NCBI GenBank assembly: GCA_902500125.1
Contig: GCA_902500125.1_4132.1
Length of the DNA stretch: 64,000 nt
Origin: Escherichia coli
GTDB taxonomy: Bacteria > Pseudomonadota > Gammaproteobacteria > Enterobacterales > Enterobacteriaceae
Reading direction: 5' to 3' (one strand)
The translations under genes and the position numbers were made by a program. The notes beneath the pieces are model-generated. The model had not been told where the DNA came from, did no database searches, and was given only the letters and a program-made list of their open reading frames with translations. The stretch's first letter is position 1, and the number at the start of each line of letters is the position of its first letter. Below are positions 1 through 64,000 of this stretch, one piece after another.

Positions 1-168
1 GGTTATAAGAAAGAAGTACAGAAGATTGATGTATTTGTTCGTGCATTAAGTCCAACACATGCACTATTTAAATTGTTTGATGAAGTAACTAAGTACAACA
101 CACCAAAAACACAACGCTATATTGAAACAGTACATAGTGTAATACTCACTGAATATGATGGAGAATGA
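1..168 (+). CDS. 3' end of ORF continuing upstream of window (hypothetical)
   Basis: Open frame from window edge to TGA at 166-168. Confidence 0.3.
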   Translation, partial: GYKKEVQKIDVFVRALSPTHALFKLFDEVTKYNTPKTQRYIETVHSVILTEYDGE

Positions 169-171
169 CAA

Positions 172-390
172 ATGAATTTATATCTAGTTGAAGGGTCAGT
201 ACAAGTATCCAAGCAAGACGGAGAAGGGTATCGTTTTTCACATGTAGAATATTTTAAGTACGTAGTAAAGGCCGATGGTCAGTACGACGCAGAAATTCAG
301 GTTGAAGAATCATTCCGTAAGAAGAATGATATTGGTAAATTTGAATACCAAGACTTACAATTCACTGTATGGCCTAGCATTAATGACTAA
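172..390 (+). CDS. hypothetical protein (72 aa)
   Basis: Track ORF; ATG 4 nt after upstream stop. Confidence 0.5.
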   Translation: MNLYLVEGSVQVSKQDGEGYRFSHVEYFKYVVKADGQYDAEIQVEESFRKKNDIGKFEYQDLQFTVWPSIND

Positions 391-391
391 G

Positions 392-595
392 ATGTGGTGG
401 TGTCATGGTGTCTACAATGTCTATGAATATGGTAGATTCAAAATGAGCAGCACCTATGCCAGACGTGTTAATGCGAAAAACCAAGTTGATGCTGCTTGTG
501 AGATTGTAGAGTGGTATGCAGAGTTCAATGCAATTGATTTTATGTACGAAATAGTTACAATAAATGTTGTACAAATTGACACGTCTTTGATATAA
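392..595 (+). CDS. hypothetical protein (about 67 aa)
   Basis: In-frame ATG just after previous stop inside track ORF 275..595. Confidence 0.4.
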   Translation: MWWCHGVYNVYEYGRFKMSSTYARRVNAKNQVDAACEIVEWYAEFNAIDFMYEIVTINVVQIDTSLI

Positions 596-629
596 TAACT
601 GTATCAAAACAACCGCAACTGAGGATACT

Positions 630-1292
630 ATGTTAGTTAATCTTAATTTCATCACTTCTCCTGATTGGGCATTGCGTGGTGTTTCTTTGAACTTTAAAGA
701 AACTAATTTCGACTACATTGGTGATTGTACTTTAGTTAATGCTACATTTGATCCTCATCATCCTTTTTGGGCTGAAATTCATGATCCTAATGTAAACAAT
801 AGTACATCTGTTATGACTATTGTACAGACGAAACATACAGGTATCCTCGCAGGTTACAGACCAGGACATGCGATTGAACACTTCACTGATTATGATGTAG
901 TAGATGAGTATCCAATGATCCATGAAGATGGAAGTTTATACACGTCAGAAGACTTCCGTGCTATCTTTAATAGTACTGATGACATTCTACCAAGTGGTCG
1001 TCCACGCCCTGAGTCTTATCTTATGCACTCGTCTTATGGTGTAGCAGATACGCTTGAACAGATTTTGACGAAGTACAAGAACCTTATTGAAGGTCCTGAA
1101 GAAATTGTCATGTGCTATCATCCAGTACTGAAGTCTGACCAACCAGAGAGTGGTGGGTGGCGTTGGCATAAGAATGGTGAGTACATCGGTACTAAGCGTA
1201 GTAAAGAACGCTTTGAGTACTTGTATGATGAGCCAGATGTTGAGGTTGTTTTATGTTATAATTTTCTTAAGGTGAAAAAGAAATGTATCTAG
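630..1292 (+). CDS. hypothetical protein (220 aa)
   Basis: Track ORF; GAGGA RBS upstream. Confidence 0.6.
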   Translation: MLVNLNFITSPDWALRGVSLNFKETNFDYIGDCTLVNATFDPHHPFWAEIHDPNVNNSTSVMTIVQTKHTGILAGYRPGHAIEHFTDYDVVDEYPMIHEDGSLYTSEDFRAIFNSTDDILPSGRPRPESYLMHSSYGVADTLEQILTKYKNLIEGPEEIVMCYHPVLKSDQPESGGWRWHKNGEYIGTKRSKERFEYLYDEPDVEVVLCYNFLKVKKKCI

Positions 1293-1525
1293 TATTGAGT
1301 TTTGTAGTTGCATTATTGTTTATGTTCTACCCTACACTAGTAGCAGTAGCCACTAAACGAAAGCTGGTGGATATCACTACTGTATTCTTGCTAAACGTGG
1401 CACTCGTTCTAGTGTCTATTATCATTCCCGTGAGCTTTACGGTTATTGATATTATTTCGGTATTACTCTTCGTGTTAAGTTATCTTATGCTTATTGAAGA
1501 AACAAATGTTGACAAACGTTCGTAG
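1283..1525 (+). CDS. small membrane protein
   Basis: Track ORF; two hydrophobic segments; overlaps upstream stop. Confidence 0.5.
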   Translation: MYLVLSFVVALLFMFYPTLVAVATKRKLVDITTVFLLNVALVLVSIIIPVSFTVIDIISVLLFVLSYLMLIEETNVDKRS

Positions 1526-1582
1526 TACTGTATAATGGTTCCTGTAGTCTGAAACTTAACACTTAAACTTGAGGTAAAAAAT

Positions 1583-1909
1583 ATGCTATCAGTACTAATT
1601 TCAATTCCGTCTTTAATTCTGATTTGGCTTCTGGTTTACGAATGCTTTATTACTGATGATAATGATAAAAAAGAGTTCTCTGAGTTGTTTATGCTTGATT
1701 CACCGATTGTGCGTATTTTCTATACAGTCGTTGTGGTTTCAGTAATTGTATGGGTTTTGAGTTTTATCTTCCCACTCGGTGCAGTAGTTAAAACTTTGGA
1801 TTTAGTTGAGAACTTTGTTGCAATTATGTGGCTAATCAAAGCACTATTTGCAGGAAATGTTAAAATTTGGATTGATATTATCAAATTCAAGTTCACGAAT
1901 AAGATGTAA
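1583..1909 (+). CDS. membrane protein (108 aa)
   Basis: Track ORF; hydrophobic helices; GAGG RBS. Confidence 0.55.
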   Translation: MLSVLISIPSLILIWLLVYECFITDDNDKKEFSELFMLDSPIVRIFYTVVVVSVIVWVLSFIFPLGAVVKTLDLVENFVAIMWLIKALFAGNVKIWIDIIKFKFTNKM

Positions 1910-1933
1910 CAGTGAAAATATCTCTATAGTATT

Positions 1934-1970
1934 AAATACTTCTGTACATATATATAGTACAGAAGTATTT
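1934..1970 (+). terminator. perfect inverted repeat hairpin (terminator-like)
   Basis: TACTTCTGTAC-(ATATATATA)-GTACAGAAGTA after gene end. Confidence 0.45.
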
Positions 1971-1987
1971 CTCGTTAGAGGTTTGTT

Positions 1988-2347
1988 ATGAAGAGTTATA
2001 TAAAATTAATAGCACTTGTGTGTGCATTATTTTCATGTTTTAGTTATGGTGCAGCAGCAGAAACATATTGTCGTAGTACTAAGGGAACGTGGCATGTATT
2101 GACTAACGACCCTAGAAATGGTAAAAATATAGTTGTTGATGGTGTGATTTATCGTTTTAAAGTAGCAAGTATTATCGGTAATAAAAAAATCTCGACTTAT
2201 AGAGATGATTCTGGTACATTAGCAAACGTAATATTAATTGTAGACCCAAGAACTGGTAATGGTGATATCTATATAGTAATTTACTTGGACTCATCGGTAC
2301 GCCGTGACCTAGATATAGATAAATTGAACTTACACTGTGAAATATAG
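1988..2347 (+). CDS. secreted protein with signal peptide
   Basis: Track ORF; N-term MKSYIKLIALVCALFSCFSYGAAA. Confidence 0.55.
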   Translation: MKSYIKLIALVCALFSCFSYGAAAETYCRSTKGTWHVLTNDPRNGKNIVVDGVIYRFKVASIIGNKKISTYRDDSGTLANVILIVDPRTGNGDIYIVIYLDSSVRRDLDIDKLNLHCEI

Positions 2348-2358
2348 GACTTAAAAAA

Positions 2359-2736
2359 ATGGTAAACACTATTTTACTTTTGTTGTTGAATATTCCAATT
2401 ATTCTGTCTTTTTTAATTTCTATTTTTATGGCAGGATATTGTTTAGTTGCAGTAATTCATTTCATTTTAACAAACAAATATGTCCTAATTTCTAAGCTTG
2501 ATTCTATTTTTGCTTGCGATTCGATTGCTTATAACTTGTGGTTAATTTGTTCTTGCATTATGGGAGTAACTTTCCTTCTGTATGTATTTGATGTCCTTGA
2601 CCAAAAGTTCGTATATATCAGTACTGGATTGGCTCTTTATCCTGCTACGTGGTACTTGATTTACGTTGGTGATATATGGTATAGTACTTATAAAGAATAT
2701 CAGTACAAGAAATCACTTAACGTTGGAGGAAAATAA
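2359..2736 (+). CDS. membrane protein (125 aa)
   Basis: Track ORF; multiple hydrophobic segments. Confidence 0.55.
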   Translation: MVNTILLLLLNIPIILSFLISIFMAGYCLVAVIHFILTNKYVLISKLDSIFACDSIAYNLWLICSCIMGVTFLLYVFDVLDQKFVYISTGLALYPATWYLIYVGDIWYSTYKEYQYKKSLNVGGK

Positions 2737-2738
2737 TC

Positions 2739-3089
2739 ATGAAAATTATTTTATTTTTTGTATGTATGTTAATGTGTGGATTGTCATATGCTGAACCATT
2801 GGAAGGTTTAGTTTGTACAGATGGTAATATTAAACATATCTATCAAGGTGATAGTGACGATCGAGATATTGTATATATTGATGGACAATCATATACGTTT
2901 GTTAAAGAGCATACAGTAGGCGACATTAGCTTCACTGAGTTTTCTAACGACACAGACCCTAACTTCTTAGCGTTTATTGAAGTAGATGTATATGAAGATA
3001 GTAATGGTACACAATATGCTAAATTAGTTATGATGCGTCGTGGTGCTAAAGAAACTAGTTTTGGTGGCTTGTGTAAATATAAGGATTGA
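2739..3089 (+). CDS. secreted protein with signal peptide
   Basis: Track ORF; N-term MKIILFFVCMLMCGLSYA; GGAGG RBS. Confidence 0.55.
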   Translation: MKIILFFVCMLMCGLSYAEPLEGLVCTDGNIKHIYQGDSDDRDIVYIDGQSYTFVKEHTVGDISFTEFSNDTDPNFLAFIEVDVYEDSNGTQYAKLVMMRRGAKETSFGGLCKYKD

Positions 3090-3093
3090 TATT

Positions 3094-3285
3094 ATGTTGA
3101 TTTATCAAAGTGATAATATTCGTGTTATGCAGCATCCCTACTTACAAATCTTTGATGTGCAGCAGTATATGGAAGGTGATGACCCAAGAACCTATGGTCG
3201 TAAGTATGATTACTTCACTGTAAAGCAGTGTAATAATATTAACGAAGTACGACAATTAGTTCAAGAACTTCAAAACAAAGGTTGA
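3094..3285 (+). CDS. hypothetical protein (63 aa)
   Basis: Internal ATG of track ORF 3040..3285 with AAGGA RBS; stop lies in terminator stem. Confidence 0.45.
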   Translation: MLIYQSDNIRVMQHPYLQIFDVQQYMEGDDPRTYGRKYDYFTVKQCNNINEVRQLVQELQNKG

Positions 3286-3311
3286 CTTCGGTCAGCCTTT
3301 TTTGTTATAAT
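3278..3311 (+). terminator. terminator hairpin (UUCG loop) fused to promoter
   Basis: GGTTGAC-TTCG-GTCAGCC plus T-run; TTGACT of stem is -35, TATAAT about 17 nt downstream. Confidence 0.6.
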
Positions 3312-3339
3312 TCTCTTAATAAATTAGAGGATTTTAATT

Positions 3340-3780
3340 ATGTATGTATATCGTTTTGAACTTAAATTTAGTTACATTGAACCTAACTTAGATCCTGCAC
3401 GAACTGTAGGTCCGTTTGCACGGTATTCAACCAGATACAGTACTAAAAATGGATTTGACCGTTTGCTTATGACTACACCTTCTCAATTCCAACCTGAACC
3501 AACTGAGGATGGGATCTATTCAATCAAAAGTGGATGGGTATTTGGCTGTCAAAGTTTGAAAGATTTGTTCAGATTCTTCACTATGGACTTAGGTAAATTG
3601 CATCGTGCTGGGTTTGCTATATCTGTATATGAAGTTCCAGACCACCATGTAGACATTGGTCGTAATCAGGTTCAGTACTATTGCGGTAGTGCTAAATTAG
3701 TTCGTATCATGTCAGTTAAGGAAGCAAAGGATGAGTTCCGACAAAGTAAAAGAGAAACACATGAGGTAATATATGGATAA
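3340..3780 (+). CDS. hypothetical protein (146 aa)
   Basis: Track ORF; GAGG RBS. Confidence 0.6.
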   Translation: MYVYRFELKFSYIEPNLDPARTVGPFARYSTRYSTKNGFDRLLMTTPSQFQPEPTEDGIYSIKSGWVFGCQSLKDLFRFFTMDLGKLHRAGFAISVYEVPDHHVDIGRNQVQYYCGSAKLVRIMSVKEAKDEFRQSKRETHEVIYG

Positions 3781-4117
3781 AACTCAAATAGAATTAAAGA
3801 AATTTGTTTCATTCTATCTTCCTGATGACCCACGTAATTCACAAAAAGATATTGAATATTATAATATCCTATCTAAACAGTTAATGAGAAAGTTTCAACA
3901 GTGTTTAACTATATTCAATACAGATGGAAGACGTAGATACCGAATCGTTTCAATGAATGATGAAAACGCAAATTTCTTTGATTACGATGTAGTTTTTAGA
4001 GCATATAATGATGATCGTATAAAATTAAATTATGATCAAATTATACTTGACCTGAATGTTATATGTGTTATAATCACTCACGTAGCCGAACTTAATGGTT
4101 TTAAAGAATGGTATTGA
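3773..4117 (+). CDS. hypothetical protein (114 aa)
   Basis: Track ORF; start overlaps upstream stop. Confidence 0.55.
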   Translation: MDKTQIELKKFVSFYLPDDPRNSQKDIEYYNILSKQLMRKFQQCLTIFNTDGRRRYRIVSMNDENANFFDYDVVFRAYNDDRIKLNYDQIILDLNVICVIITHVAELNGFKEWY

Positions 4118-4131
4118 ATAGAGGATAACAT

Positions 4132-4398
4132 ATGAAGCTTAAATTACAATATAATGGATTTACTTTACGTAATGATACTGAATTTATTAATCGTTCTCCT
4201 GGTGCTGAACTGTTTTTACGAGAGATGAACATTCCTTTCATCATTACTACAGTGGGCGACCGTGAAGTTCTACAATATGCAGAGCATCCGATTATTGATG
4301 TTCCTTGGTACTCTGAGCATATGTACATGGATATGGCACGTCGCTACAACTGTAAGTTCGTAGTTGAAGGTGATAAAATTACAGTCGAATTTAAATAA
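4132..4398 (+). CDS. hypothetical protein (88 aa)
   Basis: Track ORF; GAGGA RBS. Confidence 0.55.
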   Translation: MKLKLQYNGFTLRNDTEFINRSPGAELFLREMNIPFIITTVGDREVLQYAEHPIIDVPWYSEHMYMDMARRYNCKFVVEGDKITVEFK

Positions 4399-4409
4399 GG
4401 TAAATTAAA

Positions 4410-4703
4410 ATGATCAGTACTTCAGTTAATGAAAGCATCGTCGCTGACGTAGAAATGGTTAAAGAATGTGCAGATGAAACTCTTCGTGATATGTACATTA
4501 ATGATTTAATTACTGAATACGGTAGTCGTGGTGTACACGAATTTATTCGTTTAAGTGGAGAGTTGATGAAAAATCGAATTCGTATGAAGCTTAACGTACA
4601 TCCAAAAGCATGGGCATTTACATTAAAATACGCAGAAGATATTGTGAATTTGCGTCGAACTGAAGTATATGAACGTTTACACAATGGTATGTTAGATAAA
4701 TGA
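4410..4703 (+). CDS. hypothetical protein (97 aa)
   Basis: Track ORF. Confidence 0.55.
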   Translation: MISTSVNESIVADVEMVKECADETLRDMYINDLITEYGSRGVHEFIRLSGELMKNRIRMKLNVHPKAWAFTLKYAEDIVNLRRTEVYERLHNGMLDK

Positions 4704-4712
4704 TTGTAAAAT

Positions 4713-4739
4713 AGGAATTCTTAAATGAATTCCTTTTTG
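4713..4739 (+). terminator. rho-independent terminator
   Basis: AGGAATTC-TTAAAT-GAATTCCT hairpin followed by TTTTT. Confidence 0.6.
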
Positions 4740-4755
4740 TTTATAAGGTATAGTA

Positions 4756-4977
4756 ATGAAATATATAGTACTTGTACTGATATTATTCAGTACTGTTGTA
4801 AGTGCTAAACAAAAAGAATATATTAAATGTATAAATTATGAAGAGAAATATGTTGAAACATATAAAAAAAGTATAATTAAAAACGTTTCGATTACTAACA
4901 GAGCAACAATCATTGTACTTAAAAATGGGTTAATTATGCTATATAAACCACACGTTAAATGTGAAATTATTAATTGA
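4756..4977 (+). CDS. small secreted protein
   Basis: Track ORF; N-term MKYIVLVLILFSTVVSA. Confidence 0.5.
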   Translation: MKYIVLVLILFSTVVSAKQKEYIKCINYEEKYVETYKKSIIKNVSITNRATIIVLKNGLIMLYKPHVKCEIIN

Positions 4978-4984
4978 GGAAATT

Positions 4985-5557
4985 ATGAATCGTAAAGGTC
5001 GTTTTAAAGTATCAAAAAAGAACAAAAGTTCTAGGTTTAAACCTATTGTTTTAACAGTTAAATCTAACAAAGATTTAACTGCACTTAGTAAAAAGATAAT
5101 TTCATCTAAGATTGAAGTATCATACGTAAATTCATTAAAATATATGAATGTCAAACCACTGGACCAACTCATTTCACTTATATTTGAACGTAATGATTTT
5201 GAGATATCAGTAGATGATTATAGAGCCTATAATGCTGGTTTCATTAATGTTACTTGTAATAAAAAACTAACTGAGTTGGAAAATTTGTCATGTATAATAA
5301 ATCTAGATAAAGGTGTTGTGAAGTACCATTTTGTACATTTCACTAATATCAATAATGGAATGGGTGTACAATCCAGACCTATAGTGCCTACGTGTGATGT
5401 TACTAAATTAGCAAAGCTCAATGATGAAGAATATTTTCAAGAAAGCATTGTAACTGAGCATTTAGATGATATAATAGCTACTTACAAAGAATGCATATGG
5501 GTGTTGAATGCTATAAAACCTAAATTGTGTTTAATGAATATTGTTCGTGATTTATGA
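4985..5557 (+). CDS. family C paralog (EEYFQESI motif)
   Basis: Internal ATG of track ORF 4961..5557 with GAGGA RBS; NDEEYFQESIV matches 59-63.7 kb family. Confidence 0.55.
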   Translation: MNRKGRFKVSKKNKSSRFKPIVLTVKSNKDLTALSKKIISSKIEVSYVNSLKYMNVKPLDQLISLIFERNDFEISVDDYRAYNAGFINVTCNKKLTELENLSCIINLDKGVVKYHFVHFTNINNGMGVQSRPIVPTCDVTKLAKLNDEEYFQESIVTEHLDDIIATYKECIWVLNAIKPKLCLMNIVRDL

Positions 5558-5570
5558 ATGGGGAATCGTA

Positions 5571-6014
5571 ATGAGTTGGGTAAATGTTAATAGTATTGAA
5601 CTTAACGAACAAGATATTTTTGCATTTGTAAATTTAACTAATAACACAGTACTAAAAGGGCGTTTGTTCAGTGCGAGTGATGGATATAAATGGATCTCTT
5701 TGATGGATGATAGTGGTGTGATTTATAATGTAATGCAATTACCCCAATGGGTATATAGTAACACTGCCGACGATGTTCTTGCCGCAGTTATGCGTGAGTT
5801 TGAAAAACTCCCAGGTGGTGATATCAAAAACAAAGTTTTTAATGCAGAACGGAAAAATTATACAGCACAGCAGTTGGAATCCCTTGCCATTGCTGCTTAT
5901 CAAGCTGCTATTAAGAAGCCAGAGTGCGTTATTCTTAAGTATGTACCAGACTTAAAACTTACGTTGGAAGACATGGATGCATTCATTTTTACATCTGAAC
6001 TTGATCAGTACTAA
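5571..6014 (+). CDS. hypothetical protein
   Basis: Internal ATG of track ORF 5541..6014 placed after upstream stop. Confidence 0.5.
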   Translation: MSWVNVNSIELNEQDIFAFVNLTNNTVLKGRLFSASDGYKWISLMDDSGVIYNVMQLPQWVYSNTADDVLAAVMREFEKLPGGDIKNKVFNAERKNYTAQQLESLAIAAYQAAIKKPECVILKYVPDLKLTLEDMDAFIFTSELDQY

Positions 6015-6129
6015 TTTAACTTTGGGACAACCATTCTTATTATGATATAATGTTTTATGTCATTCGATATAAATGACAACGGAACTATAAATATTATAGT
6101 AAAATTTATCTCTTATAGGAGTTATAAAA

Positions 6130-6513
6130 ATGGTTGGTAAATGGAATAAGAAAGATCCATCACATGATGTTGATATTTCTGGTCTAGACAATGCACATAA
6201 GCACAAGTATCTAGATTCACTAGGTCTTCTAAAACCAGACCAAAGTCTTGCACATGATCGTCCATCCCGTGAAAAAGCATTTAGCCTAGAATCACTAGGC
6301 CATGAGCTTAATCGTGTGTTTGAGGATCACCCAATCTATGTACGTGATATTATCGAGAAACTTAAAGTAACTCCTAAAGAGCACTTTAAAGCAACTGTAC
6401 ACTCTGCATTCCGTGCATTACATGAATCTCTAAAGAAAACTCACAATCTTCGTAAAATTCATGATGAAATCGTGAATGCAATCGAAAGTGAAAAACATAA
6501 GTTCAAGAAGTAA
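6130..6513 (+). CDS. hypothetical protein, paralog of N-terminus of 7880..9118
   Basis: Track ORF; KHKYLDSLGLL and KVTPKEHFK match KLRYVNSLGLL and QSVPKEELK in 7880..9118. Confidence 0.55.
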   Translation: MVGKWNKKDPSHDVDISGLDNAHKHKYLDSLGLLKPDQSLAHDRPSREKAFSLESLGHELNRVFEDHPIYVRDIIEKLKVTPKEHFKATVHSAFRALHESLKKTHNLRKIHDEIVNAIESEKHKFKK

Positions 6514-6520
6514 TAAAAAT

Positions 6521-6552
6521 GGTTGACTAAGGTCAGCCCTTTGTTGTATCAT
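6521..6552 (+). terminator. terminator hairpin fused to promoter-like element
   Basis: GGTTGAC-TAAG-GTCAGCC hairpin; TTGACT and TATCAT spaced about 18. Confidence 0.45.
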
Positions 6553-6581
6553 AACTTCTCAATATAACTGAGGTATCATAT

Positions 6582-6695
6582 ATGCAAGGTTTGAAATTTG
6601 TAGTTGCTGCCCTAATCGCTGCTGTTGTAGTGGGTACAGTATGTTATTCAATTGACACCTATATCAATACACCTAGTGTTGAACAAACCAAATAA
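6582..6695 (+). CDS. small hydrophobic peptide (37 aa)
   Basis: ATG after TGAGG RBS; MQGLKFVVAALIAAVVVGTV...; below track size cutoff. Confidence 0.3.
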   Translation: MQGLKFVVAALIAAVVVGTVCYSIDTYINTPSVEQTK

Positions 6696-6703
6696 GGGAT
6701 ATC

Positions 6704-6967
6704 ATGGCTGAAACATTATCACTATATGCGTTAGTACTGTTATTTGTCGGATTTCTTCCCGCACTCATTACAGCCATTCGTGTTGTTAAACATGAAGCTG
6801 CATTGATTGTATGTAGTATTGGGTCGAACATTCTATTGTATTTCTTTTTGACAAATACTATTGTACTGTTTGCTTTCTTTATCATGATTCTGTGGGTACT
6901 TGTAATTCTCGGATTCTTCATTTGGTCATTGGTTGATCCTAAGAAAAAATCAGGAGAAGTGAAATGA
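6704..6967 (+). CDS. membrane protein (87 aa)
   Basis: Track ORF; hydrophobic. Confidence 0.5.
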   Translation: MAETLSLYALVLLFVGFLPALITAIRVVKHEAALIVCSIGSNILLYFFLTNTIVLFAFFIMILWVLVILGFFIWSLVDPKKKSGEVK

Positions 6968-7260
6968 AATTAATTATAGCAATGATAATGTGTTTGGCTT
7001 TCCCTGTACTGGCTACTCCTAATCTGGACTGCACACTGTTGCGTTCAGATGGTGACACACTTGAAATCAACACATATGAACTCTTTGGTCCAAGTGTAGT
7101 GGAGAATGAAACCACCTACAATTTCAAAGCTATTGACTTTGAAGGTAATGTTCCAGTACTAACTACAATGACTATTGACAAAACTACTTTACTCGGACGA
7201 ATCACCACACAACGCGGAGAAAGTAAAACATTCACAGCGAAAGCTGACTGTAACTACTAA
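6964..7260 (+). CDS. secreted protein with signal peptide
   Basis: Track ORF; ATGA overlap with upstream; N-term MKLIIAMIMCLAFPVLA. Confidence 0.55.
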   Translation: MKLIIAMIMCLAFPVLATPNLDCTLLRSDGDTLEINTYELFGPSVVENETTYNFKAIDFEGNVPVLTTMTIDKTTLLGRITTQRGESKTFTAKADCNY

Positions 7261-7282
7261 TGGTATAGTACAGTGAAAATAG

Positions 7283-7312
7283 GGTTGACTTCGGTCAACC
7301 TTTATATATAAT
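7283..7312 (+). terminator. terminator hairpin (UUCG loop) fused to promoter
   Basis: GGTTGAC-TTCG-GTCAACC perfect stem, T-run, TATAAT downstream. Confidence 0.6.
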
Positions 7313-7325
7313 GGAAGAAATAAAC

Positions 7326-7883
7326 ATGGAACGTTGGAAATTAATTCCTGATTATGACTATTCAATTTCTGATCATGGAAGAGTAAGAAACGAACAAACT
7401 GGATATATAAGTTGTGGATTTAAAAATAAAGATGGGTATGTGAAGGTCGATTTGTATCGCAATTCTGTGAAAAATAGAAAGGCGATTCATCGACTAGTAG
7501 CTGAAGCATTTTTACCACCACCCACACAGAAACAGTTACAGTGGGCGAGTAGAACAAAGAAAAAAGTTGTTCACATAAACCATAAAGATTGTAATAGAAG
7601 TAACAATCACTATTTGAATTTGGAATGGAACACAGCATCTGAAAACGTACTATATTCTTATTCACATGGTAACGCAACAACTAATCGTGGTGCTGCTGTG
7701 TTGACATGGGAAATTGTAAGAGAAATAAGAAAAGATTATAATGATAATTATAATGATGTGATAGAATATGCACGAGAAAATTGTAATAAATACCGTGTAT
7801 GTAAAAAAAACAATACGTCGTATTTTATACAATCAAACATGGATAGAGGATTAAAAATATGCCACAAGATAATGGGGATATGA
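7326..7883 (+). CDS. HNH homing endonuclease (NUMOD4-like N-terminus)
   Basis: ERWKLIPDYDYSISDHGRVRN and HINHKDCNRSNNHYLNLEWNTASEN motifs; start could be 7311. Confidence 0.8.
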   Translation: MERWKLIPDYDYSISDHGRVRNEQTGYISCGFKNKDGYVKVDLYRNSVKNRKAIHRLVAEAFLPPPTQKQLQWASRTKKKVVHINHKDCNRSNNHYLNLEWNTASENVLYSYSHGNATTNRGAAVLTWEIVREIRKDYNDNYNDVIEYARENCNKYRVCKKNNTSYFIQSNMDRGLKICHKIMGI

Positions 7884-9118
7884 AACATCGTAATGGTGGA
7901 CTAGTACAACACTCGGATAAATGGGCCGACCGAAATCGTCGCAAAAATAGTTATCAAGCAGGACAAGGTTCACGTGGTTCCAGAAACCAAGGAACGGGAC
8001 TTGCTGGTAAGGCAAACGCAGAAGCAGGTGAAGTTAAGAGTACTGAGAACATGACTGAGCTAGAAAAGCTACGTTATGTTAATTCATTGGGACTTCTTAA
8101 TGCTACACAAAAACAACGTCTAGCTGATATGGAACGTGAAGAAAAAGAAAAGTCTGCTCCTGCGAAAGAAGAACCAAAACAAGAAGCACCAAAGGCGGTT
8201 AACCCTGTCAAAGAACTGTCTGATAAGTTAGGTAAGATTTTTGCTAATAAACCACAACTTATCCAAGGTATTGTGAAAGAATTGCAATCTGTACCTAAAG
8301 AAGAATTAAAAGTCAAAGCACAAGCTGTACTTGATGCAATGAGTGGAAATACCAGTACTGAACCAACTGAAGTATTCAGTACTATAATGCGTGCACTTGA
8401 AGGTACGCAACAAGGTGATGTGCCTGCACAAGAGGAAGTAAGTCTTGAAAGCGTACTTAAAACATTTGATAGTATTGGTAAAGAAGACCGTGCTAATGCT
8501 CAACAAGTTAAGAATGTACTAGCTAAGTTAGAAAACCGTCTGGAAGGTAAAGACGATAAGATTAAATTAGTATCTGATGCAGTTAACGATGCACTTAAAT
8601 CTTATGTACAAGGTGAAAAGAGTCGTTTTGTAACTGCAATGGATGCTGCATTCAATACTATGAAAAAGTATGAAGCTGATCATGGTGAGAAGGTTACACG
8701 AGATGGTTATCTGATGCGTGATGATGAAGAAGGTGCAGTAGAACAGAATGATGTTCATTCAGACGAAGAAATTGATGACATGGAAGCTGAACTGTCACAA
8801 GACCGCCAAATGACTGAAAAATCCCATAACGAACTACAGAAATTAATGCAATGGGTTGCAGATGTTGGTGAAAAAGCTGGTGCTGATAAGAAGAGTATAA
8901 ACCGAAATCTTAGTTGGATTAAAGATAAAGTTGGTAACAACGCTCGTAAACTACAAAAAGCGTGGACTGATGTAGTGAATGGTGCTGTTGACATTGATGT
9001 TGAATCCGGTGAGGCATATGATTATGCATTGACTACACTTGATGACTCTTTCCGTGATTACGAAAATGGAAATGTAACTCCTTGGGAAAAGGATATCATG
9101 AGCAAATACGGTAAATGA
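7880..9118 (+). CDS. acidic, coiled-coil-rich hypothetical protein
   Basis: Track ORF 7859..9118; ATGA overlap with HNH stop chosen as start; N-terminal region paralogous to 6130..6513. Confidence 0.6.
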   Translation: MKHRNGGLVQHSDKWADRNRRKNSYQAGQGSRGSRNQGTGLAGKANAEAGEVKSTENMTELEKLRYVNSLGLLNATQKQRLADMEREEKEKSAPAKEEPKQEAPKAVNPVKELSDKLGKIFANKPQLIQGIVKELQSVPKEELKVKAQAVLDAMSGNTSTEPTEVFSTIMRALEGTQQGDVPAQEEVSLESVLKTFDSIGKEDRANAQQVKNVLAKLENRLEGKDDKIKLVSDAVNDALKSYVQGEKSRFVTAMDAAFNTMKKYEADHGEKVTRDGYLMRDDEEGAVEQNDVHSDEEIDDMEAELSQDRQMTEKSHNELQKLMQWVADVGEKAGADKKSINRNLSWIKDKVGNNARKLQKAWTDVVNGAVDIDVESGEAYDYALTTLDDSFRDYENGNVTPWEKDIMSKYGK

Positions 9119-9127
9119 TAAAACAAA

Positions 9128-9160
9128 AGGTTGACTTCGGTCAGCCTTTTTTGTTATGAT
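9128..9160 (+). terminator. terminator hairpin (UUCG loop) fused to promoter
   Basis: GGTTGAC-TTCG-GTCAGCC plus TTTTTT; TTGACT as -35. Confidence 0.6.
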
Positions 9161-9188
9161 GTTGGTATTAACTACAGAGGATAAAGTA

Positions 9189-9830
9189 ATGACTAAGCAA
9201 GACATATTCAAAACTTTAATTGACATTTTGCGTCCATCAAAAACTCGTTGTGCGATGGAGTTTGATATTCCTTATGCTGAACGCGTAATCTTTCCACAAG
9301 TTAAAGCTGCTGGACTTACTTTGCTTGGAATGGGGATGTACTCTGTAGTAGTTGAACATAAAAACTATCCTGGACGTGCATTTAAAGTAACCACTTCACG
9401 CTGGGATGGTTTTCGTGCTTATGCAAAGTACTGCATTGAAAACGCAGGAACCAAGTTTCTTCCAGTGATCTACAGTGCCAACGAACAAGGAAACTTTGGA
9501 TGGTATGAGATGGACAAGTACTATCCTATAATTAAACAAAAAAATAATTATGATGACTTTGTTAGTACTAAAATTGGAGATTTATATTCTTATGCACATG
9601 CTGGTCAGTACGCTACTTCAGTGAATGATATGCGTGGAAATTCTGAAGAGATTGCTATTGCAACGGTCGCTGCTAACATCATGAAAGAGTTTCACGGGCG
9701 TTTTGTACCAGACATTCATTCAAGTAATGTGATGATGGATAAAGATGGCAATGTATTCATTACTGATCCTCTTTCGTGTGATGTACGTAGAGAAATACCA
9801 GTTACTGAAGAAGATCCAGTTTTTTATTGA
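9189..9830 (+). CDS. protein-kinase-like protein
   Basis: GMGMYSVV..AFKV Gly-loop/Lys and DIHSSNVMMDKDGNVFITD catalytic-loop-like motifs; GAGGA RBS. Confidence 0.5.
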   Translation: MTKQDIFKTLIDILRPSKTRCAMEFDIPYAERVIFPQVKAAGLTLLGMGMYSVVVEHKNYPGRAFKVTTSRWDGFRAYAKYCIENAGTKFLPVIYSANEQGNFGWYEMDKYYPIIKQKNNYDDFVSTKIGDLYSYAHAGQYATSVNDMRGNSEEIAIATVAANIMKEFHGRFVPDIHSSNVMMDKDGNVFITDPLSCDVRREIPVTEEDPVFY

Positions 9831-9891
9831 CAGAACTGATGTTCTGGTGTATTCTTAATAAACCATAAAAATTGCGGTAAAGGATAAAATC

Positions 9892-10173
9892 ATGCGTTCA
9901 TTTGAAAACTTAATAGGTAAGCATCTTTTATCTGAAATTGATGCAGACGTTAAAGAATTATCCAAATCAAAAAGTTACATTCATTTGGATGAACTGTTTA
10001 TTAAGTACGGTGAGATTGGTTTTAAGTCATTATTTGTTTTTACTATGAAAGTACATAGTTTAAAGTACTTCGATTTGAGTTCTAAAGATGGTGAACCGAA
10101 TCTATATTACATGTATTACCTTAAGAACAAAGATGAAGCTAATACATTACTCTCTGAATATATATTGGGGTAA
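9892..10173 (+). CDS. hypothetical protein (93 aa)
   Basis: Track ORF; AAGGA RBS. Confidence 0.5.
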   Translation: MRSFENLIGKHLLSEIDADVKELSKSKSYIHLDELFIKYGEIGFKSLFVFTMKVHSLKYFDLSSKDGEPNLYYMYYLKNKDEANTLLSEYILG

Positions 10174-10175
10174 AA

Positions 10176-10514
10176 ATGGAACAATATTTTGAATTAATAA
10201 ACAAAGTATCATTTTATGTAGTATCTTTGGTTTGGGTGTATTATATGTTTTGCTATATTATTGCATTCTTCCGATATACTACTTTATATGAACGTATCTA
10301 CTATGATGCCCCAATTTCATTCTTGATGTTTTGTGCATGTACGTGGGGAATATTAGAAGTACTGATATGTGGGTATAGTACTGATGAATTAAATCTGGTA
10401 TCGGTGTTGACTGGGTTTTCATTTGTTGTTATGATAGCTGCCGTTCCAGTATGGTTGTTCTTTGGACTAGTTCATCGCATTGATATATGGCGTTCTAATA
10501 TCCCTGAAAAGTAA
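10176..10514 (+). CDS. membrane protein, paralog family (C-terminal RxN[ILM]PE)
   Basis: Track ORF; hydrophobic helices; ends WRSNIPEK. Confidence 0.55.
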   Translation: MEQYFELINKVSFYVVSLVWVYYMFCYIIAFFRYTTLYERIYYDAPISFLMFCACTWGILEVLICGYSTDELNLVSVLTGFSFVVMIAAVPVWLFFGLVHRIDIWRSNIPEK

Positions 10515-10517
10515 GGA

Positions 10518-10865
10518 TTGGAAATGATTTATTACACTAACATGTTTGCCTATGCTGTTGCTTGCATTTACATTGTTTACTTCTTATTCGGTGGAGTACT
10601 GTGCTTCTTTAAGTACAAAACGTTGTTCAACCGAATGTACCCAAATCATCCAATTGTAGTTGTACTTTTGATTCTTTCAGTTTCTCAAATAATCGTTGAA
10701 ACTACAATGGGTATCAGTAGTGTACATTATAGTTTTGGCACTATAGTAATTATTACTATGCTTATTGCATACATTTTAGTACTTGGATATGGTATCTTTG
10801 GTAATATTGGTATGAAAATGTATCATCGAATTAAAACATTACGTGATAATCTACCGGAGCGTTGA
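10518..10865 (+). CDS. membrane protein, paralog family
   Basis: Track ORF; ends LRDNLPER. Confidence 0.55.
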   Translation: MEMIYYTNMFAYAVACIYIVYFLFGGVLCFFKYKTLFNRMYPNHPIVVVLLILSVSQIIVETTMGISSVHYSFGTIVIITMLIAYILVLGYGIFGNIGMKMYHRIKTLRDNLPER

Positions 10866-10866
10866 T

Positions 10867-11211
10867 ATGTATAATTTGAACCTAATCTCATATATTATAA
10901 CAACACTGTTTACATTCTATGCCTTTGTTGGTATAATCCTACTGTACTTTAAATTTTATAAAGTGTTTAACCGTTTCTATCCTTCAATGGAGAATGAGTT
11001 TTTCTTTGTGTTGTACGTAGGTTACACATTAATGGCTACATGTTTCACTGTAGCCGATGGTGTCATCGGCATTAAAACTGATTCCCCAAATGGTAGTACG
11101 CTGGTTGCATTTATTCTTACTGGATTCCTTGCAACTTATATTGCCTTCATTACAACATGGTCAGTGGTTGAATTTCTCTTGCGACTACGAAAGAATATGC
11201 CGAATCGATAG
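10867..11211 (+). CDS. membrane protein, paralog family
   Basis: Internal ATG of track ORF 10843..11211 after GGAG; ends LRKNMPNR. Confidence 0.55.
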   Translation: MYNLNLISYIITTLFTFYAFVGIILLYFKFYKVFNRFYPSMENEFFFVLYVGYTLMATCFTVADGVIGIKTDSPNGSTLVAFILTGFLATYIAFITTWSVVEFLLRLRKNMPNR

Positions 11212-11220
11212 GAGACATAT

Positions 11221-11475
11221 ATGTTTGCGTTGCGTAATAAAAACACTAAAGAATTATTATGTATTGATACCGTATGGGATTGTGCGGGATCAACTACAGT
11301 TCTTGAAGAAGGAACTGGATATTGCGTGTTTGTTGTTCATGATAGGAATGAACTCGAATTATTACTTGCTGAGTTCAATGCTGGTGGTAATCCTAACAGT
11401 ACTGAATACCCTGAGATTATCAATCCAGCACCACCAGGCTCTTATGAAATTCTACAACTGTGGGAGTTGAAGTAA
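11221..11475 (+). CDS. hypothetical protein (84 aa)
   Basis: Track ORF; GGAG RBS. Confidence 0.5.
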   Translation: MFALRNKNTKELLCIDTVWDCAGSTTVLEEGTGYCVFVVHDRNELELLLAEFNAGGNPNSTEYPEIINPAPPGSYEILQLWELK

Positions 11476-11855
11476 TGCGTCAAATGCACAAAGTAACCGA
11501 GCTAAACAAGCGTCTGGTTAAACAATCAATGTTCGAGGATAAAGAGTCTTATTATAACTTTAAACGTGCTGTAGAGGCTGCTATCCACATTCAGAAGCTT
11601 AAAGAACGTGGTTGTATTATTCTGGAAAATGGGTCGGAAGTTGTAACGGATGACTTTAGTGTAGCGTTTGATGTTTCACCTGACGGGACGCTATCAATGC
11701 CCCGCTTAGGAACTGGAAACATGACTGTTTGGGTTGGCTTCACTATGGGGAATGTACCTGGTACTGTGTACGTAGATGATGCGGAATTGAAAGACAGTTT
11801 CAAAAACTTATCTTATCTTGAACCACAATACGCACATGAAATGAATTTATTTTGA
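11475..11855 (+). CDS. hypothetical protein
   Basis: TAATG overlap start inside track ORF 11460..11855. Confidence 0.5.
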   Translation: MRQMHKVTELNKRLVKQSMFEDKESYYNFKRAVEAAIHIQKLKERGCIILENGSEVVTDDFSVAFDVSPDGTLSMPRLGTGNMTVWVGFTMGNVPGTVYVDDAELKDSFKNLSYLEPQYAHEMNLF

Positions 11856-11931
11856 GTTGACAAACACATTCAGTACTGTATAATGCTTATCAAGGGGATG
11901 AACTTCTCATCCCTACAATCGAGGAACTACC

Positions 11932-12486
11932 ATGATTACTTTTAAGAAAACTGCTAACCACATCCATGAAATCTACATTAACGGTCACAAAGCTGGCCTT
12001 CTTCGTTTACTCGCCCATCATCCTGATGTTACCGTATCTGATAATGAACCTAAAGATTGGCGTGTATTTTTCTTTGGAAAGTACAGTGATTTTCAAGTAT
12101 CAAACCTGAAGAACATTCGTTCAGTATGCACGTTAACTGAAATTAAAGAAAAGTTAGAAAAAGCATTGAAAACTAATCCAGATGGTGTTCTTCCACCTGA
12201 TAACTTTGTAGAGAAAGGTTATGCATTAGCTCATTTCAAAGATGGTACTATTCAATCTATCAGTACTGAATATGAATATCAATGGACTGAGTACTTCACT
12301 TATGGATCGCGTAATACATTGATGGCTTCACGTAGTAAATTGGAAGAAGTACTGACTCGTATGAATGAACGCGAACGTCAATTTTATGACAAACCAGAAA
12401 TGTGGAGTTCAACTTACATTGACCGTATTGACTATGTTATTATGACTCCAATCTTTGACACTGCTTACTATGATTCTTTGAAATAA
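11932..12486 (+). CDS. hypothetical protein (184 aa)
   Basis: Track ORF; GAGGA RBS. Confidence 0.6.
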   Translation: MITFKKTANHIHEIYINGHKAGLLRLLAHHPDVTVSDNEPKDWRVFFFGKYSDFQVSNLKNIRSVCTLTEIKEKLEKALKTNPDGVLPPDNFVEKGYALAHFKDGTIQSISTEYEYQWTEYFTYGSRNTLMASRSKLEEVLTRMNERERQFYDKPEMWSSTYIDRIDYVIMTPIFDTAYYDSLK

Positions 12487-12497
12487 GGATAACTTAT

Positions 12498-12674
12498 ATG
12501 AAACTACGTACTCGTAATCGACTGATGGATGCACTGTACCATGAACAGCTTTCACTGAATGAAGTGAAGCGACAGTTAATGTACACATATCTGTTACCCG
12601 ATCGCATTGCAAAACAACGTGCTAAAGAATTGCTGAAAGAAGCAATCGAGTACTGGGAATCTGATTCGTACTAA
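12498..12674 (+). CDS. hypothetical protein (58 aa)
   Basis: ATG after AAGGA RBS; below track cutoff; coding-like composition. Confidence 0.4.
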   Translation: MKLRTRNRLMDALYHEQLSLNEVKRQLMYTYLLPDRIAKQRAKELLKEAIEYWESDSY

Positions 12675-12702
12675 TTGTCACGTTAATTAAGTGAGGCGAT
12701 AA

Positions 12703-12954
12703 ATGAAAATTTTATTAGTTCTAATACTACTAATTGTTTTACCATTTACGTTAGTATCCCCTGAACTTGCATGGAATGTGTTTGTGTACTTAGTATGTAC
12801 TATTGTAGTAAATGGTATCTTGTTCTTAGTTCTATTCATAAATGGAATAGGACACGGTGGAGGATGGACCAGTACTGCTGATATTGTACATAAAACCACT
12901 ATGTCTTTATTTGTAATGTGGAATTTATTCTGGACTTGGTTTGTGTTCTTCTAA
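12703..12954 (+). CDS. small membrane protein
   Basis: Track ORF; hydrophobic; GAGG RBS. Confidence 0.5.
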   Translation: MKILLVLILLIVLPFTLVSPELAWNVFVYLVCTIVVNGILFLVLFINGIGHGGGWTSTADIVHKTTMSLFVMWNLFWTWFVFF

Positions 12955-12962
12955 TTAAAAAT

Positions 12963-13334
12963 ATGAATATAGATTTGAAAGGTGCAACCCGAACTGTCAT
13001 ACTCATTGGGGAATATGCTATCAAGATTCCAACCTTTAAAAGTTGGAAGCTATTCTTAACAGGGATGATAGCTAACCTCAATGAACGTTCGTGGATGCAG
13101 TACTCCAATCGTAGTGATAGTAGTATCTGTCCTACGTTGTGGTCATCATGTACTGGACTAGTAACTGTACAGAAACGTTGTAAGCCAGTGCAACATAGGG
13201 GTTTATTTTGGGTGGAGTTGTGTGCTTTAGCATTGAATTCAGAGTTAAGTACTGACTTCTTCTATTCAGATGCGAAGCCAGAAAACTTTGGGTATCTGTG
13301 TGGTAAGTTGGTTAAACTTGATTATGGAGATTAA
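12963..13334 (+). CDS. mini protein-kinase-like protein
   Basis: GATRTVILIGEYAIK, DAKPENFG and KLDYGD in kinase motif order; internal ATG of track ORF. Confidence 0.45.
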   Translation: MNIDLKGATRTVILIGEYAIKIPTFKSWKLFLTGMIANLNERSWMQYSNRSDSSICPTLWSSCTGLVTVQKRCKPVQHRGLFWVELCALALNSELSTDFFYSDAKPENFGYLCGKLVKLDYGD

Positions 13335-13335
13335 T

Positions 13336-13605
13336 ATGTACGCATTGTATAATAAAGAAAAGAAACGATTTGCTAAGGTTGAAATTTCGATTGATACATT
13401 TGACATGTTGGAGTACTGTATTGTAACGGACTTATATGCTAACTTGTATTACGTTCTTGATGACGTATCAGTACTGCAACGATTGCTTGAGAATTCCAAA
13501 AGTCAATGCCAGGACATCCATGATGGTTCATCTTATGAAACACCTGAGTGTCCCCACGGGCAACTCGATGGGTATGAGATTGTTAAGTTGGGAATTGTTG
13601 AGTAA
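13336..13605 (+). CDS. hypothetical protein
   Basis: Internal ATG after GGAG within track ORF 13270..13605. Confidence 0.45.
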   Translation: MYALYNKEKKRFAKVEISIDTFDMLEYCIVTDLYANLYYVLDDVSVLQRLLENSKSQCQDIHDGSSYETPECPHGQLDGYEIVKLGIVE

Positions 13606-13670
13606 AAGGTATTGACACCGTACTCATTTAACTGTATTATGTATGTACACCAACTAATGAGGAATCGGAA

Positions 13671-14030
13671 ATGGCATCTTTATCTGAAATCACTGAACTG
13701 AATCCACTGGTAATTAGTACTGTTCAACGCACCAAGACGTTTTACTTCCGTCCTGCTGATGGATGGAAACGTGGAATGAATGGTGACTATCGAGTACTGG
13801 AAGATTCGCTCATCGAGCGTATCAACTCTGAACTACAGAAGTATGAAGGTGTTAAAGTTGTCCGTTCAACTTCTCGTTATTTTGAGTACTACATTGAGTC
13901 TTCAACTGTAAATGAAAACTCATCATTCTCGGTGGATAACACTGATATTCTTCGCAATGCAGTTGGTTTGCTATGCAACATTGCAGAAGAAATGGGATTA
14001 ACTATCACCACAATGAGTGAGTTAGAATAG
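13671..14030 (+). CDS. hypothetical protein (119 aa)
   Basis: Track ORF; GAGG RBS. Confidence 0.55.
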   Translation: MASLSEITELNPLVISTVQRTKTFYFRPADGWKRGMNGDYRVLEDSLIERINSELQKYEGVKVVRSTSRYFEYYIESSTVNENSSFSVDNTDILRNAVGLLCNIAEEMGLTITTMSELE

Positions 14031-14040
14031 AATAAAAAAA

Positions 14041-14073
14041 GGGTTGACTTAGGTCGGCCCTTTTGCTATTATA
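14041..14073 (+). terminator. terminator hairpin fused to promoter
   Basis: GGGTTGAC-TTAG-GTCGGCCC hairpin with wobble pairs, T-run, TTGACT/TATTAT. Confidence 0.55.
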
Positions 14074-14100
14074 TCTATATCGAAACGAAGGAGACAAACC

Positions 14101-14874
14101 ATGACCCGTCAAGAGAAAGCAATCCAAATCGAAAAAAACTTCAATAGCATGATGGCTGCACTGGAATGCCTTCTTGATACACAAGCTAACTCTATCAACT
14201 CTCTGATCGTATCAGGTAAAGGTGGTGTTGGTAAAACTTATAACGTTGACCAACGGTTGCAGAAAGCTGATGATAACTTTGAAATCGACTACAAGAAAAT
14301 CAGTGGTAAAGTAACTACTTTGGGTCTGTACGAAGCACTGTATCGTTCACGTCATGCCGCATCAGTACTGTTACTTGATGACGTTGATATCTTCTCTGAC
14401 GAGACTAATATTGATTTGCTTAAAGCTGTGTTGGATACGTCAGAGAAGCGTGTAGTTTCTTACGCGACTTCTGCTAAGTACCTGGAACAGCAGGGTATCC
14501 CTAAGCAGTTTGAATTCCGTGGTAAAGTAATCTTTCTGACTAACAAAAACCTGTCACAGATTGCTAAAGGTAAAAGCAGCTTAGCACCACACATCGATGC
14601 ACTGATCACTCGTAGTATCTTTGTTGACCTGCAACTGTTCACCAACGAAGAAGTGATGATTCACATTGAGAACATCATGAACAAAACTAACATCCTTGAA
14701 AACAATGGTGTTAACAAAAATGGTTGTAAAGCAATCCTGAATTGGATGCTGAACAACGAAGAACGTTTGCGTAGTCCATCACTGCGTATGCCAGTACTGA
14801 TCGCTGGTTTGTATAATAAATTCCCATACGATTGGGAATCAATGGCAGAGAATATGTTCCTTGAGAAAATTTAA
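14101..14874 (+). CDS. P-loop NTPase (Walker A GKGGVGKT, Walker B LLLDDVD)
   Basis: Track ORF; deviant Walker A resembling ParA/MinD-type; GGAG RBS. Confidence 0.65.
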   Translation: MTRQEKAIQIEKNFNSMMAALECLLDTQANSINSLIVSGKGGVGKTYNVDQRLQKADDNFEIDYKKISGKVTTLGLYEALYRSRHAASVLLLDDVDIFSDETNIDLLKAVLDTSEKRVVSYATSAKYLEQQGIPKQFEFRGKVIFLTNKNLSQIAKGKSSLAPHIDALITRSIFVDLQLFTNEEVMIHIENIMNKTNILENNGVNKNGCKAILNWMLNNEERLRSPSLRMPVLIAGLYNKFPYDWESMAENMFLEKI

Positions 14875-14941
14875 TTACATGTATTGACAGTACTACACTA
14901 TGGTAGTACTATAACTTAATATTCACCACCGGAGATACGAT

Positions 14942-15280
14942 ATGCTTGAGTTTTTTAATTCAGATACAATGATTAGTATTACTTTGATTTATCTGTTTGG
15001 TTTTTTCTTTTATCATGCACTGGTTGTAGTACTGTGGTATTTTAAAAAGAAAATTGTTTTTAAACTGTATCCAGTAAGGAATTCATCACTAGTTCTTTAC
15101 ACACTAGTTCAAGGTTTGTTTGCAATTGTTGGTCTTATGGCACACTTAATTTATTGTGCCAATCCTCACTTGAACTCAATCTCACAATATATTGTATTCT
15201 TTGGGTTGTTCATTTGGTTAGTTGTATACTTAATCCATCTCATTATTCATGGTAGAGATAAAATTCGCGGAGACTTCTAA
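14942..15280 (+). CDS. membrane protein, paralog family
   Basis: Track ORF; hydrophobic; GGAG RBS. Confidence 0.55.
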   Translation: MLEFFNSDTMISITLIYLFGFFFYHALVVVLWYFKKKIVFKLYPVRNSSLVLYTLVQGLFAIVGLMAHLIYCANPHLNSISQYIVFFGLFIWLVVYLIHLIIHGRDKIRGDF

Positions 15281-15627
15281 TGTTTGAAGCTTATCTTGAG
15301 TTTTTAAGGAGTAGTTCAGTTGCACATTCACTTGCAGGGATTATTCTAACAACTTATGTATCATTTTGGGTAGTTATGTTTCTAGGATGGTATTTTAAAC
15401 GACAATTCTATAAACGTAATGGTGAAGATTTTATGAATTCTGCCATTAATCAATCGTTGTTTGCATCAACATTGATTGCATGTATTGTAGCAACACTCAC
15501 AGGAAAGGTACTACCAGCTTTTTCCGCAGTTTACGGCACACTTGGGATGATATGTTTAACTTTTATATTGACCATTAAAATTTGTTGTGTTATGATTGAA
15601 CTTCGAAATAAGATACCGGAGGAATGA
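15280..15627 (+). CDS. membrane protein, paralog family
   Basis: Track ORF; ends LRNKIPEE; overlapping start. Confidence 0.55.
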   Translation: MFEAYLEFLRSSSVAHSLAGIILTTYVSFWVVMFLGWYFKRQFYKRNGEDFMNSAINQSLFASTLIACIVATLTGKVLPAFSAVYGTLGMICLTFILTIKICCVMIELRNKIPEE

Positions 15628-15962
15628 TGGAGTACTTTATTGATTTACTGCCGTGGTATATGAAAGTTAGTACCATGTACTATATTATTAGTGCTGGATT
15701 CTACTTTCTGATGTGGTTCTTTAAACGACCAATTTCAGTATTCATCGCTGATAACATGCTGCAATTAAAATTACACGCATGGTTTGGTATGGCGATGATT
15801 ATGCCTATTATTCACTACTCAATGATTAGTAGAGGTTTCCGTTCTAATGGTGAACCAATTGTATTAGTATTCTATTGGGGTTCAACTATTGCATATGTAA
15901 GTTTGTTGTTGTTCCCAGTCGTTCATAAGTTACGTGCTAAAGTTCCTGATGCGAGGTACTAA
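15624..15962 (+). CDS. membrane protein, paralog family
   Basis: Track ORF; ATGA overlap; ends LRAKVPDARY. Confidence 0.55.
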   Translation: MMEYFIDLLPWYMKVSTMYYIISAGFYFLMWFFKRPISVFIADNMLQLKLHAWFGMAMIMPIIHYSMISRGFRSNGEPIVLVFYWGSTIAYVSLLLFPVVHKLRAKVPDARY

Positions 15963-16276
15963 TGGATATAGTAACATTGATTTACACGTTGTATTCATTC
16001 TATTTCATTATGTGTTGGGTTGGATTTTTATTTGTACTCAAGATGTTTGATTATGTTGAAAAACAGATAAAAGAATTTTGTATTCCTTTTATCGGTTCAA
16101 CCATTATTAGTGTTTCTTGTGTGTATTTTTTGGTTTTTGATCCACCAGATAACACTGCAATGATTGACTTGATGTTACTACCAACAACTGTTACTTTTTT
16201 ATGTAGTCTGATGCCGCCGATTAGCCGTGGACTAACAGAATTTAGACGCAATCAAAAGCGTAAACGAGGGATGTAA
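15962..16276 (+). CDS. membrane protein, paralog family
   Basis: Track ORF; overlapping start. Confidence 0.55.
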   Translation: MDIVTLIYTLYSFYFIMCWVGFLFVLKMFDYVEKQIKEFCIPFIGSTIISVSCVYFLVFDPPDNTAMIDLMLLPTTVTFLCSLMPPISRGLTEFRRNQKRKRGM

Positions 16277-16644
16277 TGGAAATTGCTCTTATTATCTTAA
16301 CTGCTATGCTGTTTATTAGTACTGTGGTTATAATTGGTAAATTCTTTTGTGTATCATTTTTAGAAACGGTATACGATGAAATTGCTGATGATTATGAATT
16401 ACAAGCCGGATTTTTCATTACGTATTGGCTTAGTTTATTTTGTCTAGTCATTGCTTGGATTTTACATATCTTTAAATGGGGTATGGTAGACGGTGATCCT
16501 ATTATGGCAATTATTGTTCTAGTGTTTGGTATCCTTGGTGGTGCAGTGCATAATCTAATGGTTATCTGGCAAACTGTTCAATATGTTTTGGTTCCCTATT
16601 TCGAAAAGATGCACAGTACAATTAAAAAACGTAAACGAGGTTAG
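16276..16644 (+). CDS. membrane protein, paralog family
   Basis: Track ORF; overlapping start. Confidence 0.55.
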   Translation: MEIALIILTAMLFISTVVIIGKFFCVSFLETVYDEIADDYELQAGFFITYWLSLFCLVIAWILHIFKWGMVDGDPIMAIIVLVFGILGGAVHNLMVIWQTVQYVLVPYFEKMHSTIKKRKRG

Positions 16645-16645
16645 T

Positions 16646-17008
16646 ATGAACGGGATAGAATTATCTTTCGTTGGTCAATTACTAGTAATGGCGTATACAT
16701 TTATCTTCTCACTGAATGCATTCGTGTGCATTGGGAAGTACTTCCATAAGCGACCATTATCAAATATATATGATGTAATCCAAAAGAGATATAGTCCAGC
16801 ATATACTGTGTTGGGTACAGTATTCAATTTTGGTTTTATTGTATTAATAATTGGACTGTTCACATCCTCTTTGAATACAATAACCTTCGGTCTTATGATA
16901 TGTTCATTGGTATTAGCCGTAATTATATGTTGTTTAGTACTGCACCTTGTGGTACTATTGTATATAAAGATCTCTGAAATCCACCAACGTTTGGGTATGA
17001 GGAAATAA
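16646..17008 (+). CDS. membrane protein, paralog family
   Basis: Internal ATG of track ORF 16583..17008 after upstream stop. Confidence 0.5.
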   Translation: MNGIELSFVGQLLVMAYTFIFSLNAFVCIGKYFHKRPLSNIYDVIQKRYSPAYTVLGTVFNFGFIVLIIGLFTSSLNTITFGLMICSLVLAVIICCLVLHLVVLLYIKISEIHQRLGMRK

Positions 17009-17009
17009 T

Positions 17010-17381
17010 ATGAGTTACCGTGAGATATTTTCCATTATTTCAATTATTATGTTCAGTACTGGAACACTGGTATGGTTATTATACTTCTTCTGTATTAATC
17101 CAGTGTATAATATGTTATGTAATATTAAATCAAGTGCCGGATATATCACTTTTATGGTCTTTATGGGATATTATTGTCTAAGCATTTTAGGTGTTGTTTT
17201 GGTTGTTATATTTGATGTGGGACCAAATAGTGATGGTATGGAAATACATGAATTAATAACCATGTTTGGATGTATGATACCAACAGCACTACTGTTTGTA
17301 GCTACTGGTAGTGGATTGATAAAATTATATAATTATTTAAAATCCATTCATAATTCCATTCATAATAAGCGTATGTCATAA
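17010..17381 (+). CDS. membrane protein, paralog family
   Basis: Track ORF. Confidence 0.55.
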   Translation: MSYREIFSIISIIMFSTGTLVWLLYFFCINPVYNMLCNIKSSAGYITFMVFMGYYCLSILGVVLVVIFDVGPNSDGMEIHELITMFGCMIPTALLFVATGSGLIKLYNYLKSIHNSIHNKRMS

Positions 17382-17388
17382 TAAAAAA

Positions 17389-17410
17389 TCCAGTACTATT
17401 AAGTACTGGA
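17389..17410. other. AGTACT-containing hairpin
   Basis: TCCAGTACT-ATTA-AGTACTGGA inverted repeat between genes. Confidence 0.4.
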
Positions 17411-17423
17411 TGTATAAGGAGTT

Positions 17424-18086
17424 ATGATGAAATCAAAATTAGGTTTGTTTTATAAAAACTATTTTGTTAAACAACGTAAATTTATAAAAAAATATTTCTC
17501 TGGCGAGAAGTCTAGTCCTATAATCTTTAAAAGACCAAGTTATAATACTTACTTAGCTGGTGCTAAACAGTCTAAGAAATTTATTACTCTTTTACATAAA
17601 AACAAAATTAAAGCTTCTTATGTTGAAACGAGAAGAAACTCATCAATAACTCCTGGTGATTTTATTGAGTACGGATGTTTCAATATTAAGTACAATGATA
17701 ATACATACTTTATGGATATTGATTGTAATACATCCAATCTTTTTAACATTGTAGTAAATCCATTAAAACAATATAATGTTTATGGTGATTCTATTATCAA
17801 ATTAATCAAAAACAAAGATAGCTTTGATTTTGAAATAAATGTTTTAGATGATAATTTTGACGAAGTACCAGTAAACCCTGAAATCTGTGATATTTTAAAC
17901 AGTTTAAAAGGTAGTACCTACACTATATCATCTGATTTAATGTTTCAGTACTCATTAATCCATAAAGATATTGAAAAGTATATTGAATGCTCCAAAATTT
18001 TGAATTATCTTTACGATGAATTTAAAAAGAGTTCTAAAATAACCGCATACACTTTGTACAATATTCCTAAAATGGTGAATCTTTGA
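17424..18086 (+). CDS. hypothetical protein (220 aa)
   Basis: Track ORF; GGAG RBS. Confidence 0.55.
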   Translation: MMKSKLGLFYKNYFVKQRKFIKKYFSGEKSSPIIFKRPSYNTYLAGAKQSKKFITLLHKNKIKASYVETRRNSSITPGDFIEYGCFNIKYNDNTYFMDIDCNTSNLFNIVVNPLKQYNVYGDSIIKLIKNKDSFDFEINVLDDNFDEVPVNPEICDILNSLKGSTYTISSDLMFQYSLIHKDIEKYIECSKILNYLYDEFKKSSKITAYTLYNIPKMVNL

Positions 18087-18490
18087 CAAATACAGTACTG
18101 GCAACTCCACCGTCTGTAACATATTGTCCAGTACTGTAAATTTGTATACCATCGGTTAAGTAAGTTCTGTATAAAGTTGCTGTAACATATACGTTATTCA
18201 TATTCATCTCTATTGGTAGTACACATTTGGTATAGGCTGAGACATCTGTTTGTGTACCTATACCTAATTGACCTGCGTTATCGCCTGTGTTATAACCAGT
18301 TGCGTAAACACCTAATGAAGTTATAATATGATTAGAAAAATATGAATAACCCAAACTCTTGAGATTCTCTACTGTACAACGTACCATCTGACATAAGGGC
18401 AAAAACTGTTGTATCAGATGAAGCTATTTTTGTTACAGAAGGTTGTATGTTCTGTTTTGATGATGTGATAATTCTTCGAAAGGGTAGCAT
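18067..18490 (-). pseudogene. truncated, frameshifted remnant of MLPF-tag family
   Basis: ATG at 18490 after GGAGGA encodes MLPFRRIITS.. then stops; family C-terminus (LGIGTQTDVS..TVFVKDSPF) continues in another frame. Confidence 0.5.
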
Positions 18491-18536
18491 TGTATCCTCC
18501 AAATGTAAATCGTTATTATATTTAGGACAAAAAAAT

Positions 18537-18555
18537 GCCAGTACAAAATACTGGC
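18537..18555 (-). terminator. terminator hairpin
   Basis: GCCAGTA-N-TACTGGC stem with T-run on minus strand. Confidence 0.55.
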
Positions 18556-18561
18556 TTTATT

Positions 18562-28756: not shown

Positions 28757-28969
28757 ATGAAAACTATGAACATTCATCAGTACTACTTGGATATTCTCCC
28801 TAAAGATGTACAGTTCATCCTTAAACAAGAATACAGTACTTTAAAAAACCTTAAAAGAACCGCACCGAATGTATTAATCCTGCACCAAGAAAATGTAGTT
28901 GATAATATTCTACAAGGTGTACCAGGAACCGAGTACTTTAACATAATAAGGCTAATTACATTACCATGA
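28757..28969 (+). CDS. family A small tandem paralog
   Basis: Track ORF. Confidence 0.55.
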   Translation: MKTMNIHQYYLDILPKDVQFILKQEYSTLKNLKRTAPNVLILHQENVVDNILQGVPGTEYFNIIRLITLP

Positions 28970-29151
28970 ATCATATATTATACTATTACCAAAATCTATC
29001 CGACAGGGACAAGTACACCCACAACTCCCATGTATGGTACTACAAACGCGGTAGTATAAGGGACAAACAACATTACTTCAGTACTGCTATAAAAGAAACA
29101 CTAACAACTAAGTACACGTACAGAGCAGTACTGAAACTTATTGATATGTAA
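28966..29151 (+). CDS. family A small tandem paralog
   Basis: Track ORF; ATGA overlap. Confidence 0.55.
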   Translation: MNHILYYYQNLSDRDKYTHNSHVWYYKRGSIRDKQHYFSTAIKETLTTKYTYRAVLKLIDM

Positions 29152-29161
29152 AGAGAATACT

Positions 29162-29347
29162 ATGAATACATTTGAGTACTATACAAATAAACTATCTATG
29201 CCAGAAAGATCTCATCTCTATGTGTGGAGAAATGCGTATAAAAGCGGCAATAAACTTATACAAAGAAATTCCCTTACAGTGTGTACAAATTTAATTAAAG
29301 CAGAGTACCGCACATATATTGAAGTACTGAAACTAATCTCTATCTAA
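29162..29347 (+). CDS. family A small tandem paralog
   Basis: Internal ATG (MNTFEYY) of track ORF 29141..29347. Confidence 0.5.
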   Translation: MNTFEYYTNKLSMPERSHLYVWRNAYKSGNKLIQRNSLTVCTNLIKAEYRTYIEVLKLISI

Positions 29348-29355
29348 GGTACTCT

Positions 29356-29535
29356 ATGCAAGAATTCTATATCTATAAACTTCAGCACAAAGATAGATAC
29401 AACTATAATAAATTCCAAAGGTACTACACAGTCGGGAACAAAAGAGATAAAAAACGATACTTTCTATCATGTACAGTAGAAGCACAAAACGAAAAGTACA
29501 CGTACAGAGAAGTACTGAAACTCATCTCTATGTAA
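29356..29535 (+). CDS. family A small tandem paralog (59 aa)
   Basis: MQEFYIYKL..VLKLISM; below track cutoff. Confidence 0.45.
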   Translation: MQEFYIYKLQHKDRYNYNKFQRYYTVGNKRDKKRYFLSCTVEAQNEKYTYREVLKLISM

Positions 29536-29543
29536 GGAATAAT

Positions 29544-29723
29544 ATGCAAGAATACTATATAGAACACATAAACATTAAAGACCGTTTCATGTACGACACC
29601 TTCGTGAAGTACTACAACCTGGCAACTAACAGTACTAAAAATATTAATCTCAATAGCTGCATTCATCACGCACTAACAAAAGATAATCCCTTCAGGGAAA
29701 TCCTCGCACTAGCATCTGTATAA
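29544..29723 (+). CDS. family A small tandem paralog
   Basis: Internal ATG (MQEYYIEH) of track ORF 29469..29723. Confidence 0.5.
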   Translation: MQEYYIEHINIKDRFMYDTFVKYYNLATNSTKNINLNSCIHHALTKDNPFREILALASV

Positions 29724-29733
29724 AGGAAACCAA

Positions 29734-30393
29734 ATGAAACTTAATGCACACAGCAAACAATACCTTAAGCACTTTAAGTACCTCAACAGTATTCAAGCAG
29801 AATCTATTACATCTGCATATACGTATCACCCTAATGTACTAAAGAAACGAAATAAAAAGAAAAAATCCAGAAATGTTCTCGTATCTAAGAACCTCAAATC
29901 GTACTTGAAGAAAAATAATATAGCTCTTGCTTTTATTAATATCTATCATACTGATTTAAAAGTATTGAGTACTAATACCAGCACAAAAGCACTAAAGAAT
30001 GCATCTATCTATATACACATGGATAATATCCCGTGCACTATAATTCTATCTTTCGGGAATGTATACTTCTTCGGGAATTGTAATAGCACCCATGATATCA
30101 GTACTGCACAATTCCAAATCGGCGATATGTACTGCATGGGTTCAGAAAAAATACACGATAACATGCACTTCTTCCAAAAGCAACGTACTAACGAAACTGA
30201 TACAGTACTGCAATTCCTCAAAGAACTACAAAACAAAGAATTAACACCAGAAGAAGAATTCATGTACAGTACTGTAATCGATAATCCAGAACTCTATAAA
30301 AACGCGTACAAACTAACAAAACATGTACAGGAACTTATCAGTACTGATAAGAAATTTCATAACCTCATTACGTATATTACAAACTATGTATAA
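29734..30393 (+). CDS. hypothetical protein (219 aa) embedded in family A array
   Basis: Track ORF. Confidence 0.55.
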   Translation: MKLNAHSKQYLKHFKYLNSIQAESITSAYTYHPNVLKKRNKKKKSRNVLVSKNLKSYLKKNNIALAFINIYHTDLKVLSTNTSTKALKNASIYIHMDNIPCTIILSFGNVYFFGNCNSTHDISTAQFQIGDMYCMGSEKIHDNMHFFQKQRTNETDTVLQFLKELQNKELTPEEEFMYSTVIDNPELYKNAYKLTKHVQELISTDKKFHNLITYITNYV

Positions 30394-30571
30394 AGAATAC
30401 TACATAGAGAAACTCCCAATGTATCTCCAACACCTTCTACCAACAGAACCATTGGGTATAGAAAAAAACTACGAAAAAGACTACTTCATTCAGTGCACTA
30501 AATCCTCGATATATATTGAAGACTATAATCGAGTACTGTATCACATCCTTTTACTAATATATAGGTACTAA
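30386..30571 (+). CDS. family A small tandem paralog
   Basis: Internal ATG (MYKEYYIEKL) of track ORF 30323..30571; ends LLIYRY. Confidence 0.5.
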   Translation: MYKEYYIEKLPMYLQHLLPTEPLGIEKNYEKDYFIQCTKSSIYIEDYNRVLYHILLLIYRY

Positions 30572-30572
30572 T

Positions 30573-30755
30573 ATGCACAAAGAATACTACACACAATTTC
30601 TCCCCAGCATTTTTGAACACTACGCCAGATACAAAGTCCCTATGGATAACGATTTGGCAGTACTGGGATTCAATAACTGCATAGAACGAAGTATAGAAAA
30701 TAGTAGTAGTTATGACCAGCTATATAACACTATCCTACTTATATTCAGGTACTAA
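30573..30755 (+). CDS. family A small tandem paralog
   Basis: Track ORF; MHKEYYTQF..LLIFRY. Confidence 0.55.
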   Translation: MHKEYYTQFLPSIFEHYARYKVPMDNDLAVLGFNNCIERSIENSSSYDQLYNTILLIFRY

Positions 30756-30756
30756 T

Positions 30757-30945
30757 ATGCATAAAGAATACTACACAAAATATTTCCCAATGTACCTCAG
30801 TACTAATCTATTAGATAAACCTCGCGGTATCAATGCACAAAACGATAAAGTGTACTTTACTATGTGCACTAAAGCATGTATACTAGATTTTGACAGCTAT
30901 CATCGAGTACTGTATCATACCCTGTACCTAGCTTTCGTATTCTAA
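30757..30945 (+). CDS. family A small tandem paralog
   Basis: Internal ATG (MHKEYYTKY) of track ORF 30712..30945. Confidence 0.5.
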   Translation: MHKEYYTKYFPMYLSTNLLDKPRGINAQNDKVYFTMCTKACILDFDSYHRVLYHTLYLAFVF

Positions 30946-30954
30946 AAGAACAAT

Positions 30955-31140
30955 ATGCATAAAGAATTCTACTTAAGCCATCTCGATCTAAACTCCCAAA
31001 TGCTTATACCACTAATCCCAATAGATATCAAGGATAAGAAAAATACCGAACAATTCATTTACCATACACAGTGTGCGATCACCCCAAATTACATTCCATA
31101 TGAATTGTACTACATTATCGCCCTAATATATAGGTACTAA
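30955..31140 (+). CDS. family A small tandem paralog
   Basis: Track ORF; ends ALIYRY. Confidence 0.55.
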   Translation: MHKEFYLSHLDLNSQMLIPLIPIDIKDKKNTEQFIYHTQCAITPNYIPYELYYIIALIYRY

Positions 31141-31141
31141 T

Positions 31142-31327
31142 ATGCATAGAGAATACTACACACAATTTGTTAAAGGGAACTACAAACATGCCGTACCCAG
31201 AACCCCTTTAAATTCTCATGACCCAAGTACTATATTCTTGTTTAATGACGCAATACGTACAGTACTCAATACTAAAGATGAACAAGTGCAGTACGTATTC
31301 TTACTATTACTTATATACAGACACTAA
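31142..31327 (+). CDS. family A small tandem paralog
   Basis: Track ORF; ends LLLIYRH. Confidence 0.55.
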   Translation: MHREYYTQFVKGNYKHAVPRTPLNSHDPSTIFLFNDAIRTVLNTKDEQVQYVFLLLLIYRH

Positions 31328-31332
31328 CTAAT

Positions 31333-31542
31333 ATGAATAAAGAACATAAAGAATACTACTCCAAACACCTCAGCCCCTCAGAACAAATGTTTCTAAGGAC
31401 TACTCCACCTTTAAGTACTAATACATTTTTCGGCAGAGTATGCTACAATAATTGTATTCAAATGACTTTAAACGCAAACGAAGATGGTAACAGTACTAAC
31501 CTGTACTCAGGTATCATAGGTATACTATTCCTGTATGAATAA
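31333..31542 (+). CDS. family A small tandem paralog
   Basis: Track ORF; near-duplicate of 28349..28558. Confidence 0.55.
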   Translation: MNKEHKEYYSKHLSPSEQMFLRTTPPLSTNTFFGRVCYNNCIQMTLNANEDGNSTNLYSGIIGILFLYE

Positions 31543-31723
31543 TTACAAAGACTTCTATTTGAATACACTACCTACTGTACTTTCTCTAAGTGCTCAATGT
31601 AAAATCCCGCTGGATAATGCTTACGCCAGATATAGCTATTCCATAACTGTTAATCGATGTATAGAGAATCATTGCAGTACTAACCAGTACTATAACATAA
31701 TCCTACTTATATTCAGGTACTAA
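31535..31723 (+). CDS. family A small tandem paralog
   Basis: Track ORF; ends LLIFRY. Confidence 0.55.
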   Translation: MNNYKDFYLNTLPTVLSLSAQCKIPLDNAYARYSYSITVNRCIENHCSTNQYYNIILLIFRY

Positions 31724-31724
31724 T

Positions 31725-31907
31725 ATGAATAAAGAACATAAAGAATTCTATATACGAAAACTAACATTCGTCCCCGTAAGAATATATAAAGAATGCGACC
31801 CAAGATTATACCTATGGCACTTCAATGAGTGCATAAAAGATTCTATATACCATAAGAACTATAAAGAACAATTGTGCTCAGTACTAACACTAGTACTATC
31901 ATATTAA
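31725..31907 (+). CDS. family A small tandem paralog
   Basis: Track ORF. Confidence 0.55.
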   Translation: MNKEHKEFYIRKLTFVPVRIYKECDPRLYLWHFNECIKDSIYHKNYKEQLCSVLTLVLSY

Positions 31908-31922
31908 TTAATAGAGAATACT

Positions 31923-32114
31923 ATGTATAAAAACTTCTATATAAGTAAACTAAAAGAAAATGAACAAGTATGGATTAGATCTATAATTCCACTGGCATTT
32001 AATAGATATGCATTTAACAGATGTACCGAGATTGCTATAGACCCTTATAATATTAAAGAGAATGTACAGTATAATCAGTACTACTATATCTTAATGCTTA
32101 TATATAGAAAGTAA
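31923..32114 (+). CDS. family A small tandem paralog
   Basis: Track ORF; ends MLIYRK. Confidence 0.55.
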   Translation: MYKNFYISKLKENEQVWIRSIIPLAFNRYAFNRCTEIAIDPYNIKENVQYNQYYYILMLIYRK

Positions 32115-32127
32115 TTAAACACATAGA

Positions 32128-32218
32128 GACAGGGGAAGCTCCTAGTGAACAACCTTTATGTACAGGCGAATTGTTAAAATTCAGCCTGGACAAATGCGAT
32201 CACTAGGATTCTCCCCAG
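32128..32218. repeat. imperfect long inverted repeat
   Basis: GGGGAAGCTCCTAGTG ... CACTAGGATTCTCCCC arms enclosing about 60 nt. Confidence 0.35.
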
Positions 32219-32762
32219 GCTAAACCCCGTAATCATAGGTAGTCATAAGTAATCATATATAAACATTTATATGAGCACCGTAGAATCACAGAATGATTAT
32301 ATATGATTCAGTACTGATTAGTATAGACAAGATTGCTCAAGAATGCACGGAAATGTGTGTGAATGATTATATATGATTCAGTACTGATATGCCACTAAGT
32401 AGGCAGAGGAAGTCTGCCGTACTTTGTAGTTTCCAAGCTCCTTTTCCATTTTGCAAATTACATCAAATGTAATCAAAAGTAATCACACAATGATTAGTAC
32501 TGAATTATTACTTTCACCTTAATTACAATTACCCTTTTACCCTTCGGGGTAAAATTCCATTACCCCTTGAGGCTCCAGCAAAAAGTTGGTTAGTACTCCA
32601 TCCTAAATCTCGATCCTAAAAATTTTGGAGTACCTATGAAATAAAAGTTGGATCTTCGAAAGTTGAAATTTACGTTGGGACGTTTATGATTTGTGGGATA
32701 TAATGATGTTTGTAGTCGGGTAGTTCTCAAGAATATCAGTACTGAATAATGAAAGAAAGCTA

Positions 32763-32790
32763 TTGACATTATGATTCAGTACTGTATAAT
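32763..32790 (+). promoter_or_regulatory. sigma70-like promoter in non-coding island
   Basis: TTGACA-N16-TATAAT with no ORF downstream. Confidence 0.45.
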
Positions 32791-32796
32791 GTTCTA

Positions 32797-32912
32797 CATA
32801 GAGAGATGAGTTGCCGCAAACAATTCATTCACTCTACCTCCTGTCGTGAGACAGTACTGAAAGGATAGTTCCTCCTATGGGTGGTACATCTTTTTATAAC
32901 CTCTTTTTTCGT
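32797..32912 (+). ncRNA. candidate small RNA
   Basis: Promoter upstream, no ATG-initiated ORF, GNRA-loop hairpin CTGTC-GTGA-GACAG, T-run at 3' end. Confidence 0.25.
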
Positions 32913-33180
32913 AATATAAACAGTACTGATATTAACAGAATGGTGTCAGTACTGATTTTAATCTAAAGCATTATGCCACCAGCTTGTGCTGGTGGATTCC
33001 CTCTAACAGTATTCAGTACTACATGATGGTCTTCATCCTCCTAGGGTAACATAGTGAGGGCTATGATGGCAGTACTGAATACTCCCTTTCAAAAGATAGA
33101 TCTATGGTATAGTACTGACGGATTTTGGGTGTAGTTACCCTGGGTGGATTTTGGACGTAGATATGTCTAGCCCTCCAGAA

Positions 33181-33332
33181 GTCTGGAAGTAAAGATGGCT
33201 ATCCATCTAGACGGCTAAACGGCTAGATTTCTGGATGGCTGGATGGCTAGATTTCTGGATGGCTGGATGGCTAGACGTTTGGACGGCTAAACGGCTAGAT
33301 GGTTACACGTCTGGAAGTATAGACGGCTAAAT
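33181..33332. repeat. iteron-like short direct repeats
   Basis: GGATGGCT/GACGGCTA units; 24-bp ATTTCTGGATGGCTGGATGGCTAG duplicated in tandem; flanked by GTCTGGAAGTA. Confidence 0.55.
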
Positions 33333-33949
33333 CAAAATTTTATTTTGTTTTTTCCAATAGTTCCCCTACCGCGTGGGGATAGTTTCCCCGCAGTATCTGG
33401 AGTTAGATTTTTCTGAATCTGGAATCATTATCTTATAAACTGGGGGCAATGTCAACGGCCTGGACGGATATTTTTAAAAATTTTTTCAGTACTGAATTTT
33501 GGGCGTAACTATGCACCCGGTGGGCTTGAGTCTTTCTCGACTTGATGGAACTATTATACAGTACTGAAAAAATAAAGCAATACCCTGGAAGCAAAAAAAT
33601 TTTAATTAATTTGCTTGCTATCCTGGGCCGGACTATGGTACTATATTTCAGTACTGAGAAAGTGCGTTTGCCTGCTAGGGTGCGGGAGTGTATCCTTTTT
33701 TTATATCTTGAATTTTGGGCGTAATTCCGCACCCCCTGGGGTTTCCGCTTTCTCGCGTCTATGTAGTAATTATACGCTTTTTCAGGATCAAGTCAATACC
33801 TAAAAACAAAATAATTGAAAATAATTTAACGCGTTTAAACGGCCCGTAAAGCCCTGGAATGATTAGAATGGTGCAAATGTATAGCTTAGGTGTATTAATG
33901 CGTTAGAATGCGTCTGAGGCCGTTTTACGGGGTATAGGGATGATTTAGT

Positions 33950-34110
33950 GGATTGATTCAGTACTGAATAATAGTACTCCTATATAGAAAGATAGTTCCC
34001 CTGGATTGATTCAGTACTGAATAATAGTACTCCTATATAGAAAGATAGTTCCCCTGGATGGTTGCAGTACTGAATGATAGTACTGAATAATAGTTCCCCT
34101 ATATAGAAAG
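33950..34110. repeat. 53-bp direct repeat, two copies plus partial third
   Basis: GGATTGATTCAGTACTGAATAATAGTACTCCTATATAGAAAGATAGTTCCCCT repeated in tandem. Confidence 0.6.
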
Positions 34111-34142
34111 AAAACTATTTTAAAAGTATTTGTAGAAAGTAC

Positions 34143-34202
34143 TTGCAAACTAAGTTTAACGGCGTATAATGTTTTACATCGAGAGCGGGAACACTTCCCG
34201 CT
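34143..34202 (+). promoter_or_regulatory. promoter plus leader hairpin unit
   Basis: TTGCAA-N16-TATAAT then AGCGGGA-loop-TCCCGCT hairpin. Confidence 0.55.
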
Positions 34203-34225
34203 ACATATTACGAGAGATTAAAACG

Positions 34226-34588
34226 ATGGCGACTCAAATCACTAAAATTATTGCTAACCTGGTTAACTTTCGCGACGAGATGAAAGATCTTCCGGCAGAA
34301 ACGGTAAAAATTCACATTTCAGCTTATCGGGAACTTATTGCAATGTTACCGCTTAAGCGTGAACAATACGCCGCGACCGTGATGCTTGATGCGATGATCC
34401 ATAAGATGATCGCCAGTGATTTAACGATGGTTTATCAGTATATGGGCGAAAATTTCGCGGTGTATAGTAAACCAGTACCAGGAATGGAAAGTACAGAAGT
34501 ATTACACGGTTTAAATTTAAAACAAGATGCATGGGATAATATGCCTCGTTTCCTGGTATGGGCTGACAGTGGCAAGATTTACGAATAA
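34226..34588 (+). CDS. hypothetical protein (120 aa)
   Basis: Internal ATG of track ORF 34169..34588; track start lies in -10 box. Confidence 0.55.
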   Translation: MATQITKIIANLVNFRDEMKDLPAETVKIHISAYRELIAMLPLKREQYAATVMLDAMIHKMIASDLTMVYQYMGENFAVYSKPVPGMESTEVLHGLNLKQDAWDNMPRFLVWADSGKIYE

Positions 34589-34602
34589 GTTTTAGAAAGT
34601 AC

Positions 34603-34660
34603 TTGCAAACTAAGTTTAAAAGCGTATAATGTTTTACATCAGGTGGGGAATAGTTCCCCA
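34603..34660 (+). promoter_or_regulatory. promoter plus leader hairpin unit
   Basis: TTGCAA-N16-TATAAT then GGGGAA-TAGT-TCCCC. Confidence 0.55.
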
Positions 34661-34681
34661 CTATATAAGAGGATTAAAAAA

Positions 34682-34921
34682 ATGGCTAAATCAAAAATGT
34701 TCTTAGGTCACAAAAACAAAACTCATTGGAATGTAAGCCTTTGGATTAATAACGATGAGTCATTGTACCGGTTGGCCCAGGACTTTATTAACGATAGCAC
34801 TAATCGCAATGATGCGGCCCGTCATATGATGTTATTTTTAGAACAGACTGGACAAGATAAAACACCGGACGGATTCAAATATAGCACTACTGCGATCCGT
34901 GCGGCTATGGTTGGAATGTAA
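34682..34921 (+). CDS. hypothetical protein, paralog of 36724..36963
   Basis: Internal ATG of track ORF; GHKNKTHWNVSLWINN..TPDGFKYSTTAIRAAMVGM shared. Confidence 0.55.
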   Translation: MAKSKMFLGHKNKTHWNVSLWINNDESLYRLAQDFINDSTNRNDAARHMMLFLEQTGQDKTPDGFKYSTTAIRAAMVGM

Positions 34922-35009
34922 TAGAATAGAATTTATTTAAAGTACTATTGCACGGGGATAGTACTTTATAATAGTGTTTTATTCATACACCAACGATAAG
35001 GGCAACAGC

Positions 35010-35276
35010 ATGAATATTAAGTATTTTGCGACGCGTGAACAAGCTCGGATCGCCGCTCGCCAGGACGGGGCAACGTTTAAAGATATGGGCGTACAATCGG
35101 AACGTGGTAAACGTTGGGCCATTGTAAAGCGTAGTACAGCCAGATCATTACAGTACTGGTTAGCGGCGTTAAAAAGTCCCGATAGTGTATCGCGTCGAGT
35201 GGTAGAAATAAAGCTCGACCGAAAGGGCAACCGCGTGACCGTGTACCGTACTAAAAAGATTGCAGTACTTGAATAA
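35010..35276 (+). CDS. hypothetical protein, paralog of 46942..47337
   Basis: Internal ATG of track ORF; YFATREQARIAAR..DRKGNRVTVY shared. Confidence 0.55.
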   Translation: MNIKYFATREQARIAARQDGATFKDMGVQSERGKRWAIVKRSTARSLQYWLAALKSPDSVSRRVVEIKLDRKGNRVTVYRTKKIAVLE

Positions 35277-35283
35277 AAAGTAC

Positions 35284-35342
35284 TTGCACCGTACTGATAA
35301 AAGCGTATAATGTTTTACATCGAGAGCGGGAACTCTTCCCGC
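35284..35342 (+). promoter_or_regulatory. promoter plus leader hairpin unit
   Basis: TTGCAC-N16-TATAAT then GCGGGAA-CTC-TTCCCGC. Confidence 0.5.
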
Positions 35343-35363
35343 CTATAACCTGGAGTAATGAAA

Positions 35364-35594
35364 ATGACTAATATGTATATGACTGAAGTTAAAACCGTAA
35401 AAGATACTACCACGAATAAAACTACTTACTTACAGCGGATCTGTGGTGTATGGCAACGTATCAGCAAATCAAAGTACTTTAAATTAACATCATATGCAAA
35501 CCGTTCGGATTCATTCAGTACTGAAATAAAAGGTAATAAAGTACACCAATACGGCACTTATTATTATTACAGCCTGGACGCGATTGCAGTATAA
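35364..35594 (+). CDS. hypothetical protein
   Basis: Track ORF 35358..35594; second ATG has better RBS spacing. Confidence 0.5.
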   Translation: MTNMYMTEVKTVKDTTTNKTTYLQRICGVWQRISKSKYFKLTSYANRSDSFSTEIKGNKVHQYGTYYYYSLDAIAV

Positions 35595-35843
35595 GCAGTT
35601 TACAAATCTTTACAATTGCCGGTATTGACTTATTTTGTCAGTACTGGCATAATGTATTCATTGGCAGATAAGCCGTAGCCCATAGGGTGCGGGAGTGTAT
35701 CTATAGAAAAATTAGTTTAGTATAGTTACAATTGTGCACCCGGTGGGTTAGCTGTTGTCATGGGGTATATTATGCCAGTACTTGATAATGCTGTCAATAC
35801 TTTTTTTTAATATTCAGTACTGAAAACTATTTTTAAAAAGTAC

Positions 35844-35989
35844 TTGTAAACTATGTTTAAAGGCGTATAATGTTTTACATCAGGACGGGGAACGAAATAA
35901 GTAACTTCCCGTTAAGTAGCCCAGGAGTAAGGCACACGAAAAACTCCCCTGATAAAATAGTTTGACAATAGAAAGTAAAAGCGTATAAT
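35844..35989 (+). promoter_or_regulatory. dual-promoter module enclosing conserved about 80-nt element (copy 1)
   Basis: TTGTAA..TATAAT, conserved ATG-free 35882-35960 with hairpin, then TTGACA-N16-TATAAT. Confidence 0.45.
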
Positions 35990-36021
35990 ACTTACATCAA
36001 CTACTGAATGAGGGTTACAAA

Positions 36022-36633
36022 ATGAAAACTATCACTACTACTACTTTTGTTATGGCTTTTTCTGAACTGAACGCAGAACAAAAAACGGCGGCTATCGAAC
36101 TGGTTCGGGATCGTGAGCGTTCATGTGAGGATAATTTCTTTGCTGAGGGCGTTATCGAGTACTATAAAGAAACAGTACTACCAGAATACGGCATAGATGA
36201 AGCTGAATTGCAATACAGTGGTTTTTGGTCGCAAGGTGACGGTGCATCAATCAGTACTAACCACGTTGACGCTGAGAAGTTTTTACGCAAGGTTAAGGCG
36301 TTAACGAAATATCGTTCAATCCGTCACCTGTTGAACGAGGATGATTTAGAAATGAGTGTAGAACGTTTCCAATCACGCTACGCACACGAAAACACGGTAG
36401 GCGGTTGCGTTGATACTCGCTACACTGATTTAACTGTAAAACAGGCGGCATTGGCTGAGGATCTGGAAAACTTACTGACTGATGCGATCCGTGAATTATC
36501 TCGTAAGTTGTACCGTGATTTAGAGAATGCATATGAGGATCAATTCACTACTGAAAACATTACTGCACTGATTGAGGGTAACGAATATCAATTCAATGTT
36601 ATTGATGGCGTAGTGGAATCAATCGAATATTAA
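36022..36633 (+). CDS. hypothetical protein (203 aa)
   Basis: Track ORF; GAGGG RBS. Confidence 0.6.
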   Translation: MKTITTTTFVMAFSELNAEQKTAAIELVRDRERSCEDNFFAEGVIEYYKETVLPEYGIDEAELQYSGFWSQGDGASISTNHVDAEKFLRKVKALTKYRSIRHLLNEDDLEMSVERFQSRYAHENTVGGCVDTRYTDLTVKQAALAEDLENLLTDAIRELSRKLYRDLENAYEDQFTTENITALIEGNEYQFNVIDGVVESIEY

Positions 36634-36645
36634 TTTAAAAAGTAC

Positions 36646-36706
36646 TTGTAAACTAAGTTTAAAAGCGTATAATACTTTACATCAAGGCGGGGAGTGGTTC
36701 CCCGCT
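36646..36706 (+). promoter_or_regulatory. promoter plus leader hairpin unit
   Basis: TTGTAA-N16-TATAAT then GCGGGGA-GTGG-TTCCCCGC. Confidence 0.55.
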
Positions 36707-36723
36707 CAAACGAGGATTTAAAA

Positions 36724-36963
36724 ATGGCTAGTACTAAAACTTACAACGGACACAAAAACAAAACTCATTGGAATGTAAGCCTTTGGATTAATAACGGTGA
36801 GTCATTGTATCGGCTTGCTCAAAGTTGCATCGCACAAAGTAGAACTAAAGATATTGCTGCGGAATGTATGTACCGCAGATTAAAAGCCAACGGTACTACT
36901 ACAACGCCGGACGGCTTTAAGTATAGCACTACTGCGATCCGTGCTGCAATGGTTGGAATGTAA
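36724..36963 (+). CDS. hypothetical protein, paralog of 34682..34921
   Basis: Internal ATG of track ORF 36694..36963. Confidence 0.55.
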   Translation: MASTKTYNGHKNKTHWNVSLWINNGESLYRLAQSCIAQSRTKDIAAECMYRRLKANGTTTTPDGFKYSTTAIRAAMVGM

Positions 36964-37020
36964 TATTCAGTACTGAGATAATGGCGGGTAATAGTTCCCG
37001 CCTTTACTGAGGGTTATCTA

Positions 37021-37281
37021 ATGAGTAAAGTAATTAGCTATACAGCACTAAGCAAGTCATTATCTATTAGCCAGTGCACCGATGGTTATTGGCTTTATGA
37101 TGAAACGCGTGGAATGAATTTAGCTATGCGTGCAAAAACTGCTGAGGCGGCGTATCTTGAGGCACTGGAATACTACCAGGAACGTTTAACGGAAGTAGAA
37201 GAAGATTATAAAAGCCTCAAAGCGAAAGTAGATCATTTCGTCGGTCAATTCATCGAGGAAGACGACGATAAACAATACTGA
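37021..37281 (+). CDS. hypothetical protein (86 aa)
   Basis: Track ORF; GAGGG RBS. Confidence 0.55.
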   Translation: MSKVISYTALSKSLSISQCTDGYWLYDETRGMNLAMRAKTAEAAYLEALEYYQERLTEVEEDYKSLKAKVDHFVGQFIEEDDDKQY

Positions 37282-37291
37282 AAAAAAGTAC

Positions 37292-37350
37292 TTGCAATTA
37301 GTTTTCAGTACTGTATAATGGTTTACATCAAAGGGAGAAATGGTTCTCCC
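37292..37350 (+). promoter_or_regulatory. promoter plus leader hairpin unit
   Basis: TTGCAA-N16-TATAAT then GGGAGAA-ATGG-TTCTCCC. Confidence 0.55.
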
Positions 37351-37369
37351 TGGTAATGAGGAAAATAAA

Positions 37370-37591
37370 ATGGCTAATATCACTACTCTTTCCCAACTGG
37401 AAGCACTGGTGAAATCTATGCGGGAACATGCCGACAAAATCGGCGTACAAGATCCAGCCGTTTGCTTCTGCGACGAATTGAATGATGATACCCTGGTAAT
37501 AGCAGAAGTCCAGGACGTTTCTAACTATTCATCGCGTTACACTGGCGGCGTAGCAAATAAAGGCGACTTCTGTTTATACCTTACAAAATAA
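37370..37591 (+). CDS. hypothetical protein
   Basis: Internal ATG of track ORF 37340..37591 after GAGGAAAATAAA. Confidence 0.55.
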   Translation: MANITTLSQLEALVKSMREHADKIGVQDPAVCFCDELNDDTLVIAEVQDVSNYSSRYTGGVANKGDFCLYLTK

Positions 37592-37760
37592 CAACGCGGG
37601 GAGATAATAACTCCCCGTTACTTTTTCAGTACTGAATCATTTAATAGACGGATCTCGGCACCCGGTGGGTTAGTGACTGTTTCGTCTTGATGTAGTAATT
37701 ATGCCAGTACTGGATGCACTTGTCAACAACTATTTTTCAAATACTTTTTATTAAAATACT

Positions 37761-37816
37761 TGCAATTAGTTTTTAAACGCGTATAATGTTTTGCATAGGG
37801 GGAGCGGTTCCCCCTG
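37761..37816 (+). promoter_or_regulatory. promoter plus leader hairpin unit
   Basis: TTGCAA-N16-TATAAT then GGGGGA-GCGG-TTCCCCC. Confidence 0.55.
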
Positions 37817-37835
37817 GTAACTAAGGAATAATAAA

Positions 37836-38072
37836 ATGCTTGAACAAATCAAATCAACGACTTCGAATGTAACGGGAACGGTAGCACACTTTACTAGTGA
37901 TGAATCGCGGGGCGTACCCTATTGTGCTGTACATGTAAACACTGATGGCAACTACTGGTTTACTGTTTACGGATCATATTCCTTTGGACGACCAGGGCAT
38001 CAAAAAATTCTGGATAAAGTACAGCCAACGGGTAAAAATATCACTGCTGAAATGTTTTATAAAAAATCATAA
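37836..38072 (+). CDS. hypothetical protein (78 aa)
   Basis: Track ORF; AAGGA RBS. Confidence 0.55.
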   Translation: MLEQIKSTTSNVTGTVAHFTSDESRGVPYCAVHVNTDGNYWFTVYGSYSFGRPGHQKILDKVQPTGKNITAEMFYKKS

Positions 38073-38077
38073 AGTAC

Positions 38078-38137
38078 TTGATAATAGTTTTTAGTACTGT
38101 ATAATATTTTACATCGCAAGGGGGAGCGGTTCCCCCT
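38078..38137 (+). promoter_or_regulatory. promoter plus leader hairpin unit
   Basis: TTGATA-N16-TATAAT then GGGGGA-GCGG-TTCCCCC. Confidence 0.5.
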
Positions 38138-38156
38138 GGTAACTAAGGATAATCAA

Positions 38157-38456
38157 ATGAAAATTGCAATCATCGCCCTGGCTTTATCTGTTTCCTCTTT
38201 CGCTGTTAATGCGTCATTAGATGTAAGTAGTGAAAAATTCATTCAGTGCACTGTTGCAATGACCGATGAAAGTACTGGCGAGATTGTATTAAAGGATCTG
38301 GAGATTCAGCCGGAAGCATTTAAAAACGGCCCGTTCCATGAAGAAGACGAAAACGGTAGCACGACAATTTATTATGATGCCAGTACTAAACGCGGTTCGG
38401 TCACTGTAATGGATACTGAGAAAGTAACGCATACCGGCGTTATTAATTGCCGTTGA
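38157..38456 (+). CDS. secreted protein with signal peptide
   Basis: Track ORF; N-term MKIAIIALALSVSSFAVNA. Confidence 0.55.
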   Translation: MKIAIIALALSVSSFAVNASLDVSSEKFIQCTVAMTDESTGEIVLKDLEIQPEAFKNGPFHEEDENGSTTIYYDASTKRGSVTVMDTEKVTHTGVINCR

Positions 38457-38477
38457 TAGATACTACGGGGTAACATC

Positions 38478-38708
38478 ATGACTAAGCGAATTGTTTTACT
38501 TAACGAAAGCAGTACTACACAACTACTTAACGCCGTGCATTATGATATTGAAACGAGCGTTAATCTTATCAGTACTGTAGTACTGTTGGACACTGGAAAG
38601 GTCGCCAATGATAAAGCGATTGCAGGTATATTAACGGATCTTGAGCCTGGTAGCAGTGCACCAATAACGTTAAATGGTAAAGTGTTTAATATTTTACTCA
38701 CTGATTAA
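38478..38708 (+). CDS. hypothetical protein (76 aa)
   Basis: Track ORF. Confidence 0.5.
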   Translation: MTKRIVLLNESSTTQLLNAVHYDIETSVNLISTVVLLDTGKVANDKAIAGILTDLEPGSSAPITLNGKVFNILLTD

Positions 38709-38714
38709 GTACAT

Positions 38715-38737
38715 AGCCCACCTGGTGGGCTTTTTTG
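38715..38737 (+). terminator. rho-independent terminator
   Basis: AGCCCACC-T-GGTGGGCT plus TTTTTT. Confidence 0.75.
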
Positions 38738-38790
38738 TTTTTGTAGTATCGTAGTACTGAGATACTTTGAAAATAGTTTTAAGAAAGTAG

Positions 38791-38818
38791 TTGACATTAC
38801 CGCAGAAAAGCGTAGAAT
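38791..38818 (+). promoter_or_regulatory. sigma70-like promoter
   Basis: TTGACA-N16-TAGAAT. Confidence 0.45.
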
Positions 38819-38941
38819 GTATTACATCAAGACGGGGAGCACTAAGTAGACCGCCAGTAAGTCGAACGAAAAACTGGACACGTCGAGAAAACTTTGATAC
38901 ACTAATAAACGTAAACTAAACTTTAATTGAGGATTTATAAA

Positions 38942-39424
38942 ATGGCTAATGTAAAATCATTCATCAAAGCACTGGTAGCAAATGAAACTAACGTCGCGGC
39001 TGAGATCCTGGCTGAACTGGATAACGATACCATGAAAGCGGTACGCAATAATTTTAACATCGCGTACAGTACTGCGAAAGAACTACAAGCAAATAAAGCG
39101 GCAGAGATTGAAGCAGCGAAGGCGGCCCGTGAAGCAGAACTACAAGCAACAATTGAAAGTATCCAGGCGGCAGTAGTTGGGCTGGATCTGGAAGTAGTTA
39201 CCGAGATGGCACAAAAAGCCCTGGCGGTTAAGTACGGGGAAGATAAGCCGGAATCTAAGCCTAAAAAATGGATTCAAGAACGTGTAGCGGTAGTACTTGA
39301 TAACGGGGAAGAATATCTGATTCCGGTGCGTGGTAACTGCATTGCGGTAGTACTGGATGCTATCAAAGAAAGCGGATTGACTCGCGAGGAATGGATCGAA
39401 GCTCATCGCAAAGTTGAAGCATAA
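38942..39424 (+). CDS. hypothetical protein (160 aa), Ala/Glu-rich
   Basis: Internal ATG of track ORF 38927..39424 after GAGGA. Confidence 0.55.
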   Translation: MANVKSFIKALVANETNVAAEILAELDNDTMKAVRNNFNIAYSTAKELQANKAAEIEAAKAAREAELQATIESIQAAVVGLDLEVVTEMAQKALAVKYGEDKPESKPKKWIQERVAVVLDNGEEYLIPVRGNCIAVVLDAIKESGLTREEWIEAHRKVEA

Positions 39425-39445
39425 CAATTAAAGTACTGAATCATT

Positions 39446-39471
39446 AGCCCACTTATACAGTGGGCTTTTTT
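39446..39471 (+). terminator. rho-independent terminator
   Basis: AGCCCACT-TATAC-AGTGGGCT plus TTTTTT. Confidence 0.75.
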
Positions 39472-39625
39472 GTGTTTATCGTTTACCAGGCCACCAGCAC
39501 CGCCTAGAAACGATTCTAACGTATTAAACTGTTTATCTGATGCATTGCCCTAGCTGGTGGCGTTAAAGTCGTTAGAATGCGATTGAGTGCGTTTAAAGTA
39601 TTTTGCAAAAAGTAATAAAAAGTAC

Positions 39626-39684
39626 TTGCACGATTAAGAGATTAGCGTATAATGTTTTACATCGAGAGGGGGAAACGGTTCTCC
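39626..39684 (+). promoter_or_regulatory. promoter plus leader hairpin unit
   Basis: TTGCAC-N16-TATAAT then GGGGA-AACGGT-TCTCC. Confidence 0.5.
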
Positions 39685-39708
39685 TTCCAAATCAAAGGAA
39701 TCAAAACA

Positions 39709-39936
39709 ATGGCTATCGTAATCGCTTATGTAACTGGTACTACTGGCACTTCTTCTACTGTTGCTGTAATTACCAACAAGAAAGGTGCGGAATTACATTC
39801 TGCAATGGATACCTGGGCGGTAAATGAGTTCGGTCAGTGGGCAAGTGTAGCATATGTTGAAACCTATCAAGTGCCAACCATTAGCTTAACGGATCTCGGT
39901 GTAGATCGTATCCTTTGCCTGGATGAATTAAATTAA
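39709..39936 (+). CDS. hypothetical protein (75 aa)
   Basis: Internal ATG of track ORF 39652..39936. Confidence 0.55.
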   Translation: MAIVIAYVTGTTGTSSTVAVITNKKGAELHSAMDTWAVNEFGQWASVAYVETYQVPTISLTDLGVDRILCLDELN

Positions 39937-39944
39937 AAAAGTAC

Positions 39945-40005
39945 TTGCAAAGTAAGTTGGATAAAGTATAATACATTACATCAAGGGGAGAAAATGGTTC
40001 TCCCC
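39945..40005 (+). promoter_or_regulatory. promoter plus leader hairpin unit
   Basis: TTGCAA-N16-TATAAT then GGGGAGA-AAATGG-TTCTCCCC. Confidence 0.55.
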
Positions 40006-40023
40006 ACTAAGAGGAAACTAAAA

Positions 40024-40167
40024 ATGAAAACTTGTCAATGTGGTAAAAAATCTATTACTGGTTTGAAACGGGGCGTTGCTCTTTGTCAGTATCACTATAA
40101 CGCTCAGGTATGGGGTAAAGAGTGGGCCGACCAGGTGGAAGCAGTAAAGAAAGCAAAAAGTAAGTAA
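40024..40167 (+). CDS. small Cys/His-containing protein (47 aa)
   Basis: ATG after AAGAGGAAA RBS; MKTCQCGKK..CQYHY; below track cutoff. Confidence 0.45.
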   Translation: MKTCQCGKKSITGLKRGVALCQYHYNAQVWGKEWADQVEAVKKAKSK

Positions 40168-40186
40168 AATTATTATCACAGTACTA

Positions 40187-40215
40187 TTGACATAGATTGA
40201 TAGTACTGGCATAAT
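40187..40215 (+). promoter_or_regulatory. sigma70-like promoter
   Basis: TTGACA-N17-CATAAT flanked by AGTACT. Confidence 0.5.
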
Positions 40216-40248
40216 AGATTTTATCAAGACAACTAAGAGGAAACAATA

Positions 40249-40461
40249 ATGGCTATCATCACAAAAATCAAAGTAAACAAATCACTGGTTAAGCTGGAAG
40301 AAGTGAAAGAAGGTTATAAAGTATCGTGGTGCGGCATGTATCGGATTTTTACAGATGTTGACGATGCAATCAATTACTACACTGACACGGTAAAAAACTT
40401 TGTTCGTGCTGATGTGGTTATGGCAGTGGCAACACACAAAGCATCGAAAGAAAGTAAGTAA
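40249..40461 (+). CDS. hypothetical protein (70 aa)
   Basis: Track ORF; AAGAGGAAA RBS. Confidence 0.55.
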   Translation: MAIITKIKVNKSLVKLEEVKEGYKVSWCGMYRIFTDVDDAINYYTDTVKNFVRADVVMAVATHKASKESK

Positions 40462-40480
40462 AAATATTATCACAGTACTA

Positions 40481-40509
40481 TTGACATAGTTTGATAGTAC
40501 TGGCATAAT
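40481..40509 (+). promoter_or_regulatory. sigma70-like promoter (duplicate of 40187 unit)
   Basis: Same about 70-nt promoter/leader repeated. Confidence 0.5.
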
Positions 40510-40542
40510 AGATTTTATCAAGACAACTAAGAGGAAATTAAA

Positions 40543-40887
40543 ATGGCTAATATCAACACTATCGCAAAACAAAATATCAACCTGTCTTCTGTTGAAGTTG
40601 TACATATTGCCGCTCGGCGTTGGTTCCAGGCTTCATATGGTAACACTTATTTCTCTTTAAGTGTAGACGTAGAAATTGATGGTAATTTTATTGAAGTAGT
40701 AAACGTGCCGTTCCAATATGGATACGGGGATCACTTTGACACTGTAGCAATGGAAGAATTTAGCAAGGTTATTAATATGGAAGATAAAGAGTTTTTACGC
40801 GGTTCTTATCTTTCCCGTTTTTGCCGTGACAATAATATCACTGTTTACAGTTCGGTAACTGATGTTAAACGCAAAAAAGATCTTTAA
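40543..40887 (+). CDS. hypothetical protein, paralog of 46523..46846
   Basis: Track ORF; shared ..YGYG.. and C-terminal DVKRKKD. Confidence 0.55.
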   Translation: MANINTIAKQNINLSSVEVVHIAARRWFQASYGNTYFSLSVDVEIDGNFIEVVNVPFQYGYGDHFDTVAMEEFSKVINMEDKEFLRGSYLSRFCRDNNITVYSSVTDVKRKKDL

Positions 40888-40967
40888 TTAGCTTTACTTT
40901 ATGCAGATACTTTGATATAGTGTCTGCATAGGGGAAAGAAATTAAATTAACTTAAGAGGATCGTATA

Positions 40968-41237
40968 ATGAAAAATATCAGTACTTTAATCGATGCAGGT
41001 ACACATGTTCGGCGGTCTATGGTTGCAACCAGTACTACAAAACAAGTAGCGAGCGGTTATCTTGTATTTGTGCACGATGGTAAACTCCTGGAACGTTCAA
41101 TCAATTTTGATGTTAAAAACAATTGCCGTTTTATTATCTTTCGCCGTGAACAATATAAGATCGACATTCCAGCGAAGCCCATTAGCGGTGCGTACAATGT
41201 GCAATCATTGTTTGAGCGTCAACCATACACCTATTAA
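40968..41237 (+). CDS. hypothetical protein (89 aa)
   Basis: Track ORF; AAGAGGA RBS. Confidence 0.5.
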   Translation: MKNISTLIDAGTHVRRSMVATSTTKQVASGYLVFVHDGKLLERSINFDVKNNCRFIIFRREQYKIDIPAKPISGAYNVQSLFERQPYTY

Positions 41238-41288
41238 TCAAAACATCGTTAGCGGTCGATTCAGGCCGCTTATATTGGGGATTATACC

Positions 41289-41561
41289 ATGAACGTTAAT
41301 CAAGTACTGAATGAGATCGAAAGCATCATTAAACCGATGAAGCGTACTGATGCTATGTTAACACCGGAAGAATGCCGCCTTTATGAGCGTTACAGCGTCG
41401 AACAAGTCCAGGCAATGGCTATGGCTACCCCAGCCGTTAAACCGCCTGAGAATGCGTTACAGGACGTTACAGGGGATTATATCATCAATCCAGTACTAGG
41501 GAAGATGGCTGCAATCACCGAAGATCAACAAGACTACTTAAGCCAGTACTTAAAAGGTTAA
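41289..41561 (+). CDS. hypothetical protein (90 aa)
   Basis: Track ORF. Confidence 0.5.
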   Translation: MNVNQVLNEIESIIKPMKRTDAMLTPEECRLYERYSVEQVQAMAMATPAVKPPENALQDVTGDYIINPVLGKMAAITEDQQDYLSQYLKG

Positions 41562-41566
41562 TTAAT

Positions 41567-41776
41567 ATGCTTACTGTACAGGATAAGATCGACATCTTAA
41601 AGGTTAATATGTATGTGATTGATGCCGTACCTGGTAAAGTATTTGCATACGATGACACTACTGTAAGCGATTTCTACTATAGCCAGGCCGTGGGGGATCT
41701 TTCTGTACAGTCGGTTATTGAAAACGTAGTTAATGCAGCGTATGAGCATTTACTTTCAAATAGTACTTGCAATTAG
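41567..41776 (+). CDS. hypothetical protein (69 aa)
   Basis: Track ORF. Confidence 0.5.
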   Translation: MLTVQDKIDILKVNMYVIDAVPGKVFAYDDTTVSDFYYSQAVGDLSVQSVIENVVNAAYEHLLSNSTCN

Positions 41777-41826
41777 TTTTTAAACGCGTATAATGTTTTA
41801 CATGAAGGGGAGAAATGATTCTCCCC
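41766..41826 (+). promoter_or_regulatory. promoter plus leader hairpin unit
   Basis: TTGCAA-N17-TATAAT then GGGGAGA-AATGAT-TCTCCCC. Confidence 0.55.
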
Positions 41827-41845
41827 ACTAATTAAGGAATATGAA

Positions 41846-41992
41846 ATGAAAGCATCAAAAAAGAGTAATACTAAGAAAGCACGTTCACCTTTCGCTGGGG
41901 TATTCCCTTTACGTTTCGTTGATGAAGTAGTTTCCTACCCGCCGGGCCTTACTCCTGAGATGGTAGAAAGTTTGCGTAAATCTAAAAAATAG
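41846..41992 (+). CDS. small basic protein (48 aa)
   Basis: ATG after AAGGAATATGAA; below track cutoff. Confidence 0.4.
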   Translation: MKASKKSNTKKARSPFAGVFPLRFVDEVVSYPPGLTPEMVESLRKSKK

Positions 41993-41995
41993 TAC

Positions 41996-42055
41996 TTGCA
42001 ATTAGTTTTTAGTACTGTATAATAGTTTACATGAAGGGGAGAAATGATTCTCCCC
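41996..42055 (+). promoter_or_regulatory. promoter plus leader hairpin unit
   Basis: TTGCAA-N16-TATAAT then GGGGAGA-AATGAT-TCTCCCC. Confidence 0.55.
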
Positions 42056-42073
42056 AATAACAGGAGAAACAAA

Positions 42074-42226
42074 ATGAAACAATACAACGCTCGGTTTGAT
42101 GTTACTATCGGTAACGGCAAAGGTCAATTCTCTTTCAGTACTCGCAAAAGTTATACAGAAAACTTCCTGCGTAATTGTGCACTGACCGCCGCTCAAATTA
42201 AACATTATTTTCAGGCTAAAAAATGA
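42074..42226 (+). CDS. hypothetical protein (50 aa)
   Basis: Internal ATG of track ORF 42044..42226 after CAGGAGAAACAAA. Confidence 0.5.
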   Translation: MKQYNARFDVTIGNGKGQFSFSTRKSYTENFLRNCALTAAQIKHYFQAKK

Positions 42227-42312
42227 AATCATTAGCTTATTACAGTTCAGCGGTGATCGGTGCATTGATCGCGGCATTGTTAGTAACCTATCTATTCTTT
42301 ATGGTGATTTAA
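42223..42312 (+). CDS. small hydrophobic peptide (29 aa)
   Basis: ATGA-coupled to upstream gene; single TM-like segment. Confidence 0.3.
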   Translation: MKSLAYYSSAVIGALIAALLVTYLFFMVI

Positions 42313-42453
42313 ATGAATCCTAACGGTTTAATTTACAGTACTCCTAAAACGAAAGCAGATAAAGCGAAAGCACGTAAAGCGAAAGTAAAGGAGTACATTA
42401 AGCAAGGCATGACGCGAAAGGCCGCACTACTCAGAGTAAAGGCTGAAAAATAA
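42313..42453 (+). CDS. small Lys-rich protein (46 aa)
   Basis: Translationally coupled; followed by terminator module. Confidence 0.3.
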   Translation: MNPNGLIYSTPKTKADKAKARKAKVKEYIKQGMTRKAALLRVKAEK

Positions 42454-42462
42454 TTGAAAAAA

Positions 42463-42545
42463 GGGTTGACTCCGGTCAGTCCCTTTGCTATTATATATAC
42501 ATACCAGCGATACACTGGCGGCCCATAGGGTGCACAAATGTATCT
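42463..42545 (+). promoter_or_regulatory. extended terminator-promoter module with CCCATAGGGTGC motif
   Basis: GGGTTGAC-TCCG-GTCAGTCCC hairpin, TTGACT/TATTAT, then GCCCATAGGGTGCACAAATGTATC. Confidence 0.55.
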
Positions 42546-42588
42546 ATTATATAAGTATTGAGTACTGAAAACTATTTTTAAAAAGTAC

Positions 42589-42647
42589 TTGCAAACTATC
42601 TCAATAAGCGTATAATGTTTTACATCGAAAGGGGAAACGGTTTCCCC
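42589..42647 (+). promoter_or_regulatory. promoter plus leader hairpin unit
   Basis: TTGCAA-N16-TATAAT then GGGGAAA-CGG-TTTCCCC. Confidence 0.55.
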
Positions 42648-42667
42648 TGGTAATAAGGAAACAAATC

Positions 42668-43009
42668 ATGACTATCTCAATTGCTCAATCTAACTTTGAA
42701 AATGAAATCATCGCCCAGGCACTGCGTTTAAATGATGGTCGGGCCGAAATTAATTACGGTTTCAATTCAGGCGGTTGTGAAAAATATCAGTACTTTGTAA
42801 CGGCTGATGGCGGTGTCCTGGGTATCAATACAGTTATTGTAAACATCCAAAAAATTAATTTCAATGATCCAGACGATAGCCAGTTTTACATCACGGGCGT
42901 AGACGTGAACTATGAGGATGACTCACTAACTGATGACTACACTGGTGAAACGTTAGAAAGTGCATACTGTGAAGATGATTATCAGTCCGGTCCAGAAGAT
43001 TTCGAATAA
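42668..43009 (+). CDS. hypothetical protein (113 aa)
   Basis: Track ORF; AAGGAAACAAA RBS. Confidence 0.55.
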   Translation: MTISIAQSNFENEIIAQALRLNDGRAEINYGFNSGGCEKYQYFVTADGGVLGINTVIVNIQKINFNDPDDSQFYITGVDVNYEDDSLTDDYTGETLESAYCEDDYQSGPEDFE

Positions 43010-43023
43010 TATAAAAAAATAGT

Positions 43024-43083
43024 TTGACAATAGATTATAGTACTGTATAATAGTTTACATCAAGGGGAGAAAAACTTCTCCCC
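43024..43083 (+). promoter_or_regulatory. promoter plus leader hairpin unit
   Basis: TTGACA-N16-TATAAT then GGGGAGAA-AAAC-TTCTCCCC. Confidence 0.55.
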
Positions 43084-43105
43084 ACTAACAGAGAGAGAAA
43101 ACAAA

Positions 43106-43318
43106 ATGGCTAATATCTGCACTGTACTGAAAAATGCAAAACAAGTTTTATTTTCTGATCACGATCATTTAAACAAGGATATTACTGGCGTTCGGAATAT
43201 CAAAGATGTAAAAAGTGTTATGGGTATCTATTGCAATATGAAACGTGTTGGAACGTTCGGCGACAAAGTACTATACCAGGCAGGGGATTACAATTTTACA
43301 CTGACTATCATTAACTAA
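43106..43318 (+). CDS. hypothetical protein (70 aa)
   Basis: Track ORF. Confidence 0.55.
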   Translation: MANICTVLKNAKQVLFSDHDHLNKDITGVRNIKDVKSVMGIYCNMKRVGTFGDKVLYQAGDYNFTLTIIN

Positions 43319-43337
43319 AAATATATTACCAGTACTA

Positions 43338-43365
43338 TTGACATAGTTTGATAGTACTGTATAAT
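43338..43365 (+). promoter_or_regulatory. sigma70-like promoter
   Basis: TTGACA-N16-TATAAT. Confidence 0.5.
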
Positions 43366-43409
43366 AAGTTTTATAAACAGTAGTTAACTTAACCTAAGAG
43401 AGAAATAAA

Positions 43410-43553
43410 ATGATCGCACTGGATTCATTCATCGACGCAGTACTGGCAAAAACTGGCGAGGATCTGACCGCAGAACAATACGCGATGATCGAGCAATGTC
43501 AGCAAGACGGTAAATCGGTGAAAGATACTGTTAAGATTATCCGCAAGATGTAA
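43410..43553 (+). CDS. small protein (47 aa)
   Basis: ATG after AAGAGAGAAATAAA; below track cutoff. Confidence 0.4.
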   Translation: MIALDSFIDAVLAKTGEDLTAEQYAMIEQCQQDGKSVKDTVKIIRKM

Positions 43554-43560
43554 TATTATA

Positions 43561-43590
43561 GCCCACTGGTCAACGCTGGTGGGCTTTAAT
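43561..43590 (+). terminator. rho-independent terminator
   Basis: GCCCAC-loop-GTGGGC plus TTT. Confidence 0.55.
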
Positions 43591-43652
43591 CCTTTACCCT
43601 ATACAATGCCAGTACTAAACCGTTTATCTCGTTAGAATGCGTTACAGGACGT

Positions 43653-43856
43653 TTGACAATGATTAGCATGAAATCAGTACAAAAACAAATAGAAACATTA
43701 TCAAAAATTAAACGTAAACAGTACTCGTTAGAATATACAATCAATGGTAACTATCATCTAATGAAAGAGAATAATTTTATTGTCATTGATGAATCATTGC
43801 AAATCATTAGTATAGTACTGAAAGCATTAATCAATGACAGAAAAAAATTAAAATAA
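43653..43856 (+). CDS. hypothetical protein (AT-rich)
   Basis: Track ORF; start uncertain, alternative ATGs at 43659 and 43668. Confidence 0.4.
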   Translation: MTMISMKSVQKQIETLSKIKRKQYSLEYTINGNYHLMKENNFIVIDESLQIISIVLKALINDRKKLK

Positions 43857-44185
43857 TCTATTGACAATATCATCCAGTACTGGCATAATACTTACATCAA
43901 GACGAGAACGTCACTAACCCATAGGGTGCACAAATGTAACTATATAATATCGATCAATAAATGATCAAAAAAGTACTGGATCAATTTAACATAAGGAGTA
44001 TAATTCTGATCAATTCTTGATCAAAGGCAATATACGCAGTTGAATTTATATAGACATTACAAAGGCGTTACTATCCGTGGTAATGCTGGTGGATATGTAG
44101 TATCATATGGTTTGAATAAGATTAGCACTAGTAGTATTATTGTAGCATTACAGTACTATAGTATTTTTATAATGAGGTTAAAATA

Positions 44186-44443
44186 ATGGCAGTAGGATAC
44201 GCGAAAGACGGGGCCGAACAAGACGAGATTCACGCAGTGATTCAGGCCGCCGTTAACCACGCTAGAAAGCAAATTAACGCACAAAGAGAATCACTGGTAC
44301 ATTGCCTCGACTGCGGCGATAAAATCCCTGAGAATCGACGCCAGGCCGTTATAGGGTGCATGTATTGTATTACTTGCCAGGAGGATCATGATAGTACTTT
44401 TAAAAGAGATCCGCGTAATTGTTGGCATAGATCTATGAGATAA
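44186..44443 (+). CDS. C4 zinc-finger protein, DksA/TraR-like
   Basis: CLDCGDKIPENRR..VIGCMYCITCQ spacing matches TraR/DksA-type finger. Confidence 0.55.
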   Translation: MAVGYAKDGAEQDEIHAVIQAAVNHARKQINAQRESLVHCLDCGDKIPENRRQAVIGCMYCITCQEDHDSTFKRDPRNCWHRSMR

Positions 44444-44450
44444 AAAGTAA

Positions 44451-44478
44451 TTGACAGTACTGAAAGATAGTGTATAAT
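44451..44478 (+). promoter_or_regulatory. sigma70-like promoter
   Basis: TTGACA-N16-TATAAT. Confidence 0.5.
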
Positions 44479-44507
44479 GTTTTATATCTTAACTGAGGAT
44501 AGTAATC

Positions 44508-44864
44508 ATGGGAATACAACATATCACGCGTACTACTGACAATGGAGAGATCACTGGTTATCAGGTACAGGGCAAAGTAGCACAATTGCAGTACTGGTTT
44601 GTTAAACGTGGAATCATTGCACCGGATCTTGATTATGACCGTGTAGCGTTTATTGATTCTCTTTATGTTGATCCTGATAGTCGGGGCAATGGTGAAGGTA
44701 ACGAATTAATGAATGCCTTTATCGATGCCGCCGATGATTCAGATTGTATCATCTTAGAATGCGATACGGGAGAAGATAACGCCTTTAATCTTAAAGAATG
44801 GTACGAAGGTTTCGGATTCGAGGTATTGATAGATAGTGAATATCCTATCATGATTTTATCATAG
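44508..44864 (+). CDS. possible small GNAT-type acetyltransferase
   Basis: Track ORF; LYVDPDSRGNGEGNELMNAF resembles acetyl-CoA-binding motif; weak. Confidence 0.35.
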   Translation: MGIQHITRTTDNGEITGYQVQGKVAQLQYWFVKRGIIAPDLDYDRVAFIDSLYVDPDSRGNGEGNELMNAFIDAADDSDCIILECDTGEDNAFNLKEWYEGFGFEVLIDSEYPIMILS

Positions 44865-44867
44865 TAC

Positions 44868-44924
44868 TTGCATTTAGTTTTCAGTACTGTTATAGTACTT
44901 GCATCAAGGGGAAACATCTTCCCC
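44868..44924 (+). promoter_or_regulatory. promoter plus leader hairpin unit
   Basis: TTGCAT-N17-TATAGT then GGGGAA-ACATC-TTCCCC. Confidence 0.5.
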
Positions 44925-44942
44925 TACTAAGAGGAAATAAAA

Positions 44943-45131
44943 ATGGAAAACTTATCAAGTATTTTAGTACAAGATGATTTCGGTAATCCTGGAAGTGCTA
45001 TCATTGTTCGGGGCAATAAAGCAACGTTTGTTATTGCTGGTGGACCCGTACAGCGTAGCATTAAAAATAATGCTGTTACCATTAATAATGTACGCTATCG
45101 CTTAGATAAAGAATTAATTCATAAACTGTAA
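44943..45131 (+). CDS. hypothetical protein (62 aa)
   Basis: Track ORF; AAGAGGAAATAAA RBS. Confidence 0.55.
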   Translation: MENLSSILVQDDFGNPGSAIIVRGNKATFVIAGGPVQRSIKNNAVTINNVRYRLDKELIHKL

Positions 45132-45161
45132 AAAAGTACTGGATAATAGATTATAGTACTG

Positions 45162-45199
45162 TATAATAGTTTACATGAAGGGGAGAAATGATTCTCCCC
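45162..45199 (+). promoter_or_regulatory. promoter -10 plus leader hairpin
   Basis: TATAAT then GGGGAGA-AATGAT-TCTCCCC. Confidence 0.5.
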
Positions 45200-45216
45200 A
45201 CTAAGAGGAAAGAAAA

Positions 45217-45429
45217 ATGCAAGGTCAACTAATCGTTCGTAAATGGTCTGATACTAACGAAAAACCGTGGGATGTACAATACATCGCCCCCAATGGTGAA
45301 TCCAGATATCAACCAGGTGTAACGCATAGTACTGAGCAATTCGCCGCCGCTCATCGCGAACGTCTGTTACAATCAATGCAGCAAGGTTTCGGTGAAAAAT
45401 TCATTCAGGATCATTGGCTGAAAGATTAA
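45217..45429 (+). CDS. hypothetical protein (70 aa)
   Basis: Track ORF. Confidence 0.55.
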   Translation: MQGQLIVRKWSDTNEKPWDVQYIAPNGESRYQPGVTHSTEQFAAAHRERLLQSMQQGFGEKFIQDHWLKD

Positions 45430-45436
45430 AAAGTAC

Positions 45437-45494
45437 TTGCACTGTACTGAATAAAGTGTATAATGTTTTATATCGGAAGGGGAATAGTTCCCCT
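45437..45494 (+). promoter_or_regulatory. promoter plus leader hairpin unit
   Basis: TTGCAC-N16-TATAAT then GGGGAA-TAGT-TCCCC. Confidence 0.55.
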
Positions 45495-45515
45495 CCTAAC
45501 AAAGAGGAAAGTATA

Positions 45516-45689
45516 ATGGTCCAGGTAGAATTAACAGTACTGAAAGATCTGTTTTATCGGATTGGTACTACTGGCGAATATCCGAAGGGTGATAATGCAA
45601 AACTTTACGTATCACTCGACTTATGGCAACGCGAACAATTAGCAACGGCCTGGCGTAAAGGCAAAGCAGATAGCGAGGTGAAAGCATGA
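45516..45689 (+). CDS. hypothetical protein (57 aa)
   Basis: Internal ATG of track ORF 45414..45689 after AAGAGGAAAGTATA. Confidence 0.5.
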   Translation: MVQVELTVLKDLFYRIGTTGEYPKGDNAKLYVSLDLWQREQLATAWRKGKADSEVKA

Positions 45690-45835
45690 AAGAATTCTTA
45701 TTTGAAGTAGTGTTTCAAGGTGTCGGTAGTAACCAACTGATTCGCTCAAGTGGTTATAATGTTAACCAGGCATGGAATAACATTAAACAAATGTACCCGA
45801 ACGCTATCACCTATCGCAACCCGAAAGAAGTTTAA
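45686..45835 (+). CDS. small protein (49 aa)
   Basis: ATGA-coupled; below track cutoff. Confidence 0.35.
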   Translation: MKEFLFEVVFQGVGSNQLIRSSGYNVNQAWNNIKQMYPNAITYRNPKEV

Positions 45836-45849
45836 AAATAATTGAAAAA

Positions 45850-45930
45850 GGGATTGACTCCGGTCAGTCCCTTTGCTATTATATACGCATAGAAACAAAT
45901 TAGCCCACCGGGTGCATAAATGTATCTATT
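45850..45930 (+). promoter_or_regulatory. extended terminator-promoter module with CCCACCGGGTGC motif
   Basis: Same module as 42463, 48857 and 51610. Confidence 0.55.
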
Positions 45931-45982
45931 GTTTGCTGGTGGCTAGTACTATCAAGTACTGAAAACTATTTTTAAAAAGTAC

Positions 45983-46126
45983 TTGCATTGTAATTAGAAT
46001 CAAGTATAATGTTTTACATCAGGACGGGGAACGAAACAAGTAACCCCGTTAAGTAGTCCAGGAGTAAGACATACGAAAAACTCCCCTGATAAAATAGTTT
46101 GACAATAGAAAGTAAACGAGTATAAT
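45983..46126 (+). promoter_or_regulatory. dual-promoter module enclosing conserved about 80-nt element (copy 2)
   Basis: Near-identical to 35844..35989, including element 46021-46098. Confidence 0.45.
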
Positions 46127-46159
46127 ACTTACATCAACCACTGATAAGGAAACATTAAA

Positions 46160-46435
46160 ATGCGGATTCTACTGACAGCTAACGAAATCGAACAAGTACT
46201 GACTACTAACCTGGAACAATGGAAACGTGATGCAGATATCCAGGCGGTTCAATGGCTTAACGATAAGTTAACGCCGGATGACTTAAGCAAGATTGTAGAT
46301 CCTCAATTCTACGAAGATATTCACGACACGGCTTTAAGCGTCGAGGATGTACTTGATAAGCATTACATTAATACCGATTTACAGGTTTACGGGCGTAAAA
46401 ACTTTATCACTATTCACGACATTTACAATACTTAA
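46160..46435 (+). CDS. hypothetical protein (91 aa)
   Basis: Track ORF. Confidence 0.55.
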   Translation: MRILLTANEIEQVLTTNLEQWKRDADIQAVQWLNDKLTPDDLSKIVDPQFYEDIHDTALSVEDVLDKHYINTDLQVYGRKNFITIHDIYNT

Positions 46436-46438
46436 GTA

Positions 46439-46500
46439 TTGACAAAGTATCTTAGTACTGTATAATAGTTTACATCAAGGCGGGGAAATGGTTCCCCTCC
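46439..46500 (+). promoter_or_regulatory. promoter plus leader hairpin unit
   Basis: TTGACA-N16-TATAAT then GGGGAA-ATGG-TTCCCC. Confidence 0.55.
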
Positions 46501-46522
46501 TAACAAAGAGAGAGAAATAAAA

Positions 46523-46846
46523 ATGGCTATGATCCTTACCCAGAAAGTGGAATTGAAAATTGTAACCTCCTTTGACATTAAAGTTAATCGCTGGACTGAT
46601 CGGAACGGCAATACTTACCACTCTTGCTACGTGTCTGCGTTAATTGGCGACCGCTGGGAAGACCTGGGACACGAAACCTTTACATACGGTTACGGTACGC
46701 AAGGCGAATACACTGGTTTGGAGATCATTAAAGAAACCGTTATAGGTTTCAACCCGAAAGAAAAAGTTATGCACCGCATCGAAAAAGAGATTAACAAAGA
46801 AATAACAGTTCGCTACTACGATGTAAAACGTAAGAAAGACATGTAA
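46523..46846 (+). CDS. hypothetical protein, paralog of 40543..40887
   Basis: Track ORF. Confidence 0.55.
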   Translation: MAMILTQKVELKIVTSFDIKVNRWTDRNGNTYHSCYVSALIGDRWEDLGHETFTYGYGTQGEYTGLEIIKETVIGFNPKEKVMHRIEKEINKEITVRYYDVKRKKDM

Positions 46847-46868
46847 TAGAATCCATTTAAAGTACTAT

Positions 46869-46897
46869 TTGACATTGCCCAGATAGTACTTTATAAT
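46869..46897 (+). promoter_or_regulatory. sigma70-like promoter
   Basis: TTGACA-N17-TATAAT. Confidence 0.5.
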
Positions 46898-46941
46898 AGA
46901 CTCTAACTTGTAGTACTAACTCAACTAATAGGATGTATACC

Positions 46942-47337
46942 ATGATTACTAAATTCTACGCTACCCGTGAAGCTGCCCGTATTGTTGCACGCGAGGAAGG
47001 AGCAGCATTTAAAGACATGGGAACGACAGCACCGAAAGGTCAACGCTGGGCCGTACAGTTCAAAGAAATCTCTGATATTGTGAATTCACCTGAGCCAGTA
47101 CTAACAGCAGCAGAACTAAAACGAGCGGATATGCTGGCGGCAATACTTGACGCACAAGATGAGTTTATCGCTGATTCTGATATCAAAGTACAGGTAAACC
47201 ACACCGCATGGACTCACGCGGATCACCTGGCAAACCTTAAGCGTCCAAGTGAACTGATTCGCAACCAGAAAGAGATCCGACATGATCGTAAGGGTAATCG
47301 TGTAACAGTATACAGTAAACGCCGCCAGGTTATCTAA
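46942..47337 (+). CDS. hypothetical protein, paralog of 35010..35276
   Basis: Internal ATG of track ORF 46933..47337. Confidence 0.55.
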   Translation: MITKFYATREAARIVAREEGAAFKDMGTTAPKGQRWAVQFKEISDIVNSPEPVLTAAELKRADMLAAILDAQDEFIADSDIKVQVNHTAWTHADHLANLKRPSELIRNQKEIRHDRKGNRVTVYSKRRQVI

Positions 47338-47359
47338 TAACTTGCAGTACTAACAACAC

Positions 47360-47384
47360 GGCGGGATCAGTTCCCGCCTTTTTT
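47360..47384 (+). terminator. rho-independent terminator
   Basis: GGCGGGA-TCAG-TTCCCGCC plus TTTTTT. Confidence 0.7.
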
Positions 47385-47398
47385 ATAGGACAAACAAA

Positions 47399-47653
47399 AT
47401 GATTAAGGTTCAACTATATAAAGATAACATCTTACGGGTACACTATAAAGCACCGAAGAGAATCATCACAAAGGCCGTACAGCTTGCTAATGAGTTTATT
47501 AATGGTAACCTATTACCAAGGAAGTTAAGCAACGGGAAACTGCGTGTAATCGACGTGGACACTAACAACAGGATAGTAATCGAGAACACAGGAAAAATAA
47601 ACCTTTATGAGCATCAACAATACAATAAGAAAATAAAACTAATATCACGTTGA
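47399..47653 (+). CDS. hypothetical protein (84 aa)
   Basis: Track ORF; TAGGACAAACAAA upstream. Confidence 0.5.
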   Translation: MIKVQLYKDNILRVHYKAPKRIITKAVQLANEFINGNLLPRKLSNGKLRVIDVDTNNRIVIENTGKINLYEHQQYNKKIKLISR

Positions 47654-47678
47654 CAGTACTCAAATGTTTTAGTATTAT
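47650..47678 (+). promoter_or_regulatory. sigma70-like promoter
   Basis: TTGACA-N17-TATTAT. Confidence 0.45.
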
Positions 47679-47706
47679 GTACACATACCAACACGGGAGA
47701 AACAAA

Positions 47707-47925
47707 ATGAAATTATCTAAAATCGAAAAGAAAACTATTGATGAAGCAGTTAAGCACGGTTATACCTTTCGTAATGATTCACATTTTACCAATTTTCAAC
47801 AGGGGTATCGTACTATTAAAAAACTAATTGACAAAGGTTTATTAGTTGAAGTCAATAATGGGAACGGTATCGAGTATCAGCCAACCCAAGACGCATTATC
47901 TTTAAAGAAATATAATATTATCTAA
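47707..47925 (+). CDS. hypothetical protein (72 aa)
   Basis: Internal ATG of track ORF 47650..47925 after GGGAGAAACAAA. Confidence 0.5.
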   Translation: MKLSKIEKKTIDEAVKHGYTFRNDSHFTNFQQGYRTIKKLIDKGLLVEVNNGNGIEYQPTQDALSLKKYNII

Positions 47926-47954
47926 TTGACAGTACTCAAATGTTTTAGTACTAT
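47926..47954 (+). promoter_or_regulatory. sigma70-like promoter
   Basis: TTGACA-N17-TACTAT. Confidence 0.45.
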
Positions 47955-47983
47955 ATGTACATACCAACACGGGGAAAAACAAA

Positions 47984-48226
47984 ATGATTACTTTAGAAAA
48001 ACGTATCAAAGAAACTACATCGCTGGTGGAATTGTTAACAGTACTCAAATGTAAAACAACACCATTCAGCACGCCGGACTTTATTAATATGGTTGATGTT
48101 AATGGTCGCTATCGTATCACGGTCGAACAAGGAGCGGCGAAAGTATTCAGTACTAAAAACACGAAGGAAGTGATCCACGCCGTTAATGTTAAAAAAGTAG
48201 TTGCCATTGATAGTAAAGTACTGTAA
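47984..48226 (+). CDS. hypothetical protein (80 aa)
   Basis: Track ORF. Confidence 0.5.
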   Translation: MITLEKRIKETTSLVELLTVLKCKTTPFSTPDFINMVDVNGRYRITVEQGAAKVFSTKNTKEVIHAVNVKKVVAIDSKVL

Positions 48227-48257
48227 TATAGTTTCATTAACTCAAGGAGAACATGCA

Positions 48258-48842
48258 ATGCGTAATTATACTAAATTCATCCGTACACTGTCAGAAATGG
48301 AAACCAACAAAGAGATCCTTTCAGCTTGTCGGTTAGCTGGCCTGGAGATCATCGGTGCTGGTTCTTCCCGTATAGTTTTCGCTTTAAATGATCGGTTAGT
48401 GATTAAGGTCGCGAATTGTGATGCGGGTGTAGAACAAAATGAAACTGAATGTAAGGTATGGAATTTTTTAGACTATGACCGCCCTCAGTTGAAACAGTAC
48501 TTTGCAAAGGTGCATATGCATTTATGCGATCCTGATAATATGTTTATCGTTATGGATCGGTTGAGTACTGCAAGCAAAGGTAGTGTGAAGCACGTAAACG
48601 CGTGCAATGAATTAAAGTACAATATTAAACGTAATGCAATCGAACGCCAGCACCGCTTTGCTGATGCACTACAACACGTCGATGATACATTATCAACACT
48701 AACGATAAGAGATATCAGAAAACAGAATATCGGCCAGGATCGTAATGGCCTTATTAAAGTACTTGATTACGGTTTAACCTGCAATATCTGGAATCAGTAC
48801 TATAAAAAGCGTGATGTGGCAGCAAGTAAGGTAACACGATAA
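48258..48842 (+). CDS. protein-kinase-like protein
   Basis: IGAGSSRIVFALNDRLVIKVA and IRDIRKQNIGQDRNGLIKVLDYG motifs; AAGGAGA RBS. Confidence 0.5.
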   Translation: MRNYTKFIRTLSEMETNKEILSACRLAGLEIIGAGSSRIVFALNDRLVIKVANCDAGVEQNETECKVWNFLDYDRPQLKQYFAKVHMHLCDPDNMFIVMDRLSTASKGSVKHVNACNELKYNIKRNAIERQHRFADALQHVDDTLSTLTIRDIRKQNIGQDRNGLIKVLDYGLTCNIWNQYYKKRDVAASKVTR

Positions 48843-48856
48843 AAAAGATTAAAAAA

Positions 48857-48930
48857 GGGATTGACTCCGGTCAGTCCCTTTGCTATTATATATCCATTGA
48901 GAGATAACTCACTGACCCATAGGGTGCGGA
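48857..48930 (+). promoter_or_regulatory. extended terminator-promoter module with CCCATAGGGTGC motif
   Basis: Same module as 42463. Confidence 0.55.
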
Positions 48931-48983
48931 AGTGTATCTATTATATAAGTATTCAGTACTGAAAACTATTTTTTAAAAAGTAC

Positions 48984-49043
48984 TTGCATTGTACTTAGAA
49001 TCAAGTATAATGTTTTATATCGAGAGGGGGAAATGGTTCTCCC
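48984..49043 (+). promoter_or_regulatory. promoter plus leader hairpin unit
   Basis: TTGCAT-N16-TATAAT then GGGGGAA-ATGG-TTCTCCC. Confidence 0.55.
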
Positions 49044-49065
49044 TGGTATATTAAGGAATAAAATC

Positions 49066-49287
49066 ATGACTACAATGACTTGCATTTACGCTTCCAATCG
49101 TCTGAATGATGCGGCCTTTAATGTTGATTCAGAATATCAATGTTATCGGGATGAAAATAAAAAAGTTTTTGTAGTTGATAATAATGGTTTCCATATTGAA
49201 TTACAATCCGGCTTCACTGGTGTTGATGGTAAATCAGTATGGGGCGTACAGGATGATAAAGGTACATATCATTTTAAACGTAATTAA
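49066..49287 (+). CDS. hypothetical protein (73 aa)
   Basis: Internal ATG of track ORF 49033..49287. Confidence 0.55.
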   Translation: MTTMTCIYASNRLNDAAFNVDSEYQCYRDENKKVFVVDNNGFHIELQSGFTGVDGKSVWGVQDDKGTYHFKRN

Positions 49288-49291
49288 GTAT

Positions 49292-49350
49292 TTGACAAAG
49301 TATCTTAGTACTGTATAATAGTTTACATCAAGGGGAGAATAGTTCTCCCC
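49292..49350 (+). promoter_or_regulatory. promoter plus leader hairpin unit
   Basis: TTGACA-N16-TATAAT then GGGGAGA-ATAG-TTCTCCCC. Confidence 0.55.
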
Positions 49351-49371
49351 GATACTAAAAGGAATAAAATC

Positions 49372-49776
49372 ATGACTACTACTAATCTTGCTCGGAATAT
49401 CGCCAACGATAAAAATCATGCTGCAATGGTCGCTGGTTACATTGAAGCTATGCAATTCAGTACTGTACATAATGATAACGGCGATTACCTGGAAGATTAT
49501 GAGTTATCTGATGAAGCACGTCAAGCGGCGGTGATTGCATGTTCTCGCTTCATTGAGAAACACGGTAATGATCTGGAAGTAGTTCGCGGTATGTTTATTG
49601 ATTACGGTTATGAGCAAGCTGGTCATGATCTGTTCCTTACCCGCGAAGGTCACGGAACTGGTTTTTGGGATCGTGGTTTAGGTCACTATGGCGATGTATT
49701 CACGAAGTACTGCGAAGAAATCAACGTTTGCGATCCCTATGTAGGCGATGATAACTTAATCTATATGGGCGAATAA
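49372..49776 (+). CDS. hypothetical protein (134 aa)
   Basis: Track ORF. Confidence 0.6.
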   Translation: MTTTNLARNIANDKNHAAMVAGYIEAMQFSTVHNDNGDYLEDYELSDEARQAAVIACSRFIEKHGNDLEVVRGMFIDYGYEQAGHDLFLTREGHGTGFWDRGLGHYGDVFTKYCEEINVCDPYVGDDNLIYMGE

Positions 49777-49782
49777 AAGTAT

Positions 49783-49841
49783 TTGACAAAGTATATCAGT
49801 ACTGTATAATAGTTTACATCAAGGGGAGAATAGTTCTCCCC
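49783..49841 (+). promoter_or_regulatory. promoter plus leader hairpin unit
   Basis: Near-duplicate of 49292 unit. Confidence 0.55.
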
Positions 49842-49863
49842 AATACTAAAAGGAAACAAAATT

Positions 49864-50136
49864 ATGTCCAGCTACTCCGCTACTATGATCATTAAAGATA
49901 TGAACGGTAATCCTACTTCTGCTGGTGGATCATTTGGAAATATTAACTTAGATGGGCGGTTATCCATGCAATCAGCCATCGATGCAGCGAAAGAAGTTTT
50001 TAAGAATGAATGTACTGTTAGTAAGCTGGATTATATGGGTTTCGCTATCGAGAAAACTACTCGTTTTGTGAACTACAAAAATCCACTGATGATTGATACT
50101 AACCTGAAAGCTAACGAAGTGGGGTACTTATTATGA
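49864..50136 (+). CDS. hypothetical protein (90 aa)
   Basis: Track ORF. Confidence 0.55.
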   Translation: MSSYSATMIIKDMNGNPTSAGGSFGNINLDGRLSMQSAIDAAKEVFKNECTVSKLDYMGFAIEKTTRFVNYKNPLMIDTNLKANEVGYLL

Positions 50137-50324
50137 CAGTAGAAGAAGTAAAAAAAGTACTGGCAGTACTACGATATCATAATCATTGCAAGGTGAAGAA
50201 TGATCCTGATTATCTTGATTCATCCCTGGAGGAAGACACCTTGAACGCTATAAGCCATATGCAGACATTAGCAAAGCGTATGACTGAAAAGAACATGCCG
50301 GACTATATCGGAAATAAAATTTAA
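50133..50324 (+). CDS. hypothetical protein (63 aa)
   Basis: Track ORF; ATGA overlap. Confidence 0.5.
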   Translation: MTVEEVKKVLAVLRYHNHCKVKNDPDYLDSSLEEDTLNAISHMQTLAKRMTEKNMPDYIGNKI

Positions 50325-50331
50325 AAAGTAC

Positions 50332-50391
50332 TTGCATTGTAGTTAGATTAACGTATAATGTTTTATATCGAGAGGGGGAAATGGTTTCCCC
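50332..50391 (+). promoter_or_regulatory. promoter plus leader hairpin unit
   Basis: TTGCAT-N16-TATAAT then GGGGGAA-ATGG-TTTCCCCT. Confidence 0.55.
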
Positions 50392-50411
50392 TCAAGTCCA
50401 GGAGATACACA

Positions 50412-50675
50412 ATGAACACTATCGAAATCACTATCAATGCACACGTATACGACAACGTAGTACTGCAAACTACTATGACCGCTAATGATACCAGTACTTT
50501 GCGGAATACTGTTATTAGTGCCGTATGTGCTGCAATCGGTGATGTATCCCTGGAAAATGCAGAACATATCAACAACGGTTTCACTATGTGCAAGCGTGAT
50601 AACGCAAAACATATCATCGTGGAAGGTTACGGCGGTGTAGAATTTAATGTTTATATGAAAAAAGTACTTGCATAA
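50412..50675 (+). CDS. hypothetical protein (87 aa)
   Basis: Internal ATG of track ORF 50358..50675. Confidence 0.55.
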   Translation: MNTIEITINAHVYDNVVLQTTMTANDTSTLRNTVISAVCAAIGDVSLENAEHINNGFTMCKRDNAKHIIVEGYGGVEFNVYMKKVLA

Positions 50676-50724
50676 TAACTAAAACAAAGTATAATGTTTT
50701 GCATAGGGGGAGATATCCTCCCCC
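50668..50724 (+). promoter_or_regulatory. promoter plus leader hairpin unit
   Basis: TTGCAT-N16-TATAAT then GGGGGAG-ATAT-CCTCCCCC. Confidence 0.55.
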
Positions 50725-50742
50725 ACTAAAAGGAGTAATAAA

Positions 50743-50967
50743 ATGGCTAACTTTGATGAACTGATGCGGGAAGTAGCTAACCTGGCAGAAGAGAAGAAAT
50801 CATTCGATTCTATCTATAACACCGCTCACCGTGATTCAGTACTGGCATGTAACCAGGATCAAAAAGATGAACTAATCGCCACCTATCATGAAGCATGGAA
50901 GTACTACCGACAATGGGAGAAAGAAGAAAGTGAGTCTACCATTGACGGCCTCAATAATCTAATCTAA
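50743..50967 (+). CDS. hypothetical protein (74 aa)
   Basis: Track ORF. Confidence 0.55.
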   Translation: MANFDELMREVANLAEEKKSFDSIYNTAHRDSVLACNQDQKDELIATYHEAWKYYRQWEKEESESTIDGLNNLI

Positions 50968-50986
50968 AAGTTTTATTTCAGTACTA

Positions 50987-51017
50987 TTGACATAGCTTGA
51001 TAGTACTGATGTAATAA
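50987..51017 (+). promoter_or_regulatory. sigma70-like promoter
   Basis: TTGACA then weak -10; same architecture as 40187. Confidence 0.4.
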
Positions 51018-51043
51018 CTTTACTAACTACAAGGGGAAACATA

Positions 51044-51301
51044 ATGGATCAGTTCACACAATATCGGGTAAATCCTCAAGCTATGGCCTACGTAGAAGAC
51101 CATAAAACGTTACCAGTACTGCAACCAGTTAAAGGCCATATCTATCGTGCAATGTCGTGGTGTGCGGCCCAGGATGGCTATAAAACCGTAGCCGTTGGTA
51201 TGTACTGCGGTAATGGTGAATGGTTTGATCCAAATAATCCGGTATCCATTGACAGTACTGAAAAAATGAAATGGGCCGACTACATCGAAGATATTTCATA
51301 A
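51044..51301 (+). CDS. hypothetical protein (85 aa)
   Basis: Track ORF. Confidence 0.55.
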   Translation: MDQFTQYRVNPQAMAYVEDHKTLPVLQPVKGHIYRAMSWCAAQDGYKTVAVGMYCGNGEWFDPNNPVSIDSTEKMKWADYIEDIS

Positions 51302-51307
51302 AAACTA

Positions 51308-51368
51308 TTTGACAGTACTAACCAGTAATGTATAATGTTTTACATAGAGCGGGGGAATAGTTCTCCCG
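51308..51368 (+). promoter_or_regulatory. promoter plus leader hairpin unit
   Basis: TTGACA-N16-TATAAT then GCGGGGGAA-TAG-TTCTCCCGC. Confidence 0.55.
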
Positions 51369-51391
51369 CCAATAGTTTGGAGTAAAACATT

Positions 51392-51592
51392 ATGTCTATC
51401 GCTATCGCCCTGGTTGAAGTACTGAAAGAAGCTAAAGCCAACCAGATCGACGTAAAGATCCAGGAACTACAAAACGGCTTAATCGGCTGTACTTGTACCG
51501 CTGGTGGAGCGGCAGACTATCGAGAACACGAATCACTCGAATCACTGGTTCGGTATCTTACCATGATCGTTGATGATTGGAGAATCATCTAA
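51392..51592 (+). CDS. hypothetical protein (66 aa)
   Basis: Track ORF. Confidence 0.55.
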   Translation: MSIAIALVEVLKEAKANQIDVKIQELQNGLIGCTCTAGGAADYREHESLESLVRYLTMIVDDWRII

Positions 51593-51609
51593 CAAAAAAG
51601 AATAAAAAA

Positions 51610-51690
51610 GGGATTGACTCCGGTCAGTCCCTTTGCTATTATATACGCATAGACAAAAACTAGCCCACAGGGTGCATAGGTGTATCCAAA
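51610..51690 (+). promoter_or_regulatory. extended terminator-promoter module with CCCACAGGGTGC motif
   Basis: Same module as 42463. Confidence 0.55.
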
Positions 51691-51836
51691 ATATATAGTT
51701 AATAACGGTGAGTAACTATCTGCTGGTGGAACTAAAACTATTAATAAAAAAGTATTGACAAAGTATATCAGTACTGCAATAATGTATCTCGTAGGGCGGC
51801 AATGGTGCGACGGCCCACAAAGTTAGGAGATTCAAA

Positions 51837-52169
51837 ATGACTACTTCAATCGCTATCGTTAAAGCTTTCATCCGTACTAATGTTTCCTCTGTATTCATCG
51901 ACGGCCTCGACCGTAACGTAGAATACTCAATCATTATCGCACAAACGGCAAACGGTTCTCGGTACATCCTGAATGATAGTGAAGCAAATCACTACTACTT
52001 CACTAAAGCCACTGGCTTTAAACGCATCGATGCTGATGTAGTATACGCTAAGATGAATAAGCTGGTAGACAAGATTAACGCGAAAGGTACTATCGATTTA
52101 CAGTACTGGACCGAAACCGATCCAGAATATGGATCTCACCGCTACCTGAATCCAGGTATTAAAATGTAA
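51837..52169 (+). CDS. hypothetical protein (110 aa)
   Basis: Track ORF; TAGGAGA RBS. Confidence 0.6.
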   Translation: MTTSIAIVKAFIRTNVSSVFIDGLDRNVEYSIIIAQTANGSRYILNDSEANHYYFTKATGFKRIDADVVYAKMNKLVDKINAKGTIDLQYWTETDPEYGSHRYLNPGIKM

Positions 52170-52176
52170 AAAGTAC

Positions 52177-52238
52177 TTGCATAGTACTTAGAATCAAGTA
52201 TAATGTTTTACATAGAGAGGGGGAAATGGTTCTCCCTC
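52177..52238 (+). promoter_or_regulatory. promoter plus leader hairpin unit
   Basis: TTGCAT-N16-TATAAT then GGGGGAA-ATGG-TTCTCCC. Confidence 0.55.
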
Positions 52239-52258
52239 CTAAATTAAGGAGTTTTATC

Positions 52259-52660
52259 ATGACCTTCTCAATCAATTCCTTCGCTGACGTTTTAGTACTG
52301 GCCCGGACTTTTGGTAAAGCTGGCCTTGAACACGCTGTAAGTAATGGTCATATGCACCCTGAATATTGCCGCATCATTGGAAGCTGTAAACGTTGGGCCG
52401 TGTCCCGTAACATTGAGATTGAAAACTTCAATGACGGTAACAACGAATATACAGTTGATGCAGTATTCGAATCCGTTGATCTCGGCGGTATCTATAACAC
52501 TAACCTGAATGATGTGCGTATCGTTCGCACGGGGTTCGGTGCTTATGATGTATCTATCCGTGAAGCTATGGACAAGGGATACATTAGCAAGGACCAGTTA
52601 GCTTACATCATGCAGCAAACTAAGGAACGTAACGAAGCACGTACTATCTTAGGGCTGTAA
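52259..52660 (+). CDS. hypothetical protein (133 aa)
   Basis: Internal ATG of track ORF 52226..52660. Confidence 0.6.
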   Translation: MTFSINSFADVLVLARTFGKAGLEHAVSNGHMHPEYCRIIGSCKRWAVSRNIEIENFNDGNNEYTVDAVFESVDLGGIYNTNLNDVRIVRTGFGAYDVSIREAMDKGYISKDQLAYIMQQTKERNEARTILGL

Positions 52661-52728
52661 GCAATACACATCACCAAACATCATAGGCCGCTCTCTAGCG
52701 GCCTTAACTATATCAGGAGGGCATACAT

Positions 52729-52938
52729 ATGTTCTATACAGTATACAGCGTTCTAGGCACTATTGCAGGCGTACATGATAACGTCGATAGTGCTATGCGT
52801 ACAGTACTGCAACAGGTTCCACTAAAGCCTAAGACCATTAAGCAGATGACAGCACGACTAACCAGGGCGACGGCTGGCGTGGAAGTATGGCAGGACTATG
52901 GGGATACACAGATAATCGTAAGCGTAACGAAGGATTAA
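52729..52938 (+). CDS. hypothetical protein (69 aa)
   Basis: Track ORF; CAGGAGG RBS. Confidence 0.55.
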   Translation: MFYTVYSVLGTIAGVHDNVDSAMRTVLQQVPLKPKTIKQMTARLTRATAGVEVWQDYGDTQIIVSVTKD

Positions 52939-52970
52939 TGCGTAAAAGGATTTAGTACTGAATCATAAAA

Positions 52971-53028
52971 AAGTCAAGGCATTTTTAAAAATCAGCGTTA
53001 AAAAAATGCATAGGTAATCCCTTGACTT
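52971..53028. terminator. long inverted repeat, possible bidirectional terminator
   Basis: AAGTCAAGG ... CCTTGACTT arms with A-run before and T-run after. Confidence 0.4.
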
Positions 53029-53129
53029 TTATGAATAAAAAGGGATTGGACTATGGCAAAATGCGTAGGGGGCTTAACTGCGGGTAACCTTAGCGACTTC
53101 GATAAAGGGGTATTACTAATAAAATGTTA

Positions 53130-53158
53130 TTGACTTTTTATACGAATCGTATATTATA
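53130..53158 (+). promoter_or_regulatory. sigma70-like promoter for family B array
   Basis: TTGACT-N17-TATTAT. Confidence 0.5.
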
Positions 53159-53187
53159 GGATTGATATTATTTTTAATGGAGTCCCT

Positions 53188-53385
53188 ATGCGTATTTTAA
53201 CTCAAGCAGAACATCACGAAAGACTTATCAATAACATGGCATATATCCTACATATGTCACATATCCGTGGTATTGCATATAAGCGTGAATTGGTTATGGC
53301 ACTATTCATTGGAACTAACTTTCAGGAAAGGTATGTCAAGGATTGGATTTCATATTTAATTGAAGATATAACGGGTAAACTATGA
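53188..53385 (+). CDS. family B small tandem paralog
   Basis: Track ORF; IGTNFQERY motif. Confidence 0.55.
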   Translation: MRILTQAEHHERLINNMAYILHMSHIRGIAYKRELVMALFIGTNFQERYVKDWISYLIEDITGKL

Positions 53386-53590
53386 AAATTATCACACAAT
53401 TTCAACTATATAATCTTATGATCGAATATAGAAAGAATATATATATATACCAGATGAGTTATCTAGGGATGAAAAAAAGTTTATTCTATCGGAGTGGTGG
53501 ATGATGGCTGGACTGGGAACCAACTTCCAAGAAAGTTTTGTTAATGATTGGATTTTACATTTAATAAAAGATATAAAGAGTAAACAATGA
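53382..53590 (+). pseudogene. family B member interrupted by frameshift at (AT)n tract
   Basis: N-terminus stops at 53502; LGTNFQESF..DIKSKQ continues in another frame; AT dinucleotide run about 53436-53449. Confidence 0.5.
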
Positions 53591-53796
53591 AAACTATAAC
53601 ACGAACCCAATCATTAGGTCTTATCTTGAAATACATGGACTTAATGTTGGATATCAGCAAAGACCTTCCTAAAACTGAAATCCAAGTTGCAAGAGCAGAG
53701 ATCCGCATGTTGGCTGTACTGAACACAAACCATCAGGAAGATTATGTTGAAGAATGGATTCGATTTTTAATAGAAGATATAAAGAGTAAATTATGA
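53587..53796 (+). CDS. family B small tandem paralog
   Basis: Track ORF; ATGA overlap; LNTNHQEDY. Confidence 0.55.
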   Translation: MKTITRTQSLGLILKYMDLMLDISKDLPKTEIQVARAEIRMLAVLNTNHQEDYVEEWIRFLIEDIKSKL

Positions 53797-54008
53797 TTAT
53801 TATAGAAAACTCATATCAATATACTGAACGCATCGCTGCCAGACAACTTGAAATCCTCATAATATACGAAGAGACTTCTGATTTAAACTTAGCCGAGGTA
53901 TTGGAAAATGATATACTATTGGGTGCATTCTTAGGAACAGACTATCAGAAGTATTATGAGGAAAAGTATTTGTCATCTCTTGAGAAATATATCAGGAGCA
54001 AATTATGA
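53793..54008 (+). CDS. family B small tandem paralog
   Basis: Track ORF; LGTDYQKYY. Confidence 0.55.
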   Translation: MIIIENSYQYTERIAARQLEILIIYEETSDLNLAEVLENDILLGAFLGTDYQKYYEEKYLSSLEKYIRSKL

Positions 54009-54217
54009 TTTTTTTAACACCAGAAGAATATAAGAAACGTTTCAATTCCGCACAGGGTGAAATCTTACTTATATACCTTTCAAATGCAGACCTTAACTTA
54101 TCAAGGGTATTAGAAAAAGATTTACTTATGGGTGCATTCCTTGATACAGACTTTCAGGTGTATTATGTAGGGGAATACTTAATTGCACTTCAGAATTATA
54201 TCAGGAGTAAACTATGA
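54005..54217 (+). CDS. family B small tandem paralog
   Basis: Track ORF; LDTDFQVYY. Confidence 0.55.
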   Translation: MIFLTPEEYKKRFNSAQGEILLIYLSNADLNLSRVLEKDLLMGAFLDTDFQVYYVGEYLIALQNYIRSKL

Positions 54218-54441
54218 AACATTTAAGTAATTCCGAGAAGAATAAAATTATCATTGCTGCAATAAACAAATATTTTACACTTCCTCACAAAGAAGGTTTA
54301 TGTATAAGAGAACACAGGATAAACACCACCGATATACGCATGATGGCTGTACTGGGGACGAACTTCCAGGAAGAGTATGTTATTGCACACATAGTTGCAC
54401 TCAAGAATTACATTATGGACAAATGTAATGAACATCATTAA
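54214..54441 (+). CDS. family B small tandem paralog
   Basis: Track ORF; LGTNFQEEY. Confidence 0.55.
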   Translation: MKHLSNSEKNKIIIAAINKYFTLPHKEGLCIREHRINTTDIRMMAVLGTNFQEEYVIAHIVALKNYIMDKCNEHH

Positions 54442-54652
54442 TAACTTTGAATACGAGGCCCGTGCTAAGAGTGCCAGAAAAAAAGAGAACACCATTTACT
54501 TCACTATGATGTACTTACAATGGACTGAAATTGAAGAAAAGGTTGCTGAAGTATGGATGTTGGAATTCATGGGGACGCAGTATCAGAATAGGTTTGCGGG
54601 TGAGTATATCAATGTTCTTATGAAACAAATAGAAAGAAAGGAAAAGAACTAA
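54428..54652 (+). CDS. family B small tandem paralog
   Basis: First ATG in track ORF 54395..54652 (track start is TTG); MGTQYQNRF. Confidence 0.5.
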   Translation: MNIINNFEYEARAKSARKKENTIYFTMMYLQWTEIEEKVAEVWMLEFMGTQYQNRFAGEYINVLMKQIERKEKN

Positions 54653-54810
54653 TGGTTTTCATTAACATATCTGACCAACTCGATACTAAACTAGAAGTCG
54701 AGCAGAGTGAGGGATGGATGTTGTACTTTCTTGGAACTTCTCATCAGAATTTTTATATCCATGAACACATAGTTGCACTCACAAATCTAATAAGGGATAA
54801 ATGTAAATGA
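54652..54810 (+). CDS. family B small tandem paralog (short, 52 aa)
   Basis: TAATG-coupled; LGTSHQNFY; below track cutoff. Confidence 0.45.
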   Translation: MVFINISDQLDTKLEVEQSEGWMLYFLGTSHQNFYIHEHIVALTNLIRDKCK

Positions 54811-55064
54811 AACACTTGACGAACGATGAATATTCACTTAGAATTCGAAAGCTCACCCCAGAAGCAAGAGTAATCTACGATGACGATGCACTTTCATGGA
54901 ACGAGATGAAAGTTAAAGTTCATGAGCTATGGTTGCTGTACTTTGTGGGAACCCAATATCAAGAGAAATATTGTACCGATTATCTTGAACAACTAATGGA
55001 TCTTATACAGATAAAACTAAATGAACGAATTGTGGAAAAATATGAAAACTTTATCAAGCACTGA
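54807..55064 (+). CDS. family B small tandem paralog
   Basis: Track ORF; VGTQYQEKY. Confidence 0.55.
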   Translation: MKHLTNDEYSLRIRKLTPEARVIYDDDALSWNEMKVKVHELWLLYFVGTQYQEKYCTDYLEQLMDLIQIKLNERIVEKYENFIKH

Positions 55065-55293
55065 GTATCAAACTGCCCTCTTCTCCCTTCTAAACACCCT
55101 CCGCACGAACAATAAACTTTATAATTCCCGTGAAGCTGATATCGTCAACGCTGATGTATATCTTAATAAATTCATAGGGACTAACTATCAAGAACTGTTC
55201 ACTCTACGATATATCGCTGCATTGAGAAACGAAATATCAGATAAAACCCGTCAAGCCAGAAGAGAATGGAATAAACAATGCGACAAAGACTAA
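55042..55293 (+). CDS. family B small tandem paralog
   Basis: Internal ATG of track ORF 55021..55293; IGTNYQELF. Confidence 0.5.
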   Translation: MKTLSSTEYQTALFSLLNTLRTNNKLYNSREADIVNADVYLNKFIGTNYQELFTLRYIAALRNEISDKTRQARREWNKQCDKD

Positions 55294-55514
55294 ATCACAA
55301 AATGTATTGTAAACTATTGCAGACACTGGCACAGAAACACTATGACACTGTATCTGAAATATTACCCTATGATATCATGCGTTTAATTCATAGTGAGGCA
55401 GAGATGCTTGTACTGATGACAGGCACTGATAAAAAAGCAATTGCCAAATCAATAGATATGTTCATCGAAGCACAATGTCAACACATTAGAACCGAGATAT
55501 GGAGACGAGAATGA
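55278..55514 (+). CDS. family B small tandem paralog (divergent motif)
   Basis: Track ORF; MTGTDKKAI. Confidence 0.5.
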   Translation: MRQRLNHKMYCKLLQTLAQKHYDTVSEILPYDIMRLIHSEAEMLVLMTGTDKKAIAKSIDMFIEAQCQHIRTEIWRRE

Positions 55515-55726
55515 TAACACTAAATGAGTTTCAGTATCATTGGAGGTTACAAACTATCAAATCAAAAGTGTATAGTATTGTGTTAAACAAATCTATTGCA
55601 CAAGAGGACAAATGTGTTATAATAGCTGAAATGAAGTTGGGTGCTTTCGTAGGGACAAACTATCAAAACATCTACACTGACGTATTGTTAAGTGCCTTAC
55701 GTAACAAGGTGGTATCCAAAATATGA
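55511..55726 (+). CDS. family B small tandem paralog
   Basis: ATGA-coupled ATG in track ORF; VGTNYQNIY. Confidence 0.55.
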   Translation: MITLNEFQYHWRLQTIKSKVYSIVLNKSIAQEDKCVIIAEMKLGAFVGTNYQNIYTDVLLSALRNKVVSKI

Positions 55727-55941
55727 GAAATTTACAAGGCTTTGAATACATCAGACTCCTGAAAACATGCACCAGCAGAAGGAAAATCTTATCAAGCGAT
55801 AAGAGCATCCAAGCTAACCTTAAGCACGCACTAGTAACTGAACTCTATGTAGGTGCACTCTTAGGCACAAACTATCAACAAATGTATGTGGATCTATGGA
55901 TTGACGCTCTACAGAAAGAGGTTAAAAGTAAATGCAAATGA
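55723..55941 (+). CDS. family B small tandem paralog
   Basis: Track ORF; LGTNYQQMY. Confidence 0.55.
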   Translation: MRNLQGFEYIRLLKTCTSRRKILSSDKSIQANLKHALVTELYVGALLGTNYQQMYVDLWIDALQKEVKSKCK

Positions 55942-56150
55942 TTAATTTAAGTAAAGATGAATATTATGAACGTCTTGCAAAAACTTATCCAGCACGTAAG
56001 GCCGTTTATGATAGTCACATTATTGAACGCTCAAAGAAGTTGATTGTAGTAAATGAGATTAAGATGCTTTCAGTCTTAGGAACAAACTATCAAGAGAATG
56101 CTGTACTGTTGTTAATTGATGCCCTCCAGAGAGAGATACAAAGTAAATGA
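55938..56150 (+). CDS. family B small tandem paralog
   Basis: ATGA-coupled ATG in track ORF; LGTNYQENA. Confidence 0.55.
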   Translation: MINLSKDEYYERLAKTYPARKAVYDSHIIERSKKLIVVNEIKMLSVLGTNYQENAVLLLIDALQREIQSK

Positions 56151-56395
56151 TTCATTTATCTTACCATGATTATCAAAAACGTTTAAATGCATCAAGGGAT
56201 ATAAGGATTCAAATCTTCAATAACAAAAAATTGAAACCTGACACCAGAAGAATCAAAATGATAGAAGCAGAGTTATGCAACTTCCTGGGGACGAACTATC
56301 AGGCAGGTAAGGTAAAAAACTATCTTAGAGAACTAATGATTTGTATCGAAAATAAATGTGAGGTTGATGAACATGCAAATGATCAATTTAAGTAA
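56147..56395 (+). CDS. family B small tandem paralog
   Basis: Track ORF; LGTNYQAGK. Confidence 0.55.
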   Translation: MIHLSYHDYQKRLNASRDIRIQIFNNKKLKPDTRRIKMIEAELCNFLGTNYQAGKVKNYLRELMICIENKCEVDEHANDQFK

Positions 56396-56636
56396 AGATG
56401 AATATACCGAGCGTATGACAAAAATTACGCACAAACGTAATACAATCTATCACAACCCAGAAATTCAACACAGTAAGAAAATGATTATGATGCGTGAGTT
56501 AAAGATGGGTGTATTCTTGGGAACAAACTATCAAGAGCCAGAAGTAAATCGATTAATTGCTGAGTTACTATTGGAAATCAAAGGTAAGCTGTACTTTCAT
56601 CAAATGACCCAGCCACTGAGGTGTACTGATCGATGA
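56379..56636 (+). CDS. family B small tandem paralog
   Basis: Internal ATG (MINLSKDEY) of track ORF; LGTNYQEPE. Confidence 0.5.
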   Translation: MINLSKDEYTERMTKITHKRNTIYHNPEIQHSKKMIMMRELKMGVFLGTNYQEPEVNRLIAELLLEIKGKLYFHQMTQPLRCTDR

Positions 56637-56884
56637 ATGCGATGAATATTGTGAATAACATCAGATTAGCAGAAAGATTTGATAGAATTGGGGAAGCACT
56701 GAGAAGATACGATAAAGAATATGGTCATTTGAGCTTTTCTATAGAAAAGAGATATGAACTTGAAGCAGAGTTTAAAATGCAGAGTCTCTTAGGCACACAG
56801 TATCAAAACCAATATATTCAAACTTGGATTGATTGTTTAATCCAGACAATTTACGTAAGAAACATTAAATGCAAAATGAAATGA
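56633..56884 (+). CDS. family B small tandem paralog
   Basis: Track ORF; LGTQYQNQY. Confidence 0.55.
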   Translation: MNAMNIVNNIRLAERFDRIGEALRRYDKEYGHLSFSIEKRYELEAEFKMQSLLGTQYQNQYIQTWIDCLIQTIYVRNIKCKMK

Positions 56885-57129
56885 TATACTTAACCTATAA
56901 TGAATACGTCGAGAGATTAGTTCGTGCCAAGAGATATACCAATAAACGTCCAATTGACCTAAACCAAACCCCAGCAGAAAGGAGTGCAGAAGTATTATTC
57001 CAATCACTACCATATCTTCTGGGAACTGATAGACAAGAGGAATATGTTGCACGTATGATTAGATATCTTAAAATCACTATTAAGGAAAAAGTAAATGCAA
57101 ATGCAAATGAAATACTTAACAGACGATGA
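56881..57129 (+). CDS. family B small tandem paralog
   Basis: ATGA-coupled ATG in track ORF; LGTDRQEEY. Confidence 0.55.
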   Translation: MIYLTYNEYVERLVRAKRYTNKRPIDLNQTPAERSAEVLFQSLPYLLGTDRQEEYVARMIRYLKITIKEKVNANANEILNRR

Positions 57130-57352
57130 GTTAAAAGAACGACTAATTAAATCCAGAAAACTTACAAATCAACTTCCAAACGACACAAACAAGTCACATG
57201 CCGAAAGGAGTGCAGAAGTTTTATACATTCAACTCATGTACTTTCTTGGTACTGACAGACAAGAGTATTACATTGAAAGTATGCTTCGATATCTTAAATT
57301 CTCTATAAAGGAAAAGATACATGCTCAAGAATTTAAAAATCCTAACAGTTAA
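57107..57352 (+). CDS. family B small tandem paralog
   Basis: Internal ATG (MKYLTDDE) of track ORF; LGTDRQEYY. Confidence 0.5.
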   Translation: MKYLTDDELKERLIKSRKLTNQLPNDTNKSHAERSAEVLYIQLMYFLGTDRQEYYIESMLRYLKFSIKEKIHAQEFKNPNS

Positions 57353-57563
57353 TGAATATCATAAGATTGTAATGAAAACTAATAGTGAAATTTCTAAAAA
57401 ATCAAACCCAAAGTACATACTGGAACACACATTCGAAGAACGTCAATTAGCTCTAGTTGAAGCAAAACTTCTTGCACTCCTAGGGACTAACTATCAAGAA
57501 GAATACATCAGAAAACTAATATACCTTTTAACTAAACATATAAGAAAAAGAAAAAATGCATGA
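57321..57563 (+). CDS. family B small tandem paralog
   Basis: Track ORF; LGTNYQEEY. Confidence 0.55.
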   Translation: MLKNLKILTVNEYHKIVMKTNSEISKKSNPKYILEHTFEERQLALVEAKLLALLGTNYQEEYIRKLIYLLTKHIRKRKNA

Positions 57564-57790
57564 AACACTTGACAGATGATGAACATGGGCTTATAGTAAT
57601 GGATGTAATCAACATCGAATACAAAAAGTTGATACGCTACCGTTGTTATGAAGATAAGCAACTCGTTCTAGCAGAACAGAAGTTGTTTCGACTCTTAAAC
57701 ACAAACTTCCAAGCACAATACGAAGAATCGTATATGTACCTTTTGGCGAGGAAAGCAAAAAGAGATTATGAAAATTTTAAGCAAAGGTGA
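57560..57790 (+). CDS. family B small tandem paralog
   Basis: Track ORF; LNTNFQAQY. Confidence 0.55.
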   Translation: MKHLTDDEHGLIVMDVINIEYKKLIRYRCYEDKQLVLAEQKLFRLLNTNFQAQYEESYMYLLARKAKRDYENFKQR

Positions 57791-57983
57791 TTCAGTAATA
57801 TTACTTATAGAGAGTTCAAGTAAATTCTTAAACATAACACTGTCTGATATAGATGAAGATGACAAAGAAGTACTGAGAGCAGATTTAAGAGTACTGTTAC
57901 ATATCGGAACAAACCTACAAGAAGAATATGTAGAGTGCTACATCAATGAACTTAAAGAATTAGTACTGAGAAAATGCAAATGA
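57768..57983 (+). CDS. family B small tandem paralog
   Basis: Track ORF; IGTNLQEEY. Confidence 0.55.
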   Translation: MKILSKGDSVILLIESSSKFLNITLSDIDEDDKEVLRADLRVLLHIGTNLQEEYVECYINELKELVLRKCK

Positions 57984-58201
57984 AAATCATTACCGATGCA
58001 GAATACCTAACAATCATAAATGGACTGTTTTTGAAGCTCTTCGTCATTAACACATCAGATATACCAGATATGGATAAAATTATTAAGAGAAATGAAGTCT
58101 ATGTTCTAGCTACCCTTGGAACGAACTATCAAGAACACGACATTAAAGATTATATTAATACACTTAAACGAGCGATTGAACTAAAATGCCAAAACCACTA
58201 G
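57980..58201 (+). CDS. family B small tandem paralog
   Basis: ATGA-coupled ATG in track ORF; LGTNYQEHD. Confidence 0.55.
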   Translation: MKIITDAEYLTIINGLFLKLFVINTSDIPDMDKIIKRNEVYVLATLGTNYQEHDIKDYINTLKRAIELKCQNH

Positions 58202-58401
58202 GAACAGCAGAATACATTGAACTAATGGGATTACACTTCTCATCCTTTCAGAAACTTATGCGAGAATCAAAGAATGATTTAGAATATACCATCAGAGGTT
58301 CCGATTTAAGAATGCTTCTCACCCTAGACACAGATTCCCAAGAGCGATTTGTCAATGAGCATATTAGAGCACTTTTAATGGAAATTCAAAGTAAACTATG
58401 A
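58186..58401 (+). CDS. family B small tandem paralog
   Basis: Track ORF; LDTDSQERF. Confidence 0.55.
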   Translation: MPKPLGTAEYIELMGLHFSSFQKLMRESKNDLEYTIRGSDLRMLLTLDTDSQERFVNEHIRALLMEIQSKL

Positions 58402-58613
58402 AGGTAATATCAAATCAAGAGTACTTGGCACTATTCAGGAAGAATAATCACAAATATATGGCACTTGATTCAAGAACTGATATAAGTGAACTTGAAAAAA
58501 ATCTTTTGCGTTCAGATATGATAGTACTGACACTCTTAGGAACACAGCATCAAGAGAGAACTGTTAATTCACACATAGGGATTCTAATGCAGATAGTACA
58601 GGAAAAGATATGA
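58398..58613 (+). CDS. family B small tandem paralog
   Basis: Track ORF; LGTQHQERT. Confidence 0.55.
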   Translation: MKVISNQEYLALFRKNNHKYMALDSRTDISELEKNLLRSDMIVLTLLGTQHQERTVNSHIGILMQIVQEKI

Positions 58614-58831
58614 GAATCATAACACAACAAGATATTCTTAAGTTCACAAGGGTTCATGCATCTGAATTTGATGCTATATTATCAAAAAGTTACAACAACC
58701 CTTATACAGAAGATGTACACTACAATGAATTATGGGTGTATATACTTTTAGGTACAGATCATCAAGAGCAAGCAGTACAGAAGTATTTGTTAGCTTTACG
58801 TGATGCTACTGCTAATGGAGTACGTGTTTAA
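58610..58831 (+). CDS. family B small tandem paralog
   Basis: Track ORF; LGTDHQEQA. Confidence 0.55.
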   Translation: MRIITQQDILKFTRVHASEFDAILSKSYNNPYTEDVHYNELWVYILLGTDHQEQAVQKYLLALRDATANGVRV

Positions 58832-58832
58832 T

Positions 58833-59075
58833 ATGAAAGTACTGACAGAACTAGAAATGTATCATAGATTTAATAAGTACTATCATTTACTTAAGCCTAT
58901 ACAGAGGATTAAATGTCCATTTGAAGAGAAACAGGTATTAATTTATGAGCATAAGTTATTTGTATCATTAGGTACAGATCAACAAGAGTACTATTTGACG
59001 TTGTACTTGATTACATTAATAGATTTAATTTACTATAAAACCAAACAAGCTAATAAAGAGAAATATGAAAACTAA
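58833..59075 (+). CDS. family B small tandem paralog
   Basis: ATG just after upstream stop in track ORF 58800..59075; LGTDQQEYY. Confidence 0.55.
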   Translation: MKVLTELEMYHRFNKYYHLLKPIQRIKCPFEEKQVLIYEHKLFVSLGTDQQEYYLTLYLITLIDLIYYKTKQANKEKYEN

Positions 59076-59409
59076 TATACAACTCAAGGTATATAAATCA
59101 TTTGAACATACATATATCAAAAGTAGTCTATGTAGAGATGTAATGGATTACAAGGGTAAGCCATTCACAATTACTTATGATTCTTATGTTGATGATTTAT
59201 ATATATCATTTGTTAATTACGAAAATAAAATATACAAGCACGTTGATATTAAAGATTTAAGTACTTTATCACCAGAGGAATACTTCCAGGAATCATTAGT
59301 ATGGGATTTAGAGTTCCCTATGCCATTAGTACATAAGATGATAGTACTAATGAAAGAATCTAAACAGGAGCCTAATAGTGCTTATGAAGAACACATTATT
59401 GAGTATTAA
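59065..59409 (+). CDS. family C paralog (EEYFQESL motif)
   Basis: Track ORF; PEEYFQESLVWDLEF. Confidence 0.55.
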   Translation: MKTNIQLKVYKSFEHTYIKSSLCRDVMDYKGKPFTITYDSYVDDLYISFVNYENKIYKHVDIKDLSTLSPEEYFQESLVWDLEFPMPLVHKMIVLMKESKQEPNSAYEEHIIEY

Positions 59410-59779
59410 GAGTACTGATAATATTAAGAGTTATACAAGCTCAAGTACTGTGACAATCGAAGTGAATTCTATTAATGCTGGTAATGCAGTAGATAAGTTC
59501 TTTATTGCTCAAGGGTACAGGAAAGATATTCATCAATATTGTTCAGTATATGGGGAGTACAATAGTACTGAAGATATAATTTATTGGTCAACACATCAAG
59601 ATTATCTAACTAAAATTGGAGTCCCAGATGTTAGTACTTTATCTGAAGAAGAATACTTTCAGTACAGCTTAATATGTGATGTACCTATACCTTTAGGGTT
59701 AATCAAGGGTATACAGGAAGAGGTTCATAAGCTTAAATCCATGAGTAAAGGTACTTTCATTAGAACAGTGCAATACTAG
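59384..59779 (+). CDS. family C paralog
   Basis: Track ORF 59378..59779; SEEEYFQYSLICDV. Confidence 0.55.
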   Translation: MKNTLLSIKSTDNIKSYTSSSTVTIEVNSINAGNAVDKFFIAQGYRKDIHQYCSVYGEYNSTEDIIYWSTHQDYLTKIGVPDVSTLSEEEYFQYSLICDVPIPLGLIKGIQEEVHKLKSMSKGTFIRTVQY

Positions 59780-59780
59780 C

Positions 59781-59809
59781 TTGACAGTACTTTTCATTAC
59801 TGATATAGT
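59781..59809 (+). promoter_or_regulatory. sigma70-like promoter
   Basis: TTGACA-N17-TATAGT. Confidence 0.4.
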
Positions 59810-59838
59810 ACACTAACGTTAATCATAGGGTAAAAATT

Positions 59839-60084
59839 ATGTTAAATTTTTTAAATTTCCTTATCGTTTTGTGTATTGTTCTTGGGATTGCACCATTTGT
59901 ATTGTATTTCATGGATTCAGATGAAATGCAGAAGATGAATTGTACAAGGACAGGACAGAGTAGAGAAGAGACGATTCTTATGCCTGTTACGGTTATTGTT
60001 AACAACATGCCCATTACAAACATGGTCCCTACCCTAACGACAACGTACCAGTACTCTTGTGCTGACGGAGAGAGGTGGAGATGA
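59839..60084 (+). CDS. small protein with N-terminal transmembrane segment
   Basis: Track ORF; MLNFLNFLIVLCIVLGIAPFVLYF. Confidence 0.5.
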   Translation: MLNFLNFLIVLCIVLGIAPFVLYFMDSDEMQKMNCTRTGQSREETILMPVTVIVNNMPITNMVPTLTTTYQYSCADGERWR

Positions 60085-60401
60085 AATTTAATATAGCAAA
60101 AACATCGAGTATATGTATTTTTGGTTATGCAGAAGAGTTAGGTGATATTGACATTCTTTTGTACAAAAAGGATGGTGTTATGCATTTCAAGTACCAGGAT
60201 GAAGAGGCAGACAATTATCTTTTACCTAATTTAGTACAAATGCAGGAAGAGGAATTATTCCAGTACAGCTTAGTATACGACATTGATATTTGCACGATGC
60301 CAGTACTAATTAGTATTCAAAAAGTGATGCTCGATATGTATGATAAGCTAATACAAGGTACATCAGGGAGAATCATTGAAATCGATATACAAGACAATTA
60401 A
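60081..60401 (+). CDS. family C paralog
   Basis: ATGA-coupled ATG in track ORF 60075..60401; EEELFQYSLVYDI. Confidence 0.55.
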   Translation: MKFNIAKTSSICIFGYAEELGDIDILLYKKDGVMHFKYQDEEADNYLLPNLVQMQEEELFQYSLVYDIDICTMPVLISIQKVMLDMYDKLIQGTSGRIIEIDIQDN

Positions 60402-60594
60402 TCAAGAATGGAAGACCCAAAAGTACAGGGAATTCAACAGGAATTTTACAAAAGATGCATTGAATTTAAAAACAACAGAGTTTGATATGTTTATTTTTCT
60501 TGGAACACGTTCACAAGAACAATTTGTTCATTATTATATAAATTCGTTGCGAACGGAGATAGTATGCAAAACACAGGGTATTATAAAAAGGTAA
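60376..60594 (+). CDS. family B-like small protein
   Basis: Track ORF; FLGTRSQEQFVHYYINSL. Confidence 0.5.
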   Translation: MKSIYKTINQEWKTQKYREFNRNFTKDALNLKTTEFDMFIFLGTRSQEQFVHYYINSLRTEIVCKTQGIIKR

Positions 60595-60830
60595 ACCAAT
60601 ATTTGTACGCTACAAAGTACAGGGATTTTTGTTTAAAGGGTGGTGATGAAGATTTTTCTTTGCGATTATCAGAATTTAATCTGTTATTTTATCTTGGTAC
60701 AAAAGAACAAGAAGAAATGGCACAGAAATTTATCAAGCACCTTTTACAAAAAATTAATATGCAAATTTTGATGCTTAAGTTACAGAATGAGATAAATGAA
60801 TATGAATCCAGAAATAGTACAGGATCTTAA
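60564..60830 (+). CDS. family B-like small protein
   Basis: Track ORF; YLGTKEQEEMAQKFI. Confidence 0.5.
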   Translation: MQNTGYYKKVNQYLYATKYRDFCLKGGDEDFSLRLSEFNLLFYLGTKEQEEMAQKFIKHLLQKINMQILMLKLQNEINEYESRNSTGS

Positions 60831-61188
60831 ACAAGTAATATTCCTTTTGAATACCAGAAGTGAATTGTATACAGAGTTAAAAGAGATTAATGCATTTTAT
60901 CAGAATTTTGTAATCCAAGAGTTCAGTGATTTAATTACAGATGCATTATTTGAATTCTCGGAGAAATACAAAGGAACAGAGTTCAGTGTTAAGAATGTTA
61001 TTCGTCCAAGTACAAGGAAAATTATATTATCACATTTTACATTTGACAATAAAGATTTATTCAGTCATAATCCAAGTACAGCTTTATATTTTATTCCTGA
61101 TTCAGACAAAAATCATCCTATTCATTACGGATGGATTTTGTCATATATAGTACAAGGAAAGGAGTATCCTATTAAATGGAAAGATTAG
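60802..61188 (+). CDS. hypothetical protein
   Basis: Track ORF 60796..61188. Confidence 0.5.
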   Translation: MNPEIVQDLKQVIFLLNTRSELYTELKEINAFYQNFVIQEFSDLITDALFEFSEKYKGTEFSVKNVIRPSTRKIILSHFTFDNKDLFSHNPSTALYFIPDSDKNHPIHYGWILSYIVQGKEYPIKWKD

Positions 61189-61337
61189 GGCGATTAGATT
61201 ATTACACAATTAATACAAATTATTTGTTGAGTAATATAAAATCCGATTACAAAATATGGATAAAGAACAGAGATAGCATGTGTTATGAATTTTATTTAGA
61301 TTATGCTATCAAACGATTTTTAAGAGAAGAACATTAA
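61176..61337 (+). CDS. small protein (53 aa)
   Basis: ATG overlapping upstream gene end, TAATG-coupled to next gene; below track cutoff. Confidence 0.35.
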   Translation: MERLGRLDYYTINTNYLLSNIKSDYKIWIKNRDSMCYEFYLDYAIKRFLREEH

Positions 61338-61540
61338 TGCAAAAGATTAATACGATAACATTAAATGCATTACAGGATTCATTATTAGATAGTATTAAGA
61401 TGTATTACAATATACATTTGAAGGGTGGTATTGATAATTACGATTATTATTTGAGTTTAATTACATTTGAGCACCTTTCAGTACAGGACAGGATTATACA
61501 TCCTACAAATCCTAGGTATCCATCGATAGGTAAATTATGA
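61337..61540 (+). CDS. hypothetical protein (67 aa)
   Basis: Track ORF. Confidence 0.5.
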   Translation: MQKINTITLNALQDSLLDSIKMYYNIHLKGGIDNYDYYLSLITFEHLSVQDRIIHPTNPRYPSIGKL

Positions 61541-62085
61541 ATGAGATAGATTTATTAGCACACAAGATAAGTACAATAATGCTTATCCTCAATAACAACC
61601 ATCCTATATCGCAGATAGATGGAATCCTGAGTCAGAGGACAGGTGGTAGTTTATATTTGTCCATAAACGCAGATATCGCAAGGAAATACATTGATATTGA
61701 TGTTGAAATCGAATATGATACAACGGGGATTGTTGATGTAGGAGCATTAATCAGTTCAAATCCAGTATCAGCATCCCCATTGACCAAAGATGTTAGTACA
61801 GGATTCGAAGGATATTTGTGGTACAATACCAATGATGATTATTTTATATATCAGCATTCCAATACAAATTATGATGAAGACAAATTTCAGTTCATAGACC
61901 CTTATGATGAAGCTGAAGTATTTCAAAAATCATTAATCACAAAACCGCATGAGATGATGTATCTAATGTTATTCAGTACAATGCATTTGAATCCATTAAT
62001 TAAAGGTTTAAAATTTTATATTCAATTAAATTTAGTCCATGTAGTTTATGATTTATTAATGCAAGGATATAGTTATGAAGTATAA
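61537..62085 (+). CDS. family C paralog
   Basis: Track ORF; DEAEVFQKSLIT. Confidence 0.55.
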   Translation: MNEIDLLAHKISTIMLILNNNHPISQIDGILSQRTGGSLYLSINADIARKYIDIDVEIEYDTTGIVDVGALISSNPVSASPLTKDVSTGFEGYLWYNTNDDYFIYQHSNTNYDEDKFQFIDPYDEAEVFQKSLITKPHEMMYLMLFSTMHLNPLIKGLKFYIQLNLVHVVYDLLMQGYSYEV

Positions 62086-62386
62086 AATGATGTATACCCC
62101 AGATATGATTTATGTTGAATTAGAAGATGATGACGATGGGTGGAATTTGATTTATTCAAGAAGTTCAGGTTGGTACATGGCACATTTAAATGATTCGATA
62201 GTTACAGATTATTTTGTAGATTTCAATACATTATCCGATGAAGAATTGTTCCAACAGCAATTAGTGATTGACACGGGTGGTTATGATGTCTTATTATTAA
62301 AAAAGATACAAAAAGCTGTTATTGATTTTAAGCCCATGATATGGCAAAGGAAATATTATGACCTCGAAGTACCATACCAGCAATGA
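62075..62386 (+). CDS. family C paralog
   Basis: Track ORF; SDEELFQQQLVID. Confidence 0.55.
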   Translation: MKYKMMYTPDMIYVELEDDDDGWNLIYSRSSGWYMAHLNDSIVTDYFVDFNTLSDEELFQQQLVIDTGGYDVLLLKKIQKAVIDFKPMIWQRKYYDLEVPYQQ

Positions 62387-62924
62387 AATTCAGTACACCT
62401 ACGCTAATGCAATCCTTATGGGACAAAAGTTAGCTTGTATTGTTGCAGCCTTATATAATGCCCAGAAATATCACAAGCGTCATTTCCACAAATGTATTGG
62501 TATTATTCCATCGAAGTACAATACATATATTGCGTGCACGAGTCATTTTGATAAACGATTCAATACACCTGATACCCCAAATGCCAGTAGTGTTATTGGT
62601 CTTTTGGATTTCGCACCTGGTGCTGTTATTGGAAAGAATGATTTAGAGTACACATGGTATAATAAAAATGCCCCGTTAGTAATGGGAAAATATGATACAG
62701 AAACGAATAAAACAATAGAGTACAATACATATAAATCAGAGGAAGAATTTTTCCAAGGTTCATTGCTTGTACCAGTGCGTTTGTTGTTTTATAATGTCCT
62801 TATTAGTACAGTACACAATAGTCCATTACACAAGAATCACAAAATTAATTTCAATTTTTGTGCTTATGCGATTGATGGTGTGTATGAGTGTTTAATGGAG
62901 GTATTGAGTTATGAAGCTGAATAA
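62358..62924 (+). CDS. family C paralog
   Basis: Track ORF; SEEEFFQGSLLVP. Confidence 0.55.
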   Translation: MTSKYHTSNEIQYTYANAILMGQKLACIVAALYNAQKYHKRHFHKCIGIIPSKYNTYIACTSHFDKRFNTPDTPNASSVIGLLDFAPGAVIGKNDLEYTWYNKNAPLVMGKYDTETNKTIEYNTYKSEEEFFQGSLLVPVRLLFYNVLISTVHNSPLHKNHKINFNFCAYAIDGVYECLMEVLSYEAE

Positions 62925-63252
62925 TACATTTGATATTAATAAGTTAAGAGAATGGTTTTATAGTATTGAAATTGAAGCCATCCCGTATCATAGATATGAA
63001 CAATATAATTTAACCAGTATTGATATCCGTGAGTTGTACGCGTATTATCAAAGTGCATTAGAGATGCATAAGTTATTTTTGAGTACAGATTTTGTTATAA
63101 ATTACAATTTTGAGGAATTTAATAATTATAATTTAGTACAGAAATATGTAGTAGCAAAGTACATGTACCTTCAAGGAATTACAAGTAATTTGGAATTCAA
63201 TACAGTCCTGGCTTTAGTTGAGGTAATTTTATGCAGTACATGTATGATTTAG
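62911..63252 (+). CDS. hypothetical protein (113 aa)
   Basis: Track ORF. Confidence 0.5.
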   Translation: MKLNNTFDINKLREWFYSIEIEAIPYHRYEQYNLTSIDIRELYAYYQSALEMHKLFLSTDFVINYNFEEFNNYNLVQKYVVAKYMYLQGITSNLEFNTVLALVEVILCSTCMI

Positions 63253-63737
63253 AGTTTAGTTTAGATGCTGCCTTTAAATTTGTTCACAAGATAGAAACAA
63301 TATACAGTACATTATGTGCAATACAATCAGTATCATCTGAGTTTGATGTTGGTGAAAAATATCAGGTATGGAATAATACATTTCTAAACAAAGAACGTTG
63401 CTCTACGGGGTTTAATATTTTAACATTTAATCCCAGCAATTGTTACCCAGAGAAGCATGAACGTTATCCGAATGACGACATGTGGTTTGATTACACAAAA
63501 GATGGTGATATGTCATCCCTTGTAGTTCCTGATGATTTTAATGCCGAAGATTTAACGAAAGAGTGGTGGTTTCAACAGAATTTAGTACACGATGATATTG
63601 ATTTATTTTTTTATGTAGTATTTAAAATGCTTTACCACAACAATATATTAAAAGATAGTGTGTTTTTTTCATGTCTATATATTGATGATTTGTACAATGA
63701 AATCCAAATCAACATGCCCAGAACGCCTGTATCGTAA
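63231..63737 (+). CDS. family C-like paralog
   Basis: Track ORF; TKEWWFQQNLVHDD. Confidence 0.5.
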   Translation: MQYMYDLEFSLDAAFKFVHKIETIYSTLCAIQSVSSEFDVGEKYQVWNNTFLNKERCSTGFNILTFNPSNCYPEKHERYPNDDMWFDYTKDGDMSSLVVPDDFNAEDLTKEWWFQQNLVHDDIDLFFYVVFKMLYHNNILKDSVFFSCLYIDDLYNEIQINMPRTPVS

Positions 63738-63762
63738 GATATGGGCTTTTTTCGTTTTGGTA

Positions 63763-63791
63763 TTGACAAAGAAGTGCAAAGCTGTTATCAT
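63763..63791 (+). promoter_or_regulatory. sigma70-like promoter
   Basis: TTGACA-N17-TATCAT. Confidence 0.45.
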
Positions 63792-63819
63792 GTGTAATCA
63801 TTTTAAAGGAGAACATATA

Positions 63820-64000: not shown

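Follow-up and report, generated by a model that had tools for sequence, protein, structure and literature searches.

The window, a stretch of DNA of 64,000 nucleotides, contains a two-kilobase block (32115–34168, here termed the island) that is full of repeats and poor in reading frames. What is such a block for? A first-pass annotation proposed a replication origin, a packaging site, or genome-end repeats. The source of the window is a PBECO4/121Q-type jumbo coliphage (Asteriusvirus, Rak2-like). The island is probably an untranslated region at the boundary of this phage's direct terminal repeat (DTR, ~20.7 kb), and may work as a multi-purpose cis-acting end region.

The island aligns with 42 PBECO4/121Q-type phages at 88–96% identity. 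Seven GenBank relatives that contain both DTR copies (G17, vB_Ec-M-J, BF17, fEgEco12, ELP-22, CRJP21, and E9.1) share a start/end base that corresponds to window position 32398. The other DTR boundary corresponds to 53090, where three records agree: G17, fEgEco12, and vB_Ec-M-J, the annotated end of the last being 1 nt off in a T run. In G17, bases 1–20668 and 350150–370817 are the same block at both ends, and the vB_Ec-M-J record is annotated with "Direct Terminal Repeats 1..21525". The seven records represent fewer than seven independent measurements, because some were perhaps oriented by copying earlier ones. At least three measurements of the ends are independent. The terminal redundancy of ~20 kb in G17 was derived from read coverage, the DTR of Sharanji was called by PhageTerm, and the termini of fEgEco12 were determined by PhageTerm with agreeing restriction digests (PMC13070987). 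The proposal of genome-end repeats is thus borne out, with a DTR boundary at 32397/32398 that is backed by published data of a close relative.

Judged from these relatives, which are ~90–96% identical across the island, the packaged chromosome has its physical left end within the island, at 32397/32398. With boundaries at 32398 and 53090, the island therefore consists of the last 283 bp of unique DNA and the first ~1.8 kb of the 20,693-bp DTR, with which the chromosome begins and which lacks genes. At the cut, conservation changes abruptly: the ~100 bp to its left are indel-rich among relatives, whereas the right side is nearly invariant. Collinear conserved blocks extend from the left end in Asteriusvirus and three other Rak2-like genera. 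An exact scan of IMG/VR with the terminal 21-mer returned solely the 121Q genome itself and added no sequences. The chromosome ends of the genus are already published; the anatomy of the end region (Table 1) is not described in the literature examined. For the DTRs of Rak2-like and related jumbo phages, that literature gives repeat length or termini only, and the words "non-coding", "intergenic", and "promoter" are absent from the fEgEco12 and Sharanji genome papers.

Table 1. Features of the chromosome-end region in window coordinates; signed offsets are relative to the left end.
Feature	Position	Strand	Remarks
Unique DNA abutting the DTR	32115..32397	.	283 bp; inverted repeat, hypervariable stretch and, adjoining the cut, a conserved ~20 bp, CAGTACTGATATGCCACTA
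GTAATCA / GTAGTCA hexamer repeats, 10-bp phase	32229..32265	+	Unique side, -169 to -133; TRF period 10, 2.9 copies
Whole direct terminal repeat	32398..53090	+	20,693 bp; numerous small genes read rightward, some of which have a sigma-70 promoter and leader hairpin of their own
Terminal hairpin AGTAGGCAGA-GGAAG-TCTGCCgTACT	32398..32423	+	First bases of the DTR
Second hexamer cluster, AATCAA / GTAATCA, 10-bp phase, plus inverted AATGATT	32462..32497	+	+64 to +99 within the DTR
Conserved block AGTACTCCATCCTAAATC...AAATTTTGGAGTACC	32584..32636	+	8-bp inverted repeat GTACTCCA / TGGAGTAC
Sigma-70 promoter TTGACA-N16-TATAAT	32763..32790	+	CAGTACTG abuts the -10 hexamer
Predicted ~165-nt non-coding RNA, four hairpins	32796..32965	+	MFE -48.3 kcal/mol, z = -4.2
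Hairpin CCACCAGC-TTGT-GCTGGTGG	32976..32995	.	Two inverted E. coli Chi sites
Array of 23 head-to-tail 8-bp units TGGATGGC / TAGACGGC / TAAACGGC ...	33152..33335	+	+755 to +938 from the end
Sigma-70 promoter TTGACA-N17-GATAAT, leftward	33427..33455	-	11/12 match; kept across Asteriusvirus
RNA element copy 1	33493..33590 (element 33493-33552)	-	Small hairpin with GAGAAA loop, then CCCACCGGGTGC; TATAAT and weak -35 upstream
RNA element copy 2	33644..33703	+	Ends in terminator-like hairpin and T7 run (33677-33702); converges on copy 3
RNA element copy 3	33709..33796 (element 33709-33768)	-	Promoter TTGACT-N16-TATAAT (33796 to 33769), 11/12
Motif AATGCGTTAGAATGCGTCTGAGGCCGTTTTA	33897..33927	+	Common to phage T5 Repeat Region 3
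53-bp tandem repeat	33949..34120	+	Two exact copies and a degenerate third; CAGTACTG and AGTACT in each
Promoter TTGCAA-N16-TATAAT, 5' leader hairpin, and ribosome-binding region of the first DTR gene	34143..34225	+	
DTR right boundary	53090		...GCGGGTAACCT / TAGCGAC (slash, cut); within a 249-bp gene-free gap

On the unique side of the cut, a long imperfect inverted repeat (32128–32218) and duplicated segments at about 32295 and 32365 had been pointed out, and both are present. The arms of the inverted repeat, 32127–32148 and 32200–32221, are 22 nt long and 77% complementary. The duplicated segment is a 28-mer, GAATGATTATATATGATTCAGTACTGAT, whose copies at 32291–32318 and 32361–32388 are 100% identical and are carried by a 70-bp tandem duplication within the hypervariable stretch. 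The hexamer repeats on this side are kept in six relatives. Over 32150–32520, TAATCA and GTAATCA are ~18-fold and ~38-fold denser than in the whole window. The conserved block inside the DTR is 93% identical over 43 nt to positions 86–128 of Klebsiella phage fENko-Kae01, and its core is also found 113–134 nt from the left end in CBB and Serratia BF. Folded as single-stranded DNA, the 121-nt junction 32340–32460 is no better than shuffles (z = -1.4). When the two cut sites, left and right, were compared in search of a common terminase motif, none was convincing; no similarity between them was found, so no terminase recognition motif is defined here.

The orphan promoter TTGACA-N16-TATAAT of the first-pass annotation matches at 12/12 positions. 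Twelve relatives, the divergent JNE01 and EJP2 among them, retain its hexamers and the abutting CAGTACTG, except that the sixth base of the -35 hexamer is changed in three. The promoter is predicted to drive a conserved, structured non-coding RNA. A possible sRNA of about 115 nt had been suggested downstream; a conserved structured RNA does follow the promoter, but its predicted length is ~165 nt. The pairing of hairpins H1, H2, and H4 is retained through two-sided compensatory changes in JNE01 and EJP2, divergent sequences being few. The last hairpin (32921–32954) is built from two CAGTACTG palindromes followed by U-rich runs on both strands, and is terminator-like in both directions. The RNA has no match in Rfam. 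In total, nine promoter-like sites were found in the region against 9.3 expected, which is not above chance, so only individual, conserved promoters matter. At the leftward promoter, the equivalent sequence of fENko-Kae01 reads by eye as the same promoter. From its position and direction, this promoter would transcribe the 8-bp array toward the chromosome end. The 39-kb DTR of PA5oct shows early transcription and two abundant non-coding RNAs (PMC7318152).

The palindrome CAGTACTG and the hexamer AGTACT are genome-wide motifs. More than 20 AGTACT sites had been ascribed to the island, and 22 are indeed present in 32115–34168; they do not serve to mark it, as the window contains 278 against 21 expected. 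The corresponding counts for CAGTACTG are 65 and 0.8. Relative to the window average, the island is enriched 2.5-fold in AGTACT and ~7-fold in CAGTACTG. A search of the literature on AGTACT over-representation in jumbo phages found nothing relevant.

Of the two inverted Chi sites, which form a hairpin, the one on the minus strand is directed toward the left end at a distance of 578 bp. Exact Chi (5'-GCTGGTGG-3') occurs 16 times in the window against 0.63 expected. Twelve of the 16 fall in the DTR (p = 6e-4). Of these, 10 belong to the plus strand and face the right end, the nearest at 1,361 bp from it. Besides the inverted pair, the DTR thus contains 10 further sites, nine of them directed toward the right end. 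Because the coding strand is G-rich, part of the surplus of Chi on the plus strand is to be expected. In G17, 10 Chi sites lie in the DTR, and the 18.7 kb of unique DNA that flank it contain none. fENko-Kae01 has the same inverted pair at the equivalent place, and the CBB, BF, and pEa genera have a different hairpin at this position. The clustering suggests that the phage relies on host RecBCD instead of blocking it.

Short repeats with a tandemly duplicated 24-mer had been described at 33181–33332. TRF confirms them, reporting period 24 with 4.0 copies at 33206–33300 and period 8 with 5.2 copies at 33231–33272. The resulting 8-bp array is preceded by two GGATTTTGGG motifs (33120 and 33146) and followed by an A/T-rich tract (33336–33352) with an IHF-consensus match (33330). 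Its length varies among strains, mostly in multiples of 8 bp. Similar arrays are located less than 1 kb from the ends of the records of several other phages: CBB, Serratia BF, Erwinia pEa phages, Yersinia fHe-Yen9, Vibrio Thalassavirus phages (T5-like), and the T7-like PGT2 and KPV811. In PGT2, the array occupies positions 44–108 within a 260-bp DTR. A reading of the GGA-rich array as a CsrA sponge was set aside, because the array has no plus-strand promoter and the PGT2 array lies upstream of any visible promoter.

The array could also be taken as the iterons of a replication origin, with the A/T-rich tract as unwinding element and the gene-less promoters priming via an R-loop as at T4 oriF/oriG. 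Tandem direct repeats do adjoin an A/T-rich tract with an IHF-consensus match, and convergent and orphan promoters are present. However, the 8-bp period, with a 24-bp super-period, is neither helically phased nor of iteron length (~17–22 bp), and no initiator gene adjoins the array. The same array in the DTR of PGT2, 44–108 nt from the end, and near the ends of T5-like phages also argues against an origin. DnaA boxes (≤1 mismatch) are not enriched, numbering four in the island or 1.9/kb versus 3.2/kb window-wide, and the island contains no exact TTWTNCACA. The cumulative GC skew, computed over the window only, has its minimum near 32 kb, but the turn falls where gene strand and composition change, with minus-strand genes at 18–27.8 kb and an oddly composed block at 27.9–32.1 kb. 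An origin is therefore not supported and appears improbable, although it need not exclude an end region.

Between the leftward promoter and the motif shared with T5, the island contains three copies of a small RNA element. A covariance model finds 11 copies, all within the DTR. Copies 1, 2, and 3 score 50.7, 39.5, and 52.4 bits, respectively, as members of the training set of the model. Copy 3 is 92% identical to fENko-Kae01 over 52 nt. The covariation of the element hairpin is 0.267, compared with 0.135 ± 0.021 in shuffled controls (0/500 as high), and the mean stem length is 3.48 bp versus 2.66 ± 0.15 in shuffles. This upstream hairpin was found by a named-structure count and a custom scan; RNAalifold on a MAFFT alignment of the repeated units recovers the invariant mini-hairpin only. 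A long-range pairing between 5' ACAU and 3' AUGU was rejected, because most of the 5' partner is upstream of the likely start site.

The 53-bp direct repeat, previously given as 2.5 copies at 33950–34110, is confirmed at 33949–34084 with 2.6 copies and 95% matches. Its copy number is strain-variable, with a gap fraction of ~0.6 in the alignment of relatives. The adjacent motif AATGCGTTAGAATGCGTCTGAGGCCGTTTTA matches T5 positions 9267–9297 at 87.5% over 32 nt (E = 2e-4 in a small search), and GTTAGAATGCG recurs at 39571 and 43631, each time adjoining a Chi site. Repeat Region 3 of T5 is an untranslated block of repeats 1.2 kb long. Most of it belongs to the terminal repeat, 270 bp reach into unique DNA, and the block is better conserved than nearby ORFs (bioRxiv 10.1101/866236).

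The resemblance raises the possibility of a T5-type injection stop, in which the DTR would enter first, its small early genes would be expressed, and the untranslated boundary region would halt or anchor the DNA until phage proteins release it. The layout is similar, since the island is ~2.1 kb long, untranslated, and repeat-rich, and overruns into unique DNA by 283 bp. Its conservation over 33400–33950 is 0.93–0.99, compared with 0.90–0.97 in the flanking gene. In addition to the 32-nt motif common to both, fENko-Kae01 and Serratia BF contain the AATGAGAATCATTATCATT repeats of T5 in their corresponding regions. But the motifs in common with T5 are short and not collinear, and the paired DnaA boxes of T5 (IRD'-spacer-IRC') are absent from the island. 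The DTR is densely packed with small genes, many of which have a sigma-70 promoter, yet its ten largest proteins belong to unknown-function families apart from a GNAT acetyltransferase, and none is annotated as T5 A1, A2, or dmp. The T5 geometry would also need the right end to enter first, and staged DNA transfer is unreported for these myoviruses in the literature examined. An injection stop is thus an unlikely reading.

The earlier description of the island as ORF-free holds approximately: no credible gene is present, although ORFs of 59–99 aa exist. The gene-free stretch really extends to 34225, because the ATG of the first DTR gene is at 34226. This gene matches phrog_7352 (E = 1e-58) and is intact in all good-quality relatives. 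The island is gene-free in the deposited annotations of PBECO4, 121Q, G17, and vB_Ec-M-J, and small hypothetical ORFs are listed in others; in G17 it is the largest intergenic gap within 60 kb. A tRNA scan and an Rfam search at gathering score over the whole window gave no tRNA, tmRNA, or Rfam match, and Rfam at permissive E-values over 32–38 kb gave just two chance-level matches (E = 2 and 4). It is very improbable that the island is decayed or mis-called coding DNA, with small or frameshifted genes and incidental repeats: a 99-aa ORF is open in 10/13 relatives and several auto-annotated records list "hypothetical proteins", but six island ORFs match no Pfam or PHROGs family, in contrast to the adjoining gene, the ORFs overlap one another on both strands and are interrupted by frameshifts or stop codons in PBECO4, EJP2, or 121Q, where the flanking gene is uninterrupted, and cross-genus conservation resides in promoter, hairpin, and repeat blocks rather than in reading frames. 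An open frame in 33400–33950 carries little weight, because the sequence there is 94–99% conserved. No ordinary genes turned up in the island after frameshift correction.

We infer from the sequence that the untranslated boundary region of the DTR serves several cis-acting functions. Terminase would cut the replicative concatemer at 32397/32398, perhaps directed there by three features: the invariant ~20 bp that precede the cut, the terminal hairpin, and the phased TAATCA clusters on both sides. The 8-bp array is a putative protein-binding array tied to the end itself, in packaging or ejection. The inverted Chi pair and the 10 further Chi sites of the DTR would switch RecBCD from degradation to RecA loading, which would favour recombination between the two DTR copies. 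Host RNA polymerase would start at the conserved sigma-70 promoters and produce small structured non-coding RNAs in both directions, namely the ~165-nt RNA and the three copies of the DTR-only hairpin-plus-CCCAnnGGGUGC element, ahead of the first early gene.

A more far-reaching proposal, which we regard as doubtful, is that the array, the GTTAGAATGCG motif, and Fur-box-like repeats constitute an exchangeable "chromosome-end kit" in Rak2-like myoviruses, T5-like siphoviruses, and a T7-like podovirus. The kit might be read by a host factor or at a step common to exact-terminal-repeat phages. The 20-kb repeat might then be delivered or processed in stages as in T5, with the island as anchor or stop, and the eleven hairpin-plus-CCCAnnGGGUGC elements might be promoter-proximal regulatory RNAs of a new class, such as antitermination sites, by which the early DTR genes are timed.

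With this analysis, an unannotated 2-kb gap that all PBECO4/121Q-type jumbo phage genomes have becomes a mapped end region of the chromosome whose parts can be tested. Assemblies are often deposited with an arbitrary start, and an exact end helps in the orientation, annotation, and engineering of these phages, several of which are proposed for therapy. If the array and short motifs reflect a common mechanism, they offer a handle on how ends are recognized, cut, protected, and delivered in exact-terminal-repeat phages. The DTR-specific RNA element may be a new regulatory device.

Several known systems resemble parts of the region. In the pac site of P1, hexamer clusters flank the terminase cut and headful packaging starts from pac. 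Here, helically phased TAATCA / AATCAT hexamers likewise flank the cut, in three or four copies per side. However, the hexamer is not the same and lacks Dam (GATC) sites, and the present phage makes exact ends, as opposed to headful packaging in P1. The nut site of lambda comprises boxA and a boxB hairpin, the latter read by an antiterminator. The RNA element is similarly placed just 3' of promoters in a terminator-dense early region, and its covarying 3–5-bp stem with a purine-rich 6-nt loop (GAGAAA, GAAACA, or AGAUAA) is boxB-like. In contrast to nut, no boxA-like sequence is seen by eye, and the hairpin is followed instead by an invariant CCCAnnGGGUGC / CCCAnnGGGTGC. Four of the 11 copies point leftward, against the genes, and no N-like protein is identified.

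The left ends of T7-like phages also have a short head-to-tail array followed by inward-facing sigma-70 promoters. T7 itself reportedly contains such arrays and the A1–A3 promoters, and the units of the T7-like coliphage PGT2, TGGATGGC / TAGACGGC / TAAATGGC, are nearly identical to those described here. However, the array of the jumbo phage is found ~755–940 bp from the end of a repeat of 20.7 kb, the first gene comes only after ~1.8 kb without coding sequence, and these phages have no promoters for a T7-type phage RNA polymerase. Repeat Region 3 of T5 is also a kilobase-sized untranslated block of direct and inverted repeats and palindromes that spans the boundary of a long DTR, with an overrun of ~270–283 bp in the two phages. 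Both blocks adjoin small early genes read by host RNA polymerase and have in common the 32-nt motif containing GTTAGAATGCG. The DRD and DRC repeats of T5 are replaced here by the 8-bp array and the CAGTACTG-bearing repeats. T5 itself is a siphovirus whose repeat measures 10 kb and whose two-step transfer is proven. The same kind of end is found in the Rak2-like and related jumbo phages, with DTRs of 22.5 kb in CBB, 21.0 kb in fEgEco12, 20.7 kb in G17 and Sharanji, 19.7 kb in fENko-Kae01, and 39 kb in PA5oct, and members of Asteriusvirus have identical boundary bases.

Database matches assign the window to a jumbo coliphage in the PBECO4/121Q/phAPEC6 group (genus Asteriusvirus, 'Rak2-like'). 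The gene-free island at 32115–34168 is matched by 42 phage records with 88–96% identity; in 33 of the 42 the match covers 80% or more of the island, and no record is identical. What the first-pass annotation had observed in the island is real. Its tandem 24-bp repeat and 8-bp array, inverted repeat (22-nt arms), duplicated segments (an exact 28-mer) and orphan promoter (12/12 match to the sigma-70 consensus) are all present, as is a 53-bp direct repeat, in 2.6 copies. The island, noted in the first pass as ORF-free, has no Pfam or PHROG match, and the gene-free stretch runs on to 34225. No tRNA or Rfam match is found in the island. Deposited annotations differ, some leaving it empty and others listing small hypothetical ORFs. 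The adjoining gene is unbroken in every relative of good sequence quality, with a phrog_7352 match at E = 1e-58. In G17, the equivalent of the island is the largest gene-free gap within 60 kb.

Among the functions first offered for the island, genome-end repeats proved correct: the boundary of a direct terminal repeat lies inside it. A paper on the related phage CBB describes a direct terminal repeat of 22.5 kb, and Asteriusvirus records longer than ~366 kb were therefore inspected for repeats. In G17, bases 1–20668 recur at 350150–370817, and the vB_Ec-M-J record carries the annotation 'Direct Terminal Repeats 1..21525'. Window base 32398 (AGTAGGCAGAGGAAGTCTGCC...) is the start or end of G17 (a record running in reverse orientation relative to the window), vB_Ec-M-J, BF17, fEgEco12, ELP-22, CRJP21, and E9.1. 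The right boundary is base 53090 (...GCGGGTAACCT/TAGCGAC) and is the same in G17 and fEgEco12; the annotated right end of vB_Ec-M-J is off by 1 nt, within a T run. The seven shared record ends and the agreement at the right boundary place the repeat at 32398–53090 (20,693 bp). In published work, the fEgEco12 ends come from PhageTerm, with confirmation from restriction digests, the Sharanji repeat measured 20,668 bp by PhageTerm, the same length as that of G17, and a terminal redundancy of ~20 kb was inferred for G17 from coverage.

If this phage has the same ends as its ~90–96% identical relatives, as we infer, the first 283 bp of the island are the end of the unique DNA and the remaining ~1.8 kb open the repeat; this latter part is the left tip of the chromosome as packaged, free of genes. 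Asteriusvirus ends were already known from GenBank and print. The present analysis adds a description of how the end region is built, with its hexamers, Chi sites, ncRNA, structured element, 8-bp array, and parallel with T5; every function beyond the repeat boundary is inferred. The right boundary itself sits in a 249-bp gene-free gap (52939–53187) containing inverted repeats AAAAGTCAAGG / CCTTGACTTTT, which are 93% complementary over 15 nt, and the GC content changes from 0.43 to 0.33 just past it.

To the right of 32398, relatives hardly differ. To the left of the cut, ~100 bp are full of indels and only the last ~20 bp are conserved; the duplicated 28-mer belongs to a 70-bp tandem duplication that is specific to the strain and lies in this indel-rich DNA. 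The first bases of the repeat constitute an inverted repeat able to form a 10-bp bulged hairpin, and a 121-nt junction stretch folded whole is no better than shuffled sequence. Both sides of the cut carry TAATCA/AATCAT-type hexamers in 10-bp phase, and the density of TAATCA around the cut is 18 times that of the window overall. The P1 pac cut is likewise flanked by hexamer clusters, and by this analogy the clusters here would be candidate terminase-binding sites. A comparison of the left and right cut sites found no common motif.

Read inward from the left end, blocks of the island are collinear with the left ends of fENko-Kae01 (Klebsiella), CBB (Pectobacterium), and BF (Serratia), phages only ~23–30% similar genome-wide (ANI, fEgEco12 paper). 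That non-coding blocks are so well kept across genera argues for a function of the island's non-coding DNA.

Features of the island and copies of the repeated element (window coordinates; strand in brackets)
Feature	Position	Conservation or remark
Inverted repeat, 22-nt arms	32127 and 32200	
TAATCA/AATCAT-type hexamers	32229–32265 and 32462–32497	left and right of the cut
Exact 28-mer	32291 and 32361	
Left repeat boundary (cut)	32397/32398	
AAATTTTGGAGTACC block	32592–32634	93% to fENko-Kae01
Orphan promoter	32763–32790	
Chi hairpin	32976–32995	match in fENko-Kae01
GGATTTTGGGTGTA	33121–33142	fENko-Kae01 (blastn); CBB and BF by eye
8-bp array	33152–33335	CBB, BF
Block with leftward promoter	33349–33455	fENko-Kae01
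Leftward promoter	33455–33427 (-)	11/12 match
Repeated element, island copies	33493–33552 (-), 33644–33703 (+), 33709–33768 (-)	
Repeated element, all eleven copies (33493–51695)	33493, 33644, 33709, 35651, 35716, 37638, 42494, 43890, 45877, 48889, 51637	
52-nt block	33725–33776	92% to fENko-Kae01
First-gene promoter	34104–34160	fENko-Kae01, CBB and BF

The hexamers of the orphan promoter, with CAGTACTG abutting the -10, are identical in 12 of 12 aligned relatives, except for the sixth base of the -35 in three. Downstream, the sequence of the RNA varies among relatives and its hairpins are kept. Hairpin H1 is built from three different stems (ATGAGTTG/CAATTCAT, GGGAAC/GTTCCT, and GAAATC/GATTTT), H2 displays a C-G to A-U change, and H4 an A-U to U-A change. 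The 170-nt stretch after the promoter folds with -48.3 kcal/mol (z = -4.2). H4 is composed of two CAGTACTG palindromes, with U-rich runs following it on either strand, and thus looks like a two-way terminator. The small RNA proposed in the first pass is retained as a structured, conserved RNA by prediction, but with a predicted length of ~165 nt rather than ~115 nt.

The CAGTACTG palindrome is found 65 times in the window against 0.8 expected, and AGTACT 278 times against 21 expected, in both genic and intergenic DNA. By single-base expectation, no hexamer of the window is more over-represented than AGTACT with the overlapping GTACTG and CAGTAC. More than 20 sites had been noted as a property of the island; there are indeed 22, but the motif is genome-wide and the island only moderately denser. 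At sigma-70-type promoters, CAGTACTG often sits directly against the -10; an overlap of AGTACT with the -35 (AAAAGTACTTGACA) is also frequent. CAGTACTG ends abruptly at the right repeat boundary, with none after 52809 and 0 in 53091–64000. The pattern suggests that CAGTACTG/AGTACT is a putative genome-wide binding site for a dimeric protein.

The repeated element is composed of a sigma-70-type promoter, a 3–5-bp hairpin and, four bases later, an invariant CCCAnnGGGTGC. The hairpin loops are purine-rich (GAGAAA, GAAACA, AGAUAA), and the same position is occupied by twelve different stem sequences. The mean stem length is 3.48 bp, compared with 2.66 ± 0.15 bp in shuffles. The helix has two-sided changes at all four aligned pairs, and its covariation score of 0.267 (0.135 ± 0.021 in shuffles) is reached by 0 of 500 shuffles. 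All eleven window copies, each within the terminal repeat, are found by a covariance model. Because they were also its training set, the informative outcome is the lack of hits in the 43 kb of unique DNA and in T5, Vibrio or T7-like loci. CBB, fENko-Kae01, and BF each contain one convergent pair ~1.0–1.1 kb from the left end. The element has no Rfam match. Its hairpin resembles that of lambda boxB, and the early region of the repeat is dense in predicted terminators, so that antitermination is one possible role, to which the four leftward copies are a poor fit. The leftward promoter of the island would transcribe the 8-bp array towards the chromosome end. The related PA5oct shows early transcription of its terminal repeat, where two abundant ncRNAs are encoded. 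A separate hairpin, GGGATTGACTCCGGTCAGTCCC followed by TTTGCTATTAT, recurs at 42462–42483, 45850–45871, 48857–48878, and 51610–51631. It is terminator-like for the upstream gene, its left arm is the -35 (TTGACT) of the next promoter, and it looks like a fused terminator–promoter module.

The conserved Chi hairpin, CCACCAGC-TTGT-GCTGGTGG, consists of two inverted E. coli Chi octamers. The 36%-GC window contains 16 Chi sites against 0.63 expected; the 20.7-kb repeat accounts for 12 and the 43 kb of unique DNA for the other four (p = 6e-4). Of the 12, ten are on the plus strand, a bias partly expected from a G-rich coding strand. The G17 repeat contains ten sites, and its 18.7 kb of flanking unique DNA 0. 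RecBCD recognises Chi only on approach from the 3' side of GCTGGTGG; thus, the plus-strand sites face the right end, the nearest at 1,361 bp, and the one at 32976 on the minus strand faces left, 578 bp from that end. The repeat may use the host RecBCD–Chi system, which would limit degradation of incoming ends and promote RecA-mediated recombination between repeat copies. At the hairpin position, Chi is without a counterpart in three other genera. Two short gene-free patches of the repeat (39430–39650 and 43575–43645) also have Chi beside the 11-mer GTTAGAATGCG, and the former contains an inverted Chi pair again, at 39491 (-) and 39553 (+).

Read in register, the 8-bp array comprises 23 units with the consensus T-R-G/A-A-Y-G-G/T-C. 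Strains differ in its length, in most cases by a whole number of 8-bp units: a 206-bp query yields spans of 166, 174, 182, and 190 bp. A sensitive BLAST search detects related arrays in 89 records, which outside Asteriusvirus include other Rak2-like genera, T5-like phages of Vibrio, Aeromonas and Providencia, and T7-like phiKT, PGT2 and KPV811. The array very often lies <1 kb from the record end, and in PGT2 it occupies positions 44–108 of a determined 260-bp terminal repeat. Its presence in three unrelated virion types that have an exact terminal repeat in common points to an end-related role, which may be packaging, end holding or ejection. In fENko-Kae01, a different, Fur-box-like repeat (GAGAATnnTTCTC) is found at the array's place, suggesting a putative protein-binding array with an exchangeable partner. 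The record of Vibrio phage Quinn (T5-like; 1–330) opens with the same kind of array (25–129). Exact DnaA boxes come next (two copies of TTATCCACA and one of TTATCCACC), as does a TACTGTATATTTATACAGT palindrome matching palindrome D of T5.

[quoted passage not shown] Most of it belongs to the left terminal repeat, with a 270-bp overrun into unique DNA; it is conserved better than nearby ORFs and is the probable injection-stop signal. The island has the same placement and character. By this analogy, a T5-type injection stop would be an attractive but speculative reading of the island, and one that needs the right end to enter first. The ten largest proteins of the repeat match only families without assigned function, plus one GNAT acetyltransferase.

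A replication origin is possible as an extra function, given the array with an A/T-rich tract, one IHF-consensus match, the orphan promoters, and a local GC-skew minimum. Against the origin offered in the first pass stand the 8-bp period of the array, its distribution across phage families, and the absence of DnaA boxes and of an initiator gene; an iteron origin is hard to reconcile with an array shared by three virion types. The turn in skew falls together with minus-strand genes and a gene block of odd composition. This block (27920–32114) holds ~20 tiny plus-strand ORFs (59–84 aa, one of 219 aa) with a GC skew of -0.16 to -0.22 and a strongly positive AT skew, in which it differs from the other plus-strand genes of the window; the minimum beside the island is attributable to it, and not only to the minus-strand genes at 18–27.8 kb. 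Hidden genes are unlikely, as the six ORFs of the island (31–99 aa) match no Pfam or PHROG family and island ORFs are interrupted in PBECO4, EJP2 or 121Q.

The likeness to T5 extends to short sequences. A 32-nt motif of the island is shared with T5 9267–9297 (87.5%, E = 2e-4), and the 11-mer GTTAGAATGCG is present in the island (33902), in Repeat Region 3, and twice more in the repeat, each time by Chi. The AATGAGAATCATTATCATT repeats of T5 also occur in fENko-Kae01 and BF. These Fur-box-like repeats and their variants (fENko-Kae01 690–800 and 1030–1060; BF 1028–1050; T5 9468–9640) occupy, in fENko-Kae01 and BF, the place of the Asteriusvirus 8-bp array or GAATTTTGGG motif. However, the hallmark DnaA boxes of the T5 region are absent from the island, and the common motifs are short and not collinear. 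Although not filed as a member of the same class, the island at least looks like the T5 region and perhaps works alike.

Follow-up and report, generated by a model that had tools for sequence, protein, structure and literature searches.

A repeated promoter and leader-hairpin cassette among the early genes of a jumbo E. coli phage, a likely variant of the PeSL cassette found in T4-like phages

Promoter-early stem-loop (PeSL) cassettes are known from the T4-like phages RB49/phi1, PST/T4 and nt-1/KVP40 (Arbiol et al., 2010, PMC2839356; Comeau et al., 2014, PMC4122927). The RB49/phi1 stem-loop lowered the expression of lacZ to a degree close to that seen with rrnB T1 and was read as a terminator or attenuator, and a mini-circle crossover in RB49 was mapped to the loop. 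Secondary structures at the 5' end stabilise E. coli mRNAs, and both RppH and RNase E require single-stranded 5' ends (PMC3997798).

Judging from genome comparison, positions 34143-52238 of our window (the whole 64-kb stretch of DNA that was analysed) are the early-gene block within the direct terminal repeat, about 21 kb long, of an Asteriusvirus-type jumbo E. coli phage. Asteriusvirus genomes match the region at 92-96% identity, in pieces; it falls within the direct terminal repeat given in the annotation of vB_Ec-M-J (21,525 bp), and the repeat of fEgEco12 has been confirmed by experiment. The block holds 49 co-oriented genes, about half of which have a cassette of their own. The monocistronic organisation claimed in the first-pass annotation is thus roughly right, but some units comprise two or three genes, and since there are only about nine terminator-like sites on the + strand, read-through is likely. 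At least three promoter classes occur in the block and the hairpin accompanies only one of them; the promoters at 40187, 40481, 43338 and 44451 lack it, and the hairpin is therefore dispensable for early expression in general.

A search of the whole window with the pattern TATAATGTTTTACATC, allowing up to three mismatches, returned 33 matches where 3.45 were expected (0/100 shuffles); 27 lie on the + strand from 34165 to 52199. Together with one degenerate copy (44890) these make 28 near-identical sigma70-type promoters with the layout AAAAAGTAC-TTGCAA/TTGACA, a 16-nt spacer, TATAAT and then GTTTTACATC, from which we infer promoter activity and start site. A leader hairpin follows 24 of the 28. 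The repeated array described at first reading is therefore real, and it runs from the first -35 at 34143 to the last hairpin end at 52238, exactly as given there. The four exceptions are 35866, 46005, 38813 and 44473, of which the first three precede a longer leader (about 75 nt) and then a second promoter.

The 24 hairpins have stems of 6-9 bp (most 7-9 bp), the 5' arm rich in purines and the 3' arm in pyrimidines, with loops of 3-5 nt and free energies of -7.9 to -14.5 kcal/mol. All lie downstream of the -10, within the predicted leader. The stem begins 12±1 nt after the -10 hexamer (range 8-15, mode 12), at about +5 of the predicted transcript, and the hairpin ends 17-25 nt before the ATG, which upholds the fixed spacing of promoter, hairpin and ribosome-binding site (RBS) proposed earlier. 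The predicted unpaired 5' tail has a median of 6 nt if transcription starts at A6, counted from the -10, and of 5 nt if it starts at A8. A T-run follows none of the 24, and they are therefore not canonical terminators. The loop, earlier called largely kept, is so in part, with ATGG in six units, TAG in five, ATGA in three and CGG in three, but the other seven differ. The covariance model that had been suggested as a check was built and finds significant matches in the 64-kb window only at 34-52 kb on the + strand; no Rfam family matches the hairpin.

All units lie on the + strand. Unit 1 (34143-34202), the terminal repeat's first promoter, with no gene upstream, has its -35 at 34143, -10 at 34165-34170, hairpin at 34184-34202 (AGCGGGAA cac TTCCCGCT) and ATG at 34226. 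The same arrangement is seen in unit 2 (34603-34662; -10 34625; hairpin 34642-34662, GGTGGGGAA tag TTCCCCACT; ATG 34682), unit 3 (35284-35342; -10 35306; hairpin 35326-35342, GCGGGAA ctc TTCCCGC; ATG 35364), unit 4 (36646-36706; -10 36668; hairpin 36686-36706, GGCGGGGAG tgg TTCCCCGCT; ATG 36724), unit 5 (37292-37351; -10 37314; hairpin 37332-37351, AGGGAGAA atgg TTCTCCCT; ATG 37370), unit 6 (37760-37816; -10 37782; hairpin 37796-37816, TAGGGGGAG cgg TTCCCCCTG; ATG 37836) and unit 7, followed by two genes (38078-38137; -10 38100; hairpin 38119-38137, AGGGGGAG cgg TTCCCCCT; ATG 38157). Unit 8, which comes after a terminator at 39446, has two G·U pairs (39626-39687; -10 39648; hairpin 39666-39687, GAGGGGGAA acgg TTCTCCTTC; ATG 39709). 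One pair of arms, GGGGAGAA and TTCTCCCC, encloses aatgg in unit 9 (39945-40005; -10 39967; hairpin 39985-40005; ATG 40024), atga in units 10 (41767-41826; -10 41789; hairpin 41807-41826; ATG 41846), 11 (41996-42055; -10 42018; hairpin 42036-42055; ATG 42074) and 15 (45140-45199; -10 45162; hairpin 45180-45199; ATG 45217), aaac in unit 13 (43024-43083; -10 43046; hairpin 43064-43083; ATG 43106) and tag in units 19 (49292-49350; -10 49314; hairpin 49332-49350; ATG 49372) and 20 (49783-49841; -10 49805; hairpin 49823-49841; ATG 49864). Among these stand unit 12 (42589-42648; -10 42611; hairpin 42630-42648, AGGGGAAA cgg TTTCCCCT; ATG 42668), unit 14, with the degenerate -10 TTATAG at 44890 (44868-44925; hairpin 44907-44925, AGGGGAA acatc TTCCCCT; ATG 44943), unit 16 (45437-45494; -10 45459; hairpin 45478-45494, AGGGGAA tag TTCCCCT; ATG 45516), unit 17, whose stem is extended via a C·T mismatch (46439-46497; -10 46461; hairpin 46482-46497, GGGGAA atgg TTCCCC; ATG 46523), and unit 18, with one G·U (48984-49044; -10 49006; hairpin 49025-49044, AGGGGGAA atgg TTCTCCCT; ATG 49066). 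The array closes with unit 21 (50332-50393; -10 50354; hairpin 50372-50393, GAGGGGGAA atgg TTTCCCCTC; ATG 50412), unit 22 (50668-50724; -10 50690; hairpin 50706-50724, GGGGGAG atatc CTCCCCC; ATG 50743), unit 23 (51309-51369; -10 51331; hairpin 51349-51369, GCGGGGGAA tag TTCTCCCGC; ATG 51392) and unit 24 (52177-52238; -10 52199; hairpin 52217-52238, GAGGGGGAA atgg TTCTCCCTC; ATG 52259).

Related elements on the + strand include the long-leader copy at 35844-35989 (-10 35866; structured RNA of about 75 nt at 35878-35953; second consensus promoter 35962-35989; ATG 36022), a second copy of this long structured leader at 45983-46126 (-10 46005; second promoter 46099-46126; ATG 46160) and a degenerate one at 38791-38925 (-10 TAGAAT at 38813; ATG 38942), for which no significant fold was found. 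A hairpin-less consensus promoter of the family at 44451-44478 (-10 44473; ATG 44508) precedes a GNAT acetyltransferase gene. An orphan hairpin of the same type (36983-37002, GGCGGG taatagtt CCCGCC) sits directly 3' of a weak -10, GATAAT, before an ATG at 37021. Terminator-like hairpins with the leader-hairpin type of stem lie at 37596-37618, where a T-run follows the stem, and at 47360-47378 (GGCGGGA tcagt TCCCGCC, then TTTTTT). In a composite terminator/promoter at 42463-42494 the -35 TTGACT lies within the stem, the classic PeSL geometry, and more copies of this element are found at 45847-45882, 48854-48889 and 51607-51642. The head of the repeat holds unpaired half-motifs, ATAGTTCCCC.

Stem positions 1-8 are paired in 97% of cases against 86.5% after permutation (0/2000; loop-anchored alignment), which favours a structural element over chance, as first proposed. 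Changes on both sides occur in 7 of 9 stem pairs against 2.6 in shuffles (0/500; 36 distinct copies from seven phages), in agreement with the compensatory changes reported earlier; these copies are paralogues exchanging by gene conversion, the covariation counts overstate independent events, and the covariance-model alignment is fitted to structure. The covariation score is 0.34 against 0.07-0.11 in slid registers. There are 13 G·T pairs to 2 A·C pairs in the window, and 15 to 2 across the wider set; folding is stronger for the sense strand than for the antisense in 11 units and weaker in three. This strand asymmetry points to a sense-strand RNA hairpin, not a DNA operator. Orthologues keep the structure through a paired deletion in the G/C runs (37782), repair of a mismatch (46461), a change from A-T to G·T (37314) and a swap of the entire hairpin (50354). 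The stem is probably under selection at the RNA level.

The region is strongly mosaic. No phage record spans 80% or more of the 21.5 kb. Cassette footprints make up 18.6% of the region and contain 9 of the 23 homology-block ends (p=0.018); most of the remaining ends lie at other promoters or nearby intergenic sites. The gene at 49372-49776, between the twin cassettes of units 19 and 20, is missing in JP4, where the orthologue of the unit 16 gene lacks a cassette and unit 21 (50354) carries a unit-23-type hairpin instead, the swapped patch of 30 bp being exactly the hairpin. Jumbo phages that infect Klebsiella and Erwinia show the same promoter-hairpin geometry with unrelated stems, as do Vequintavirinae and Stephanstirmvirinae in their early regions. 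In nepoznato (Stephanstirmvirinae) and A73 (Vequintavirinae) the stems GCCGCA, GGGGCA, GGCGGC, GGGGCG and GGGCGGCA occupy the same post-promoter site, 10-13 nt past the -10 in A73 where measured. Klebsiella phage fENko-Kae01 has about 37 promoter-like sites in its terminal repeat, of which only about 5 carry the hairpin. Small early genes thus appear to be swapped at cassette copies, within and between phage families. Such mobile, recombining PeSL-like units, the location in the early region of a terminal repeat and the restriction of the hairpin to one promoter class go beyond the first-pass annotation.

The best explanation overall, which we adopt tentatively, is that the block was assembled from a modular expression cassette whose hairpin is kept as sense-strand RNA with a leader role on its own mRNA. 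The cassette consists of an A-tract (UP-like), a sigma70 promoter, the conserved start region GTTTTACATC, the stem-loop, and a Shine-Dalgarno sequence (SD) with ATG, the stem-loop probably being maintained as RNA structure on the sense strand. The whole very probably forms a portable promoter-RBS module, and a homology block for insertion, deletion, replacement and exchange of small early genes, even across phage families. As a 5'-proximal leader structure, the hairpin would act on the mRNA of its own cassette, where it might shield the 5' end or make it uniform, and keep the RBS insulated from upstream sequence. This role as 5'-leader stabiliser or insulator, an RNA function that we infer, is possible and our best guess. 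A 5' stabiliser had been suggested before and is still the leading guess, yet it is weaker than it appears: the predicted tail of 5-6 nt is probably too long to block end-binding by RppH or RNase E, and RNase E, when scanning, readily bypasses a simple orthogonal stem-loop (PMC9943677).

Food for a different reading comes from RB49, whose stem-loop, placed within the promoter, has been shown to terminate; a unified role in upstream transcripts is therefore conceivable. The hairpins could be PeSL-type attenuators, terminators or 3'-end barriers on transcripts entering from upstream units, damping cumulative transcription or halting 3' exonucleases, with their leader location incidental. The lacZ result, the read-through that must accumulate with so few terminators, and the terminator-like stems of the same type with T-runs at 37596 and 47360 speak for it. 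We nonetheless consider it unlikely: the T-run is missing throughout, a terminator at +5 to +25 would also halt the transcripts of its own cassette, and the position relative to the -10, free in RB49, is fixed here and in three other lineages. Moreover, the hairpin is retained in the repeat's first unit (34143), where upstream transcription is absent, and in units directly after strong terminators (39626, 42589, 48984). More doubtful is a role as recognition site for an RNA-binding factor of phage or host acting in trans, for which the hairpin would mark about 25 early mRNAs, to be shut off at a set time, protected or controlled in translation. All copies share one RBS distance, and the apical loops A-[AYGG]-U and A-[UAG]-U recur on different stems in several lineages (GGCAATGGTGCC, GGAATGGTCC, GAAATGGTTC), but common loops may reflect cassette transfer between phages. 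The loops of close orthologues differ (ctc/cac, atgg/acgg, atga/atagta) and vary from 3 to 5 nt, A73 has many others (atcg, actt, acaag, gaaa), and neither a candidate protein nor a matching Rfam family was found.

Two DNA-level readings fare less well. A functionless inverted repeat, be it a terminator relic or a recombination hot spot, homogenised by gene conversion, would fit the 30-bp exchange between 50354 and JP4, the block ends clustered at cassettes, the RB49 crossover at the loop and the unpaired half-motifs at the repeat head. It is improbable, however, given that pairing survives point changes, paired indels and the replacement of whole stems, that position is constant across lineages despite unrelated stems, and that G·T is tolerated and A·C is not, an asymmetry that a DNA-level role does not predict. 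Least credible, and very unlikely indeed, is the operator named as an alternative in the first-pass annotation, on which a dimeric repressor would shut off early promoters by binding to the inverted repeat, which spans about +5 to +30. The roadblock-operator-like position and the inner core GGNGAA...TTCNCC, well conserved within the phage, would suit it. An operator does not require complementarity to be kept where identity varies, though, as it is here (stem position p4: GC 12, AT 8, GT 4, AC 0); the 15-to-2 ratio of G·T to A·C, half-site spacing that varies from 3 to 5 nt and the finding that related cassettes carry unrelated stems at this place weigh against it further.

Because it very probably serves both as a portable promoter-RBS module and as a homology block for gene exchange, the cassette is very probably a leader-positioned variant of the PeSL cassettes. 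Both combine a sigma70 promoter close to consensus, preceded by an AT-rich tract, with a stem-loop of G-run and C-run containing G·T pairs, an SD and an ATG; both are intergenic, stand in front of small ORFan genes within a hyperplastic region, and are tied to indels, replacements and exchange between cassettes. The UP/-35 part is also alike (AAAAAGTTGTTGACA in RB49, AAAAAGTACTTGCAA here), and sequence homology to the RB49 cassettes was not detectable. The PeSL hosts are T4-like, whereas here the phage is a jumbo Rak2-like one with the array placed in its terminal repeat. The stem-loop, inside the promoter in RB49 and upstream of it in PST and nt-1, is here always in the leader; theirs lies outside the transcript of its own cassette and was shown to terminate, while ours stands at a fixed distance without a T-run. 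The ompA and papA 5'-terminal stabilisers likewise combine a stable GC-rich hairpin near the mRNA 5' end with an accessible RBS downstream (PMC3997798). In the known E. coli stabilisers, however, the hairpin is terminal or no more than a few nt away from the 5' end, unlike the hairpins here with their predicted tail of about 5-6 nt. Intrinsic (rho-independent) terminators share the GC-rich 7-9 bp stem and short loop, and same-type hairpins with T-runs occur in the block, but all 24 hairpins lack a U-tract and lie directly 3' of a promoter. The T7 gene 10 leader has a 5' stem-loop, GGGAGACCACAACGGTTTCCC, and presumably has AACGGTTTCCC in common with unit 12. The nut boxB of lambda and P22 and the put of HK022 are promoter-proximal RNA hairpins that recruit factors. 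We take them to resemble the present hairpins in lying just 3' of early promoters and in combining a variable stem with a partly conserved loop, and to differ in that boxA, a GNRA-like pentaloop and the two-hairpin put architecture are absent here, and presumably also in number, with about 24 copies here, one per gene, against one per operon.

Along one strand of the window runs a repeated cassette in which a promoter, a leader hairpin and a Shine-Dalgarno (SD) sequence with its ATG follow each other in a tight geometry. The promoter pattern TATAATGTTTTACATC, allowing up to three mismatches, matches 33 times in the window against 3.45 expected, and 27 of these matches lie on the + strand between 34165 and 52199. 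With a degenerate copy at 44890 they make up a family of 28 predicted promoters, built as AAAAAGTAC-TTGCAA/TTGACA, a 16-nt spacer, TATAAT and GTTTTACATC. After 24 of the 28 comes a hairpin with a 6-9 bp stem, a 3-5 nt loop and an energy of -7.9 to -14.5 kcal/mol, whose 5' arm is purine-rich (mostly G/A) and whose 3' arm is pyrimidine-rich (mostly C/T). The stem starts 8-15 nt past the -10 hexamer, exactly 12 nt in 13 units; between its end and the ATG are 17-25 nt, which include the SD. Significant matches to a covariance model (CM) built from ten hairpins are confined, within the 64-kb window, to 34-52 kb on the + strand. The promoter and leader-hairpin array described in the first-pass annotation is thus confirmed. 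From general rules of start-site selection we infer, as a prediction, that transcription would start at the A of ACATC, at position 8 counted from the -10, which puts C at -1, or else at position 6. The predicted unpaired 5' tail then has a median of 5 nt (A8) or 6 nt (A6), and 0-3 nt in a few units; the SD-to-ATG region is 79% unpaired by prediction. GTTTTAC was also considered as the -35 box of a second promoter and rejected, as the sequence holds no -10 at a workable spacing.

The four remaining promoters, named here like the other units by the position of their -10, are of several kinds. That at 44473 has neither a hairpin nor a long leader, whereas those at 35866 and 46005 lead into a structured RNA of about 75 nt (35878-35953 and 46017-46090) and then a second consensus promoter; 38813 precedes a degenerate copy of this leader (38825-38925). 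In the structured RNA a helix AUCAGG/CCUGAU closes off two inner hairpins; the z-scores are -2.4 after promoter 35866 and -3.6 after promoter 46005, and the RNA is about 90% conserved in phage A73 (Vequintavirinae). It may be a small RNA, or else a long leader.

The array lies in phage DNA. Jumbo coliphages of the genus Asteriusvirus, with genomes of about 350 kb (such as phAPEC6, PBECO4, 121Q, G17, JP4 and vB_Ec-M-J), match window 34-42 kb and 32.1-53.6 kb in pieces at 92-96% identity. The annotation of vB_Ec-M-J gives a direct terminal repeat of 21,525 bp that includes the matching DNA and whose first base aligns to window 32398, and a terminal repeat of about 21 kb has been confirmed experimentally in the related phage fEgEco12 (PMC13070987). 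Given this annotation, the alignment and the fEgEco12 repeat, the cassette array falls within the coding part of the phage terminal repeat. The repeat carries 49 small, co-oriented genes of 47-203 aa. Among 20 gene products scanned the majority have no assigned function, and three have domain matches (a DksA/TraR zinc finger, a GNAT acetyltransferase and a weak, sub-threshold kinase-like match). This content has the usual look of a host-takeover early region, as has been proposed for the related phage CBB (PMC5259590). The head of the repeat (32400-34140) is non-coding and rich in repeats, among them a 24-nt tandem array at 33206-33300 and a 53-nt repeat in 2.6 copies at 33949-34084. The latter and its surroundings carry the right-arm motif of the hairpin, ATAGTTCCCC, with the left arm absent; at one mismatch or fewer, six copies occur in 32865-34099, all on the + strand, one of them within a hairpin at 33373. 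These copies could be degraded half-cassettes or an unrelated signal by the genome end. Just upstream of the repeat, 30400-32110 holds about eight short tandem paralogous genes of about 180-200 bp each, whose products begin M(H/N/Y)KE(Y/F)Y... and end ...LL(I/L)(Y/F)R(Y/K)*.

That the hairpin is a conserved structure of RNA type is shown by how its stem varies. We worked with loop-anchored alignments (24 hairpins in the window) and a CM-based alignment of a wider set, and set aside MAFFT alignments of the units, including RNAalifold run on one of them, since variation in loop length puts them out of structural register. Counted outward from the loop, positions 1-8 of the 24 hairpins are 97% paired, against 86.5% when the 3' arms are permuted, a high baseline due to arms that are nearly all purine or nearly all pyrimidine; the 97% was not attained in any of 2000 permutations. 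Complementarity is maintained at positions of varying identity: the fourth pair from the loop is G-C in 12 hairpins, A-T in 8, G·T in 4 and A·C in none, the sixth is G-C or C-G, the seventh G-C, C-G, T-A or A-T, and the eighth A-T, G-C or C-G. In the wider alignment (69 matches, 36 of them distinct, from seven phages) two-sided changes occur at 7 of 9 pairs against 2.6 in shuffles (0/500), and covariation scores 0.34, compared with 0.16 for shuffles and 0.07-0.11 when the register is slid, figures to be read with the knowledge that the copies are paralogues exchanging sequence, so that cells are not independent events, and that a CM alignment is biased towards its own structure. The window has 13 G·T combinations against 2 A·C, the wider set 15 against 2. 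Neither a DNA palindrome nor a cruciform would distinguish between the two mismatches, while RNA, or a single strand of sense polarity, tolerates G·U only; the asymmetry therefore fits a sense-strand RNA structure. Taken with its fixed place between promoter and ribosome-binding site in a mobile cassette, these compensatory changes bear out the structured-RNA reading of the first-pass annotation, and the stem covariation for which it had proposed a covariance model is found.

Orthologous copies, that is, cassettes ahead of the same gene in JP4 or vB_Ec-M-J, vary in several ways. At 37782 one G and one C have been lost as a pair, and a third phage has a G5/C4 intermediate; at 46461 a C·T mismatch in the window is A-T in JP4; at 37314 an A-T pair in the window is G·T in JP4; and at 41789 the stem is cut to 6 bp in JP4. 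Loops vary freely between orthologues (ctc/cac, atgg/acgg). At 50354 an exchange of about 30 bp takes in the hairpin and nothing else, putting in its place the version seen at 51331, with promoter and SD/gene conserved, and the gene at 45516 has no cassette in JP4. We also observed that 10 of the 24 loops contain ATG (ATGG/ATGA), for instance in the hairpins that start at 37332, 39985, 42036, 49025 and 52217, sometimes in frame, and that TATAATG includes a further ATG. Naive gene calls begin at such ATGs (MVLP...), and PHROG profiles 33522 and 13850 appear to include the extra N-terminal residues. A start codon or leader peptide in the loop was rejected, because ACGG, TAG and CGG loops lack the ATG at the same place and the SD-like arm is base-paired; gene starts in the loop are probably an annotation artefact.

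The cassette is not limited to Asteriusvirus. A 94-nt cassette query matched 52 phage records, which besides that genus comprise 140-150 kb coliphages and distant jumbo phages of Klebsiella, Salmonella and Erwinia. A73 carries three cassettes with genes about 90% identical to the window. The early promoters native to A73 (TTGACA, 17 nt, TAAATT/TAAGAT/TAAACT) precede hairpins whose stems differ greatly from those in the window (GCCGCA/TGCGGC, GGGGCA/TTGCCCC, GGCGGC/GCCGCC, GGGGCG/CGCCCC and GGGCGGCA/TGCCGCTC), starting 10-13 nt past the -10 where measured. The arrangement is the same in nepoznato (Phapecoctavirus, Stephanstirmvirinae), and the Erwinia phage Hallingskeid has hairpin copies such as GGGGCGGA atgg TTCGCCCC. 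A constant position combined with a free stem sequence speaks for a structural role, one linked to where the transcript of the cassette itself begins. In the terminal repeat of the Klebsiella jumbo phage fENko-Kae01 the hairpin stands, 10-12 nt past the -10, at only about 5 of about 37 promoter-like sites, which shows it to be optional, not required, for early promoters. Gene and cassette together share about 85-95% nucleotide identity with 140-150 kb phages at window 34682-34918, 39709-40164 and 42668-43315, with counterparts at A73 3500-5200 and nepoznato about 7000; such sharing indicates recent horizontal exchange of cassette-plus-gene modules among unrelated phages of the same host.

Cassettes also appear to act as recombination joints within the terminal repeat. 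Even the phage record with the fullest coverage of the 21.5-kb block reaches 75%, in 15 pieces, and none attains 80%. Of the internal ends of homology blocks, 9 of 23 fall in cassette footprints (-45 to +75 of the -10), which occupy 18.6% of the region (binomial p = 0.018, with block ends taken from two relatives only), and the remainder lie mostly at other promoter types or in intergenic DNA. The gene at 49372-49776 is flanked by twin cassettes (49292-49350 and 49783-49841), and the gene and one cassette are missing in JP4.

What the hairpin does on the transcript can be approached from several sides. Our best guess, offered tentatively, is a 5'-proximal leader element that would stabilise or standardise the mRNA 5' end and insulate the ribosome-binding site. 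This reading is favoured by the precedent of 5' structures that stabilise E. coli mRNAs, RppH and RNase E needing single-stranded ends (PMC3997798), by the largely unpaired SD-to-ATG region and by the retention of the hairpin in units without upstream transcription. It is weakened by a predicted tail of about 5-6 nt where stabilising 5' stem-loops sit at the RNA end or very few unpaired nt away from it, by the many early promoters that lack a hairpin and by the report that scanning RNase E readily bypasses orthogonal simple stem-loops (PMC9943677), on which we dropped the idea of the hairpin as a block to RNase E scanning. An RNase III site was likewise rejected: the enzyme requires roughly two helical turns of double-stranded RNA, and stems of 6-9 bp are far too short. 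Alternatively, the hairpin might attenuate read-through transcription or form a 3' barrier on such transcripts, in the manner of the promoter-early stem-loop (PeSL) cassettes of T4-like phages. We consider this unlikely, and the sequence argues against a canonical terminator in particular. A consensus scan of 33.5-53.4 kb returned 23 terminator-like sites, with + strand candidates at 37596, 38715, 39446, 47360 and 33677 and composite elements with the -35 box in the stem at 42463, 45847, 48854 and 51607. None of the 24 leader hairpins is among them, as none has a T-run; the GC-rich hairpin with a direct U-tract that marks an intrinsic terminator is found in 0 of 24.

A recognition site for an RNA-binding factor is suggested by the apex A-[AYGG]-U or A-[UAG]-U, which recurs on different stems, and is in our estimate quite unlikely. 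Its boldest form, to which we give an equally low probability, holds that the apex hairpin is a shared 5' tag by which a dedicated phage or host RNA-binding factor would recognise a whole early-mRNA regulon. If true, early mRNAs might for example be shielded from the phage-stimulated RNase E decay of host mRNA, or instead be destroyed or silenced at the early-to-middle switch, and tagged cassettes would be circulating among large coliphages of three or more unrelated lineages (Asteriusvirus and related jumbo phages, Vequintavirinae and Stephanstirmvirinae). It is very unlikely that the hairpin is a relic or a recombination element with no role as RNA. A DNA operator, that is, a palindromic repressor site, had been among the options of the first-pass annotation and has become extremely improbable: stems vary with complementarity kept, G·T exceeds A·C by 15 to 2, the spacing between half-sites ranges over 3-5 nt, and unrelated stems occupy the same position in other phages. 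The stabilising leader element stays our preferred reading, and simple reporters could test the role of the fixed-position hairpin directly.

Several other elements share the block. Composites of terminator and promoter, AAAGGGATTGACTCCGGTCAGTCCCTTTGCTATTATAT, have a 12-bp stem that includes the -35 box, with T-rich sequence and the -10 coming next; they lie at 42463-42494, 45847-45882, 48854-48889 and 51607-51642, with similar ones at about 3306, 7307 and 14037. They have the classic geometry of RB49-type PeSLs and drive CCCAYNGGGTGC elements. The latter occur in nine copies (+ strand 35679, 42522, 43918, 45904, 48916 and 51664; - strand 37669, 35747 and 33524), each preceded, about 27-33 nt upstream, by a sigma70-like -10 of its own, and look like a family of short transcribed RNAs; they have no Rfam match, and in the terminal repeat of fENko-Kae01 they likewise follow promoters. 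A second class of promoter, TATTGACATAG...TAGTACTGGCATAAT, has an extended -10 TG and stands ahead of genes with an unstructured leader and no hairpin (40187-40215, 40481-40509, 43338-43365 and 43861-43889; - strand 35797-35769 and 37726-37698). It also drives some CCCAYNGGGTGC elements, and block breakpoints occur there too. Finally, the palindrome AGTACT is present in 278 copies in the window against 21.6 expected from base composition, densest in 28000-52000 and 65 times as CAGTACTG, the runner-up among 6-mer palindromes having 77 copies; its sites fall in promoter spacers and in coding and non-coding DNA alike.

There is next to no description of transcription in the Rak2-like/Asteriusvirus jumbo phages, which are under development for therapy: promoters go unmentioned in a genome paper of 2026 on one of them, and the paper on CBB records nothing beyond RpoD-like promoters with UP elements (PMC5259590). 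The present result is a map of about 28 predicted early promoters and leaders in the first-injected terminal repeat. In the open-access literature we found no description of such cassettes in Asteriusvirus, Rak2-like, rV5-like or phAPEC8-like phages, nor of leader hairpins in rV5-like, PVP-SE1, Asteriusvirus or phAPEC6 phages. Rfam gave no match at gathering score over the whole 64 kb and, at E≤1 over 32.0-53.5 kb, two sub-threshold chance matches, neither on the leader hairpin; ARAGORN returned nothing relevant. By sequence comparison the cassette is common to several phage families, and since cassettes and small genes at 85-95% identity are shared between unrelated ones, cassettes are candidate vehicles for the exchange of host-takeover genes. 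At about 100 bp, with promoter, hairpin and ribosome-binding site, the cassette may also be a ready-made strong expression part.

The closest known system is the PeSL of T4-like phages such as RB49, whose parts are a strong sigma70-like promoter preceded by an AT-rich tract, a stem-loop of polyG and polyC, and an SD and ATG. In hyperplastic regions PeSLs lie on either side of ORFans and bring about insertions, deletions and replacements; they also form mini-circles, and their stem-loop has been shown to terminate transcription (PMC2839356, PMC4122927). The cassettes described here share the near-consensus sigma70-type promoter with an AT-rich tract upstream of the -35 (28 predicted copies), the adjacent stable stem-loop, typically a G-run then a C-run (24 hairpins), the closing SD and start codon of a small gene (most of these being ORFans) within a hyperplastic region, and the indels and replacements between close relatives bounded by cassettes (two comparison genomes). 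They differ in position. The PeSL stem-loop lies upstream of, within or just past the promoter, before the transcription start, whereas here all 24 hairpins begin 8-15 nt past the -10, beyond the predicted start. With this one feature absent and a terminator function only putative here, we regard the element as a PeSL-like cassette and a variant rather than a plain member of the class, which suggests that PeSL-like modular cassettes reach beyond T4-like phages. The element is a leader-positioned variant of a known mobile regulatory cassette, undescribed for its phage group in the open-access literature, and the same window, in its composite terminator/-35 elements, holds PeSLs of classic geometry as well.

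Follow-up and report, generated by a model that had tools for sequence, protein, structure and literature searches.

The window, that is, the whole stretch of 64,000 nucleotides analysed here, is assigned by BLAST of the region (92-97% identity) to Asteriusvirus, whose members, 121Q and PBECO4 among them, are Rak2-like jumbo coliphages with genomes of ~350 kb. Between ~33 and 53 kb it is densely occupied by short plus-strand genes, each of which possesses its own sigma70-type promoter, 5' stem-loop and ribosome site (repeat families D1-D7), and no tRNA or tmRNA was found within the 64-kb window. Two loci in this early region carry an element of ~80 nt between two promoters. Copy A (35877-35957; all features are on the plus strand unless stated) follows the sigma70-type promoter P1 (TTGTAA-16-TATAAT, 35844..35871), a member of the window's standard promoter family (D2/D6) with a predicted start at ~35877-35879, and precedes the promoter P2 (TTGACA-16-TATAAT, 35962..35989; 12/12 consensus matches) and a gene for 203 aa (phrog_5162, 36022..36633). 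Copy B (46016-46094) is arranged in the same way, with a P1 of family D2 (TTGCAT-16-TATAAT, 45983..46010), a P2 that again reaches 12/12 consensus matches (TTGACA-16-TATAAT, 46099..46126) and a gene for 91 aa (phrog_14947, 46160..46435). Neither protein has an assigned function, and the cassette of P2 and gene B is also found in the unrelated phage muut.

Both copies lie where the initial annotation had placed two near-identical segments between promoters, and its claim that they are free of ATG holds downstream of the -10 element in copies A and B. The two differ by ~4 substitutions and one 2-nt indel, and each half of the consensus given in that annotation has exactly 2 matches in the window and 0 in 100 shuffles. 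However, the repeated block is longer than the element, extending from ~35815 (AGTACTGAAAACTATTTTTAAAAAGTACTTG) through P2 to ~+12 of the P2 leader, with P1 spacers that differ. The proteins of 36022 and 46160 are not homologous, as had been supposed (no alignment at E <= 100). A larger duplication including the downstream genes, which had been named as an objection to a separate element, is thereby excluded as the source of the repeat.

A third, divergent copy, missed in the original count of two, was detected by a covariance model at 38831..38884 (segment 38824-38886; 52.9 bits, E 4e-12). The core covariance model identifies exactly three sites in the 64 kb (35909-35952, 38839-38882 and 46046-46089), the next match having E ~1; a marginal model match at 32392-32426 was rejected as an unrelated hairpin. 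The third copy is kept across Asteriusvirus records generally. Its promoter (TTGACA-16-TAGAAT, 38791..38818) lies just 3' of an intrinsic-terminator-like hairpin (~38716-38745), and on its 3' side a weak promoter-like match (TGGACA-17-TACACT) and a ~55-nt leader precede a gene at 38942-39424. Because this promoter-like match is weak, the third copy is effectively located in the 5' UTR of the gene. We found no T-run terminator after copy A or B and no terminator-like site after the third copy; no copy has the intrinsic terminator on its 3' side that would mark an independently terminated small RNA, and unprocessed P1 transcripts should hence continue past P2 into the gene. With no terminator, and with a third copy that is effectively a 5' UTR, the proposal of a discrete ~80-100-nt transcript made independently of the gene is unproven.

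The element folds into an H-type pseudoknot with the strand order S1-5', S2-5', S1-3', S2-3'. S1 takes the form GUAGNC/GN'C..AC, S2 is GGAG/CUCC in copies A and B, and loop 3 is A-rich (GAAAAA); the unpaired UAA before each S1 strand and the loop 3 sequence GAAAA(A) are invariant in both the core and the T7-like alignments. The A-rich loop 3 probably lies in the groove of S1. A 5' hairpin (P0) and a closing helix flank the knot in copies A and B, and the folded domain measures ~75 nt. In copy A it spans 35879..35953 (model R1, 57.9 bits, E 2e-13), with the closing helix AUCAGG/CCUGAU (35879-35884/35948-35953), P0 (35885-35912), S1 (GUAGCC 35916-35921 with GGC 35931-35933 plus AC 35936-35937), S2 (GGAG 35924-35927 with CUCC 35944-35947) and loop 3 (GAAAAA, 35938-35943). 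The corresponding parts of copy B (46018..46090; 60.7 bits, E 4e-14) are the closing helix (46018-46023/46085-46090), P0 (46024-46049), S1 (GUAGUC 46053-46058 with GAC 46068-46070 plus AC 46073-46074), S2 (GGAG 46061-46064 with CUCC 46081-46084) and loop 3 (46075-46080). The third copy is without P0, and has a closing helix GACG/CGUC (38831-38834/38881-38884), S1 (GUAGAC 38846-38851 with GUC 38861-38863 plus AC 38866-38867), S2 (CCAG 38854-38857 with CUGG 38874-38877) and loop 3 (38868-38873). Among the three window copies the N-N' pair is found as C-G, U-A and A-U, and S2 as GGAG/CUCC twice and CCAG/CUGG once. Where a single hairpin had been noted at the outset, the full fold is thus a pseudoknot together with a 5' hairpin and a closing helix.

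The minimum-free-energy fold consists of the outer helix AUCAGG/CCUGAU around two hairpins (z-scores -1.9 to -3.8). This simple two-hairpin fold was abandoned in favour of the pseudoknot; its covariation is unconvincing in the 13 closest variants (41/500 shuffles as high), where the stems are preserved largely for want of any variation and the sole compensatory pair is the change from GGAG/CUCC to GGUG/CACC in EJP2. These 13 distinct variants are from Asteriusvirus and ~145-kb myoviruses (Justusliebigvirus outra, muut and EmilieFrey; A73; A7_1). The second helix, S1, was revealed because two free positions of the search pattern covary perfectly (GUAG-N-C with G-N'-C).

With the most divergent copy (copy 1 of EJP2) as query, BLAST gave weak matches to T7-like phages (E = 0.7). 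One of these, in Klebsiella phage Pkp-1, lies between two early sigma70 promoters; it shares GUUAAGUAGUC and, without any difference, the 16-nt 'loop' UAAGACAUACGAAAAA, but its stem (GCCUG/CAGGC) and outer helix are different. In T7 itself the motif is found at 551-590, between the promoters A1 (498) and A2 (626), with 66 bits for model R1; the fold begins at ~+53, not at the 5' end, and the 128-nt A1-A2 interval is without annotation in the T7 reference record. A degenerate pattern recovered 32 loci in IMG/VR, mostly on ~39-kb T7-like contigs, and the same pattern found the third window copy near 38843. A T7-type query retrieved 486 T7-like phage records, whose hosts include Escherichia, Klebsiella, Salmonella, Yersinia, Enterobacter, Citrobacter, Serratia and Aeromonas; among the matches listed for this query no RNA annotation occurs, only occasional hypothetical-protein calls. 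The window's own type is present in 45 Asteriusvirus/Justusliebigvirus-type records, jumbo phages of Erwinia, Klebsiella and Salmonella are matched by the copy-3 type as well, and phage LTH01 and ~145-kb myoviruses likewise possess the fold. A metagenome scan with a type-specific pattern returned Asteriusvirus contigs only.

The T7-like phages show two extra helices, a 4-bp hairpin P0 that directly abuts UAAGUAG and a helix between the P0 loop and the 3' tail. This second pairing, in which the 6-nt loop of P0 takes part, is found in the versions GUCAA/UUGAC, GUCGGU/ACCGAC, GUCAUC/GAUGAC, GAUUAG/CUAAUC and GUCAGA/UCUGAC. In copies A and B, in contrast, the 3' tail pairs with the segment 5' of P0 to give the nested closing helix and not with the P0 loop, which is enlarged to 12-15 nt and variable. 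The same nested arrangement, with other stems again, is seen in the Klebsiella and Salmonella jumbo phages and in phage LTH01. The window type is a structural variant of the T7-like fold that keeps its membership of the core, and we consider very probable both the fold itself and a family that unites the window copies with the T7 A1-A2 leader pseudoknot.

The covariation check that had been suggested for related phages came out positive, as base pairs covary across four phage groups. In 26 distinct core variants 96.2% of the cells are paired, against 79.8% in shuffles (0/500), and the covariation score is 0.412, against 0.137 for shuffled alignments and <= 0.094 for slid registers. Across this alignment 17 variants have an A-U pair at N-N', 5 a U-A pair and 3 a C-G pair; S2 occurs as CCUG/CAGG, CCAG/CUGG, GGAG/CUCC, GGUG/CACC and CUUG/CAAG, with three S2 pairs changed on both sides. 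Under the four-helix model, the 23 T7-like variants are 95% paired versus 82% (covariation 0.341 versus 0.108), and 11 pairs are changed on both sides versus 5.7 +/- 1.3 when shuffled (0/500). Owing to their relatedness, the sequences of these alignments outnumber the covariation events. The 13 window-type variants are 97.1% paired versus 95.8% (1/500 shuffles), with a covariation of 0.072 versus 0.046 (0/500), and since the closing helix is invariant in this type, covariation cannot test that helix there. Moreover, G-U pairs are present in S1, S2 and P0. These would be C-A on the other strand, indicating that the selected molecule is the sense-strand RNA and not the duplex DNA, and all genuine instances have the fold in the sense orientation.

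Conservation around the three copies was compared with that of third codon positions and flanking DNA. Copy A agrees with 121Q at 91.4% in the RNA and 84.7% at third codon positions; its flanks reach 97.2% upstream, 97.0% in P1 and 89.1% in P2 and the leader, so that here the RNA is below the upstream flank. For copy B and EJP2 the RNA stands at 98.7% and third codon positions at 87.9%, with 83.9% upstream, 93.9% in P1 and 93.8% in P2 and the leader. For copy 3 and 121Q the values are 93.7% and 71.9%, with 74.7% upstream, 90.9% in P1 and 74.5% in the leader. The RNA is thus above third codon positions in 3/3 comparisons and clearly above the non-coding flanks in 2/3 (copies B and 3). These values demonstrate purifying selection on the RNA. 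Of the initial proposal of a small RNA or regulatory leader, the kind of molecule is borne out by covariation, the G-U strand and conservation, which strongly support that the element is a functional non-coding RNA rather than coding sequence or spacer.

The first half of the element resembles a standard cassette, with AGGAG eight nt before an ACG where the other cassettes have ATG, and EJP2 copy 1 carries ATG at this very position. This could suggest a non-functional relic, i.e. a decayed cassette of promoter, stem-loop, SD and start that is conserved only through recent spread; promoter cassettes demonstrably recombine, the PeSLs of T4-type phages set a precedent, and in the comparison of copy A with 121Q the RNA (91.4%) is below the upstream intergenic sequence and P1 (97%). 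However, a version of this idea that was at first a live alternative, namely a gene start, either decayed or opening a micro-ORF (AGGAG-N8-ACG, with nine codons as far as the TGA in the TTGACA of P2), was ruled out by the fold. The conserved 'ACG' is the 3' strand of S1, and the only two variants without it (EJP2 copy 1 and 121Q copy 3) have an ATG that keeps a G-U pair, while indels shift the frame. The SD-like GGAG is one version of the S2 5' strand, replaced by GCCUG in T7 or by CCAG in other types. The end of S1, the G-U pair of the ATG variants and the replaceable SD-like stem together remove the coding and the relic reading alike. A relic also fails to explain the compensatory changes in both knot stems across four phage groups, the conservation of the RNA relative to third codon positions (3/3) and non-coding flanks (2/3), and the 486 T7-like genomes that carry the fold, and we regard it as hardly credible. 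Another candidate, a 31-codon ORF at 35870-35965, begins inside the -10 element, and its frame is broken by the indel of copy B.

The family appears to be undescribed and uncatalogued. Covariance models of Rfam 15 gave no gathering-score match in the window, and around the three copies, T7 and Pkp-1 they gave only noise at E <= 10 or <= 5; families such as preQ1-I, pistol, twister and the ribosomal-protein leaders are among those without a match. We found no published description of the fold, the sequence and topic matches being papers that use the T7 A1 template only, although the older journals may hold one. The fold does not seem to be borrowed from the host, as none of 5,426 E. coli genomes has a match, and host mimicry was rejected; a pattern scan of bacterial genomes gave three matches, two due to chance and one on a T7-like phage-derived contig. 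Even in T7, among the best-studied genomes, the A1-A2 interval encodes a covarying double-pseudoknot RNA; several hundred T7-like phages have conserved it, and exchange has taken place with large enterobacterial phages unrelated to them. This pattern of conservation and exchange points to a general function in early infection performed by the RNA alone, and the fold would in any case supply a new family for RNA databases.

The surroundings of the fold follow a regular plan. Wherever a simple scan recognised the upstream promoter, the fold lies 9-61 nt after its -10 element, and almost all genuine instances have a promoter-like site whose start is 2-47 nt past the core; the exceptions are two ~360-base Kayfunavirus excerpts without a following promoter and copy 3 with its weak match. 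The following promoters have widely different sequences, and in T7 the -35 element of A2 is at the same time the 3' strand of the loop-tail helix. The window P2 resembles the A2-position promoter of one T7-like group (TTGACAATAG..AGTAAACG; L034-type TTGACAATAGCAGTAAACG compared with TTGACAATAGAAAGTAAA in the window P2), suggesting common descent of fold and promoter. Unrelated genes of many kinds follow the fold across its carriers, and the fold is clearly independent of the identity of the downstream gene. Moreover, with A2, A3 and P2 downstream of the fold, most transcripts of the downstream genes lack it.

In a comparison of outra and muut, both keep the unit of P1 and RNA but differ in the cassette behind it: P2, gene B and the promoter after them were gained by muut from an Asteriusvirus, with junctions at the border between the 3' end of the fold and P2 and in that next promoter. 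The swap indicates that the modules are recombination substrates between phage families. The fold has moved horizontally, in at least one case at the junction with the following promoter. The near-universal following promoter would be explained by recombination at promoter homology; otherwise the function would be tied to the next promoter. Neither the reading that we favour below nor its rivals account for this regularity, and a regular following promoter that tied the function to the next promoter would count against an autonomous RNA. The idea that a trailing polymerase pushes the polymerase at P2 was rejected on geometric grounds, since, reasoned from the positions, the two would collide before the knot is transcribed.

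In those records that start at the physical genome end, the distance of the element from the left end is ~2.7-4.8 kb (in most, 3.4-3.7 kb) for one copy and 13.5-15.5 kb for the other. These positions fall within the direct terminal repeat that is annotated there, at the left end of the packaged genome. By analogy with T5 and T7, the element-bearing end is probably the first DNA to enter the cell. The explanation we consider best as a whole, with a probability of about 0.5, is a family of structured early non-coding RNAs acting as an autonomous domain that binds a host component. As infection begins, host RNA polymerase would transcribe the fold from a strong sigma70 promoter, and the transcript is predicted to start 2-3 nt upstream of the closing helix. 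Promoter and fold would make up a self-contained 'RNA gene' and not a regulator of the gene that follows, and the product may serve as a ligand or decoy for a conserved component of Enterobacterales hosts, for instance a factor of transcription, termination or RNA decay. It might do so while still forming the 5' domain of the early transcript, or once cleaved from it. An autonomous RNA is favoured because strong promoters lie downstream and because the promoter-fold unit is fixed while the cassettes change. Taken as a claim of its own, the binding of a conserved host component by an autonomous RNA domain is tentative, and we would place it somewhat short of even odds on the present comparisons.

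A wider proposal concerns the origin and the effect of the family. The fold may be an earliest-infection RNA device common to the T7-like phages that was acquired horizontally by the jumbo phages and by rV5/phAPEC8-like myoviruses, and that binds a conserved host factor and neutralises or re-programs it before any phage protein is made. This is possible rather than probable; the factor might be RNA polymerase, Rho, a Nus factor, the degradosome or an RNA-sensing defence. If true, the T7 A1 leader would contain an RNA-only host-takeover or anti-defence element. The fold itself is a small and genetically tractable target.

Alternatively, the fold could act as a cis modifier of host transcription, as put or nut/boxA do. 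The nascent fold would bind its own polymerase or a Nus factor, and throughout the early operon that polymerase would be resistant to pausing, to Rho or to terminators. The fold indeed lies close to the promoter on early transcripts of the host polymerase in at least three phage groups, all of which rely on that polymerase at this time, and a genome carries several copies, each of them preceded by a terminator-like hairpin (for copy A by inspection). The put elements of HK022 share with the fold a structured RNA of ~70 nt, the lack of an adjacent gene for a protein cofactor, and an occurrence in two or more copies per genome that each follow an early promoter of the host polymerase; put antitermination is factor-independent and works through the beta' zinc-binding domain. 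Yet put consists of two stem-loops, in contrast to the pseudoknot of the present element, whose A-rich loop 3 is suited to a triplex; an RNA triplex is part of the put fold (PMC9378689), in stem I, and it is the combination of ~70 nt with an A-rich strand suited to a minor-groove triplex that recalls putRNA (PMC9378689). Model R1 gave no match in the 22-32 kb part of HK022, a stretch expected to hold putL and putR, and this search offers no sign of homology with put. A further difference is that put is downstream of all the promoters of its operon, and nut sites too are downstream of theirs, whereas the fold has further promoters after it, and with A2, A3 and P2 in these positions most polymerases that enter the genes never make the fold. 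In addition, transcripts made from A1 in vitro still stop at the T7 early terminator, as is known from the classical literature, which also counts against a cis modifier.

The comparison with lambda nut and the rrn leaders is similar. These too are leader RNA signals in early or rRNA operons, and many T7-like leaders carry a perfect boxA (CGCTCTTTAACAA) downstream of the fold, in one contig just 23 nt past it. However, the distance from fold to boxA ranges from 23 to 381 nt, many carriers have no boxA, and none is present near 35.8, 38.8 or 46.0 kb; the pairing of boxA with an adjacent hairpin that defines nut and rrn leaders is accordingly missing at the three window loci and variably spaced elsewhere. 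The one perfect boxA 12-mer of the window, at 2899-2910 on the minus strand, was set aside, as it lies 33 kb away and outside any obvious leader. Moreover, boxB is a simple 15-nt hairpin, and an N-like protein is not implicated for the fold. On balance the cis modifier seems unlikely to us, though it is the main rival.

A plainer role would be that of a transcript-stabilising or insulating 5' structure that protects the P1 or A1 transcripts from 5'-end-dependent decay or aids folding. The closing helix is 2-3 nt from the predicted 5' end, ~30 other early cassettes of the window have a plain 5' hairpin at the same place, and the 5' arm of P0 resembles these plain cassette hairpins (ACATCAGGTGGGGAATAGTTCCCCAC at 34641). 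For this purpose, however, a plain hairpin would suffice, leaving unexplained a double pseudoknot whose ~20 invariant unpaired or loop bases are shared from T7 to the jumbo phages, and the T7 fold, at ~+53, is away from the 5' end. We therefore find a purely stabilising structure decidedly improbable.

The topology also recalls small ligand-binding RNAs. The preQ1-I-type aptamers and the pseudoknot of the T4 gene 32 leader have the same strand order (S1-5', S2-5', S1-3', A-rich loop 3, S2-3'), a comparable small size and a leader position, and small pseudoknot aptamers such as preQ1-I match in their dimensions as well, with S1 of 5-6 bp, a loop 3 of 6 A-rich nt and S2 of 4-5 bp. A riboswitch-like aptamer, in which the H-type knot would bind a metabolite or ion and alter the fate of the P1 or A1 transcripts, would moreover agree with the invariance of the unpaired nucleotides at the helix junction. 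The fold differs from both models by its extra helices (P0 and the closing or loop-tail helix) and by having neither an expression platform nor an autoregulated gene. No platform is recognisable, and neither a terminator nor a sequestered ribosome site is conserved; where the window type has the SD-like GGAG, T7 has GCCUG, the following genes are unrelated and without assigned function, and no riboswitch model of Rfam matches even at E <= 10. An aptamer is thus very improbable, and the structured early RNA with a host partner is the reading that we retain.

The exchange of cassettes around this putative RNA gene has a parallel in the PeSLs of T4-type phages, repeated modules of promoter and stem-loop that flank small variable early genes and serve as recombination substrates. 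The outra/muut swap is the same kind of exchange at module borders, and documents cassette exchange between phage families at promoter-fold modules. In PeSLs, however, a terminator-like stem-loop comes before the promoter, whereas in the element the structure comes after it. Unlike PeSLs, the fold is also a covarying pseudoknot with conserved loops that is common to unrelated phage families, which indicates selection as an RNA and not merely as a homology patch. For the annotation of jumbo phages, it explains a class of 'empty' promoter-to-promoter intervals.

A third, divergent copy of the pseudoknot RNA fold lies at 38824-38886 of the window, shortly after a terminator-like hairpin (about 38716-38745) and in the 5' UTR of a gene that occupies 38942-39424. 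Its stem S2 is formed by CCAG and CUGG, the S1 pair is A-U and the 5' hairpin P0 is absent. Conservation across Asteriusvirus records amounts to 95-100%. Another copy, found in phage CMSTMSU (L003, 2499-2578), has deletions in the 5' strand of S2 and in the C-run, which would break the fold. Because this record has the status 'UNVERIFIED', these deletions look like sequencing errors and not a natural variant.

We compared outra (L001, 2440-2700) with muut (L002, 2440-3010), a Justusliebigvirus, and with 46095-46480 of the window. Between its own RNA copy and the gene that directly follows the RNA in outra, muut carries an insert made up of promoter P2, the gene for the 91-aa protein and the promoter after that gene. 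Wherever this insert was compared by eye with the Asteriusvirus window, every base matched. This is a cassette exchange across unrelated phage families.

A common cassette is found on nearly all small early genes between about 32750 and 52260 (about 30 sites, for instance 34125, 37275, 41979, 45123 and 49275). It consists of a AAAAAGTACTTGCA-type or TTGACA promoter, followed by ACATC, a 5' stem-loop (GGGGAGAA..TTCTCCCC) and a Shine-Dalgarno sequence. The AAAGTRCTTGC promoter style is common to these early cassettes and to some T7-like contigs (L019 and L034). In T7-like phages, the interval between the early promoters A2 and A3 (L014 247-370, corresponding to T7 nt 626-750) has its own conserved sequence (..GGTGTCTTCTAGGTGACTTAAGCGCACC..); in addition, GTCAACCG is complementary over 8 bp to the -35 region of A3 (CGGTTGAC). 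This interval may represent a second structured leader.

We also found a second repeated non-coding family in the window, with members at 42446-42545, 45834-45945, 48841-48940 and 51594-51690, and with two further members at 35620-35800 that converge from opposite strands. These have a promoter (AAAGGGATTGACTCCGGTCAGTCCCTTT, then GCTATTATAT) inside a terminator-like hairpin and, 3' of this hairpin, a conserved GCCCAYMGGGTGC....TGTATCTAT segment. One member is located directly 5' of fold copy B, and copy A is preceded by the two convergent members. This family has no match in Rfam and may be another small transcribed element.

Several other repeats were observed. An exact tandem duplication of 53 nt is present at 33949-34054. 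Four dispersed repeats of about 69 nt (CTGTATCACAT..GGTACTAATATGCA..; 30536-31756) occupy a gene-poor stretch just 5' of the first early genes, near the expected start of the terminal repeat. About seven paralogous genes, each of about 1.1-1.2 kb, form an array on the minus strand at 19718-27860, and conservation covers both their 5' ends and the sequence upstream of each gene (repeat families D8, D10 and D12); the 121Q annotation describes them as RCC1-like 'DNA condensation' proteins. Small tandem paralogous genes are present at 53296-53804, spaced by 205 nt, and at 55152-58135, spaced by roughly 635-960 nt. Finally, a perfect boxA-like 12-mer (GCTCTTTAACAA; about 0.01 exact chance matches expected, by estimate) occurs on the minus strand at 2899-2910, where it appears to lie within coding sequence, far from the fold element.
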